A stretch of 64,000 nucleotides of DNA, taken from assembly GCF_030144855.1 (NCBI RefSeq), contig NW_026779196.1, forward strand, positions 62,001 through 126,000, given 5' to 3'. Within the stretch, counting starts at the first letter, position 1. Each line of letters starts with the position of its first letter. The notes under the pieces are model-generated. The model was given only the letters and a program-made list of their open reading frames with translations, was not told the DNA's origin and ran no database searches. A program made the position numbers and the translations under genes. Source of the stretch: Hypanus sabinus (taxonomy: Eukaryota). Shown one piece after another: positions 1 to 64,000 of the stretch.

Positions 1-270
1 CACGGAAACAGGCCTTTGGTCGGCCATACCTGTTCTGACCATCCACTCACTGTCTACACTGGTCCCATTTATCAGCACTTGGTTCACAGCCGACTGTATC
101 TCGGCAGTTTCAATGCTCATCCTCTTCGTAAATGTTGTGAAGGGACCTGCTTCCACCACCACCTCGGGCAGTGAGTTCCAGATTTCAGCTACCCTCTGAG
201 TGAGAAATCTCCTCCTCAGATCCCTCTGAACCACTTCATCCTCTGCTTAAATCCATGCCCTCTGATCGGT
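1..270 (-). mobile_element. CR1-type LINE 3' end fragment
   Basis: The minus strand reads like the CR1 ORF2 C-terminal 'TQRVxxxWNSLPxxVVEA' region plus 3' tail. The same family recurs throughout the window. Confidence 0.7.
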
Positions 271-290
271 GACATCTCTGTCCCAGGATC

Positions 291-530
291 GTGGCCGATA
301 TGGGCATCAGTGAGTTCTTTCATACGGTTCAGCATGGTAAGTTGCTGTCGAAAGTTAGATCACACGGGGTCCAGGGAGAGCTGGTTAACTGGATGCAGAG
401 TTGTCTTGATGGTAGGAAGCAGAGAGTGATGGTGGGAGGCTGTTTATTGGACTCGAGGCCCGAGCCCAATGAGGTTCCTCAGCGTTACACCCCATTGCTC
501 TCATTATTCATTGATATTTAATTATATTTG
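291..530 (+). mobile_element. CR1 LINE reverse transcriptase fragment
   Basis: HGKLLSKVRSHGVQGELVNWMQSCLDGRKQRVMVGG...VPQ matches the CR1 RT 'HxRLLxK...WIxxWLxxRKQRV...GVPQG' region. Confidence 0.85.
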
Positions 531-934
531 GATTTGCATAGTTGGTTGAATTCTGTGCTCTACTTGATCTTTCATCGATCATGTTACTATTCTAAAGATT
601 TGCTAAGTATTCTTGTAGGAAAAGATATCTCATGGTTTTATCTGGTATCTGACTATATAAAAGTTATGTACTCTGATAATAAAATTTACTTTGAACATCA
701 ACCATTGCTACTTGTCATCTGGATCAGTAATCTGGTTAAGAATATACAGGATATGGAGAGTAGGTTTGCAGCAAGTTAAAACGATTAATTTTACTCAAAA
801 AATATTAAGTATAAACACTCCGCTCTGTTTCCCTCTCCACATTCAACCACCCCTCCCTTTACTGTCTTCCCTCTCTGCCCCGTCCACTCTCTCATCCTGA
901 CATTTCACATAAGTTCCGTGTGAAAGTGAATTAT

Positions 935-1190
935 TTTCAGGGAATCTGAAGGGGAATTCTTCACTTTGGTGAAGAGGTTGGTGAGAGTGTGGAATGAGCT
1001 GCCAGTGGAAGTGGAGGATGTGGGTTTGATTTAGACACTAAAGAGGGATTTGGGTGAGGACGTGGGTGGGAGGTGTATGGAGGCTCTGATGCAGGTAGCT
1101 GGAAATGGGCAGTAACAACAAAAACAGGTCAGCATTGACTAGAAGGGCTGATAGGCCTGTTTCATTGCTGCTTGGCTCTGTGATTCTAAT
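935..1190 (+). mobile_element. CR1 LINE 3' end fragment
   Basis: 'gtgagagtgtggaatgagctgcca' (VRVWNELP) followed by a CR1-like tail. Confidence 0.7.
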
Positions 1191-1229
1191 AATATTGTGG
1201 TTTGTAATTTCCACAGTTAGTACATTGCT

Positions 1230-1540
1230 ACTAATGTCCGAACCCAGAAATTTGCCCAAACAAGAATTGAAAGACTCTTGGCTGGCTAAAAAAAGTGTCT
1301 GCAAGCTGTGATACTTGCCAAAGGGGGTGCTACTGAAAATGTAGGGCGCCCAAACATTTGCTTCTGGCCCTTTTCCTTTTTTTGTTATTTTGAAACTGTA
1401 ATAGATTGAAATAAAAATGTAATCTTGCTTAAATATTAAAGAAATGTGTCATCTCTAACTTTATGCCTTTTGGAAATCAGGTTGTCTTTTACTCGCTGAT
1501 CTATTCACATTAGCAGAACTTTTGACAGGGGGTCAAAAGC
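1230..1540 (+). mobile_element. Tc1/mariner DNA transposon 3' relic
   Basis: 'gctgtgatacttgccaaagggggtgctact' encodes AVILAKGGAT, the Tc1 transposase C-terminus. It is followed by the Tc1-like subterminal motif 'gggcgcccaaacatttgc'. Confidence 0.6.
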
Positions 1541-1544
1541 AAGG

Positions 1545-2315
1545 AAAATCATTGGGAAAATCAGATCGCTACTGGAAGAGTGGATTGGGAAAATCAGTTC
1601 TGCACTGGATCTCAAGAGAGAGAATTTCTAGAATGTCTATGAGATGGCTTTTTAGAACAGCTTGTTGTTGAGCCCACTAGGGGATCGGCTGTACTGGATT
1701 GGGTATTGTGTGATGAAACAGAGGTAATTAGAGAGATGGAAGTGAAGGAACCCTTAGTGATGACAACATGATTGAGTACACTGTGAAATTTGAGAAAGAG
1801 AAGCCAAAATCAGATGTGTCAGTATTTCAGTGGAGTAAAGGAAATTACAGTAGCATGAGAGAGGAACTGGCCAAGGTTGACTGGAAAGGGACACTAGCAG
1901 GGAGGACGGCAGAGCAGCAGTGGCTGGAGTTTATGCGAGAAGTGAGGAAAGTGCAAGACAGATATATTCCAAAGAAAACTAAGTTTTCGAATGGATAAAG
2001 TATGTAACCGTGGCTGACAAGAGAAGTCAAAGCCAAAGTAAAAGCAAAGCAGAGGGCATACAAGGAAGCAAAACTTAGTGTGAAGACAGAGGAATGGAAG
2101 TTTTTTTTAAAAACTTACGAAAGAAAAGTAAGGTCATTAATAGAGAAAAGAAGAACTATGAAAGAAAGATAGCAAATAATATCAAAAAGGATACTAAAAT
2201 CTTTTTCAAGTATATAAGGAGTAAAAAAACAGGTGAGGTAGATATAGGACTGAAAGAAAATGATGTTGGAGAAATTGTAAATGGAGATAAGGATATGGCG
2301 GAGGAACTGAACTGA
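1545..2315 (+). mobile_element. CR1 ORF2 endonuclease-to-RT linker fragment (degenerate)
   Basis: LEQLVVEPTRGSAVLDWVL..., KGNYSSMREELAKVDW, KDTKIFFKYIRSKK and MAEELN are CR1 ORF2 motifs. Confidence 0.85.
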
Positions 2316-2319
2316 CTCC

Positions 2320-2960
2320 ATGTGTGTATATGCAATTATGATAAGAAATACAGACCATAAAACTTAAATGACAAGCTGGCTCAGAAAAATAAATCATCAC
2401 TCTGGATGAAAACATTAACCAGTGAAATGTGTATGACCCTCCATGGGAGACATCCCAATGATCTGAGCAGACGAGATGGTGACAAGGAAGCATCGAGCAC
2501 CTGACTGAGAGTTGGAGACTTCTTCCCAGAAACAGAGGAGTTCCTTGCGGAAATACAGGACGAGGTGGGTAACAAAAGTAAAACAAATCGAAACTTCATG
2601 AAATACAAACAAACGAAGCAGTAAGTGCAGAAAAGGCCAAGAGAAACCAGACACAGTCCAACACATTCTAGGATCCTGCTGCAGTTTAACTCAATCTGAT
2701 TACTTACGCAGGTACAATCAAGTGGCAAATATCTTTCACCAAAATCTTGCTTTAAAATACAAACTCATGAATGCCCTCCATCACCTCATGAAAACACCAT
2801 AAATTCAAGCCTGATCCAGTTTTAGAGCCAAAATCTTGCAAATTATATGATCATCAATACATTATTTCAGATAGGTCAATCCATCTGGTTATAATATTAC
2901 AGGATAAACAAGCAGGAACAACTCCCCCAATAGATAAAACCATTCCTAACACACATGTTC
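2320..2960 (+). mobile_element. R4/Dong-clade (RLE-bearing) non-LTR retrotransposon C-terminal relic
   Basis: Manual translation gives LHGRHP..GDFFPETEEFLAEIQD..KCRKxxEKPDTVQHILGSC..DYLRRYNQVANIFHQNLA..IILQDK..ID. This corresponds to the zinc knuckle, RHNxV motif and restriction-like endonuclease region. Confidence 0.7.
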
Positions 2961-3840
2961 CTCAGCCAGTGGAACACCTCACCACAGGTAGTGTTTGTGT
3001 CATCAGTCAGATAACCTAATTACTTTCTCTGTCAATCTGCTTCCAAATGTCATTCGTTGACATGCCCTGTTGCTGAATCCCCTCTCCTCATCATACGTTC
3101 TCACCCCGAACATCGTCCAGGGCCCCAAATTCTGCTCTGTGCAGACCTCCCTCTGGTTTCTGACCCAGCTTCATTGAAAATCCAATTGATGACTTCCCAC
3201 TCTGCTTTCAGTCTTTAGAGGACAGTGGTGTTCGCTAACAACATTTTAGAAGTGGGGAAAGTGACCCATAATGTGGACATGAGTCGTGATTAAGGAGGTT
3301 AACTCCCAATGTCATTCTTCCTCAGCCCAGAGATTAGAGGGGCAAAGAACATCTCAGACAGAACTGCAGTCAGCTCGACTTCTTCAGTCTGCAAGAAATT
3401 CAAGGGAAACATATTCACCCACAGAGTGATGACTATTTGGACCTCATCCCAGGGAGAGTGAGAGGTGAACAACAGGGGAGGATTTGAAAGATCTGTTGTG
3501 GAACAGAATCACTGGCAGGGTTCAGCCAGCCTGAGTTGACTCTCTACTGTACACTAGGTGTGTTATAAATTCACTAAGTAACAGAGACAGTGCTTAAGAT
3601 AGAACTGATTCATTTGTCACAGATCTAGTCCCATTAAAGGTGAATATGCAGCAGAAGAAACTCCTCCCAGGCCCAGTGACCAGGGTGCAGAACTGGGTGT
3701 GGTGAGCAGCAGCAATAATTGCAGAGTTCAACACTTACAATCACTCTCAAAATAGCATTCAGCAATGGTGATGGACAAATATCCAGCATGAAGCTTATTG
3801 AAACTTTCTCCCCTGTGTGAATCCGGTAGTGTGTTGTAAG

Positions 3841-4256
3841 TGTAACACACTGTAAGGTTTCACTGCTAATGTAATGACCTCTCTGTAATGTTTCACTGCT
3901 GAGGTAGTGGTTTCTCTGCAGCAGCAATGTTTAGGATACAACTAGAGATAACAGGGTTTTGGAGTGCTGGGCTATCCAATGACAGAAATGTTCTTTCTTG
4001 TGAGTCTGAATGAGAGAATTTCATGGGCTTTTGTTGTGGAGAGATGAGAAGCCACAAATGGGGAGAGTGGGCCCTTTTTTTTTACTTTACTAACCCTTTA
4101 GTCAAAGTAAGAATTATGAATCACATCTTGTGTACTGTTTGTTATTTTGGGGTATTGATATGTAACAGGGGACGCGGCGCAGCATCCACACACATTTGGC
4201 CGAGCTAGGGGGCTATCACCCCCTATATTAAGCTGCTAGCCGGAGTGAGAGTTACA
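3841..4256. mobile_element. Solo LTR inserted in the terminal dead zinc finger downstream of ZNF-A
   Basis: Termini TGTAAC...GTTACA with 4-bp TSD TAAG (3837-3840 and 4257-4260). Removing it restores CGNVFTQSSNLTTHYRIHTGEK on the minus strand. Confidence 0.85.
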
Positions 4257-4290
4257 TAAGGTTAGATGACTGAGTGAATACATTCCCACA

Positions 4291-5853
4291 TTAACAGGAG
4301 GTTAATGGTCTCTCTCCAGTGTGAACTAACTGGTGTGTCAGTAGGCGAGATGACCGAGTGAATCCCTTCCCACAGTCTGAGCAGGTGAATGGCCTCTCAC
4401 CTGTGTGAATTCGCTCATGTACCTTCAATTGAGATGATTGAGTGAATCCCTTCCCACAGAATATGCAGGTGAACGGCCTCTCCCCAGTGTGAACTGACTG
4501 GTGTGCTTGTAGGCCAGCTAACTGTGTGAATCCCTTCCCACAGTCTGAGCAGGTGAATGGCCTCTCCCCAGTGTGTACTCGCTGATGTACCTTCAATTGA
4601 GATGACCGAGTGAATCCCTTCCCACAGTCTGAGCAGTTGAATGGCCTCTCCCCAGTGTGAACTAAATGGTGTGCTTGTAGAGTAGCTAACTGAATGAATC
4701 CCTTCCCACAGTCTGAGCAAGTGAACGGCCTCTCCCCAGTGTGAACTCGCTGATGTACTTTCAGTTGAGATGACGAAGTGAATCCCTTCCCACAGTCCAA
4801 GCAGGTGAATGGCCTCTCCCCAGTGTGAACTCGCTGATGTACCTTCAGTTGAGATGACCGAGTGAATCCCTTCCCACAGTCTGAGCAGGTGAATGGCCAC
4901 TCTCCAGTGTGAACTGACTGGTGTGTCAGTAGGCAAGATGATAGAGTGAATCCCTTCCCACAGACTGAGCAGGTGAATGGCCTCTCACCAGTGTGAACTG
5001 AATGGTGTGCTTGCAGGCTAGATAACTGTGTGAATCCCTTACCACAGTCTGAGCAGTTGAACGGCCTCTCGCCAGTGTGAACTGACTGGTGTGCTTGCAG
5101 GCCAGATAACTGTGTGAATCCCTTCCCACAGTCTGAGCAGGTGAACGGCCTCTCCCCAGTGTGAACACGCTGATGTACCTTCAGTTGAGATGACAAAGTG
5201 AATCCCTTCCCACAGTTTGAGCAGGTGAATGGCCTTTCTCCAGAGTGAACTGACAGATGTACCTTCAGTTGAGATGACCGAATGAACCCCTTCCCACATT
5301 CTAAGCAGTTGAACGGCCACTCTCCAGTGTGAACTGACTGGTGTGCTTGTAGGTTAGCTAACTGTGTGAATCCCTTCCCACAGTCTGAGCAGGTGAATGG
5401 CCTCTCCCCAGTGTGAACTCGCTGATGTACTTTCAGTTTAGATGATGAATTGAATCCCTTCCCACAGTCTGAGCAAGAGAACGGCCTCTCCCCAGTGTGA
5501 ACTGACTGGTGTGCTTGTAGGTTAGCTAACTGTGTGAATCCCTTTCCACAGTCTGAGCAGTTGAACGGCCTCTCCCCAGTGTGAACTCGCTGATGTACCT
5601 TCAGTTGAGATGACGAAGTGAATCCCTTCCCACAGTCTGAGCAGGTGAACGGCCTCTCCCCAGTGTGAACAGACTGGTGTGCTTGTAGGCCAGCTAATTG
5701 TGTGAATCCCTTCCCACAGTCTGAGCAGGTGAATGGCCTCTCTCCAGTGTGAATTCGCTGATGTATCTTCAGTTGGGATAAGTAGGTGAATCCCTTCCCA
5801 CATTCCGAGCAGGTGAACGGCCTCCCCTCAGTGTGAACTCGCTGGTGAGCCAT
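4291..5853 (-). CDS. Tandem C2H2 zinc-finger protein ZNF-A (18 fingers, 520 aa, no effector domain seen)
   Basis: Uninterrupted ORF of CxxC-x12-HxxxH fingers with TGERP linkers. Confidence 0.93.
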
Positions 5854-6257
5854 GAAGTCAGATGACCGAGTGAATCCTTCCCCACAAATTCAGCAGATGA
5901 CCAGCCTCTGCCCAGTGTGAACTGACTGGTGTGTCCACAGGTGGGAAGACGACTGAATCCCTTCTCACTCACAGAACAGGTGAATGGCCTTGTCCAGTGT
6001 GAATTTGCTGATGTACATTCAGTTGAGAAGACCCACTGAATCCATTCTCACAGTCTGAGCAAATGAACGGCCTCTCCCCGTGTAAAATTTCCGCTTTGCC
6101 AGTCGGTCAGATGACCAAGTGAATCCCTCCCCACAGCCTGAGCAGGAAGGATGATCGAGTGAATCCCTTGCTCCACTTCTTAAATATCTGGACAGAGACA
6201 GCAAAATTGGCATGTTGTGTTCGAAATTCCCGTAGATAAATTCCTTGTTTTTAGCCT
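5854..6257 (-). other. 5' part of the ZNF-A array exon: splice acceptor (tttttacag at 6256-6257) plus decayed fingers
   Basis: The same acceptor context occurs at ZNF-B (30690-30691) and ZNF-C (51139-51140). Finger relics with stops and frameshifts precede the ATG. Confidence 0.65.
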
Positions 6258-6594
6258 GTAAAAAGATTTACAAAATCCATCAATGTGTGTGGGGCAACTT
6301 TTCATATGAGTTCACTTGAGTTGTCACGGTGTGATCTGGCAACACACTCTTACAGTGAAGTTCAACCCAAGTTGGAGAGAGAAATCATCTTCTAACTGGG
6401 CACAGTGCTGGTACCTGGAATGACCATCGAACTCTCTGATGCTCTTCCTGTCTCTTTAAGAATGGGGCATCTCTCCCATCTCCAATCTGTGACCTGGCTC
6501 AGTTTGACTCTCGCCATTGGTATTGCTCCCTCTTCCCACTGAGCAGCACGGGCTCCTGGCCCCACTGTAACTGAAATACTCTCACACAAATAGC

Positions 6595-8220
6595 CTGCAG
6601 TGCATTCCACGCACCCACCACTCTCTGGGTAAAAATCTTACCCCTGACATCCTCTCGGTATCTATTTCTAAGCACCATAAAACTATGCCCCTTCGTGTTA
6701 GCCATTTCAGCCCTGGGAATAAACCTCTGCCTATCCACATGATCAATGCCCCTCATCATCCTATACACGTAAAAAAAGGCTCTAAACATAAACAAGGACA
6801 TTGTACATAGCTTTGGGAAATTGTCAGAAGTATACAAGATTATGAGGGTGTAGATAGGGTAAATGCAAGCAGCTTTTTCCACTGAGGTTGGGTGGGATGG
6901 CAACCAGAGGTCATGGGTAAGTGGGGAAGGTGAAAACTTAATGGGAACATATGGAAAAGCTCTTTACTGAAATGGTCGTGAGAGTGTGCAATGACATGTC
7001 AGCACAAGTGGTGAATACGAGCTCGGTTTCGCCATTTCAAAGAGGTTTTGATGGAAGCCTGGATGGTAGGTGTATGGAGGGCGATGGTCTCAGTGCAGTT
7101 AGTTGCAATAGACAGCTTAAATGTTTTTTTGGCATTGACTAGATGGGCCAAATGGCCTGTTTCTATTTTGAACGTCTCCATTATTCTATGACAGAGAAGC
7201 TGGACAAACTTGTTTGGAAGGGAAAAGGTTGGAGTGACAACGGAGCAGCAATGGCTGGAATTTCTGGGAGCAATTCAGGAGCTGAGTGATCGACATATCC
7301 CAAGGAAGTGAAAACATTGGAAACCAGGAGTACATAACCATAGTTGAATTGAGAAGCTAAAGCCAACATAAAAGCCAAAGAGAGGGCAAACAAAAGAGCA
7401 AAAGCTATTGGGAAGCGAGAAACCAACAGAAGACAATGAAAATGTTCAGATGAGCTCAGGGCATGGATGATGATTAATGAGTCTTGGTAGCACCCAAAAG
7501 TCTGAGGCATTTAAAGGAACGAAATATCCGGGGCTTCAATATAGCCAGAAAGCCAAGATTCCCTGCACCAGTTACGTTTCAACTGTTACATTGTTAGGCA
7601 CATAAAGTCTCTACACCCTCAAAATTTCACTTCTGAAGGCCTCCCACTTACAAAGTACTCCTTTGTCAGAAAACAGCATGTCCCAATCCACACTTGTCAG
7701 ATCCTTTCTGATACCATCAAAATTGACCTCTCTCCAATTTAGAATCTCAACCCATGGTCCAGACCTCTCTTTTTTCATCTTTATTTTGAATTTCATGGCA
7801 TTATGAACACTAATTTCTGTCACCAGCCCTGGTCATTGCCTAACAGCTTATTGCACACTTCTACATCGGGAATTTTACGTACCAATTAAGGGCACATTTG
7901 ACAAACTTTACCCCATCTAGTCCTTTTACAGTATGGGAGTCCCAGTCAATATATGGAAAGTTAAAATCGCTTACAATCTCAACCTTTGTTTCTTGGCATG
8001 GTCTGTGACCGCTCTGCAAATTTGTTCCTCTAAATCCCTCAGACTGTTGGGTGCAACCAAGCCCCTATAATGGCCACAATATCATAATTCCCTGTCCTGG
8101 GCTCATCTGGCTTTCCTACAATGCTTCTTGCATTGTGCTATACACAGCTCAGCACATTCATCGCACCATGCTCAACCATTTGATTGCTGACTCTGTCTGA
8201 GGTCTGAACAATATCTGACT
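6595..8220. mobile_element. Patchwork of CR1 fragments in both orientations (ZNF-A intron)
   Basis: CR1 motifs FTQRVVGAWNAL and FDGIRKDLTSVDW. The same fragment order is seen inverted at about 24050-25600 and, in part, direct at about 51440-51920. Confidence 0.7.
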
Positions 8221-8879
8221 GGTGTCAAGAAAACAAACTCTCCCTCATTATCACAAAAACAAAGGAGCTGATTGTGGAGGACAGGAGGAGTGGAGACACA
8301 GATAAGGGCATCACCCTGGGACCAGTGACCAAACGACAGCTTCCCCAGTTTCCGAATCCCCAGTAGTGGGCACTTAATCTGGACTCCACCGCGTTTGAAC
8401 CCCTTCCGTCAGCGGCCGACCCTCATGTGATTCTGTGCTATGACACTAGGGGGTGCTCATTGAGGAAAGCCAATATTATGCACCCCTCGAGCGAGAGAAG
8501 TTCCCAGTCATGGTGATTGGACAGGATTAAGGAAAAGAGGGCAGCACATTACTGGCCGAAGTTCCGGATTTCCTTTGGTGGCAGACAGGACTGGTGGCTC
8601 CCCGTACCATCGTTAGGGTTTGCCCTGGGTTCAAGTCAAAAAGCCCAGAGTTCCTTGCCTTCACCCTGAGGAAACAAGCCTCCAGCAGCAAGGGAGACTG
8701 GCAAGACTTGGCCGTGGGCCAACTCCGATACTGGAAGGACATTGAGGTGAAGACGGGACATCTGGTAAGACTCTCTTTTAAAATTGACTGAACCCAAGAC
8801 ATTGCACACAATCTCTGCTCAATTTCAGGCAATGAATTTGACTGCACCAACTGCCCCCTGTCTGGATCACCGTGAAAGA

Positions 8880-9355
8880 AGGACAGACTCTCCCATCCCT
8901 TCCTCAAAACCCCCTCTAGCCTGAGGTAACGTTCCCTGAGGATGGAAGCTCTTTTGTGGATCCAGCAGGAAAACGATATTCTGACTATACAATAGTGACG
9001 GACAGTGAAGTAATTGAGAAGGCCTCTTTTGAAGCAGCTGTCTCTGCCCAGAAGGCTGAACTGTTTGCTCTGACTCGTGCCTGTATCCCAGCAACAGACT
9101 AAAGTGGGAACGTTTACACAGACTCCCGTTATGCATTTGGAATTGTACATGACTACGGGGCTCTCTGGGAACATGGGGATTCCTGTCTTCCTCTGGCCAC
9201 CCCATTAGTAATGTCACCTTTGTAAACAACTTACTCACCACTCTACAGCTACCTCGAGCTTTGGCTGTTATTTAATGAGCGGCCCACACCTACATGTTGA
9301 CTGAGTCACTAAATGCAATGCTTTAGCGGATGAGACAGCGAAAAGTGTGGCACAA
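8880..9355 (+). mobile_element. Endogenous retrovirus (class I, gamma/epsilon-like) pol RNase H relic
   Basis: Manual translation gives DGSSFVD..VSAQKAELFALTRAC..NVYTDSRYAFGIVHDYGALW..GFLSSSGHPI..AAHT..NALADETAK, with stops and frameshifts. Confidence 0.85.
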
Positions 9356-9763
9356 TCCTAGTAGTTGTAGTCTCCTCGGGTTCCCATCAGGCAACCCTCT
9401 TGTGTGGAGGGTATCTGGACGGATATATCAGTGGTGTAAGGGGAATTGTTAGTCAGTTAGTGGATTGGGCGGGAACAGTCATCAACTGTTCCTGTTTGAG
9501 CGACTAACTGAGTAAGCCCGATGCTTGGAATAAAGAGTTTGTACTTATACAGTCTCTCAGTGACTTTATCCAGATTCGACTTCCACATAATGGGAGTGGT
9601 TTCAAAGGGTTGCTGGATGCACATTACCAGACCTGGAGTGATTGCAACTGGGTCTGACGGAGGCATAACTGGTACTTCTGGACATGTTCAGCCTCACTCC
9701 AGCTATTTGCTACCTTCCACTGTACAGGTATGAAATGTCTAAAGAACAGGAAGTAAGACTCAC

Positions 9764-9931
9764 CAAAATTTCTCCTGACTGAATCACTGGAATGTCCGAG
9801 TCAGTTGGGTTCTCTCTGATTGATGCTCTCAGTCCTCGGGTTGGTTCACTTGTTGCTGCTCCCTCGTCATCAGTCGTGGTTTTCCTCCAGTTGGGGTTTT
9901 TCTTCCAATAAATCTCTCACTGCAGGTCTAA
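9764..9931 (-). other. Possible non-coding internal exon of ZNF-A
   Basis: Pyrimidine-rich tract with AG at 9933-9932 and a G|GTGAGT donor at 9764/9763. All three frames contain stops. Based on splice motifs only. Confidence 0.3.
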
Positions 9932-10639
9932 CTTTAAATTGAAAGATAATGAAGCATATTAACAACAAAAAAGAGAACCAAAAATTTCAGATTCATGTTA
10001 TTAAGAACAAAACTCACTGAAATTTAAATATTGAAGGCAAATATACAGTAATGATCTCAGTGAGCAATCTTTTATTGTCCCACACACGTCACAAAACGAT
10101 ATGGAATCAGAAGGAGCCATCATTCAGTCATGGTCAGGCAGAAGGAACAGATTCAGATGATTCAATCCTTCTGATCTGCCCCATCATTCAACTATGGTTG
10201 ATTTTTATTTCAACACCATATTCTTGCCTTCCTCCTGTAACCCTGTAGCTACTTAACAATCTTTAATGTATTAATCTCCCTCATAAATATACCCAAACGG
10301 TAGCCTCTACCAAACTCTGCGGCAACAAATTCCACACTTCAGACACCTTTTGGCCAAAAGATTTTTCTCAGCTGAATTTTAACAGGAGGCATTTTTATTC
10401 TGAGACGGTGCTGTCAGATTACAGACTCTCCGTCTAATGGAAACATCCTCTCCATGTACACTGTATCCAGGCTTTTTAGCATTCGGAATGTTTACTTAAT
10501 CATACATCGCCCTCACAACCCCCCACCGTCCCTCTGAACTCCATCGAGCACAGGTCCGGAGACATCAAATGCTCCTCATACATGAAGCCGATCGTTCCTG
10601 ATATTATTCATGTCAACCTTGTTATCAACACTCCACTTG

Positions 10640-11150
10640 ATCCTCCGTCACAAAGCGGAGGGCGGGGCGGATCTGCGGCACGCAGCCTCACGTGACCTGT
10701 TGGTTGGTCTCCCATTTCAATTCTGCGGAAATAGACAGCCTGGGCTCCTGGTTTGAATCGTTCAAAGCAGATTAAGTGAAGTCGACATATTTTTGACGAG
10801 CCCAGATAACTGGAAAATAAATGAGTAACTGGCCGCCAGTTCGGGGCTCACGGCCAACATCGGACCTCCCTGCTCGGGATCGGTCTCAATACTCACCAAT
10901 AGGAAAGTGATATCTTCAGCCCGGACACAGTAATCCAGATCCCCGGCTCCGCGATATACGAGATGAGAAGCCTTTCTGGATCCGGCAGACTTCAGCACCG
11001 AGCGTTAAGGAAAACACCCGGAGACAGTGAGCATGCGCGGTGTGGTACGTCATCAGGAGGGCGGGGCCTCAGAAACGGCTGCGCGATGTTGCCCTCCTGC
11101 GGTTTAATGGGGTGGGGGGGGGGGGGGAGAGAACTGCATCACGTGACCGG
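10640..11150 (-). promoter_or_regulatory. CpG-rich putative promoter/first exon of ZNF-A
   Basis: CpG-rich, with GC boxes, TCACGTGAC E-boxes, CRE-like GATGACGTA (11054-11046), NRF1-like GCGCATGC (11038-11031) and a G|GTGAGT donor at 10897/10896. Confidence 0.6.
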
Positions 11151-11664
11151 TTTTGGTCTCCCACCCCAGACAGAGATCCAGTTACCCACTACTCTGTGGA
11201 AAGAAGCAAACTTGCCGCTCACATCTCCACTCACCTTAAATGTGTTAGACATTTCAACCCCCAGGAAAAATATATCGTCTGTCCACTCTATCTATTCCTC
11301 TCGTAATCTTATAAACGTCCATCCAGTCTCACCCCAGCCTGCGCCGCTCTGGAGAAAACAACACAAGTTTGTCCAACCAGGTCGGGCAGCATCCGTCGAA
11401 ACGAGCCGTCAACGTATCGGGCCGAGACCCTTCGTCAGTCCTGAGTTCCTCCAGCGTGGATGTACGTGTTGATTTGACCACAGCATCAGCAGTGTACTTT
11501 GTGTTCGTCCAACCTCTCGTTATAGCTCTCGCTCTCTCATCCAGGCAAGATCCTGCTAAACCTCTTCCCCGCCCTCTCCAAAGCCCCGACATCCTTCCGA
11601 GAATGGGGGCGACCAGAACTGTATGAAACACTCCAGATGTGGTCTAACTAATTTTATAAAACTG

Positions 11665-12407
11665 TGTTACGAACTGTAACGTTTTAGAAACGAACCAGCA
11701 GCAATAGAGTTCACACTGGAGTCTGTTTTTGATGTTAAAAGCACTCTCTTTATTGGTCTCTACTTATAACATAGTAAGTTAACGAAAGTTAACAGTGTTA
11801 ATTGGATATATGTGTAAATATAATTCCCCAGACTATCGAGCCTGAGGAAACAAAGCTTAGAGTCTTGAAATGGTAAAGAAGGAAAGTTCAGAAATCCACG
11901 GAATAAATGATGGGAGAGAGATATTTGTGATCCAGAGTGAAATGTAGAGAAAAGGCGGTTACTTCAAAATAACCGTCGACGAAGTTCTTATCCGTTGAAT
12001 CCGTCCACATACGAGTTATCAGCGAAAGTGACCTGTCACAGGAATACCGTCTTCCAGGGGTTACCACACAACATACCCAGGCAAGGGTTAACACAAGATA
12101 TTCCAAACTCCACTCCTATGGATTATACGAAGTGACAGCCNNNNNNNNNNNNNNNNNNNNNNNNNNNNNNNNNNNNNNNNNNNNNNNNNNNNNNNNNNNN
12201 NNNNNNNNNNNNNNNNNNNNNNNNNNNNNNNNNNNNNNNNNNNNNNNNNNNNNNNNNNNNNNNNNNNNNNNNNNNNNNGATCGCTCTCTCTCTCTTATGG
12301 TTCAGTTCACAGTCAGCGCTGTCAGCCTGTGACTGACGTCATAGTCCCGCCTCCTCACGCCGGCGCTCTTAAAGAAACAGTCACAGTACGACCGCAGGCT
12401 CGTAACA
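11665..12407 (-). mobile_element. LTR sequence (same family as 32732-33746), spanning an assembly gap
   Basis: Termini TGTTACGA...TCGTAACA. The first ~90 bp are the reverse complement of the end of the LTR at 33660-33746. The TSD is ambiguous (ACTG vs GCCG). Confidence 0.75.
12141..12278. other. Assembly gap (138 N)
   Basis: Run of N. Confidence 1.
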
Positions 12408-12849
12408 GCCGCAACACAACTTCCCGACTTTTGAACTCAATGTTTCAACTAATAAAGACAACCACGCCATTTGCCTTCTTAACCACCCGATCAATCTGCG
12501 CAGTCTCTTTCAGGGAGCGATGAACTTGGAATCTAAGATCCCTCTGATCATCGACACTGTTCAGGGATTTGCATTCAACAGTGTACTGTCTCATACATTC
12601 GACCTACCGAGCTGCCAAGATGATCATCACGAATCAAATCTCACTGAGATTTCTCAGGTCCTGTTGAATTTATTGCCAAGTGCACAAGTACGGGAAGGTA
12701 CAGGTACAGAGAAACACTGACTTGTGGCAGCATCACAGGCAAGTACATTCACATAACACACAGAACACAACTTATACGATGCTCTGTCAGTAACAATCTC
12801 TAAATATGTTTTATATTATTAACAATATATAAAATACATTGTGTCATGA

Positions 12850-13590
12850 CATTTTGTGTCAATAACAGTCTTGGAAATGTTGAATTTGGTCCCTGTCTCC
12901 ATTCCTCCTATAATCCACAACCAGCTCCTGTGTTTTTGTCACAATAAGGGAGAGGTTGTTTTCTTGACACCACTGTGTCGGGGTGATGACTTCTTCTCTG
13001 TAGGCTGCCTCGTTATTTGGGATTCGGCCGATCAATGCAGTGTAGTCAACAAATTTAATTAGCAGATTGGAACTGTGGGTGGCGACACGTCATGGGAATA
13101 CAGAGAGTAAAGTAGGGGGCAAAGAGACACCCCTGTGGGGTAAGTGTGCTGAGGGTCAGAGAGACAGAGGTGAGGGAGCCCACTCTTACCACCTGCCGGC
13201 GATCTGACAGGAAGTCCAGGATCCAGCTACACAAGGCAGGGTGAAGGCCGAGGTCTCTGAGCTTCTTGTCGATACTTCACGCCTTCGTATGGCTACTGCT
13301 CTGCCCATGACTGCAGCGAACTTCAGAGAACATCAGAGAAACAAGCCTCCACTCCAAGGACTTCCTACATTCCCCTCCCTCGGAAAAGCAGGCCATGTAC
13401 TCAAATAACCTCATTACCTGGACATTTTTGCTGCAAACCCGCTCTCCCATCGGGGAAGAGATACAAAGCCTTAAAGCGCGACACGCCCGGCTCAAGGACG
13501 GTTTCCTGTCTACAGTTACAAGCTAAATGAATGATAAAATGGACTCGACCTCACGATGTAACTCGACGTGACTCTGCACCATATGTCTAG
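12850..13590. mobile_element. Two oppositely oriented Rex1/Babar-type LINE fragments
   Basis: Minus-strand RT (LCSWILDFLSDRRQVVRVG..PQG..LLYSLY) is joined at about 13275 to a plus-strand 3' fragment. The same junction occurs inverted at about 56740. Confidence 0.7.
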
Positions 13591-14320
13591 TGATTGTTTT
13601 GCCAGTTTCATTTTTCATTTTTAGAATATTTTTTACTGATGCATAATCTTCTACAACTATATAATGATGCAAAACGTCAATAGATTAGTATGTACACAGT
13701 TAATAAAGCTGAAAAAAACTGATCGTATAATATAAAAATGGGAAAAAAATATATAGAAAAATAAGAGAAAAAAGTGTCCCATCTAACGCGGAAAAAAACC
13801 CAGTAACCAGAAAAAAAGGGGAAAAGTCCATTAGGAATGAACCCTCCGGAGCAATACGTTTGACCATTACCTAAATTTTTAAAAAAAGAATAATCAACCG
13901 TCATTTCACACTTATAAAAAAAATAAAATTGGACGGAAACCATATAGCATAATTCAAATTAAATGATAATATTTGGCAAAAGAACCCCATCTTCTCTCAA
14001 AATCGAATCGAGGATCAAAAGTTCTACTTGTATTTCTTCCAAACTAAGACATAACATTCCTTGAGAAAACGATTCAATTAATGTAGGGGAAGAAATATCT
14101 TTCTGTGGCGACCCATTTCCTGGCACATCCGAACCGACTCACAATTAGATAGCCTACGGGGGTTTGCGAGCACAGAGCTTTGGAGCCTCTGCGCCATGGG
14201 GGGCAGGTTGAGGGAGGCTTAAAAGTGAGGCTGAAGATTTCGAATAAAGTTTTTTCCTTCGACTGCAGTTACCGACTCCGTGTCGTAATTTTAGCGCTGC
14301 GTGTAGCACACCGCTACAAT

Positions 14321-14334
14321 TGGTGACCCCGACG
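14321..14334 (+). promoter_or_regulatory. Primer-binding site complementary to the tRNA-Trp 3' end
   Basis: TGGTGACCCCGACG, 2 nt after the 5' LTR. Confidence 0.9.
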
Positions 14335-14358
14335 GTCCAAACGATTTTTGGACCAGAA

Positions 14359-15047
14359 ATGACCGACGCCGCCTCTGTTCATGCAGTTTCGTTGAAACGG
14401 CCGGGTTTCTGGACACAGCGCCCGGACCTATGGTTCCAGCAAGCCGAAGACCAATTCTACGTTCGCCAGATCACCTCAGAAGATACCCGCTACAACTACG
14501 TGGTGAGCTCCCTCGACCAGGACACAGCGGCCCAGGTCGCGGAGTTCGTACAGTCGCCCCCGGCAGACGGCAAGTACACGGAATTCAAAGCCCTGCTCCT
14601 CAGGACTTCGGACTGTCACGGCGCGAGCGGGCTGCCCGTTTACTGCACCTGGATGGCTTGGGCGACAGACCTCCATCGGCTTTAATGAATGAGATGTTGT
14701 CTCTCGCCAGCGGACACACACCCTGCCTCATGTTTGAGCAGGCATTCCTGGAGCAGCTGCCCGAGGACATACGCCTGCTGCTGTCCGACGCGGATTTCAA
14801 TGACCCCCGGAAGGTGGCAGCCCGGGCGGACTTGCTGTGGAACGCCAAAAAGGTGAGCGGGGCGTCCATCGCACAGATCACCCAGCCACACTCCCGGCAG
14901 CAAACCAGTCCAGGCCCGGCCGCAGAGCCCGCCAACCCCCGGCCCAATGAACACTGGTGCTTCTACCACCAGCGGTGGGGCGCAGAAGCCCGCCGTTGTC
15001 GCCCGCCCTGCAAGTTCCCGGGAAACGCCAGGGCCAGCCGCCGCTGA
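14359..15047 (+). pseudogene. Gypsy gag (one frameshift near 14606)
   Basis: LKxPGFWxxxPxLWFQQAE at the N-terminus and a CHCC knuckle CFYHQRWGAEARRCRPPC, split across ORFs 14320-14685 and 14430-15047. Confidence 0.9.
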
Positions 15048-15077
15048 TGGCTACGGCGGCTGGCCATCGGGATAGCC
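15020..15077 (+). promoter_or_regulatory. Putative -1 programmed ribosomal frameshift signal (slippery G GGA AAC plus pseudoknot)
   Basis: The heptamer 15020-15026 is in the gag frame and pol is in the -1 frame. There is a 12-bp stem (15032-15043/15054-15065), and loop GGCTA can pair with TAGCC at 15073-15077. Confidence 0.8.
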
Positions 15078-18030
15078 TCCTGTATGAGTGGGATAGAAGG
15101 TCGGGACGCCGGTTTTTGGTCGATACTGGGGCTGAGATCAGCGTTTTACCTCCGACAAAGGACCTATGGCACCCGTCAGGTGCAGCTACAGTTCGGCTCC
15201 AGCCAGTTGACGTGGGACTTCACACTGGCCGCCGTAGCCCAACCGCTTCTGGGTGCGGATTTTTTGCGGGCTCACAGCCTACTGGTCGACCTGCCCAGGA
15301 AGAGACTGGTACACGCCGAGACCTTTCAGACGTTCTCCCTGGGTGCAGCCCAGTTGCCAGCCCCTCACCTCGGCTCCATCACGCTGTCCGACGACTTCAC
15401 CAGGGTCCTGGCGGAGTTCCCATCGGTTCTGGCACCGCAGTTCACAGCGGCCATGCCCAGACACGGCGTACAGCACCACATCCCGACCCAGGGACCACCC
15501 CTCCACGCCCGCGCTCGGCGGCTTCTCCCGGACAAGCTCCGACTGGCGAAGGAGGAGTTCCAGAGGATGGAGGAATGGGGATCATCCGGCGGTCCGACAG
15601 CCCATGGGCCTCCCCCCTGCACATGGTGCCCAAAGCGACGGGGGGCTGGAGACCGTGCGGCGACTACCGCAGGCTGAACGAGGCTACCACACCGGACCGC
15701 TACCATGTGCCGCACATTCAGGACTTTGCAGCAAACCTGCACGGCGCACGGATGTTCTCCAAGGTAGACCTCGTCCGAGGGTACCATCAAATCCCGATGC
15801 ATCCTGACGACGTCCCCAAAACGGCTTTCATCACCCCGTTTGGCCTTTTCGAGTTCCTCCGCATGCCGTTCGGCCTGAAGAATGCCGCACAGACGTTCCA
15901 GCGGTTAATGGACGCGGTGGGACGGGACCTGGACTTCGCGTTCATTTATTTGGATGACATCCTCATAGCCAGCAGCAGTCGTCAGGAGCATCTGTCCCAC
16001 CTCCGTCAACTCTGCGCCCGACTGAGTGAGTACGGTCTTACAATCAACACCGCCAAATGCCAGTTCGGACTCAATACCATTGACTTCCTGGGCCACAGGA
16101 TTACTAAAGACGGGGCAACCCCTCTGCCCGCTAAGGTAGATGCGGTCCGCCTCTTTCCCCGACCCACCACGATCAAAGGCCTTCAGGAATTCGTAGGTAT
16201 GGTGAATTTCTACCGCCGCTTCCTCCCTTCAGCTGCCCGGATCATGCGCCCCCTGTTCGCCCTGATGTCGGGTCCGAGCAAGGACATTACCTGGGACGAG
16301 GAGTCCGCCGCCGCTTTCGTTCAAACGAAGGAAGCTTTGGCGAACGCCGCAATGCTAGTACATCCCAGAATGGACGCCCCTACCGCCCTCACAGTGGACG
16401 CATCAAACAGGGCAGTCGGTGGGGTGCTGGAGCAACTCATCGCAGGTCGCTGGCAACCCCTGGCGTTTTTCAGCAAACACCTGCGACCACCCGAGCTCAA
16501 ATATAGTGCTTTCGACCGGGAACTGTTGGCGCTCTACCTGGCAATCCGGCATTTCAGGTACTTCCTAGAAGGTCGGCCCTTCACCGCGTTCACGGACCAC
16601 AAACCGCTTACCTTTGCGTTTACGAAAGCGTCCGACCCCAGGTCGTCCCGCCAGCAACGCCACCTGTCCTACATCTCTGAATACACGACGGATGTCCGGC
16701 ACGTCTCGGGTAAGGACAATGTCGTGGCGGATGCTCTCTCTCGCCCTACCGTTCATGCCCTTTCCCAAGGGGTAGACTGAGGCACTGGCAGAGGCGCACC
16801 TGGCGGATGATGAGATTCCGAGTTACAGAACCGCAGTCTCCGGATTGCAGCTCCAGGACCTCCCCGTAGGCCCGGGTGAGAGGACCCTACTCTGTGACGT
16901 CGCCACCGGCCAGCCCCGTCCCGTCATTCCGACAGCCTGGCGGCGCCGCGTTTTCGACTCCATTCATAACTTGGCGCATCCCTTCATCCGGACAACTGTC
17001 CGGATGGTTTCCAGCAGGTTCGTTTGGCACGGACTCCGCAAACAGGTCAGTGAATGGGCCAAAACGTGCATGCACTGCCAGACGGCCAAGGTGCAGCGGC
17101 ACACCAAAGCCCCACCGCAGCAGTTCCATCCCGCCCACCGGCGTTTCGACCACATTCATTTGGATATCGTGGGCCCCCTGCCAGTGTCGCGCGGAGCGCG
17201 GCACCTCCTGACTATCGTGGACCGGTTCACAAGATGGCCAGAGGCGGTCCCGCTCACCGACACCACCTCCGAATCTTGCGCCCGTGCCCTGATCACCACC
17301 TGGATATCTCGCTTTGGTGTACCGGCCCACATTACCTCCGACAGAGGCGCCCAGTTCACCTCCAGCCTGTGGTCAGCTATGGCCAGGCTTTTGGGGACAC
17401 AGCTGCACCACACCACTGCCTACCACCCACAGTCGAACGGACTAGTGGAGCGTTTCCACCGTCACCTGAAGTCGGCCCTCATGGCACGCCTGCGAGGAGC
17501 CAACTGGGCGGACGAGCTTCCCTGGGTCCTACTCGGCATCCGCACAGCGCCCAAGGACGACCTGCACGCCTCGTCGGCCGAGTTGGTATACGGCGCGCCC
17601 CTGGTCGCCCCCGGGGAGTTCCTACCAGCCCCAAGGAGGCAAGAGGAAGATCCCGCAGCAGTCCTGGGCAGACTACGCGAGAAGCTCGGTAACCTGGCCC
17701 CCATACCCACTTCACAGCACGGGCGGCACCGACCTGCGTACCCAAAGACCTACAGAACTGTACGTTTGTGTTTGTACGAAGGGGCGGGCATCGGCCACTG
17801 CTGCAGCGGCCATACGAGGGGCCGTTTATGGTGCTCCGGAACAACGGGTCCACGTTCGTGCTGGACGTTGGGGGGAAAGAGGAGGTTTTCACGGTGGACC
17901 GCCTCAAACCGGCCCATGTGAACCTGGCGCAACCGGCCGAGTTTCCGGCACCTCTGCGCAGAGGCCGACTTCCCAAGCAGGTTCTGGCCCAGACTGTGGA
18001 CATTGGGGGGTGTATCGCCGGTTCTGCGGG
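15020..18030 (+). pseudogene. Gypsy pol (PR-RT-RNase H-IN) with several frame disruptions
   Basis: FLVDTGA protease, YLDD RT, VDAS...TDHKPL RNase H, HHCC and DDE integrase motifs and a GPY/F motif, spread over several ORFs. Confidence 0.92.
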
Positions 18031-19874
18031 GGGGGGGGAGGGGTTATGTGGCGACCCATTTCCTGGCGCATCCGAACCGATTCACAATTAGATAGCCTAC
18101 GGGGGTTTGCGAGCACAGAGCTCTGGAGCCTCTGCGCCATGGGGGGCAGGTTGAGGGAGGCTTAAAAGTGAGGCTGAAGATTTCGAATAAAGTTTTTTCC
18201 TTCGACTGCAGTTACCGACTCCGTGTCGTAATATTAGCGCTGCGTGTAGCACACCGCTACATTTCCGTAATAAAATAGCCCTTCTTGTCAGTAGAGTAAC
18301 AAATGCAATTACATGTTGATCTGAAGATGAAATACACTGAATATGATGTGGAGCTATTCCAAATAGAACAGTCAATCTATTAGGTTGTAAATTAATTTTC
18401 AGAGCTTTAGAACTTGTAGAAATAAAAGATTTCCAAAACTATTTTAATGAAGAACTTGACCAGAACATACGTGACAAAGTAGCTACTTCAGTTTTACATC
18501 TATCTCAGCATTTGTCTATACTAGGAAATATTTTAGATCGTCTCTCCTTTGTTAAATAATAACGGTGAACAGTTTTAAATGGAATTAAACAATGGTTGGC
18601 ACATTCAGAAGAGGAATTTACATTTTTAAAAACTCGAAGCCAATCTTCATTAACAAAGGTCATATTAAGTTTTCTCTCCCAATCTTGTTTAATCTTTAGT
18701 GATAGGTTCTCGTTTGGTATCAAAAATAAATGATACATTCTGCCAATGGAACCTTTCACAAAGGGATTCAATTTCAAAGTGGTATCCAACAAATCAGATT
18801 CTTGTAAACATGGAATCTTAGGTAAATAATGTTGTAAAAAATGTCAAAACTGAACATATTGAAAAACATGTGTATGAGCGAGAGAAAATTTGTTAATTAA
18901 CTCTTCAAAGATCATCAATCGGCCATCACAAAATAAATCTGTAAAAGAAAGGATCCCTTTAATTTTCCATAGGAGAAAAATGGGGTCAGTTGTTGCAGGT
19001 ATAAATGAGAAGTTTCGATGTAAAAAACTAGTCATCTTAAATTGTTTAAAATTTTTTAAAACACGAAACTGAACCCAAATCCGTAGGGATTGTTTAATAA
19101 CCGGGTAAAGATTTAAATTTGAAATTTTAAAGAGCTGTAAAAGTAATGGAGCTCCTAATATTGAAGTTAAATGAAATTGTTTAACTGCTTTTAATTCCAA
19201 ATCAACCCACAATTGATTTTAGTTCTTATCAAGACAATATAACCAAAAACAGAATTGTCTAATATTCACAGCCCAATAATAGTCTTAAATTAGGAAGTGC
19301 AAGTCCATCATCTTTTTCAAACTTTTGTAAATGATACTAATTAATTTATTGTTCCAAATAAAGGAAGAAATAAGTGAGTCAATTTGATCGATTTTTTTTT
19401 TAGTTAAAAAGATAGGTATATCTTGGAATACATATAAAAATCTAGGTAAAATCATTTTCACAGCATGAATACGACCGATTAAAGAAAAAGTAAGTGGATT
19501 CCATCAGGAAAATTGTTGTTTCCTGGAGACCATTAAAGGAAATGTATTCGCTTTGTAGAGATCTTTATTTTTTTTTACTAATTATAATACCTAAATGTAT
19601 AACGTTATATAAAATACATTGTGTCATGATCAATATTAAAATGTGTATTTTGTGTCAATAACAGACTGGAAAATGTTGAATTTGATCCCTGTCTCCATTC
19701 CTCCTGTAATCCACAACCAGCTCCTGTGTTTTTGTCACAATGAGAGAGAGGTTGTTTTCTTGACACCACTATGTCGGGGTGATGACTTCTTCTCTGTCGG
19801 ATGCCTCGTTATTTGGGATTCGGCCGATCAATGCAGTGTAGTCAACAAATTTAATTAGCAGATTGGAACCCGCC

Positions 19875-20290
19875 ACTGCAGATCAAGAAGGAACAATATA
19901 CGAATTGTGGGTCTTCCTGAGTTGGTCGAAGGCAATCGACCTTCAGAATGTTTTCCAAAGCTGTTCGCTCGTTTGTTTTCTGACGTTTTGGAGACTCCGC
20001 CTGGAATAGACCGGGTACACCGAGCCCCGGTGTTTAACTCCTCTTCTCAACAGAAACCTCGACCTGTGGTAAGTGCTTTTCATGGCTTTCAAACAAAGGT
20101 TACCATAATTCGCCAATATCGTCGGTTAGGTATGATGAAGAAGATAAGATAAGGCTGGTCGAAGATTATTTGCCCGGGGCATTAAATGAACGTTTTAAGT
20201 ATGAAAGAAAAGTCATGGCTGCGTTATGTAACAGAGACTATAAACCTTCTCTAAATTACCCCGCTCGCCTCAGGATCATTTTGAAAAAAG
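19875..20290 (+). mobile_element. L1 ORF1p fragment
   Basis: RSRRNNIRIVGLPE..IDRVHR..KPRPVV..YPARLRI motifs. Confidence 0.85.
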
Positions 20291-20479
20291 AAATGTTGTC
20301 TTTCATCCACTGACATTCTTTGTAAACTTTTAACAGTGTAAAGAATTCAAAGGATTTGTCGATAGGAATATCAAACACAACTTCACGTTAGCTCCGCTGT
20401 ATCTATCAGGTCGCCAGCGCTTGAGTGCCACCGGTCCTTGAAAGTGTAGACGGAGATGCTGGAGAAGACAGCGCCCCAC

Positions 20480-20575
20480 TCGCTGCAAGGAGAGCGCGAG
20501 CACGTGTCCATCTCCGTGATCTGATTGGATACATCGCCATGACGTTTAGCAGTGTGACGTCATTCACTGGCTCTC
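20480..20575. promoter_or_regulatory. CpG-rich motif cluster (E-box, CCAAT, CRE)
   Basis: CACGTG 20501-20506, ATTGG 20524-20528 and TGACGTCA 20555-20562. Confidence 0.4.
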
Positions 20576-21050
20576 ATTTTGGAAGGGATTCAGTGGCACA
20601 TCGCAGATACACCAACAGCTTCGCTCTGGGAAGCGGCCGTTCACCTGCTCCGTGTGTGCGAAGAGACTCATTCAGTTAACCCACCTTGTGATGCTCCGGT
20701 GAGTTCACAATAAATAGAGGCCACATTTCTGTCCGGAGTGAGCAAAGAGTTTTACTCAATCATCCCAGCTGCTGCAACACCAGCAACTTCACATCAGGGA
20801 GGAAGTTCAAATCAGCTCCGTGTTAAATGTTTAACCATCACGGTGACTGAAGGCAGCTGCTCATCGTAGCCAGGACTGAACCCTGGTCACTGAGCATTGG
20901 AGGAGTCCGTTCTGCTGATGTTAGCCTTAAACTAGACTGGTGTTTAATATTGTGGATCTGTGAAAGATAAATCAGTTTTATCAAATCCCGTGTGTCAGGT
21001 ACTTACAGTCTCCACTACACTCACTATGTACACTAGAGAGGGCACTCGGC
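20575..21050 (+). pseudogene. Decayed C2H2 ZNF gene 3' end (about 3 dead fingers plus family 3' UTR)
   Basis: [35 protein letters not shown]. The following ~150 bp resemble the reverse complement of the ZNF-A downstream region 3600-3720. Confidence 0.75.
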
Positions 21051-21184
21051 CCATCTGGTTTCAGCCCATGTTTCTGTTCCGTATCAGTTTATGAAAATCT
21101 ATCCCTGCCGTTCCCCTCTCGCTCTCCCTGAGATGACAGGTTGCAACTAGTCACCACTCCGTGGGATAGGAAATTCCCCTTGAA

Positions 21185-21560
21185 TTCCATAGAATCACAG
21201 AAATCTACAACACATTACAGACCTTTTGGCCCACAATGTTGTGCCGACCACGTAAATTAGTCTCTAAACTGCTTAGAATTACCCTACCGCATAGCCCTCT
21301 GTTTTCCTAAGCCCCATGTACCTATCTAAGAGTCTCTTAAAAGATCCTATTTTATCCGCCTCTACCACCGTCGCTGGCAGTGCATTCCATACACAATCAC
21401 CACTGTTGTTTAAAAATCTTAGCTCTGACATCTCCTCTGTACCTACTTCCAAGCAGCTTAAACCTATTCCCCCTCGTGTTAGCCGTTTCAGCCCTGGGAA
21501 AAAGCCTTTGACTATCCACACGACCAATGCCTCTCATCATCTTATACACCTGCATGAATT
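21185..21560 (-). mobile_element. CR1 3' end fragment
   Basis: VWNALPATVVEADKIGSFKRLLDRYM. Confidence 0.85.
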
Positions 21561-22089
21561 CCCTGCATGATTTTTGCCCGGGCTGAACAAGACGATGAGC
21601 TCACTGTGGTTGTGACGTTGTTCAGGGCTCCGGACGAAGTTGGTTAAACTCCTTCTTCCCCGCTCTTTTTAATGTTTTCAGTCATTCTCACTAATTTCAA
21701 AGGTCTTCGCTTCGAACTGCTGGGTTGTTAATGAACATCTGAAGTCTGACAGCAGACTAGCGAGTGAATGGAGCAGAGTCAGAAACCAAGTTGCCAGTCA
21801 GGGATTTGGGGCTCCAGAAAGAGATGGGGCCTGGAGTTTACGAGGAGGAGGAAGAAGAGAAACTGAACCTGTAGGATGTGGCTACGAATGAAAGATCAGA
21901 CACATTTGGAAACTGCTTGATTGAAAAAAAAAACTGGTTAATTTCTGCAAAATACTGGAGGAAATCAACAGATCAGGCAGCAAATGTAGAGAGGAATAAA
22001 TAGACTACGTTTAGGCCGAGACCCTTCAGCATGCCTAGACTGTGTACTCCTCTGCTTAGTTGCTACCTGAACTGCACAGTTCCGCCAGC

Positions 22090-22091
<2 letters not shown>

Positions 22092-22150
<59 letters not shown>
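22092..22150. repeat. (TG)~30 microsatellite inside a Penelope-type repeat
   Basis: Directly visible. Confidence 0.98.
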
Positions 22151-22152
<2 letters not shown>

Positions 22153-22379
22153 CTAGCAACTGCGGAATCTCTTGTGTTTTATATCTGCCTCTGTAACGAG
22201 AGGCATTAGATAAATAGAATGCCTGTTGATATTGAGTATATTGTTTTTGGGAGCCGCTTTCCACGTTAAAACAGCTGCTGAGTTCTCTACACAGAAAAAA
22301 AAACCCTGAGGTGTGGACATGAAACCGGTGCTAGCAGGAAAGTTTAATGGCACCGCGATTACCCATAAAGCCCTGAGTT

Positions 22380-22500
22380 TAAAATTTCGCTGTTTCTGAA
22401 GCAACGATCAAAAGTGCAGGCATCAAGGTCGATGACGTCACCGAATAGCACGCATGCGCGCCGTACACAAAGGACCTCCGGAGGATCGGTAAAGGTAAGA
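22380..22500 (+). promoter_or_regulatory. Putative promoter/first exon of ZNF-B
   Basis: TGACGTCA 22433-22440, ACGCATGCGC 22450-22459 and an AG|GTAAGA donor at 22494/22495. An inverted paralogue lies at 53750-53830. Confidence 0.65.
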
Positions 22501-23549
22501 ATGATTTTTCGGGCTGCTATCTTAAACACCGACTGAGGGACATTTGCTGTGAACTCTGGACATCATAGTCCGCAATCCTGGGACAGTCCTGCTCTCTTCC
22601 CTCTCTCTCAGCCCCGCGATCCGTACACGGGCCCCGGGGAGCTTCCGGCCGCTAAGGGAATGGGAACCGATGGATCTCTCAGACAGAGCTGAGCTCCAGC
22701 TATCTAAAATGCAAGGATTAGGAACTCGGAGAAAGGGAACAAAATCTTTTACATCAGCAGTTGAGAAAATCACCTTTGTTCTATCTCCGATCACAAACAA
22801 GAGAAAATGTGCAGATGCTGGAAATCCAAGCAACACACACAAAATGCCGGAGGAACTCAGCATTAGGACTTTTTTCAATAGATGCTGCCTGGCCTGCTGA
22901 GCTCCTCCAGTATTTTGTGTCAGTTGCTTGAGCTACCTCCTCTAGTTCTGCACTTTTCTACCGGTGAGAACATGTTTTGTCCCGTTCTCTCTGGGTACGT
23001 AATGATATCAAACACCTTTGCCCTGGGCAACAAGTAGCTTTCACATCACAAATGTGCCAGACTCCAGTGAGGCAGACTACTGCCCTTCCCTTCATATTCA
23101 TTGGCATTGCATTCACTGAGTTCACCACCATCAGTCACTTGGGAGAGGGTTCAGGGGAAATATTTATATACAATACAGAAACTGGTGTTACAGTATTGTG
23201 GTGATGCAAAATTTGCTGGAGAATTTGCAAGTGGGGAGTGATATTTGGAAATCTGACCTTTGAAAGTATCATTTAGCAAGCAAATCACATATGGACGGTT
23301 TGCAAAAGTTCTAGTGAGAAAATCCTTCATAACCCACAACAGGCCTGTTACATAGTTTGTGTGAGAGTGCCCATGAACTCGATCAAACCCAGAGGAGATC
23401 AAAGTTTTTATCGACAGTGATTTGCTAGCTGTTAAAAGAAATACCTCCCTATTTAAAATTCAGTGTGCACGTCTTGTTGTCAGTGGGTAAAAATTGCACA
23501 GCACAAGGTGTTTTGGCACACCGGTCATTACAAATTAGACGGGACATTG

Positions 23550-26500
23550 GTGGGAAGGTGGGGAGACTTCCAGTGCCCCTGATACCATCACCTATAAGAT
23601 GTGCATCCAGCTGCAGCCTGTAACCCTGAGCTTTAAGGAGCTGGAGCTGGAAATGGATGAATTCTGGATCATCTAGGAGTTGGAGGGGGTGATAGTTATA
23701 ACATCAAGAGAGGTGAGTTACACCCAAGGTGCAGGACACAGTAAACTGGGTGAGAGTCAGGAAGGGGAATGAGGTTAAATAGCCATCACAGAGTACTCTT
23801 GGGGTCATCTCATACAACAACAGGTAGACCACTTTGTAAACTGTTGGGGGGATTACCTGGCAGAGGAAAGTCAAATGTCCATATGTTCTCAACCCCAGAT
23901 CCATTGATATCAATAGGGGTTAGCCTGTCTCCATTCCTTTTGTAGTCCACAACCAGTTCCCTTGCTTTTGTGACATTGAGGGAGAGGTTGCTTTCTTGAC
24001 ACCCAGACAGATGTTGTTCAGAACTCAGATAGAGTCAGCAGACAAAAGGTTGAGCATGGTGCGATGAATGTGCTGAGCTGTGCATATCACAATGCAAGAA
24101 GCATCGTAGGAACGCCCGATGAGCTCAGGACAGGGAATTGTGATATTGTAGCCATTATTGGGACTTGGTTGCACCGAATACTCTGAGAGATTTAGAGGAG
24201 CAAACTTTGCAGAGATTGCAGTCTATGCTAAAAAAACAGTAAGCGATACAGTAAGCGATTTTAACTTTTTATATATTTAAGGACCAAATGGGGTAGAGTT
24301 TGTCAAATGTGCCCTTAATCAGGATGTAGAATTCCCGATGTAGAAGTGTGCAATAAGCTGTTAGGAAATGATCCATTGTTAGTGACTGAAATTAGTGTAT
24401 GTAAACACTTCATATCTAGCGATCGTAACAACTTAAGAGTCCAAGTAAATATGGAAAAAAAAAAGCGGGCTGGATGATGAGCTGAGATTCTAAATTGGAG
24501 GAAGGTCAATTCTGATGGTATCAGAAAGATCTAACAAGTGTGGATTGGGACTGGCTGTTTTTCTCGAAAAGCAGTACTTGCAAGTGGGAGTTCTTCAGAA
24601 GTGAGGGTATAGAGTTTGTATATGCCTGCCAAAATAAAAGTTGTAAGGTAACTGGTGCAGGGAACCGTGGTTTTCAAGAGATATTGAGGTCCCGGGTATT
24701 TTGTTCCTCTAAATGTCTCAGACTGCTGGGTGCTACCAAGAATCATTAATGGCTACAGTATCATAATGCCACGCCCTGAGCTCATCTGACTTTTTGTTTT
24801 AGAAACTTTGTTTCTAAAGCTTCCTAATAGTTTTTGCTCTTTTGTTTGCCCGCTCTTAGGTGTTTCTGTTGGCTTTGTCTTCTTATTCCAGCCACGGTTG
24901 TGTCCTCCTGCCATTTCAATGCTTCCACTTCTTTGGGATGTATCGATCACTCAGTTCCCGAATTGCTCCCGGAAACTCCAGCCATTGCTGCTCCATTGTC
25001 AATCCTACCTTTTCCCTTCCAAACAAGTTTGGCCAGCTTCTCTGTTATAGAAATGTGGAGAAGTTCAGTACAGGAACAGGCTATTTAGCCCATTTTGTCA
25101 ATGCCAAAAGAACATTAAAGCTTTCTAATGCAACTACCTGCACTGGAACCATCGGCCTCCATACCCCTACCATCCAGGCTCCCATCCAAACTTTTCTTAA
25201 GTGGTAAAATTGAGCTCATGTTCACCACTCGTGCTGGCTTCTTTTCCACACTCTCACGGCCAATTCAATGAAGAGGTTTTACACATATTCCCCATAAATT
25301 TCACCTCCCCACTTAACCCATCACTTCTGGTTGTCATCACACTTAACATCAGTTGAAAAAGCCTGCTTGAATTTACCTGTTCTATGCCCTTATATTTTTT
25401 CTACACAGGAACATAGAAAACCTACAGCACAATACAGGCCTTTTGGCCCACAAAGCTGTCCCAAACATATCCTTACCTTCGCCAAGGCCCTCTAATTTTC
25501 TAAGCTCCAGGTATTCATCCAGGAGTCCCTTAAAAGACCCTTTCGCTTCTGCGTCCACCAGGGCTGCTCACCAATCTCTGTGTAAAAAAAAACTAACTTC
25601 GATACTTTGAACAATTCCTCAATGCAATGGATAATTTCCTTGTCTCTGTTTAGTGCATTTTTTAGGTGTATAAGATGATGAGGGGCATTGATCGTGTGGA
25701 TAGCCAGAGGTTTATTCTCAGGGTTGAAATGGCTAACATGAGGGGGCATAGTTTTAAGGTACTTGAAAATAGATACCGAAGGGATGTCAGGGTTATTTTT
25801 TTTTTGCACAGAAAGTGGTGGGTCTGTGTAATGCACTGCCAGCAGCGGTGGTCAATGCAGATACAATAGGGTCTTTTAACAGCCTCTTAGATAGGAATAT
25901 GGTGCTTAGAAAAATAGAAGTCTATGCTCTTCGGAAATTCTACGCAGTTTCTAGAGTAAGTTACATGGTTGGCACAACATTGTGGGCTGAATGGCCTGGA
26001 ACAATAGACAATAGATAGTAGGTGCAGGAGTAGGCCTTTCAGACCTGCTAGCCAGCACTGCCATTCACTGTGATCATGGCTGATCATACACTTTCAGTAA
26101 CCCATTCCTGCCCTCTCTCCATATCCCTTCACCCCACTATAAGATGTCTATCTAACTCTCTCTTAAATGCATTCAGAGACTTGGCCTCCACTGCCTTCTG
26201 GGGCAGAGCATTCCACATATCCACCACTCTCTGGGTGAAAAAGTTTAGGCATCTCTGTTCTAAATGGCCTACCCCTTATTCTTAAACTGTGGCCTCAAGT
26301 TCTGGACTCACCCATCAGCGGGAACTTTCTTACTGCCTCCAGTGTGTCCAATCCCTTAATAATCTTATAAGTTTCAATCAGATCCACTCTCATCCTTCAA
26401 AATTCAAGTGTATACAAGCCCAGTGGCTCCAATCTGTCAACATATGACAGTCCCACCATTCCAGGGATTAATCTTGTGAACCTGCGCTGCACTCCCTCAA

Positions 26501-27430
26501 TAGCAAGAATATCCTTCCGCAAATTTGGAGACCAAAACTGCACACAATACTCCAGAACATGCTGTAGATTTCTATGTTCTAGGTTGAACAGCGAAATCAC
26601 TTTTTTTCTTTAATCTGTGCAGGGTCCATGATTTTAATGCCAGTTTTCCACACTCCCATAGAGCCTTTCTCCATCTCCTGAGTAAACATAGATGAAAAAT
26701 TATTTAAGATCTCCCCCATGTGCTTTCGTTCCACAAGTGGATCACCATTCCGGTCTTCCAGAGGACCAGCTTTGTGCCTTACAATCCTTTTGCTCTTGAT
26801 CTATCTGGAGAATCCCTGTGGATTATCATTCATCATTTCTGCAGGACAATCTCATGCCATCTGGATTTATTTCTTATGTGTTCTCTTGCATTTCTTATCC
26901 TGCCTATCCCTGTTATACAACTTCATTTTATGCTTCACCAGGGTCTCAATATCCCTTGAAATCCAAGGTTCCCTACAGTTTTTTATCTTCACTTTTTATT
27001 CTGAGAAGCAAATTCCCCCTTTGTACTTTAAAAATTTGGCTTTGAAGGACTCCCATTTACCAAACACACCTTTGCCATAAAGCAGCCTGACCCAGTCCAC
27101 AGTTGCCAGATCCTAGTATCTTAATTCAAGCCCTGAACACATCCACCTTTCCTACGCTGCTCCTTGTATTGAAATATACAGGGCTCAGCATATTCACTGC
27201 ACCATGCTCAACTTTTTCATTCCTGACTTTGTCGGAGGACTGAACACCAACTGTCTCCATCACCCCTCCACTATCTGTTCTATTATTCAGGCTCCCATTC
27301 CCCCTGCAAGTTTAGTTTAGCCCCCCTTACCCCCACCTCCCTCCATGCAGATCTATCACCCCTTTGGCTTTCCTCTCCCAGATCAATGAAAAGGAGGTGC
27401 ATACCAGGTACAGGCAGATAGGAACAAATG
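23550..27430. mobile_element. Patchwork of CR1 fragments plus a short Rex1 fragment (ZNF-B intron)
   Basis: CR1 motifs including LEYCVQFWSP..EGVQRRFTRLIPG and YKMMRGIDRVD. Confidence 0.7.
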
Positions 27431-27439
27431 GGGTACTTA

Positions 27440-29170
27440 TGAAATACAGGAAATTCAAGTGAACACATATGAAAAAAATAAAAGGAGGCATGAGCTTGCC
27501 TGGGCAGCGAAGGTGAAGGAGAATCCTCAGGGATTCTGCAGATATGTTTAGAGCAAATAGATTGCAAGGGAAAAAATTAATCCTTTGCATCAGAATGGTA
27601 ATCCATATGAGGAGACAAAGTAGATGGGGGAGATTATTTTTGCATCCGTATTTACACTGGAGATGGACACAGAGTCTATAGAAGTGAGGCAAAGCAGCAA
27701 CAACTTCTTAAGGCAAATTAGTGTGGATAAATCTGGGACTCTGGGACTCTGCGGAGGACAAGTGCAGAAACTGTCAGGGCACAAGCAGAGATATTTAAAT
27801 AATCCTCAGTGGCAGGTGAGGTATTGGAGGATTGGAGGACACTGTTTGAGAAAGGCTCTAAAAATAAACTAGGAAATTGTACATTGATGAGCTTGACATC
27901 AGTAGTGACGTTATGTGCTGGACCAGGACAAGTATTTGGATAGATGTGGACTGATTAAGGATAGACAGCATGGCTATGTGCATGGCAGGTCATTTCTAAC
28001 TAATCTTATAGAGTCTCTCGAGGAAGTTATCAGGGAAGTGGATGAAGGCAAGGCAGTGGATGTTGTCTACATGGACTTTAGCAAGACACTTGACAAAGTC
28101 TCATATGGGAGGTTGGTCAAGAAGGTTCAGTCAATCAGCATTCAAGATGAGATAGTAAATTGGATGAGACACTGACTTTGGCAGAAGCCAGAGTGTGGTA
28201 GCAGATGGTTGCCTCTCTGACTGGAGGCCTCTGATTAGTGGTGTGCCACAGGGATCAGTGCTGGATCTGTTGCTGTTTGTCATCTATATCAGTATTCTAG
28301 AGGATAGTGTGTTTAACTGTATTAGCAGATCTGTAGATGAAACGAAGATTGGTGGTGTAGTGGTCAGCGAGGAGGACTATCATGGCTTGCAGTGTTATCT
28401 GGACCCACTGGGAAAATGGATTGAGAAATGGAAAATGGAATTTAATGCAGACAAGTGTGAGTTGTTGAACTTTGGTCTGACCTACCAAGGGAGGTCTTTC
28501 AGAGTGACTGGTCGGGCACAGAGGAGTGTTGTAGAAGAAAGGGACCTGGGAATACAAGTCCTTAATTCACTGAAAGTGTTATCACGGTTAGATAGAGACG
28601 GAAAAAAAGATTTCAGCCCATTGGCTTTGATGAACCAAATACTGACAATAGATGGATGTTATGTTGACTTGTAGAAGACATTGGTGAGGCCTAATTTGGA
28701 TTATTGTGTGCAGTTTTGGTCACCTACCTACAGGAAAGATGTAAAAGAGTTTCAGAGAGTTCAGAGAAATTTCACAAGGATGTTGCCAGGTCTGGAGGGC
28801 TTGGATTATAAGGAAAGATTGAACAGGTCAGGACTTTATTCTCTGGAATGTAGAAGATTGAGGGGAGATTTGATTGTGGTAGAGGGGCATAGATAGCGTA
28901 AATGCAAGCTGGCTTTCTCCACTGAGACAACAAGAGGCCATGGGTTAAGGGTGAAACATGAAACGTTAAGGGAAGCATGAGGGGAACTTCTTCACACAGA
29001 CGGTCTTCCGGATGTGGAATGAGCAGCTAGCACAAGTGGTGCATGCGAGCTTGATTTTAACATTTAAGAGGTTCGTGTAGGTACCTGGATTGGGAGTGGG
29101 CAGTTTAAATAGTTCAGCACAAACTAGATGGCCCAAAGGGCCTGTTTCTGTGTTGAAATTTGCTATGACT
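27440..29170 (+). mobile_element. CR1 LINE, RT to 3' end, degenerate
   Basis: QHG..GRSxLTNL, VDVVYMDFSK, GVPQGSVL, MEFNADKC and LDYCVQFWSP. Confidence 0.9.
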
Positions 29171-29539
29171 GTGACAACAACCTGAAATAATACAAAAATT
29201 CACCCTAAGTCCTTTTAACAGCTGTGCGGACCAACCAGTCATTTCAGCAGGAATTTTTATATGGCGTTAAAACTGTGGCACATTAAGTTAATAATACATA
29301 AAAGAAAATCCCAGCTGCACGTCAAGAGACTATTTGTGTGAGACTGTTTCAGTTACTGTGGGGCCAGGCACCCATGCAGCTCAGCAGGAACAGGGAGTAA
29401 TACCAATGGAGAGAGTCAAACTGAGCCAGGGTATAAACTGGAGATGGCAAAAATGCCCCATTCTTATAGAGACAGGAAGAACATCAGAGAATTGATGGTC
29501 ATTCCAGATACCAGCACTCTGCCCAGTCAGGAGAAGATT

Positions 29540-30560
29540 TTAGACAGACAGACATACTTTATTGATCCCGAGGGAATTTGGATTTTGTTACAGTTGCACC
29601 AACCAAGAATAGAGTAGAAATATAGCAAAATAAAACCAAAAATAATTAAATGATAATAAGTTATGCAAAGTGGAAATAAGTCCAGGACCAGCCTATTGGC
29701 TCAGAGTGTCTGACATTCTGAAGGAGGAGTTGTAAAGTTTGACGGCCACAGGCTGGAATGACTTCCTGTGACACTCAGTGTTGCATCTCAGTGGAATGAG
29801 TCTCTGTCTGAATGTACTCCTGTGCCTAACCAGTACATTATAGAATGGATGGGAGACATTTTCCAAGATGGCATGCAACTTGGACAGCATCAACTTTTCA
29901 GACACCACCGTCAGAGAGTCGAGTTCCACCCCCACAACATCACTGGTCTTACGAGTGAGTTTGTTGATTCTGTTGCTGTCTGCTTCCCTCAGTCTACTGC
30001 CCCAGCACACAACAGCAAACATGATAGCACTGGCCACTGTAGACTCGTAGAACATCCTCAGCATCATCTGGCAGATGTTAAAGGACCTCAGTCTCCTCAG
30101 GAAATAGAGACGGCTTTGACCATTCTTGTAGACAGCCTCAGAGTTCTTTGACCAGTCCAGTTTATTGTCAATTCGTATCCCCAGGTACTTGTAATCCTCC
30201 ACCATGTTCACAGTGACCCTTTGGATGGAAACAGGGGTATCTGATGCCTTAACCCCCTTCAGGTCCACCACCAGCTCCTTAGTCTTTTTCACATTAAGCT
30301 GCAGATGATTCTGCTCACACCATGTGACAGTTTTCCCACTGTAGCCCTGTACTCAGCCTCATCTCCCTTGCTGATGCATCCAACGATGGTAGAGTCATCA
30401 GAAAACTTCTGAAGATGGCAAGACTCTGTGGTGTAGTTGAAGTCTGAGGTATAGATGATGAAGACAAAGGGAGACAGGACAGTCCCCTGTGGAGCCCCAG
30501 TGTTGCTGACCACTCTGTCTGACGCACAGTATTGCAAGCGCACATACTGTGGTCTGCCAG
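29540..30560 (-). mobile_element. Rex1/Babar-type LINE, 5'-truncated
   Basis: NTGAPQGTVLSP, QKFSDD, KTKELVVD, YKYLG and RLYFLRRLRSF motifs, with a (TGTC)n tail at about 29542-29555. It splits intron sequence that is contiguous in ZNF-A and ZNF-C. Confidence 0.9.
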
Positions 30561-31098
30561 TATTTATCTGTCTAACTTGGGATTAACCTCACTGTAACAG
30601 TGTGATACCAGATCAAAGCTTGGCAACACAAGTAATCTCATCTGTAATGTTGTCCTAAACCCATTGATGGATTCTGTATATCTTTTTACAGGTTAAAAAT
30701 GAGAAGAAATTTGTCTCCAGGAAGCTCAAACATGGCACACCAGTTTTGTTGACTCTGTCTAGATATTTAATAAGTGGAGCAAGGGATTCAATCGACCATC
30801 CTTCCTACTCACACTGTGGGGAGGGATTAACTTGGTCATTTGACCAACTGGCAAGCCCGTCATTTTACACAGGAGAAAGGCCATTCACTTGCTCAGAAAG
30901 TGGGAATGGATTCACTCAGTTATCTCAATTGGAAGGTACAAGTTCACACTGGGCAAGGCCATTCATCTGTTCTGTGTGTGAGAAAGGATTCAGTTGGTCT
31001 TCCCACCTGTGAACACACCAGTCAGTTCACACCACACTGGGCAGAGGCTGGTCATCTGCTGAATTTCTGGGAAAGGATTCACTCAGTCATTTGACCTA

Positions 31099-32739
31099 AT
31101 GGCTCACCAGCGAGTTCACACCAGGGAGCGGCCGTTCACCTGCTCAGTCTGTGATAAGAGATTCACTCACTCTTCCACCCTATGGAAACACCAGCGAGTT
31201 CATACTGGGGAGAAGCCATACATCTGCTCAGTCTGTGGGAAGAGATTCACTGAGTCATCCACCCTACTGGTACATCAGCGAGTTCACACTGGGGAGAAGC
31301 CGTTCACCTGCTCTGTCTGTGGGAAGGGATTTACTCGGTTATCCCACCTACAGAGTCACGAGCGAGTTCACACTGGGGAGAGGCCTTTCACCTGCTCAGT
31401 ATGTGGGAAGGGATTCACTGATCCATCCAACCTACAGAGACATCAGCGAGTTCACACTGGGGAGAAGCCGTTCATCTGCTCAGAATGTGGGAAAGAATTC
31501 ACTGAGTTATCCAACCTGCAGAGTCACCAGCGAGTTCACACTGGGGAGAAACCGTTCACCTGCTCAGAGTGTGGGAAAGGATTCACTGATTCATCCACCC
31601 TACAGAGTCATCAGCGAGTTCACACTGGAGAGAAGCCGTTCACCTGCTCAGAATGTGGGAAAGGGTTCACTCATTTATCCAACCTACGGAGACACCAGAG
31701 AGTTCACACTGGGGAGAAGCCATTTACCTGCTCAGAATGTGGTAAAGGATTCAGTGAGTCATCCACCCTACTGGTACATCAGCGAGTTCACACTGGGGAG
31801 AAGCCGTTCACCTGCTCAGAATGTGGGAAAGGATTTACTGCTTCATCCACCCTGCATAGTCACCAGCGCGTTCACACTGGGCAGAAGCCTTTCACCTGCT
31901 CAGTCTGTGGGAAAGGATTCACTCGGTCATCCAACCTACAGAGTCATCAGCAAGTTCACACTGGAGAGAGGCCATTCACCTGCTCAGTCTGTGGGAAGAG
32001 ATTCTCTCATTCATCCACCCTACAGAATCATCAGCGAGTTCACACTGGGGAGAAGCCATTCACCTGCTCAGTCTGTGGGAAGAGATTCACTCAGTCATCC
32101 CAAGTACAGAGTCATCTGCGAGTTCACACTGGGGAGAAGCCGTTCACCTGTTCAGAATGTGGGAAGGGATTTACTCAGTTATCCCAACTACTGAGTCATC
32201 AGCGAGTTCACACTAGGGAGAAGCCGTTCACCTGCTCAGTCTGTGGGAAGGGATTCACTGATCCATCCAACCTACAGAGTCATCAGCGAGTTCACACTGG
32301 GAAGAAGCCGTTCACCTGTTCAGAATGTGGGAAGGGATTTGCACAGTCATCCCAACTACTGAGTCATCAGCGAGTTCATACTGATGAGAGACCATTCCCC
32401 TGCTCAGTCTGTGGAAAGAGATTCACACATTCATCCACCCTACAGAGACACCAGCGAGTTCACACTGGGGAGAAGCCATTCACCTGCTCAGTCTGTGGGA
32501 AGAGATTCACTCGGTCATCTGACCTACAGAGTCATCATCGAATTCACACTGGGAAGAAGCCATTCACTTGCTCAGAATGTGGGAAGAGATTCACTCATTC
32601 ATCCACCCTACAGAATCACCAGCGAGTTCACACTGGGGAGAGGCCATTCCCCTGCTCAGTATGTGGGAAGAGATTCACTCGCTCTTCCACCCTGCAGAGA
32701 CATCAGCAAGTTCACAATGGGGAGTGGCCATTGTTATGA
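31099..32739 (+). CDS. Tandem C2H2 zinc-finger protein ZNF-B (19 fingers, 546 aa)
   Basis: Uninterrupted finger ORF with TGEKP linkers. Likely exon acceptor tttttacag at 30690-30691. Confidence 0.93.
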
Positions 32740-33960
32740 ATCCCTAGGTTTCATTTGCTGTGGACTGTCATTTGAAGAGAGAGACAGATATTAAGAAGGT
32801 GAATCAGTCTGACTTACAGCTTATTTACATCGCTCGCAGCTTGTTTAGTTTTAACCGATGACACAGACACTCAGAGTCAGAAGGAGGAAAAACGGAAGGA
32901 TCAAAATCCAGGAACCAGCGGCCAAGGGTCTGATGCGCCATCAATAACTCTCGGAGACCTGAGGCGAGATATGGGCTTTTATTAGCTGAAAAATTGAACA
33001 CTCTCAGCAGCAGAACAGCAAGAGATCAAAGAGCCGTTCCTCCAATCTCCTTTATACAGGGGTCTGTGGGAGGACATAGGAGCAGTCAGCAAGGGGGGGG
33101 GGGGGGCGTGTCCAGTCAGGTATATGTAGTTCACCACAGGGTCGCTCTTTAGAACTTTCCTATGCCCACAATGGTAGGTTAATTATCAATTCACCATACT
33201 TCGAATGTGTGGTTGTGACCCTGTTTGATCCATATCAGTGGATCTGTTTTGAGGTATCCTGTGAAGACCACTGACGTCTTAACCCTTGCCTAGATGTGGT
33301 GTGGTAATTCATTTGAAGACAATACCCCTTGTGACAAGTCACTTTCGGTAATAATTCATATGTGGATTTGGAATGATGACAGATAAAGTATACAGCAACT
33401 GTCCTCTCATTTTACCACCATGGAACCTGTGGAATTTGACATAATTGCCTTCTCTTGATATTTACCCTGGATTACAAATATCTCTTATCATCTATTCTGT
33501 GGATGAACTGAACTTTCGCACTTTACCATCTCAAGACTCCAAGCCTTGTTTCCCCTGAGCTCAATAGTTTGGGAGTTATATTTACACACGTCTATACACA
33601 TAACACTGTTAACTTCTGTTTATCTTGTTTAATTTGCAATTTTTTTAAGTAGATTCTATTAAAGATAGTGGTTTTAACATCAAAACCAGACTCCAGGTGT
33701 AGTTTATTGCTGCTGGCTCATTTCTAAAGCATTAAGGTTCATAACAAATTTGGGGCCTGCGTCTGGGATAGGACCAAATTTGGGGTCTATTGATCGATTT
33801 ATTATCGATTTGATTGGGGAAATCCCTTTTGATTTATTTGTGTGTGGAAATCAGCAGCAATGGATACTGATAAATTTCTGGAAACGCCAACCCCTGAGGC
33901 ATTAGTAAAAGCCAAAATGAATGAATTGCTGACTGTTGCTACTGGGCTGAATCTTAAGGT
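32732..33960 (+). mobile_element. LTR retrotransposon 5' part: LTR (32732-33746), degenerate tRNA-Pro-like PBS (33751-33769), gag start (33860); possibly Gmr1-like Gypsy
   Basis: Inverted termini TGTTATGAA...TTCATAACA. TGGGGCCTGCGTCTGGGAT resembles the Pro PBS TGGGGGCTCGTCCGGGAT. The peptide MDTDKFLETPTPEALVKAKMNELLTVA is gag-like. Confidence 0.8.
32931..33138 (-). mobile_element. Nested 208-bp solo LTR
   Basis: TG...CA ends with 5-bp TSD GGGTC (32926-32930, 33139-33143). TATAAA and AATAAA are on the minus strand. Confidence 0.85.
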
Positions 33961-34649
33961 GTAAGGGTGTGTGAAGGACCAGGGTAAGTGTAAAACTGGG
34001 AGAGCAGGTAACGTTAAAAAAAAAATACATGAGTTTTTTTTTAATATAATCTAGGCATCCACTCCCTTTTGCAGAGACTGGGATCCCTGGTTCAATCGGT
34101 AATGATGTTGTGCATTTCAATGTTCACCTCTCAGTCCTCAATTCTCTAAATGAAAGGGTTATCGCATTTGATCTTTCTTCATATGATGACCCCACCACTC
34201 CAGGGATCAGTCTGGTGAATCTTCATTGCACTCTCTATAACAAACATTCTCTAACCTCTTTGTTAATCCTCTGTGGAATTAATTTCCTTTTTCTGCAGCC
34301 CCGTGTTGCCTCAACCACTCACCCTGCACCCCGTCACTATTTCCACCTTCCCACCTCCTCCCTCGCATATATCCAACTCTCGCTCCACATCTCTTGCCCC
34401 ATCCGTACCCCTCACCTCTTTTTTCTGACTATTTCTGTCCACTCTCAGTCCAGAAGGAAGGTCTCAGCCTGAAATGTTAACGGTTCATTTCTCTCCACAG
34501 ATGCTGCCCGACCCACTGAGTTCCTCCGACAGTTCGTTCTTTGGTCTATATAACCCTGTTAGTATGGGGAGTGGGATTCCAAGTAGAATCTCAACAAAAC
34601 ACGCATAATTGTCACGTTTCCCGAATCATTGGCCCCACTTGCATGTCAA

Positions 34650-35260
34650 AAGTTTGCCGGTGTTTGCCCCCATGTGTGAATCCCTCTGCTCGCCACCACC
34701 GTGTGCTCAGACGGTTCCACAGATTTCCACCGGGACAAACATCCTGTCCGCCCCTCTCACACCATCTTTTTCCTATCAATAAAATCCCTCCTCTCCCTCC
34801 CCGCGGAACCGGCATCAAACCGACGGGCCGAACGGTCTCCTCTTACTTCGAGGCGATACATCAGACTCCGGCCGCAGGAGACGCTTCACAAACGCCCCAA
34901 CTTCCCTCGGAGGGAAATTAAAATAAATCAGAAAGCGGACATTTACTCTGCTGTGATGGGGAGTTCGAGGTTGGAGTGGGGGTAACACCCTCTCGGCTTG
35001 TCCGCCTCTGCGACGGGTGGTAATGAGTGATTGACATCGTTTTGCACTAATGGGAATAGCGCAGCTCCTGAATTCTCTGCTGTCAGCGGTGAGGGAGGGA
35101 GTGGTCACGTGATTATTTCCCAGCTGTTGAACTGATAAAGCCCGAGCTCACCAGCACGCGGACGACACCGCGCACGTGAGGGCAGATCACGGTGTCAGGA
35201 GCGGGGGGGGGTCGTCGTGACGTCACCCGTGGTGGTGCGCTCACATTTAAAACCTTATGA
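34650..35260. promoter_or_regulatory. CpG-rich island with E-boxes and CRE, not assigned to a gene
   Basis: CACGTG at 35106-35111 and 35173-35178, TGACGTCA at 35218-35225, and high CpG density. Confidence 0.5.
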
Positions 35261-35749
35261 TTTCGGAGGGACAACAACATTAATCACGGGTTTCATCACT
35301 CAATCCAGTGTTGTGGGATGTAAAGTCCCCTGTTATGTGTCCGGCTGTGCCGTGTTGTTGGTGGAGTGGGCAGCGAGGTGTTTGTCTCGATTCGGGTCAC
35401 AACACCAGAATTGCCAGCGGGGTCCACACACAGTGTATTAGTCAACAGAAAACCTCTCGTCCTTGCAGTCTTTGTCTCCTGGTAAACTCAACAACCTGAC
35501 AGTGTGGACCATAGGTATCCTTCTTCACCCACCCCGTTTTTATTCACTTTATGAACATACAATCAATCCGTGCACGGTATATAATCTGTTGTTACTGTTG
35601 TGTTGTTGTGTTGCTCTGGAGCCGGAGTAATAATTATTTCGACCTCATTTACACGTGTCTGCTGAAAATGGAATTAAGCAACCCTGAATCTTGAATAAAC
35701 ATTTCAGCAGCTGAGCGTCACATTTCTGTCTGTCAGCGTTATTGCGGCA

Positions 35750-35767
35750 GAGCGCCACCTGGTGACA
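35750..35767 (-). promoter_or_regulatory. Candidate CTCF site
   Basis: Minus strand TCACCAGGTGGCGC closely matches the CTCF core. Confidence 0.45.
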
Positions 35768-35899
35768 ATGGAGTCCACAAATCAGGGTGTCCTGTTATTG
35801 CGGCAAATCACCACCAAGTGACAGTGTTGTCCACAAAAGGGGGAGGTTTACAGCGATAAGGAGGGGTGTCGGGGCTGGAAGCCAACTGCAAGCGGATGA

Positions 35900-36620
35900 A
35901 GTGCCAGACCTGCCGATAACCTCTCTCCTCATCACGAGTCAGGGTTCCAAACTGTCCTTCTATATGAGGCAACTTCTCAACATCGGGACTGTTGTGGTCA
36001 TCTACTGTTTCCAGTTTTCCAGTTGTGGCCTCCTCGACATTAGTGAGACCCGATGTAGTCTCTGCTTTCTGCACTCTGTCCCGATGAGATTCTGCAGATG
36101 TTGGAGATGCAGAGTAACAGACACAAAATGTTGTAGGAAGTTAGGAGGTCCGGTAGCTTCTATAGAGGGGGATAAAGCAAAACAGAGATTTCCTGCCGAG
36201 ACCCTTCATCGGGACTGGAAGTGGGGAGAAGGAGGAATAAGATGGTGCGGGGAGCGGAAAGTGTCCAAGCTGTCCAAGATGATAGGTGAAGCCTGATAAG
36301 AGTGAAGGTGAGTGGGTGGGGGAGGAGGGAGATGAAGTGAGACGCTGTGAGCTGGCAGGTGGAAAATGCAAAGGGTTGAACAAAAAGGAATCTGATAGGA
36401 TAGGAGAGTGGATAATGGGGAGAAAAAGTAAAAGCGGAACGAGAGAGAGACAATCCGCAGTGGGGAAGAGTGGAGACAGGATGGAGGAGACGGGCGTGTG
36501 GGTTGATGAAAAAAAAAGGTAGAGGTAGAAGTTAAAGATATCGATGTTCATGTCATTGAGGAGTAAACTACCCGGATGTAATATGAGGTGTTGCTCCTCC
36601 AACCTGAGAGTGCGCTCATC
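35900..36620. mobile_element. Penelope-like element fragments (GIY-YIG relic on +, terminal repeat on -)
   Basis: VIYCFQFSSCGLLDISETR is a decayed VIYCIxCxxCxLxYIGET motif. A degenerate hammerhead motif lies at about 36188-36218. Confidence 0.75.
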
Positions 36621-36649
36621 GTGTTAGTTAAAGAATGAACTGGAAGGGA

Positions 36650-39600
36650 GAGTGGATTGATAATTTCCCTCTGGGATCCGTATTAAGTCAATCCTCTCTC
36701 AACTTAAACCAGTGCCCTCTGGTAGTTGATTCCACAAAGGTGGGGAAAAGGACTGTGCATATACCCCATTTCTGTACCCTCATGGTTTGGAACGCCTGCA
36801 TAAGGTCACCTCAATCTCCTGCAATTCAAGGTGTGAAATCCCAACCTGTCCAACCTCTCTCCAGAACTCAGTCCCTCGAGTACCGGCACCATTCTCGTAA
36901 ACCTCCCCTGCACTCATTCCAGCATGACGTCCTCTCTCCTGTAGCAGAATGACCAAACAGGAGGAAATTTGCAGCTGCTGGAAATTCAAACAACACACAC
37001 AAAATGCTGGTGGCACTGTCAGAAGCACTGTTAGTGACGAAGGGTCTCGGCCCGAAAAGTCGACAGTGCTTCTCCCTATAAATGCTGCCTGGCCTGCTGT
37101 GTTCCACCAGCATTTTGTGCAGAATGACCAAAACTGAATACAATAATCCAGGCGCGAATACTCTAATCCTAATGAAACCTCACTGGCCTCTTCTTCAGAC
37201 CATGAGCCATGAGATATCGGACAGAGGCTGCTCAGCCAATCGAGTCTGCTCCGCCATTCCTTCGTGTCCAATTGATTATCTCTCAACCCCATTCTCCTGC
37301 CTTCTCCCCATAATCTTTGAACATCCATTTAAAATACACTCAATGACTTGACCGCTACTCCGTTCATGGGAATGAATTCTAAAGATTAAAATTCCTCCTT
37401 ATCTCTGCTGTCAGTGGATGCCCTATACATTGAGGGCTGTCCTCTGGTCCCAGATTCACACAGTACAGGGTGCATCTTCTTCACAGCCACTCTGTCTATG
37501 CCTTTCAATATTTAATAGTCTTCATTGAGATCCCCTCTCTTTCTTCCAGACCAGCGAGTACAGGGTCAAAGCCGTCTAATGCTCCTCATACTTAACCATT
37601 GCATTCCTGGAATCACCCTCGTGAAACTTCTCCGGACCAGCTCCAATACGAGAGTAGCATTTTCTCAGATAACAGGTCGGAAACAACTCACAATACACCG
37701 AGCGATCTGACCAATGCGTTTTAAAGCTAGTGTCACATCCTTGCTATTATATGCTAACATTACTGTTGCCATCCTTAATCAACACAATCTGCAAGCAAAA
37801 CAACAGGGACTCCTGCTCAAGGACTCCCAAGTACCTATGCTCTTCTGATTTTTGAATTTTCTCCCATTTTTTTTCTACGCCCCTATTCCTTCTACAAATT
37901 GTACATGACCGTTCCCTTGCACACACCGTGTTACATCCGCCACTTCGTTGCCTGTTCTCCAAACCTATCGAAGTCTTTCTGCAGACTCCCACTTCTCTCG
38001 AAACTACCTGCCCCGTACGTATCCTTGTATCAACTGCAAAGTTCGTCGCCAAGGTATCAATTCCGTTATCCATATCATTCAGATTTAACATGAAACGATG
38101 CGGTCTCAATACTGACCCCTACAGAACACCATGAGATACCGACAGCAAAGCAGAAATGTCCATATTATTCTGACTCTTTCTCCCTTGTCAGTCAGCCAAT
38201 CTTCGATCCAAACACGTCTCTTTCCTGTAATTCCATGAGCTGTCATCTTGTTAAGCAGCCTCTCATGCAGCAACTTGGAAACATAGAAACATGAAAATCT
38301 TGCAGCACAGTATAGGCCCTTCGTCCCACAAAGCTGTGCCAAACCTTTGAAATACCTAGGCTTACTCATAGCCCTCTATTTTTCTGAGCTCCATATACCT
38401 ATCCAGGAGTCTTTTAAAAGACCCTCTCATTTCGGCCTCCACCACCACCGCCGGCAGACCATTCCACACACTCACCACTCTCTGCGTAAAAATCTTACCC
38501 CTGACATCTCCTCTGTACCTACCTCCAAGCACATTTAAACTGTGCCCTCTCATGTAGTCATTTCAGCCCTGGGGAAAAGCCTCTGACAAACCCCATGATC
38601 GATGCCTCTCATCATCTTGTACACCTCTATCAGGGCATCTCTCATCCACCGTCACTCCAAGGAGAAAGGGCCGAGTTCATTCAACTTCTTCTCATAAGGA
38701 ATTCTCCTCAATCCAGGCAACATCGTTGTAAATCGCCTCAGCAACATTTCTATGGCTTCCACGTCCTTCCTGTAGTGAGGCGACCAGGACTGCGCACTAT
38801 ATTCCAAAATGCGTCTGATCAGGGTCCTATATAGCTGCAACAGTAAGTCACGACTTTTAAACTCAGTCGAATGGTGGATGAAGGCCAATGCACCGCACGA
38901 CTTCTTAACCACGGAGTCAACTTGTGTTGCAGCTTTGAGTGTCCTATGGACTGGAACCCCAAGATCCCTTTGATTCTGCACACTGTCAAGAGTCTTACCA
39001 TTAATGCTATATTCTGCCATCATATTTGCCCCATCAAAATGAACAACCTCACACTTATCTAGGTTGAACTCCATCTGCCAGTTCTCAGCCCAGTTTTGCA
39101 TCCTGTCAATGTCCCACTGTAACCTCTATCATCCTTCCACACGATCCACAGCACCCACAACATTTGTGGCATTAGCAAAATTAATAAACCATCCCTCCAC
39201 TTCCTCATTCAGGTCAATTATAAAAATCAGAAAGAGTAGGGGTCCCAGAACCGATCCCTGAGGCACCCCACTGATCACCGACCTCCATGCAGAATATGAC
39301 CCGACTACAACCACTCTTTGCATTCTGTGGCAAGCCAGTTCTGGATCCACAAAGCAACGTCCTCTTGGATCCCATGCCTCCTTGCTCTCTCAACTAGCCT
39401 TGCATGGGGTACCTTGTTAAAGATCATCTGAAAATCCAAGCAAACAACATCCACTGCCTCTGCTTTATCTATCTTGCCTGTTATTTCCTCAAAATATTCC
39501 AAGAGATTTGTCAGACACTATTTCCTGTAAAGGAATCCTGCTGACTTTATCCTACTTCATCATCCTCCCCAATTACAGTACCCAAAACACTCACCCTTAA

Positions 39601-39650
39601 TACACCCGGACATATTCCTGACCACTGAGCTCAGACTAACTGTCCTATCA
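36650..39650 (-). mobile_element. Stacked/nested CR1 fragments with a small Penelope insert at about 36955-37120
   Basis: WAENWQMEFNLDKCEVVHF, GVPQGSVLGPLLF and VDVVCLDF motifs. Confidence 0.85.
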
Positions 39651-39934
39651 TCTCACTGGACAACATTTTTTTAAAGTGTTGCTTCCACAGAATTGTTTTG
39701 TTTATGATAGACTGCTTGACGATTAGCACAAATATAATTTCAGACTACTTGTATCAGGTAGGAATTTGGAAAAACGACAAATTATCTCTTATTGAATATA
39801 TTATATTTAATTGCATAATGGTGCTGATGCTTTGCAATAGTGCAACTAAGTTAAAAATATTTTGGTAATGGTTTTCATTTGTACTCAGTATCCGAGGCTT
39901 TTCGCTTAAGTGTCCAACAATAATTCGCAGCGTT

Positions 39935-40160
39935 GCTGGATTCAGTGGAAACGGCGTGAATAGATGAAGAGTCGGTCATCTTTGGTCCAAATTCCGTTTG
40001 GACCGTCGGGGTCACCAATGTAGCGATGTACTACATGCAGAGCATTCGGTAAGTCATTTTGAGACTAGTTAATTCAAACTTCGCGGCGCTGGCATTTAAT
40101 CCTTAGCGCCCGCCCTCTCCGGGCGGAAATGACGCCAGAGCTGCATTACTAAAGTCTCTC
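39935..40160 (-). mobile_element. Relic of a related CsRN1-like Gypsy (LTR end, Trp PBS, gag start)
   Basis: The minus strand reads ...gctaca t TGGTGACCCCGACG gtccaaa...tttggacc aaag ATGACCGAC, homologous to 14313-14367. Confidence 0.85.
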
Positions 40161-40639
40161 CAGAATGTTCTCCAGAATGATATCACAAAAAGCACACGAC
40201 AAAACAGACTGCACTAGAAAATCTACATAATGTTTGGTAATCCCCAATTTCAGAGTCCAGAGAGGCGGCTGCGTATTAATATCGCGCTACCTTCTTAGCG
40301 TGTTTCCCGGAAGGGAGAACCAAACCCACCAGACAAAACAAGACGACCCAGACACACCAAGAGACCAACTCTACCACCCAACAAACCAAAAACTAAAGCT
40401 ACAAGACCTACACAAAACCACATAGTTACACATAGTTATATCTAATGTATAGTTACAACAGTGTAGACAACATCAAATTGATTAAAAAAAAACAGACCAT
40501 GGGTACAGTAAAAATAGTCCAAAGATGTTAACAGACTATAAGTTGAAAAGAAACCACCACAGAGTTTCCGCAAGTCCTCAGGGTCCCGATAGACTCGTCA
40601 TCCTACGCAGTCGGCAGAAGGCATTCCCGTGAACGTTCT

Positions 40640-41880
40640 CCGGACCCGCTCCAATACGAGCACATCTGTTTTCGCAGATTGTAAACTGTTCACAATTCAC
40701 CAAGAGCGATCTGACCAATGCGTTTTAAAGCTACAGTGTCACGCCCTTGTTATTATATGCTAGCATTCCAGTTGTCATCCTTCATCGATTCAATCTGCAA
40801 GCAAACCTTTAAGGACTCCTGCTCAAGGACTCCCAAGTATTTATGCACCTCTGATTTTTGAAATTTCTCCCATTTATTTATTTTTTCTCTACGCCCTTAT
40901 TCCTTCCACAATTGTACATGACCGTACATTTGCATACACTGTACAATTCCATACATCTCATCCACGACTTCGTTGTCCGTTCTCCAAACCTATCGAAGAC
41001 CTTTTACAGACTGCAGCTTTGCTCTAAACTATCTGTCTCTTATCAGTATCAACTGCAACGTTCTGTGGATGCTGGGAATCCAAGCAACACATACACAAAA
41101 TGCTGGAGGACCCTAGGAGGCCAGGCAGCATATATGGGAAATGGTAAACAGTCGACGTTTCGGGCCGAGACCCTTCATCAGGACTGGGGGGGAAAACGTG
41201 AGACGTCAGTGGAAGAAGTGCGGGGGTGAAAAGGGTAGAGTAAGTGGTCGGTGATAGGTGAAACTGCGAGAGGGGGAGTAGTGAAGGTGGAAAAAAACTT
41301 CTTAGGATTTTATTTCCTTAACGATCCTCGAAAAATCATTGCTAATGCCTCCACATCTCTTCAGCCACCTCCTTCAGATCTCTGGGGTGTATACCATCTG
41401 GTACAGGTGACCTGTTTACCTTCAGACCGTATCAGTTTCCAAGAACCTTCTCCCGAGTAACGTAACTTTACACATTCTGACCACTGACATCTGGTACTTC
41501 CGTATTCCTGCCCGTGTCTTCGAGAGGAGTGATGTACAAGACTTATTCAGTTCATCTGGCATGACCTTGCACTCCGAGCCCATTACTACCTCTCCATCAT
41601 AATTTTTCAGTGGTTCGACATCCGCTTCTGCCTTTCTTTTACACTATAATTACCTGAAGAAACATTTGGTATCCTCTTTAATATTACCGGCTAGCTCACT
41701 GAAGTGTTCCATCTTTTCCTTCTTAATTATTTTAGTTGCATTCTGTTGGTTTTTAAAATCTTCTCAATCCTTCAACATACTAGTGATTTTTGCTCTATGC
41801 CCTCTCTTTGGTTTTTCTTAATAGCCACGGTTTTGTCAACTTAGCTTTAGAATACTACTTCCTCTTTGTGATGCATAGAG
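40640..41880 (-). mobile_element. CR1 fragments with a Penelope-type insert (about 41055-41290)
   Basis: 40640-41050 resembles 37630-38030. CR1 linker-like sequence lies at 41310-41880. Confidence 0.65.
41149..41186 (-). ncRNA. Minimal type-I hammerhead ribozyme motif (Penelope terminal repeat)
   Basis: CAGUC CUGAUGA A GGG UCUCGG CCC GAA ACGU C GACUG. The core is intact, with a 5-bp stem I, 3-bp stem II and palindromic ACGU stem III. Confidence 0.8.
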
Positions 41881-43036
41881 ATTTGAGGGGCGAGGAACAT
41901 CTCAGACAGAACTGCAGTCAGCTCGACTTCTTCAGACTGCAGGAAATTCAAGCGGAACCTTTCACCCACAGAGTGGTGACTGTTTGGAACTCATTCACAG
42001 GGACAGTGAGAGGTGAACAACAGGGGAGGATTTGAAAGATCTGCTGTGGGACAGAATCACTGGCAAGGTCCAGCCGGCCTGAGTTGACTCTCTGCTGTAC
42101 ACTAGGTGTGTTATAAATTCACTAAGTACCGGAGACAGTGTTTAATATAGAGTTGATTTATTTGTCACAGGTCTAGTCCCATTAAAGGTGACTATGCAGC
42201 AGAAGAAACGCCTCCCATGCCTGGTGAGCAGCAGCAATAATTGCAGAGTTCAGCACCGACACTCACTCTCGAATTTGCATTCAGCAACGCTGATGAATAA
42301 ATATTCATCATGCAGCTGATTGAAACGTTCTCCCAGTGTGAACCGGTAGTGTGTGGTAAGTGTAACACGTAGTAAGGTTTCACTGCTAAAGTAACGGCCT
42401 CTCTGTAATGTTTCGCTGCTGAGGTAATGGTTTCTCGGTAGCAGCAATGTTTAGGGTAAGACTAGAGGAAATAGGGTTTTCGAGTGTGGGACTATGCAAT
42501 GACAGAAATATTCTTTCTTGTGAGCCTGGAAAAGAGATTTTCACGGTTTTTTGCTGGCGAGAGATGAGAAGACGTGAATGGAGAGAGCGGGCCCTTTTTC
42601 CTTTTTTTTCAGTTTCTTTACTAACCCTATAGTCAAAATAAGTATTATAGAGCTCAATCGTTTAATTGCATATTGTGCATCGTTTGTTACTTCGGGGTAC
42701 TGATCTGCAACATGGGACACATCACACAGCATTCACCCAAATGAGAGTTCCTAAGTTTGCTCGGGCTGGGGGGGGGGGGTGGGGGGGCTATCACCCCGTA
42801 TATTAAACTGCCAGCTGAAGCGATCGTTACGTAAGGTTAGATGAATGAGCAAATAGCTTCCCTCATTCACAGCTGATGAACAACCTCTCCACAGTGTGTA
42901 CTGAATGATGCACTTCTGGTTGATTTGGCTGTGAAAATCTCCTGATAAAGTCTGCACAGGTGATTAGTCTCTACCCAGTGTGAACCCGCTTGTGTCTCTG
43001 TAGTTGAAATGACAAAGTGAATCCCTTCCCACACAT
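41880..43036 (-). pseudogene. Orphaned 3' end of ZNF-C (3 decayed fingers plus ancestral 3' UTR with AATAAA at about 42157-42162)
   Basis: [20 protein letters not shown]... continues the finger broken at 49595. 41880-42850 is collinear with 3333-4290. Confidence 0.85.
42361..42831. mobile_element. Solo LTR, paralogous copy of 3841-4256
   Basis: TGTAAC...GTTACG with TSD TAAG (42357-42360, 42832-42835), at the same position in the terminal finger. Confidence 0.85.
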
Positions 43037-43039
43037 TGA

Positions 43040-46000
43040 AGCCAGAATTATTCTTCTCCGTCGAGTCTACGCCGTAGGCTCTACGTAGCCGCGTACCCGA
43101 CGCTGCACCCTCGGCTGTATTGTATACCGTAGCCTAATGCGCACATTCCTAAAAATGCAACTACGCATCACAGCGACGCAGACGACAAGAACTGTGATTG
43201 GTCCACTTAGTAGCAGCCAGTTTCCTTTTCTTTTTCAATCTTTTTATTAAGTTTCAAATTTAATAAGCATAGCAATTATATAACGATACAAAGAGATCGG
43301 GATTACATTAATAACGGTTGACACGTAAAAGCACAGATTTCAAATGACAAATATAGTTTAACCTCCTAATCTCATAGCAACTAACCATGAAAGAGATATT
43401 ATATAAGGTGAAAAAAATCGTAAACTAGAAAAAACACTAAACTTTAAAAAAGACAGAATTGGGCTGTCATATTACATCGGCTGAAATTATTTGGCGTTAA
43501 CTCCGCTTGTCTATACAAGAACAAAAACTTATTACACAAGATTCGGAAAGGGTCAACTTAAATCATATGAAAATATTGAATAAATGGCCTCAAAGTCTCT
43601 TCAGATTCAACCGAAGGATCCACAGTACCACTCCTAATTTTTTCCAAGTTTAGACATGCTATGGTTTGGGAAAACCATTCAAATGTAGTAGGGAGATTGG
43701 AACCTTTCCATTTAAGTAAAGTAGATCTGCTGGCCATTAATGTAACAAATGCAATTAGACGACAAGCTGACGAGGATAAATGACTAGAGTCCATCACCGG
43801 TCGTCCAAAAATTGCAGTAGTAGGATGTGGTTGTAAATGAATACGCAGAACTACTGAGATAATATCTCAAAATATCCTTCCAATATTTTTTTAGAGGAGG
43901 ACAAGACCAGAACATATGTGTCAAGGAAGCTACCTCGGAATTACATCCATCAGAAACAGGATTTAATGGCAGTAAAAATGAGCAAACTTATCCTTGGACA
44001 TATGAGCCCGATGAACCACCTTAAATTGCATGAAGGCATGTCTGACACACACTGAAGAGGTATTTTCTAGTTCAAGAATTTTCTCCCATTTCTGCATAGG
44101 TAAAGGTATCCGAAGTTCTCTTTCCCACTCATTCTTAATTTTATCAGAAGTATCCAAGTGTATTTTCATAATTAAATCATAAATAAATGATAATAAACTC
44201 TTCTGATGTGGATTTGAACTTTTTTCCCCCGTAACTTCAATTCGATGTGATATCGGAACAGAAGGTAAAATAACATTCAAAAAGTTTCTAATCTGTAAAT
44301 ATCAGAAAAAGTGTGATCTAGGCGAATTATATATATTAGAAAGTTGTTCAAAAGAAATAAAACAATCATCCATAAATAAGTCACGAAAACATAATTTTCC
44401 CTTTGTTTGCAATAAAAGAAAAGCTTGATCAATTTAAATGGTTGAAAGAAAAAAAATAGATATAATAGAACTTGACAGTATATATTTATTTGGTCCAAAA
44501 ACGTACCAAAATTGAAACCATATTCCTATTGTATGCTTACTTATTGTAATTACCATTTGCTTATTAAATTTAGTAAGTGCAAAGGGAACCACAGCCCCTA
44601 ACATAGAAGCCAATGAAAACTCCTGTCGAGACTCACGCTCAAGGTTCATCCAACTCTTGTGTCCAAAACATTAAATATCGAACATTAATTGCCCGATAAT
44701 AAAAACTATGATCCGGCAAAACCAAGCCTCCTTCCTTTTTTGATTTCTGTAACTATTTCTAATTTAACCTGGGATTTCTATTCTGCCATCCATATGCAGA
44801 AATTTTAGAATCAATAATATTAAAAAAATGTTACAGATAAAAATTGATACTGCCTGAAATAGGTACTGAAATTTAGGTAAAATAATCATCTTAATAGCAT
44901 TAATGGAACCAATCAAGGATAAGGACAATGGGGACCATTTAGTAAACAATTGTTTAGACTGATCAATTAAGGGTAAACATTAACTTTAAATAAATCGTTC
45001 TGCTTCTTAGTAATTTTAACACCCAAATAAATAAAATAATCAGCAAGCAATCTAAATGGTAACTGTCTGTAAATTGAGACTTGCCTATTTAATGGGGAAA
45101 GCACTTTTATTAAGATTCAGTTTATAAGCAGAAAAACTACTAAACTGTGCAAGATGTGTTATTACTGCAGGAATGGTTTACTCTGGATTAGAAATATCTA
45201 GCGACAGGTTATCTGCATATTGTGATACTTTACGCGTCCCATTCCCATGAGTAACACCAAATATATTGGATGAATCATGAATAGCAATTGCCAAGGGCTC
45301 CAGGCCAATATCTGATAGTAAGGGACAGCCTTGTCTAGTACCTTGGAAAAGCCTAAAGAAAGGGGATCTCTGATTATTAGTGAAACAGACGCCAAAGGTA
45401 TATGTTATATCAATTGCATCCAAGATATAAATTTTGGGCTAAAAGTAAATTTCTCTAGTATTTTAAACAAATATTCCCATTCAAATGTATCAAACGCCGT
45501 CTCGGCATCGACCGAGATAACACATTCTGGTGTCTTAGATAAAGTCATGTATACAATGTTCATTAACCTCCAAACATTAAAATGTGTATAATGATTTTTA
45601 ATAAATCCTGTCTGATGCTCGGAGACAATTTGTGGCAATATCTTCACCAATCTAATTGCTAATATTTGAGAAAGGATTTTAGATACAACATTCACAAAGA
45701 TATTTTTCTGTCTGTTGCACATTCAGTGAGATCATTTATCATTTTTGGGAATTAAATAAATTGATGCTTCATAAAATGTTTGTGGTAACTTATGTACAAA
45801 TAAAGCATCTTTAAAAATTTTACCTAACCAGGGAGAAAGTAAACCGGAAAAAGATTTTAAAAATTCAGCTGTATACTCATCCGGACCAGGTGCTTTACCA
45901 GAATTCATTGAATAAATTGCTTTCTTTATTTCCTCTTCAGTAATGGGTGTGTCTAATACTAAATGTTCATCAACTGATAATTTCAGAATATTTAATTTCC

Positions 46001-49000
46001 TGAAAAATTCATGCATTATGATAGAATCCTCAGGAAATTCTGATTGGTATAAATTGGTATAAAATTCTTGAAAAAATTTGTTAATTTCGTCATGGTCAAC
46101 CGTCAAAGTACCATCCTGTTTAAGAACCCTATTAATCTGAAGTTTCGCTAAAGCAGCTTTTAATTGGTTAGCCAATAATTTACCCAATTTATCAACAAAT
46201 ATATAAAGTAACTGATTTTCAATCAGGGATGTTAATAACAAATGATGTTGCATCTGAAGTTCAACTCTCTCTTTATAAAGCATCAAATGGGGAGCAATAG
46301 AATAATTTCTATCAATTTCTTTAATCTTATCAACCAATGTACGTATTTCATTATTAATTTGAAATTATTTTTTTTTCAATCCAGCAGAGTGTGAAATAAT
46401 TTACCCTCGGATATATGTTTTAAAGGCATCGCGTGATATCCCACTTAAAATTTCTTCCATTGAGTTAGTTGAAAAGAAAAAAGCAATCTGTTCTTTAATG
46501 AAATTAATAAAATTTAAGCCCTGAAGTAAAATAGAGTTGAACCGCCATTGTTTGGTACCAAAGGTTACATCAGTTAACTTAACTGATCATTTCAAAGGTG
46601 CATGATCGGAAATGGCAATGTTATCATATTCACAGGCAGTGACAAATGAAACTAATCGAAAATCAATAAAGGTGTAAAGGAATCTAGAGTAATTATGATA
46701 TACATGAGAAAAAAGAGAACTCTTTTTCATTAGGATGTAAAAACCTCCTAATTTCTAAAATTCCAGAGTCAACTAAGAAGGAATTAATAAAAATAGCAGA
46801 TTTGTTTGTAAGTACCTGATTAGGCACAGACTTATCCATCATACGTTTCAGACATCAATTAAAATCTCCACCCATTATTACCATATATTCATATAAATTG
46901 GGAAGAAATGCAAAAAAGTGCTTAAATTCAGTATAGTCAGTATTTAGTGCATAAATATTAACCAAAACTAATTTATTGTCATAAAGTTAACCGGTGTTTA
47001 ATAGAAGTCTATCATATTGGTCTGAAATTGTATCATAGTGAACAAATGAAATCTAGGAGTCTATAAAAAAAAGAAACACCTTTCACCTTAGTCGATGAGT
47101 TAGAGCGAAACTGTTGGCCTTTCCGAAAACTAAGGAAGCGCTGATTACCCTCCTTAATCAGATGAGTCTCCTGCGCAAAAATAATCTGAACATTCAGTCT
47201 ATGAAAAACTCAAAAAATATTCTTCCATTTAATTGGATGATTCAAACCGTTCGTATTCCATGAAACAAAATTAATAATGACAAAATTAATTAGGAATATC
47301 CATTTTCCTTAAATAAACAATGTAGTATGTAAAGGGTTAACCATATTGCATAGGAAACTCACGAATCAGGAAGATGGAAAATAGTTTAAAGAGGAAACGG
47401 AAGTTACGAAAATACAGACATTTTTGTAGTTTCAGTTCAGCCAAAAAGAAAAAAATACTAGACTAAAAATAGCCCTACCCCACCCCCCCACCCCAAACCA
47501 CAAAGACCAAAAACCTGGCCAATAGACAGCCAAACAACTATCTAAGAACCTCCCTACCCTTGTCTCCCTTGAGGGCAAATCTCTCAAAATAAAAAAAATT
47601 AGAAACAAACCACCCATTGTCAAAACATTACGAGAGGAATGTCAAGCAGATGTTAGAGAAAAAACAGCCAATTGCAGACCATTTTAAAAGGAAAGGTCTT
47701 AAAAATGACACAAAATACAATTTTAATAATATTTCAAGAAAAAGGAAATAATCAGCAAATCAAAGTCTTAATGATTTTCAAAAGCAAACAACTAAAAATA
47801 AAAAAGTAAAACAATGAAGGAAAAATTAAAGGAACTTTAACGTGGAAACATAATAAACGTCCGTACGTCAAAACACAGTGCGACTGTAATCAACCCAAGG
47901 GCAAAGTTCTAAAGTGTCCAAATCTATAAGCTGGTTGTTAATTAATAAACCAGATACACAGACATAAAGGAACCGTAAATTTCACAGACATCCACGCTCA
48001 AATATTGATCTTCAAAACATTAGACATCTGCGTTCAAGCTTAGATCTTCGAGAAATTGTTTTGCTTCATTCACAAATTTAAAGCATTTGAATGATTTGTC
48101 GGGCAGAGCAACCCTTAGGTGAAATGTTTAGAACAAAGCTGGACAAAGATTCCTCTGATATAATTCTGACATCACCATTTTAAAATGCAATCTTTCTTGC
48201 ATAACCTCAGGACAAAAATCTACAACAAAATGAAACTTAAGATGCTGATGCTCAGTAACTCCTTTCTGATGAGCAATCGGAATGAAGAGCTCCTTAGTAT
48301 TCCCATTGTGACATCGTAGAATTACATGACGCGGTTTTAACCCTTTCGACGGTTTTGGTTTCAGCGCCCGATGTGCGCGGTCGAGCGCAGGAAGAGAAGA
48401 AAAACCTCTGAGCCAAAGACCTCCATTCAGAATTGAGAAAAAAATGAGTAAGATCCCAGCTCTCAATGTCCTCACTGTGTCTATTATTCGCAAATTCAGT
48501 CTGTGGCTTCGACTCTCCAAATCAATAATCTTGACTTTATTCTGCTCCAATATATGAGTGGTCAAAGTTCATTTCTTTTCCAAAGAATTCAATTTGTGAT
48601 CTCTGTTTCAAGCTGTTACAAGCGATGAAATTTCTCACTGCTGTTTTTTGTTCTTCTTTTCAAGTGTTGCCAACCTACCTTCACTCTCCTTTAACCATAC
48701 TTCCAAGGTAGTAAACCTTTTAGCAAGTTTTTCATCCAAAAGAATCGAGATAGCCTGTAAAGTAAGTTGAAACTTTTTAGGCTGTTCAAAGACACCTGCT
48801 TTCTTCCCATTTCCATTGCAGTTTCCTTGCCTTCAGCTAATGCCTTTCTTCCTCTGTAAGCCATTTTAGTCGATTAAAATTCAAATTCAAATATATAAAA
48901 GTGTTATAAACACTTTGATAAAGATATTAAAGGGGTGGTAAGTAAATTTAAAATGAATAGAGCAAAGCCGGAAAGCGACTCCATGTAGCGCCTCCAAGAG

Positions 49001-49594
49001 AGTCTTTTGCCTAATGTAGCCTAACGTGCACATTCCCAAAACTGTAACTATGCATCGTGGTGACACAGACAGCAAGAACTGTGATTGATCTACTTGGCAG
49101 CAGCCAGTTTCCTCCTACGCATATCCTGTTGTTTCAAAGTTGGAAAATGGAACAAATTGAGGAGAGGGTAAGTGAGGAAGTCAGAAAATATGTACATTTG
49201 CACGACTCTTCACCGGCACACAATAAAGACTTGAAAATGGCATCAAATTTGTGGAAAGAAATTTCCACAAGAGCGGCTTGGACGTCATGGACTGCACAAA
49301 GAAATGGAAAAATTTCTCTCTTTCTGCGCTGCAGTAATTTCAATAAAAGTAACTCTTGTTCAACATCCATTAGCTCCAACTCCAACAAGATGAACTCAGC
49401 AGTTGCCATCGTTCCCAACTCCACTCAAGTCAATTCAACACAGTGGAATAGCACCCCAACACCAACTAGCGTTTTGGCAGAGCAACGCAGGCACACAAAC
49501 ACACAAGTAGAAATGCTCACAACTGTGTAGACAACATGCATGGGCTACTGCATATGCTACACCATAGTGCCTACTCAGAGGTATAATTCAGGCT
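43040..49594. mobile_element. Internally deleted PIF/Harbinger DNA transposon carrying a nested L1
   Basis: Imperfect TIRs AGCCAGAATTAT../..ATAATTCAGGCT and 3-bp TSD TGA (43037-43039, 49595-49597). A MADF-like start MEQIEERVSEEVRKYVHLHD..KD..NLWKEIS (49147, +) converges on a transposase-like N-terminus (49409, -). Confidence 0.85.
43227..49004 (-). mobile_element. Near full-length degenerate L1 (ORF1 about 48864-48040, ORF2 about 47300-43558)
   Basis: ORF1 DLESRSHRLNLRII/LDRAHR. ORF2 FVSWNTNGL, QETH, GGDFN, SDH, GKAPGPD, GTRQGCP and YAD motifs. There is a T-rich tail at 43227. Confidence 0.93.
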
Positions 49595-50734
49595 TGAGCA
49601 GGTGAATGGCTTCTCCCCAGAGTGTACTGACCGGTGTGCTTGTAGGTGGGATGACTGTGTGAATCCCTTCCCACAGTCTGAGCAACTGAACAGCCTCTCT
49701 CCAGTGTGAACTCGCTGATGTACCTTCAGTTGAGATGAGCAAGAGAATCCCTTCCCACAGTCTGAGCAGGTGAACGGCCTCTCCCCAGTGTGAACTCGCT
49801 GGTGTACCTTCAGATGAAATGACCGAGTGAATCGCTTCCCACAGACTGAGCATGTGAACGGCCTCTCTCCAGTGTGAACTCGTTGATGTACCTTCAGTTT
49901 AGATGAGCAAGTGAATCCCTTCCCACAGTCTGAGCAGCTGAACGGCCGCTCCCCAGTGTGAACTCTTTGATGTACTTTCAGTTGAGATGACTGAGTGAAT
50001 CCCTTCCCACAGTCTGAACAGGTGAACGACCACTCCCCAGTGTGTACTGACTGGTGTCTCAGTAGCTGAGATGACAAAGTGAAACCCTCCCCACAGTACG
50101 GGCAAGTAAATGGCCGCTCCCCCGTGTGAACTGACCTGTGTGCTTGTAGGTGAGATGACTGAGTGAATCTCTTCCCACAGTCCGAGCAGGTGAACGGCCG
50201 CTCACCGGTGTGAACTCGCTGGTGAGCCATTAGGGCGGATGACCGAGTGAATCCCTTCCCACACACTGAGCAGGTGTATGGCTTCTCCCCAGTGTGAGCT
50301 GACTGGTGTCTCAGTAGCTGAGTCGACAAAATGAATCCCTTCCCACAGTATGAACAGGTAAACAGCCTCTCCCCAGTGTGAACTGACCTGTGTGCTCGTA
50401 GGTGGGCTGACTGAGTGAATCTCTTCCCACAGTCTGAGCAGGGGAATGGCCTCTCCCCAGTGTGCACTTGCTGATGTACCTTCAATTTAGATGACTGAGT
50501 GAATCCCTTCCCACAGTCTGAGCAGGTGAACGGCCGCTCGCCAGTGTGAACTCTCTGATGTACCTTCAGTTCAGATGACTGAGTGAATCCCTTCCCACAG
50601 TCTGAGCAGGTGAATGGCCGCTCCCCAGTGTGAATTCTCTGATGTACCTTCAGTTTAGATGAGCAGCTGAAGCCTTTCCCACAGTCTGAGCAGGTGAACG
50701 GCCTCTCCCCAGTGTGAACTCGTTGGTGAGCCAT
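49571..50734 (-). CDS. Tandem C2H2 zinc-finger protein ZNF-C (13 fingers, 387 aa from first ATG), truncated by Harbinger
   Basis: Finger ORF whose first ATG (MAHQRVH) is at 50734. The final residues SLNYTSE* are read from the Harbinger TIR. Acceptor at 51139-51140. Confidence 0.9.
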
Positions 50735-53700
50735 TAGGGTGGATGACTTAGTGAATCCCTTCACACAGTCTGAGCGGGTGAAAGGCCTCTGCCCCAGTGT
50801 GAATTGACAGGTTTGTTCACAGGAGGGAAGACCTACTGAATCCCTTCTCACACAGAGATCAGGTGAATGGCATTGTCCCAGTGTGAACTTGCTGATGTCC
50901 CTTTAGCTGAAATATCTGAATCCATTCATACCGTCTGAGCAGATGAATGGGAATCACCTGTTTAAAATGACAGGCGTGCCAGTCGGTCAGATGATAGAGT
51001 GAAATCCTCCCCACAGCCTGAGCAGGAAGGATGATCGAGTGAATCCCTTGCTCCACTTCCTAAATATCTGGACAGATTCAGCAAAACTGGCGTGGTGCAT
51101 TTTAGATTCCCGTAGAGAAATTTCTTGTCATTTGGAACCTGTAAAAAGATTAACAAAATGCATCCGTGGGTCTAGGACAACATTTCAGATGGGATCACTT
51201 GAGTTGTGAAGCTGTGAACTGACATCACACTGTTACAGTGAGGTTCAACACATGTTGGAGAGTGAACTCATCATCTAACTGGGCACACTGCTGGTATCTA
51301 TAAGATGCCTCTCTCTATAAGAATGGAGCATTTCTGGCCTGGCACAGTTTGGAGAGACATTTGTATTATCCCTGTTCCCACTGAGCTGATAGGTTCCTGG
51401 CCCCACAGTAACTGAAACACTCTCAGTCAAATAGCCTGCAGTGCATTCCACGCACCCACCACTCTCCGGGTAAAAATCTTACCCCTGACATCCCCTCGGT
51501 ACCTATTTCCTTGCAGCTTAAAACTCTGCTCCCTCGTGTTAGACATTTCAGCCCTGGGAAAACAAACCTCTGGCTATGAACACGATCTACGTCCCTCATC
51601 ATCCTCTACACGTAAAAAAGGCTCTAAACATAAACAATGAAATTATACATTGCTTTGGAAAATTGTCAGAAGTATACACGATTATGAGGGTATAGATACG
51701 GTAAATGCAAGCAGCTTTTTTCCACTGAGGTTGGGTGGGATAATAACCAGAGGTCATATGTAAGAGGGGAATGTGAAAATTTAACGGAAACATATGGAAA
51801 AGGTCCTTACTTAAATGACAGTTAGAGTGTGGAATGACATGCCAAGACAAGTGGCGAATATGAGTTCAGTTTCCCTATTTAAATGAAGTTTGGATGGGAG
51901 CCGGGATGGTAGGCGTATGGATTTGTATAAAAAGGGCACAAAGGTGATCGGGAACCAAATTCACCACAACCACAAACTGTTCCTGCTGCTACCATCCAGC
52001 ACACAGCACCACAGCAAAAGGACCAACAGGCTGCAGGACATCATCTTCAACCAGGCCATCAGACTGATTAATTGATTCCTATGCTTTCTTGACTGTGCTA
52101 TATACAAACTAATTATTATAAAACAATTTAAATTACACATTGCACATTTAGATGGTAATGTAATGTCAATATTTATACTCCTCATCTATATGAAGGATGT
52201 ATATAATAAAGTCAATTCAATTCAATTCACCATCTCCACTATCTGTTCTGTCATTCTGGCTCCCATTCCCCCTACAACTTACTTTAACCACATAACCACC
52301 GCCCACCCCCCCGCCCCCCCACTACCTCTGGCAAGCCTTACCACTAGGATATTAGTCACTTCTTGATCTGTTCCCCTAACTAACAAATCCTCTATTAGCC
52401 CTCTGCCAGGGAATTCCCACAACAGCTTCTAAAGTAGTCTTCCTGTTGTTGTGGGGGATGGCCACTAGAGTACTCTGTGATTCCTATTTAACCTCATTCC
52501 CCTTCCTGACTCTCACCCAGTTTCCTGTGCCCTGCACCTTGGGTGTAACTCACCTTTCTGCATGTCATATCTATCAACACCTCCAACTCCTGGATGATCT
52601 GGAATTCATCCATTTCATGTTCCAGCTCATTGAAGTGCAGGGTTACAAGCTGCAGCTGGATGCACACCTTGTATGTGAGGGCATCAGGGACACTGGAGAT
52701 CTCCCCGCCTTCTCACCAGTAGCCCCTCTAACTTGTAATCATCAGTCTGCAGATACTGTGCATTTTTTTATCCAGTGACAAGATGTGCACAGTGAATTTT
52801 ATATAGAGATGTATTCATTTTCATAGCTGGCAAATCACTGTTGACAGGAACTTTGATCTCCTCTGGGTTCGATCAAGTTCATCTGCACTTTCACAAAACC
52901 TATGTAGCAGGCCTGGAATGGGTAATGAAGGATTTTCTCACCAAAGCATTTGCATATTGTCCATATGTGGTTTGCTTGATAAATTACACTTTAAAAATTC
53001 AGATTTCCAAATATCACTCCACTTCTTCCCACTTGCAAATTCTCCAGCAACTTTTGCATCACCACAATGCACACAGGTATCACCAGTTTCTATATTCTAC
53101 AAAAATATTCCCCTAAACCCTCCCCCAATGACTGACGGTGATGAACTCAGTGAATGCAATGCCAATGTATATGAAGGGAAGGGCAGTAGTCTGTCTCACT
53201 GGAGTCTGGCATATTTGTGATGTGAAAGCCACTTGTTGCCCAAGCCATTACGCACCCAGAGAGAATGGGACAAAACATGTTCTCACCGGTAGAAAAGTCC
53301 AGAGCAAGAGGAGGTAGAACAAGCAACACACACAAAATACTGGAGGAACGCAGCAGGCCAGGCAGCATCTGTGGAAAAGAGTACTAATGCTGAGTTCCTC
53401 CAGTTTTTTGTGCGTGTTGCTTGGAATTCCAGCATCTGCAGATTTTCTCTTGTTAGAGGTTGGACGTAGAACAAAGACGATTTTCTCAACTGGTGATGTA
53501 AAAGATTTTGTTCCCTTTCTCCGAGTTCCTAATCCTTGCATTTAGATAGCTGGAGCTCAGCTCTGTCTGAGAGATCCATCGGTTCCCATTCCCTCATCAG
53601 CCGGAAGCTCCCCGGGGTCCGTGTACAGATAGTGGGACTGAGAGTGAGGGACGAGAGCAGGACTATCCCGGGATTGCGGGTCACGGTGACCGGATTTCAC

Positions 53701-53749
53701 AGGAATTGTCCTGAAGTCGGTGTTTAAGATAAAAACACAGAGAAACTTT

Positions 53750-53900
53750 CTTACCTGCACCAGAAATTTTCAAGGCCTTCGGTGTATTACGCGCATGCGT
53801 GATACTCGTGGACGTCATCAGCGCTGACGCCTGCGCATTTCATCGGTGCTTCGGCGCCTGGGAAATTTTTAACGCAGCGCCTTATGGGTAATCACGGTGC
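53750..53900 (-). promoter_or_regulatory. Putative promoter/first exon of ZNF-C
   Basis: Minus strand GATGACGTC (53819-53811), ACGCATGCGC (53800-53791) and a CAG|GTAAGA donor at 53755/53754. Confidence 0.65.
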
Positions 53901-54439
53901 CATTAAACATTTCTGCAAGCACCGGTTCAACGTCTATACCTCATTTTTTTCGTGTATATAGAAAAATCAGCAGCTGGTTTAACGCGGAAAGCTGCTCCCA
54001 TAAACAATATACTCAATATCAAAGTGTATCTAATGCCAAAGTAAAACGCAGGTGTAAAACACAGGAGATTCTGTAGTTGCTGGAAATACAGGGACACACA
54101 CATGCAAAATGCTGGAGGAACTCTGCAGTTCAGGCAGCAACTAAGCAGAGGAGTACACACTCGGCATGCGGAGCGGGCTTGGTCTAAACTTTGTCTATTC
54201 CTCTCCACATTTACTGCCGGATCGGTTGATTTCCTGCAGTATTTTGCAGAAATTAACCACTTTTTTTTTCGGTCAACCAGTTTCCAAATGCTTCTGATCT
54301 TTCTTTTGTCGCCAGCTCTGGAAAAAAGCCTCTGGCTATCCACACGACCAATGCCTCTCATCATCTTTTACATCTGCATCAATGTATTATACGAAGTGAC
54401 AGTCACACATCCGTTGTGCACTGCGTGCTGATGATCGAC

Positions 54440-55765
54440 CCAAACTTGTGAGTAAAGGGTAATCAAAGCTAGTGGCATGAGTTACAGGGGAATAGAGTCG
54501 TGGGGCAATTGAAACAGAAAGCAACAAATGCAGGACTGAGAGTATTGTATTTGAATGCACGCAGCATAAGGAATAAAATGGACTATCTTGCAATTCAGCT
54601 CCTGATTGGCAAACGTGACGCTGTGACCATCTGTGAAACTTGGCTAAAGAATGGCTGCCATTGGGAGCTGAACGTCCAAGGATTTAAGGTGTATCAGTAA
54701 GATAGGTGAGTGGGCACAGGAGGTGGTGTGGCCATGTGTACAAGAAATAATATTAAATCATTGGAAAGAGATGACATAGGATTGGAAGGTGTAGAGTCTC
54801 TACAGGCTGAATAAAGAAATTTACGATGCGTGTCGATGCTTTGGACAACGGCATAAATGGATTTGTGGCTAAATTTGCCAATGATACCAAGATAGGTGGA
54901 GGAGCGGGTAGTTTTGAGGAAACAGAGAGCCTGCAGAGAGATTTAGGTAGTTTAGGGGAATAGGCAAAGAAGTGGCAAATTGCTGGAAGGAGTAAACGGA
55001 CAGACTATTGTTTAGATGGAAAGTGAATTCAAAATGCAGAGATGCAAATGGACTTGGGAGTCCTTGTGCGGGATGCCCTAAAGGTTAACTTCCAGGATGG
55101 GTCTGTGGTGAAGAAGGCAAATGCAATGTTGGCTTTCATTTCTAGAGGTACAGAATAGAAGAGCAGGGATGCGATGGTGAGGCTCTATAAGGCACTCGTG
55201 AGATCACACAGACTATTGTGTGCAGTTTTGTGATCCTTATTTTAGAAATGATATACTAACATTCGAGAGGGTTCAGAGAAGATTCACGAGAATGATTCCA
55301 GGAATGAAAGGTTTACCATATGAGGAACGTCTGGCCGCTCTTGGGCTGTATTCCCTCGAGTTCAGGAGAATAATGGGGATCTCATAGAAACATTCTGAAT
55401 ACTAAAAGGCCTGAACCGATTATATATGGCAAATTTAATTTCCCATGGTAGGGGATACGAGGAAAAGAAGGCCTGATTCCAGAATTGAAGGACGTCCATT
55501 TAGAACAGAGATGCGGAAAAATTACATTAGTCAGTGGGTGGTAAATCCGTGGAATTTGTTGTCATGGCGGCTGTGGAGGCCAAGTCATTGGGTATATTTA
55601 AAGCTGAGATAGATAGGTTCTTGATTAGCCAGGGCATCAAATGCTACGGGGTGAAGGCAGGGGAGTGGGGATGACTGGAAGAATTGGATCAACCCATCAT
55701 TGAACGGCGGAGCAGACACGATGGGCCGATTAGCCAACTTCTGCTCCAATATTTTGTGGTCTTAT
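54440..55765 (+). mobile_element. CR1 LINE, internally deleted (endonuclease start joined to RT 3' half and tail)
   Basis: LRVLYLNARSIRNK..ETWL, followed by KFAxDTK and RVQRRFTRMIPG. Confidence 0.88.
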
Positions 55766-56409
55766 AGTCTATTTCACTGTTTCGACCTGACAAAGTGCAG
55801 CCAATATTTCTGGATATATGGCCCATTCAAATGAGAATTTAGGCTTTTCTCTTTTTCTGAGCTCGTCATAAATGTGTACACTTTAGTTAAGCTTTGCTCC
55901 AGAATTTCCACACAATTAAAAGTGTTTATTACAGTTTTTATTTTGATTTTTGCACTACTTATATAATTTAACGATTTAAAGTGTATGTTTTTGTAATTCA
56001 TAATTGTTAAAATCTACTGTTATGAATTAGGTTCTACTGCTACCGTAAAGACAAAGAATTTCATGACATATGCCAGTGCTATTAAACCTGATTCAGATAT
56101 TGATATGGGAGACCCGGTTACCTGTTCCCAGTTACCGCGGATCGTTATGCGAGATTGAAGCCTTTTCTATTTATTTGCATTCCTCAGAAATGACAACAGT
56201 TCAGTTTCCTTCTGATGTTCCAAAGCAGATGCTCAGTCTGTCTAATATTTCCACACAATTAGAATGGGCAATTTGTTTATTCTCATCATGTACCGAGATA
56301 CAGCGAAAATCCACACAGATCGATACATTGCAACAGTACATTAAGCTGATATACGAATAAACAATAACTGTAGCAAAGCATTATGACTGCAGAGAAAGTG
56401 CAGTGCAGA

Positions 56410-57550
56410 TAGACATATGGTGCAGGGTCACGTCGAGTTACATTGTGAGGTCGAGTCCATTTTAGCATTCATTTGGCTTATAACCACAGGCATGAAGCCG
56501 TCCTTGAGCCGGGTGTTACGCACTTTAAGGCTTTTGTATCTCTCCCGATGGGGGAGCGGGTTTTGCATCAAGAATGTCCAGGTTGTGAGGGTCTTTGAAT
56601 ACATGAACTGCTTTTCCGAGGCAGGGAAAGTGTAGGAAGAGTCCATGGAGTGGAGGCTTGTTTCTCTGATGTTCTCTGCTCTCCAAAGTTCTCTGTAGTT
56701 CCTTGCAGTCATGGGCAGAGCAGTAGGCATACGAAGGCGTATCGACAAGGATAAGTTCCTGGGCCTTCACCCTGCTCTGTGTAGCTGGAATCTGGACTTC
56801 CTGTCAGATCGCCGGCAGGTGTTAAGTGTGGGCTCCTTCACCTCTCTCCCTCTGACTCTCAGTACACATACCCTACAGGGTCTTCTCCTTAGACCCCTTC
56901 TTTACTCTCTGTGCACCCATGATTGTGTTGCTAGCCACAGTTCCAAACAGCTAATCAGATTTATTGACGATAGTACACTGATTGGCTTAATCTCAGATAA
57001 CAATAAGGCAACCTACAAGGAAGGAGTCATTCACCCTGACACACTGGTGTCAATAAAACAAACTCTCCCTTAATGTAGCAAAAGCAAAGGAGCTGGTTGT
57101 GGACAAAAGGAGGAACGGACAGAGGGAAGCCCCAGTTGATATCAATGGATCTGGAGTTGAGAGGGTTTACAGATTTAAGTTCCTTCACACATCACCGAGG
57201 ATCTCACGGGGTCTGTACATACCGGCTGCGTGGGGGAAAAAGGCAAAGCAGAGCTTAGTTCACCTCAGGCCACTGGGGACCAGAGTCACCCCAACCAGAA
57301 ACTATTCCAGCTGCTACCATCCGGGAAATGATAACGCTGCATAAAAGACAGGGCCAACAGGCTCCGGGACAGCTTCATCCACCAGGCCATCGGATTGATT
57401 AATTCATGCTGACAAAATAGTATTTCTATGTTATATTGTTGTACATGCAATTTATGATAAATTATGATATTGCACATTGCATATTCCGACGGAAACGTAA
57501 AGATTTTTACTCAGGTATATAAAGGATGTAAGTAATAGTGTCAACTCAAT
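56410..57550. mobile_element. Rex1/Babar-type fragments; inverted paralogue of 12850-13590
   Basis: LCSWNLDFLSDRRQV..LLYSLCTHDC..IRFIDD, with the shared fragment junction. Confidence 0.75.
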
Positions 57551-57569
57551 TCCCTGCCCATCTGGGATA

Positions 57570-58190
57570 ATCACTATCCAACCTGTATCCAACCAACTCA
57601 ATCATATATATCAACCATCTTGGTCAACCTCTGTCCAGTCTGTATCCCACCATCTCAATGATATATATCAACCATTTTGTTCAACCTCTGTCCAAACTGT
57701 ATCCCATCACCTCAATGATATATATCAACCATCTTGTTCAACCTCTGTCCAGCCTGTATCCCACCAACTCAATGATATATATCAACCATCTTGTTCAACC
57801 TCTGTCCAGCCTGTATCCCATCACCTTAAAGGTGTATATGAACTATCTAGTTCAATCTCTGTCCAGCCTGTATCCCAACACCTGAATGATATATATCAAA
57901 CTTCTTGTTTCACCTCTGTCCAGTCTATATCCCACCACCTCAATCATATATATTAATCATCTTGTTCAGTCTCTGTCCAGCCTGCATTCCACCACCTCAA
58001 TGATATATATCAACTATCTAGTTCAACCTTTGTCCAGCCTGTATCCCACCACCTGAATAATATATATCAAACGTCTTGTTCCACCTCTGTCCAGTCTATA
58101 TCCCAACACCTCAATGATATATATCAACCACCTTGTAGATACTCTGTTTAGTTGTATCCCATCAATTTATACATCAACAATTTATCTTCA
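57570..58190. repeat. 57-bp minisatellite, about 11 diverged copies
   Basis: Unit aacctctgtccagcctgtatcccaccaactcaatgatatatatcaaccatcttgttc. The period was confirmed from 57625 to 57682. Confidence 0.95.
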
Positions 58191-60224
58191 ACCATTGTGA
58201 CGTATTTTGCCTTACTGAGTTATTTCTGAAATCATTGTTTGTTACCTGGGTCTACCAGAGGATTTATTGAATACAGCACCAGGTAATGTACAGACAGCCA
58301 CTGCGATTTTAGCTTCAACGTTACCAAGTGTCCGCCGTGTTAATCTTTGTCAGAAGGGGGCTTGGAAGCAGAAATAACGGATTCATAGTGGGGTGGGGAG
58401 GATGTTATGTATATTAACTGCTTATCCCTGTATTGGATTGAAGAGAAAACTAACGAATATTGGCATTATATCTGTGCAACTTTGTTCAGGCCATCACAAG
58501 TATCTTGTAATCAGTTAATAGTTGTGAATCATTTAAAGTAAAAAGTGAAAATGTTATAACCGTTCAGCAGATCGGGCAACATCTTGGACAGTCCCAGTTC
58601 CGGCAATGGATCTTCCACAGTTTGTCTTTCCACAGATCCAATCTGATGTACCGAGTTTCCAGCACTTTAATTTCAATTTGATATTAAACTCGTTTTATTC
58701 CTGTTAGCCTACAGGAAATGCGAAGGCCAATTGTGCTGGGCAAGATCTCATTTAACAATTGGAAAATGACAAAATGTGTTCAGTTTAGCTGATGGAGACA
58801 ATGTGAAATGTGAAACATGCCTGCAGTTGCCCCGCCCCAGGTTTTCCAGCCCAACATCTGACTCAGTCAGAAGATCATCAGGTTCCCGTTCTGCCACAGG
58901 TTGATGTCGGAGTGTTGGTGTTTGAACTCTGAATGGCCGAGACACTGCAGCATATTACTGGCAACAAGGAGTCCTGGGCGAGTTGCAGTTTGAGTTGTAA
59001 TCCTGGGCAACACTGGGCATATAGACCTGTCAGTATTTGTGATTTGGCCCAGGACAGTACTTCCACAGATGGGAGATGAATGTTCCTCCTTTCACAATGA
59101 ATCAAAATTCTTGGGATGCTGGGCCTTCGTTTTGGGGAAATCGCTGATTACATCACGCACTGTGAGATGTAGGGATGACGTACAAGGATTACAGGTTCGC
59201 TGAGTGGCAGATTCAGCTGTGTGACTCTGTGTGGTTGGATCTTGGGATATCGCAGTGCTAGATCCAAGTACAATAGACTCGGGGATAAACGGCCTAGGGT
59301 TATGATGTGTGAGCGAGTATTTCTGTTCTGGGTTCAGATGTTTGTTTCTGGAGTCCCTTTGGAAGCAATAACTGCTATACTGAGGAGTGGATGAGTTACC
59401 ATTCCATCCCTCACAGAGAGAGGTTGTGAGTAAATGGGCTGTTCCGTGTTTGCAACAGAAATAGACCCGTGAGTTTGTTGTTCAAACTGTGGTTGGAAAT
59501 CGCCCCTCACTGCCACCTGCCTGTCAGTCGGGGGAAATCAGGCAGAATCTCAAGATGCTGGAAATCTTCACAAAAACGGAACATAGTTGACACCACTCTG
59601 AGGAACGGCTTTGAATCCAAATCGCGAACTTTGTCCTCTTGAAATGATCCTGTGCACAGACGCTTGTTTAGTGATACTTAGTGGAACAGTGAAGGAATCT
59701 CTGTTTTCCCCTGTGAATTATCCTGGTACCACTTTCTCTGTTGTTCCGGGAAATGTGTTCAGTACAACTGCTGCTCACACGGTTTACAAAAGTAATCTCA
59801 GGAATGAGAGGGTTTATGTTGGACAAGCATTTGATGACTGGGCCTGTACTCTATGGATTTCAGAAGTATAGAGGTTGACGGGATCTTAATTAAACCCACA
59901 GAATGCTGATCAGCATGGTGACGGTGGACATGGAGAGGATGTTTGCATCAGAAGGAGAGCCTGTGATCTGAGAGGACAGCCGCAAAATAAAGAAGTTTCC
60001 CTTTAAATCTGAGATAAGAGAAACTTCCTCAGCCAAAGAGTGTTCGACATGTGGAGTTTGTTGCAACAGATTGTGTTTGAGGCTGGAATTTGGTATATTT
60101 ATGGCAATATATTATTGATCACTAGAGGAGGAATCATGTTTTATTAGCCAGAACTACGATAAGATTAAATCAATACAACACAAGGCATGGTTAAAAGCAG
60201 CCTTTACAATTTTAGATTCATCAT

Positions 60225-60345
60225 TTCAAAATGGCTGCCATGTTAACCTTTGTCACAATGTAACTCATAGCGTGTGATGTTGAGTTTGTTATTTCCTTTT
60301 TCAGTTACTTTTGTTGAGCCACTTCCTCCGTTTCCATGGTAACAA
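60225..60345. promoter_or_regulatory. Candidate regulatory element (RFX X-box, ETS-like and YY1-like sites)
   Basis: GTTTCCATGGTAAC 60330-60343, adjacent ACTTCC, and AAAATGGCTGCC at about 60228-60239. Confidence 0.35.
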
Positions 60346-60494
60346 ACCACTGGCAGTGCAAGAAATGTCACATAATTTCCTCGCTCTGTGTTCACTTCCA
60401 CGCAGCGCAGAGACAGTAACCTCGGGAGCAAATGCAACAGAATGATATTGGGAGTAAAGGGTGCTGTGAGCATTGGCTGTATGGAATGAACTGA

Positions 60495-61920
60495 GAATAT
60501 AGAAATATAGAAAATCTGCAGCATAATACACAGGCCCTTCGGCCAACTGTGCTGTGCGAAACATGTACTTACTTCAGAAATTTCCTAGGTAGACCCATAG
60601 CCCCCCACTATTCTAAGATCCATGTACATATCCAAGATGCTCTTAAAAGACCCTACTCTATCCGCCTCCACCAACGTCGGCGGCAGTCCTGTCCACGTAC
60701 ACACCACTGTCTGGGTAAAAGAGAAGACATACCACTGACAGCGCCTGGGTACCTAATTCCAGAGATCTTAAAACTGTGCCCTCTCGTATTAGCCATTTCA
60801 GCCCTGGTAAAAAGCGCCTGACTATCCACACGATCAATGTTCATATCATCTTGTACACGTCTATCAGATCACCTCTCATCCTCCGTCGCTCCAAGGAGAA
60901 AAGGCAAAGTTAACTCAACTTTTCTCTGAAGGCATGCTCCCAAATCCAGGAAACATCCTTGTAAACCTCTTCTGCACACTTTCTATAGTTCCTACATCCT
61001 TCGGGTAGTGAGGTAACCAGAACCGAGCACAATACTCCAAGTTATGTCTGACCAGGGTCGTATATAGCTGCAACATTAGCACTCAGCTCCTGAACTCAGT
61101 CCTTCTGTTGATGAAGGCCAATGCACCGTATGCTTTCTGAACCACACAGTTAACCTACGCAGTAGCTTTGAGTGTCCTATGTACTCGGACTCCAAGGTCA
61201 CTTAGATCCTCCACACTGCCAAGAGTCTGACAATTAATACTATATGCTACCATCATTGATGAACTAGCAAAATGAACCACCTCACACTTTTCTGGATTGA
61301 ATTCCATCTGCCTCTTCTCAGACCAGTTTTACATCTAATCGATGTCCCGCTGTAACCTCGACAGCCCTCCACACTATCCACAATAACCCCAACATAAGTG
61401 ACATCAGCAAATTTACTAACCTATCCCTCCACTTCCTCATCCAGGTCATCTCTAAAAATTGTTAAGGAAAGGGTGCCAGATCCCTGAGGCACAGTACTGG
61501 TCAGCGACCTCAATGCAGACTACAACAACTCTTTGCCTTCTGTGGACAAGCTAGTTCTGGATCCACAAAGCAAGATCTCCTTGGATCCGCTGCGTCTTTA
61601 CTTTCTCAATAGGCCTTGCATGGGGTACCTTATCAAACGCCTTGCTGAAATCCATATACAATCCATGTACTGCTCTAGCTTAATCAATGTATTCAATCAC
61701 ATCATTAAAAATCAATGAGGCTCGTAAGGCACGACCCGCCTTTGACAAACCCATGTCGATTATTTCTAATCATATTATGCCTCTCCAAATGTTCAGAAAT
61801 CCTGCCTCTCAGGATCTTCTCCACAAATTTACCATCACTGATGTAAATTTCATTGGTGTATAATTTCCTGGGCTATCTCAACTCACTTTCTTGAATAAAG
61901 GAACAACATCAGCAACCTTC
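60495..61920 (-). mobile_element. CR1 LINE RT to 3' end, degenerate
   Basis: The minus strand gives MDFSKAFDKVPHARP, VPQG and LEYCARFW, followed by the 3' tail. Confidence 0.88.
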
Positions 61921-62149
61921 CGATCAGTTAATATCTGTGCATTAACAATCAACAAAAACAGTTGTTACAGTAAATTCAAAGTAAAAAGGGAGAATGCTGG
62001 AAACATTCAGCAGATCGGCAGGATCTCGGACAGTCCCAGTTCTGAAACTGGGTCTTCCACCATTTCTCCTTCACGGATGTACCCTGATGTACTGTGTTCC
62101 CAGTATTTTCAATTTTATAATTTTACAATGTGTTTCGGCTACCCTGAGG

Positions 62150-62460
62150 TTACCTTGCATGTTCTCCAGGCTTACATGTTAAAAATCCCCAACTATTATC
62201 ATAACATTGCCCTTCCTACAGGCGTTTTCTATTTCCTGCTCTAATTTCTAATCCACATTCCGACTGTTGTTTCGAGGCCTTTATAAAACAGCCATTAGGG
62301 TCCTTTTATCCTTTCCATTTCTGAACTCAACACATAAAGACCCTACACCTTGCGATCCTATGTCATACTTTTCACATGATTTAATATTTTGTTTTCTTAT
62401 ACAAAGGCCACACCATCACCTCTACTGACTAACCTATCTTTCTGACACACCGTATATCCT
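62150..62460 (-). mobile_element. CR1 endonuclease fragment running into the 63-bp satellite
   Basis: The reverse complement aligns with CR1 at 54680-54800 and contains IIVGDFN. Confidence 0.8.
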
Positions 62461-64000
62461 TATACAGAGGCCACACCATCCCCTCTACTGACTAACCTAT
62501 CTTTCCGACACACCGTATATCCTTATACACAGGCCACACCATCCCCTCTACTGACTAACCTATCTTTCCGACACACCGTATATCCTTATACACAGACCAC
62601 ACCATCCCCTCTACTGACTAACCTATCTTTCCGACACACCGTATATCCTTATACACAGGCCACACCATCCCCTCTACTGACTAACCTATCTTTCCGACAC
62701 ACCGTATATCCTTATACACAGACCACACCATCCCCTCTACTGACTAACCTATCTTTCCGACACACCATATATCCTTATACACAGGCCACACCATCCCTCT
62801 ATTGACTAACCTATCTTTCCGACACACCGTATATCCTTATACACAGGCCCCACCATCCCCTCTACTGTCTAACCTATCTTTCCGACACACCGTATATCCT
62901 TATACACAGGCCACACCATCCCCTCTACTGATTAACCTATCTTTCCGACACACCGTATATCCTTATACACAGGCCACACAATCCCCTCTACTGACTAACC
63001 TATCTTTCCGACACACTGTATACCCTTATACACAGGCCACACCATCCCCTCTACTGACTAACCTATCTTTCCGACACACCGTATATCCTTCTACACAAGC
63101 CACACCATCCCCTCTACTGACTAACCTATCTTTCCGACACACCGTATATCCTTATACACAGGCCACACCATCCCCTCTACTGACTAACCTATCTTTCCGA
63201 CACACTGTATACCCTTATACACAGGACACACCATCCCCACTACTGACTAACCTATCTTTCCGACACACCGTATATCCTGATACACAGGCCACACCATCCC
63301 CTCTACTGTCTAACCTATCTTTCTGACACGCCGTATATCCTTATACACAGGCCACACCATCCGCTCTACTGTCTAACCTATCTTTCCGACAGACCGTATA
63401 TTCTTATACACAGGCCACACCATCCCCTCTACTGACTAACCTATCTTTCCGACACACCGTATATCCTTGTACACAGGTCACACCATCCCCTCTACTGACT
63501 AACCTATCTTTCCGACACACCGTATATCCCTCTACACAGGCCACACCATCCCCTCTACTGACTAACCTATCTTTCCGACACACGGTATATCCTTATACAC
63601 AGGCCACACCATCCCCTCTACTGACTAACCTATCTTTCCGACACACCGTATATCCTTATACACAGACCACACCATCCCCTCTACTGACTAACCTATCTTT
63701 CCGACACACCATATATCCTTATACACAGGCCACACGATCCCTCTACTGACTAACCTATCTTTCCGACACACCGTATATCCTTATACACAGGCCCCACCAT
63801 CCGCTCTACTGTCTAACCTATCTTTCCGACACACCGTATATCCTTATACACAGGCCACACCATCCCCTCTACTGACTAACCTATCTTTCCGACACACCGT
63901 ATATCCTTATACACAGGCCACACCATCCCCTCTACTGACTAACCTATCTTTCCGACACACTGTATACCCTTATACACAGGCCACACCATCTCCTCTACTG
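62398..64000. repeat. 63-bp tandem repeat, at least 25 near-identical copies, continuing past the window end
   Basis: Unit tatacacaggccacaccatcccctctactgactaacctatctttccgacacaccgtatatcct. Confidence 0.98.

What the first reader, a model, noticed from the sequence alone, without database searches (positions are those of the whole stretch)
3837..49597. All three ZNF arrays carry a transposon in their 3' fingers; two get their stop codon from it
Seen: ZNF-B's TGA (32737-32739) lies within the first 8 nt of an LTR (TGTTATGA) inserted in the linker. ZNF-C's stop lies in a Harbinger TIR inserted between the two Cys of finger 14. A solo LTR sits in the recognition helix of the terminal dead finger of A and C. 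That is three independent insertions, all at the 3' end, each leaving a long intact array. Established: tandem ZNF clusters co-evolve with TEs in tetrapods (KRAB-ZNF) and teleosts. Inference: TE insertion may set finger number and 3' ends in this family. Alternatively, only 3' insertions are tolerated, which would itself imply purifying selection on the arrays.
Basis: partly seen in the sequence, partly recalled or inferred. Interest (0 to 1): 0.7.

Follow-up and report, generated by a model that had tools for sequence, protein, structure and literature searches.

The report
Ancient transposon caps on zinc-finger genes
The jumping-gene pieces at the tail ends of these three zinc-finger genes are real, but each is one old insertion copied along with the gene into many relatives, so they mark gene subfamilies and supply the stop signal in some, while the number of fingers varies freely behind the same insertion, likely through repeat recombination.

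Summary
Observation confirmed: B's stop lies in an LTR, C's stop in a TIR element, and A and C share one solo LTR. These are not locus-specific events. The three genes belong to a family with 369 exact exon-start hits in this ray-like genome. Among 96 sampled hits, 34 end in the same Gmr1-like Gypsy element, 47 belong to the lineage carrying the same solo LTR, 13 are empty and 2 are unclassified. Junction LTRs form single clades (98/93 and 98/96). Only 19 of 96 longest ORFs stop in inserted DNA, 18 of them from two founder insertions. Empty-site genes already have a linker stop and two dead fingers, so the solo LTR entered 3' UTR. Finger number spans 6-27 units behind the identical LTR junction, so TEs do not set it. 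Scaffold codons show purifying selection, and the family is spliced in two RNA-like runs. The best reading is tolerated terminal insertions spread by duplication, as in mouse KZFP clusters. The scan earlier noted a single-gene case in a shark (e1-9392604). Co-option of the LTR as a poly(A) site remains open.

The parts
4291..5853 (-). ZNF-A coding stretch, Met to host-derived TAA, 18 intact C2H2 fingers; last exon starts at 6255 with dead fingers before the Met
3841..4256 (.). LTR-1 solo LTR (TGTAAC..GTTACA) in the terminal dead finger of A, 3' UTR; TSD CTTA at 4257-4260 and 3837-3840
3480..3836 (-). Rest of terminal dead finger and native family 3' tail of A; the family AATAAA reads AATGAA here
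9764..9931 (-). Likely upstream exon of A (AG..GT bounded); its end matches the sequence spliced to the ZNF exon acceptor in runs X3 and X5
31099..32739 (+). ZNF-B coding stretch, 19 intact fingers, ends HNGEWPLL* with the stop inside LTR-2; last exon starts at 30692
32732..33746 (+). LTR-2: 5' LTR of a decayed Gmr1-like Gypsy element in sense orientation; ATTAAA at 33658; followed by a PBS-like tract and about 180 bp of internal sequence
32931..33138 (.). 208-bp TG..CA element nested in LTR-2, TSD GGGTC; in the 96-gene census found in LTR-2 only in B's closest copies (L121, L162)
49571..50734 (-). ZNF-C coding stretch, 13 intact fingers, ends [11 protein letters not shown] with the stop inside the TIR element
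43040..49594 (.). Non-autonomous TIR element (Harbinger-like MITE, TSD TCA) in finger 14 of C, split by a nested L1
43227..49015 (-). Decayed L1-type LINE nested in the MITE, flanked by a 98-bp duplication at 83% identity; shared with diverged paralogues L074/L080
42832..43039 (-). Severed remainder of C: rest of finger 14 ending in the ancestral linker TAG, then two dead fingers
42361..42831 (.). LTR-1 solo LTR in the terminal dead finger of C, same site and TSD (CTTA) as in A

Best explanation
The three insertions are old founder events at the 3' end of single zinc-finger genes, which were then multiplied with their genes by DNA-level duplication into a family of hundreds, and they likely persisted because an insertion at or behind the last live finger costs little while one inside the array is removed. 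Shown: shared junctions, single LTR clades, empty sites, variable finger number behind a fixed junction. The ancestral 3' module was live fingers, a linker TAG, two dead fingers and a tail with AATAAA. LTR-1 entered the last dead finger. The MITE later entered the last live finger of one LTR-1 lineage and gave a new stop one finger early. In a separate lineage a sense-oriented Gmr1-like element supplied the stop and replaced the tail. Inferred: the tail was lost by recombination between two elements or by deletion; finger number changes by unequal exchange between 84-bp units; interior insertions are purged by selection, probably helped by that exchange; LTR-2 would supply the poly(A) site.
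For: Census of 96 exon-start hits: LTR-1 39, LTR-1 plus LINE 5, MITE 3, LTR-2 34, empty 13, other 2. All 17 junction LTR-1 copies tested form one clade against 30 free copies (98/96). All 39 junction LTR-2 rows form one clade apart from the 3' LTRs (98/93), and several 3' LTRs share one flank. All 34 exact TIR hits are at ZNF junction places already listed. Each of 48 5'-flank lineages has a single 3' class. Empty genes L087, L088, L089, L108 have the linker TAG plus two dead fingers and one copy of the target. At four Cys/His/Phe codons, 167 synonymous against 5 non-synonymous transition codons among 892 unique interior units. CGA to CAA/TGA is 59/11 in the interior and 16/22 in the terminal units (p=1e-5). 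Recent copies have pN/pS 0.37. Interior breaks 2 against 8 in the 3' cap (p=0.009, hand counts). Spliced contigs at the exon acceptor in X3 and X5.
Against: The census is the first 100 of 369 hits in contig order and needs an exact 29-nt motif, so decayed copies are missed. Unit counts share ancestry and are not independent events. pS in B copies (0.073) exceeds flank variation (0.040), so conversion or CpG inflates it; nonsense depletion in recent copies is not significant (p=0.18). Many recent copies carry premature stops. Empty and LTR-1 genes are interleaved in an unresolved 5' tree, and LTR-1 monophyly by tail is neither shown nor rejected (p-AU 0.50). LTR-2 has no TSD and no empty site was identified, so the number of fingers it removed is unknown. 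Near-identical scaffolds (such as C1304) may be assembly duplicates. Expression of A, B or C themselves is not shown, and the upstream exon was found only for A.
Confidence: 0.82

Rival explanations
1. TE insertion is a recurrent mechanism that trims arrays and so sets finger number in this family.
For: B and C stops lie in TEs; 19 of 96 longest ORFs stop in inserted DNA; L092 is cut after one finger by unclassified sequence.
Against: 18 of those 19 come from two founder events. Finger number is 6-27 behind the same LTR-2 junction and 6-15 behind the same MITE junction; L064/L161 carry a recombinant last finger. In 19 of 34 LTR-2 genes the stop lies upstream in host sequence.
Confidence: 0.05
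2. The Gmr1-like element (or LTR-1) targets zinc-finger repeats and inserted many times at the same phase.
For: 29 of 30 LTR-2 pattern loci examined adjoin a finger; junction variants exist (phase 65 in L141-type genes, a different upstream finger in L225).
Against: Junction 5' LTRs form one clade whose subclades mirror the 5'-flank tree, and they are closer to each other than to their own 3' LTRs (77-79% identity). Free LTR-1 copies sit in unrelated flanks in 30 of 30 loci.
Confidence: 0.03
3. Neutral array-edge effect: the genes are mostly junk repeats, unequal exchange homogenises the interior and deletes insertions there, and debris gathers at both edges without selection.
For: Dead fingers lie at both ends of every array; finger number changes fast; many copies have premature stops; no effector domain in the ORF.
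Against: Homogenisation alone does not explain the synonymous excess at Cys/His/Phe codons or the CAA over TGA asymmetry; the family is spliced in two studies. It probably contributes alongside selection.
Confidence: 0.1

Closest known systems
Young mouse KZFP gene clusters (PMC12575710; passages read)
   Same: Multi-gene blocks duplicated together with TEs that had inserted earlier, so TE enrichment follows from duplication; chimeric elements as recombination scars; arrays truncated by point mutation.
   Different: Here no KRAB domain is found in the ORF, and the hitch-hiking TEs sit in or right behind the last finger and form the stop and 3' UTR of a whole subfamily. The passages read do not describe that.
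Cyprinid FiNZ-ZNF and metazoan tandem ZNF expansions (Wells et al. 2023, PMC10547256; section 4 and passages read)
   Same: Hundreds of clustered, lineage-restricted tandem C2H2 genes in TE-rich regions, with the array in one last exon.
   Different: No FiNZ-like coding exon in frame here; TE repression is untested; the main text has no occurrence of shark, cartilaginous or chondrichth (supplements not seen).
Finger gain and loss in primate KZNF genes, such as ZNF780B (PMC3126818; passages read)
   Same: Finger number changes by deletions in the array; dead terminal fingers.
   Different: No TE-derived end is involved in the passages read ('insertion' has 0 occurrences).
Gmr1-like Gypsy retrotransposons (PMC8220671 passage; SCAN origin in PMC4592553 passage)
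   Same: Integrase upstream of reverse transcriptase in the element behind L096; a second case of a Gmr1-like element joined to tandem ZNF genes.
   Different: In tetrapods the gag part became the N-terminal SCAN domain; here only the 5' LTR is joined, at the 3' end, adding two codons and a stop.

Membership tests
Tandem C2H2 (Kruppel-type) ZNF genes | Five or more tandem C2H2 fingers with TGE[KR]P linkers in one exon | tested here: met
   18, 19 and 13 fingers; PF00096 and PF13465 with 19 stretches in B
KRAB-, SCAN- or FiNZ-ZNF | N-terminal effector domain in frame with the array | tested here: not met
   B's ORF: the 25 best of 40 Pfam families shown include no KRAB or SCAN; the ORFs start at a Met behind dead fingers with stops. 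Other splice forms were not tested.
KRAB-, SCAN- or FiNZ-ZNF | Binds and represses TEs | not testable with these tools
   Needs ChIP or knock-down
Gmr1-like Gypsy (LTR-2) | Integrase upstream of RT in an LTR element | tested here: met
   In L096 on the gene strand PF17921 precedes PF00078 between two LTRs; gag, protease and RNase H pieces were read by eye only
Gmr1-like Gypsy (LTR-2) | RT falls in the Gmr1 clade in a tree | not tested
   No reference RT set at hand; the element is in fragments
Gmr1-like Gypsy (LTR-2) | Target-site duplication around the element | tested here: not met
   The flank after the intact 3' LTR does not repeat the 5' junction and holds no finger; this points to later recombination or deletion
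Solo LTR (LTR-1) | TG..CA termini, 4-bp TSD, dispersed copies, empty site | tested here: met
   354 exact end matches; 30 of 30 loci examined are free, with exact 4-bp TSD in 4 and near-exact in 5; empty sites. The internal partner and superfamily were not identified.
PIF/Harbinger MITE | Short TIR and 3-bp TSD (definition recalled) | tested here: met
   Perfect 12-bp TIR and TSD TCA in L066/L068
PIF/Harbinger MITE | Free copies or an autonomous partner with Harbinger transposase | tested here: inconclusive
   Two guessed patterns found nothing; all 34 TIR hits are at ZNF junctions; the 40 scored DNA hits are all on small scaffolds

The most novel reading that the evidence does not exclude
A Gmr1-like LTR was co-opted as the complete 3' end (stop codon, 3' UTR and poly(A) site) of one founder ZNF gene, and this cap favoured its spread to about a third of a several-hundred-gene family in rays, for example by putting retroelement sequence on ZNF mRNAs so that the repressors are tuned by the cell's own TE-silencing state.
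Probability: 0.2. Interest if true: 0.65.

Novelty: new member of a known kind. Interest (0 to 1): 0.38.

Why it matters
It corrects the window-level reading: apparent TE enrichment at ZNF stops is mostly inheritance of two or three founder insertions, a pitfall for any genome-wide count that treats paralogues as independent. The junctions are clean markers for the subfamilies and order of events in a large effector-less ZNF expansion of rays. I found no description of it in searches (open library only). If LTR-2 provides the poly(A) site, about a third of the family would have a retrotransposon-made 3' end.

Tried and rejected
1) Poly(A) co-option of LTR-2. A(A/T)TAAA is kept in 30 of 31 census genes that retain the LTR end (3 lack it) and in 14 of 15 lineage representatives, but 24-31% of AT-rich 6-mers in the same LTR are as conserved: inconclusive. 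The 'lost' labels were partly a slicing error, corrected. 2) No RNA holder listed on record. Contig depth drops near the ATTAAA in all four runs, but contig depth cannot rank parts, so it is not used. 3) A severed remainder of B-type arrays was sought in 16 extended loci plus the window. Same-strand finger remnants appear in 5. L116's is a separate gene with its own exon start, L141's matches the separate relic type seen at window 20560, and L155's begins at a LINE-like break; L154 and L158 were not printed. None follows a 3' LTR. 4) Free copies of the MITE: searches found none. 5) Protein search for the HNGEWPLL end in other species (159 hits): none of six cartilaginous-fish proteins read ends that way; P0044 (Hemitrygon akajei) only shows the same family style. 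6) Retrocopy origin of B-type genes rejected: they keep the intron end and acceptor. 7) LTR-1 monophyly by tail tree: unresolved. 8) Upstream exon for B and C not found in the window.

Full report
Setting. The window is G000:C329:62001-126000 of a 4.04-Gb genome. The gene style matches a stingray protein (P0044), and earlier notes on this genome call it a stingray. It holds three tandem C2H2 arrays: A (-, 18 intact fingers), B (+, 19) and C (-, 13). Each lies in one last exon that opens with dead fingers, and the ORF starts at a Met in a half finger. No KRAB or SCAN is among the Pfam families shown for B.

Observation. B's TGA is inside an LTR at 32732-33746, followed by a PBS-like tract (resemblance to a tRNA-Pro site is recalled, not tested). 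C's TAG is inside a TIR element, 49594 to 43040, with TSD TCA and a nested L1. A solo LTR with TSD CTTA lies in the terminal dead finger of both A and C. A's stop is host-derived and upstream of that LTR.

The junctions are not unique to this window. Each is found in many genome copies: all 20 loci read for A's LTR, 30 for B's and 30 for C's junction lie next to finger arrays. B and C recur together about 17 kb apart on at least 14 places, twice on one scaffold (C2029), so multi-gene blocks were duplicated. Some near-identical scaffolds may be assembly duplicates. The junctions are also shared with paralogues only 75-88% identical.

Census. A 29-nt exon-start motif has 369 exact hits. I fetched 96 of the 100 listed, leaving out the three window genes and one cut by a contig end, and mapped finger-derived DNA with a circular profile. 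The 3' ends fall into few classes: solo LTR-1 39, LTR-1 with a LINE-like insert 5, MITE 3 (LTR-1 seen behind it in L161 and C, out of reach in two), LTR-2 34, empty 13, unclassified 2. The longest ORF stops in inserted DNA in 19 of 96 (15 LTR-2, four of them a TAG made across the junction; 3 MITE; 1 unclassified). Counting from the conserved Met it is 17 of 90. The 96 collapse to 48 lineages by 5' flank, each with one 3' class.

Single origins. Seventeen junction LTR-1 copies form one clade against 30 free copies (98/96). Thirty-nine junction LTR-2 rows form one clade (98/93) apart from the 3' LTRs, with subclades mirroring the 5'-flank tree. The 5' and 3' LTRs of one element are only 77-79% identical. 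All 34 exact hits of the MITE terminus are ZNF junctions. LTR-2 belongs to a decayed Gypsy element with integrase ahead of reverse transcriptase, the Gmr1 order (PMC8220671, passage). It has no TSD, and no ZNF remainder follows its 3' LTR.

Order of events (inferred). Empty-site genes such as L087-L089 and L108 already have a linker TAG, two dead fingers and the tail; 40 of 57 empty or LTR-1 genes keep a linker TAG in the last 260 bp. So LTR-1 landed in 3' UTR. The MITE then landed in the last live finger of one LTR-1 lineage, one finger ahead of the old TAG, which C's severed remainder still shows. In a separate lineage LTR-2 gave the end HNGEWPLL*, which is spread across its subclades; in 19 of 34 genes a stop lies upstream in host sequence. 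Finger number is set elsewhere: 6-27 units behind LTR-2, 2-34 behind LTR-1, 8-28 in empty genes, and 6-15 fingers among 15 near-identical C copies, one with a recombinant last finger.

Selection and expression. Among 892 unique interior units, four Cys/His/Phe codons show 167 synonymous against 5 non-synonymous transition codons. The CpG codon CGA gives CAA 59 and TGA 11 in the interior but 16 and 22 in the terminal units. Recent copies give pN/pS 0.37 (56 synonymous, 47 non-synonymous, 4 nonsense), with conversion or CpG probably inflating pS and nonsense depletion not significant. By hand count, 2 interior breaks stand against 8 in the 3' cap (p=0.009; three of the 8 may be deletions). These counts share ancestry and the sample favours well-kept copies. 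Contigs of runs X3 and X5 (two studies, RNA guessed) begin at B's acceptor with the same foreign upstream sequence, which matches an AG..GT exon at 9931-9764 upstream of A; the DNA-like run X22 lists no such end. Contigs in X1 and X3, two organism labels, bridge the finger-LTR-2 junction at 85-90% identity, so it is likely shared between species. This is family-level evidence; expression of A, B or C is not shown. Poly(A) use of LTR-2 is inconclusive.

Known context. TE enrichment by duplication of blocks that already held the TEs is described for mouse KZFP clusters (PMC12575710, passages). Finger loss by deletion is described in primates (PMC3126818, passages; lead from e1-9392604). ZNF-TE co-expansion is in PMC10547256 (section 4 and passages). 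Gmr1 gag as the source of SCAN is in PMC4592553 (passages). A word search of a batoid genome preprint found no 'zinc' or 'ZNF' (10.1101/2025.06.08.657570), and PMC13709654 had none of five 3'-end terms. Searches (listings only) showed no description of TE-capped ZNF subfamilies in cartilaginous fish. Closed journals and supplements were not seen and may bear on this.

Verdict. Real and well resolved, but ordinary in mechanism: tolerated terminal insertions carried along by gene duplication. The family-wide scale and the Gmr1-like 3' end of about a third of the sampled genes are the new facts.

Noticed in passing
window 14101-18264 (+): Young Gypsy element with 221-bp LTRs 97% identical and RT, RNase H and integrase hits, broken by frameshifts.
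   Followed up: partly
window 9764-9931 (-): The upstream exon of A reads like former coding sequence (about 55 codons across one frame change), yet the ZNF exon opens with stop-bearing dead fingers, so any effector seems uncoupled from the array. Not searched.
   Followed up: no
window 20560-20830 (+) and L141 extension: Short, decayed ZNF relic with a tail-like sequence, also copied elsewhere.
   Followed up: partly
window 11665-12094 (-): Another LTR-2 family LTR, 76% identical to B's, outside the junction clade.
   Followed up: partly
L128, L133, L138: A 40-bp piece of the first dead finger is tandemly amplified up to about 30 times in the 5' part of the ZNF exon.
   Followed up: no
L104, L105, L114, L115, L176: An empty-site lineage whose terminal finger lacks the usual in-frame stop; in L104 it is read to its end.
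   Followed up: no
L096, L108, L122/L135/L161: 5'-flank tree and 3' class disagree: L096 (LTR-2) groups with LTR-1 and empty genes, and the MITE lineage groups with empty genes (97/91), hinting at cap swapping by recombination.
   Followed up: partly
window 21879-23866 and 52400-54314; 6841-8298 and 23926-25394; 38280-39421 and 60496-61637: Kilobase non-ZNF segments shared at 76-80% identity, probably older duplicated gene flanks or repeats.
   Followed up: no
window 62400-64000 and 57500-57950: Tandem arrays of about 63-bp and shorter units.
   Followed up: no
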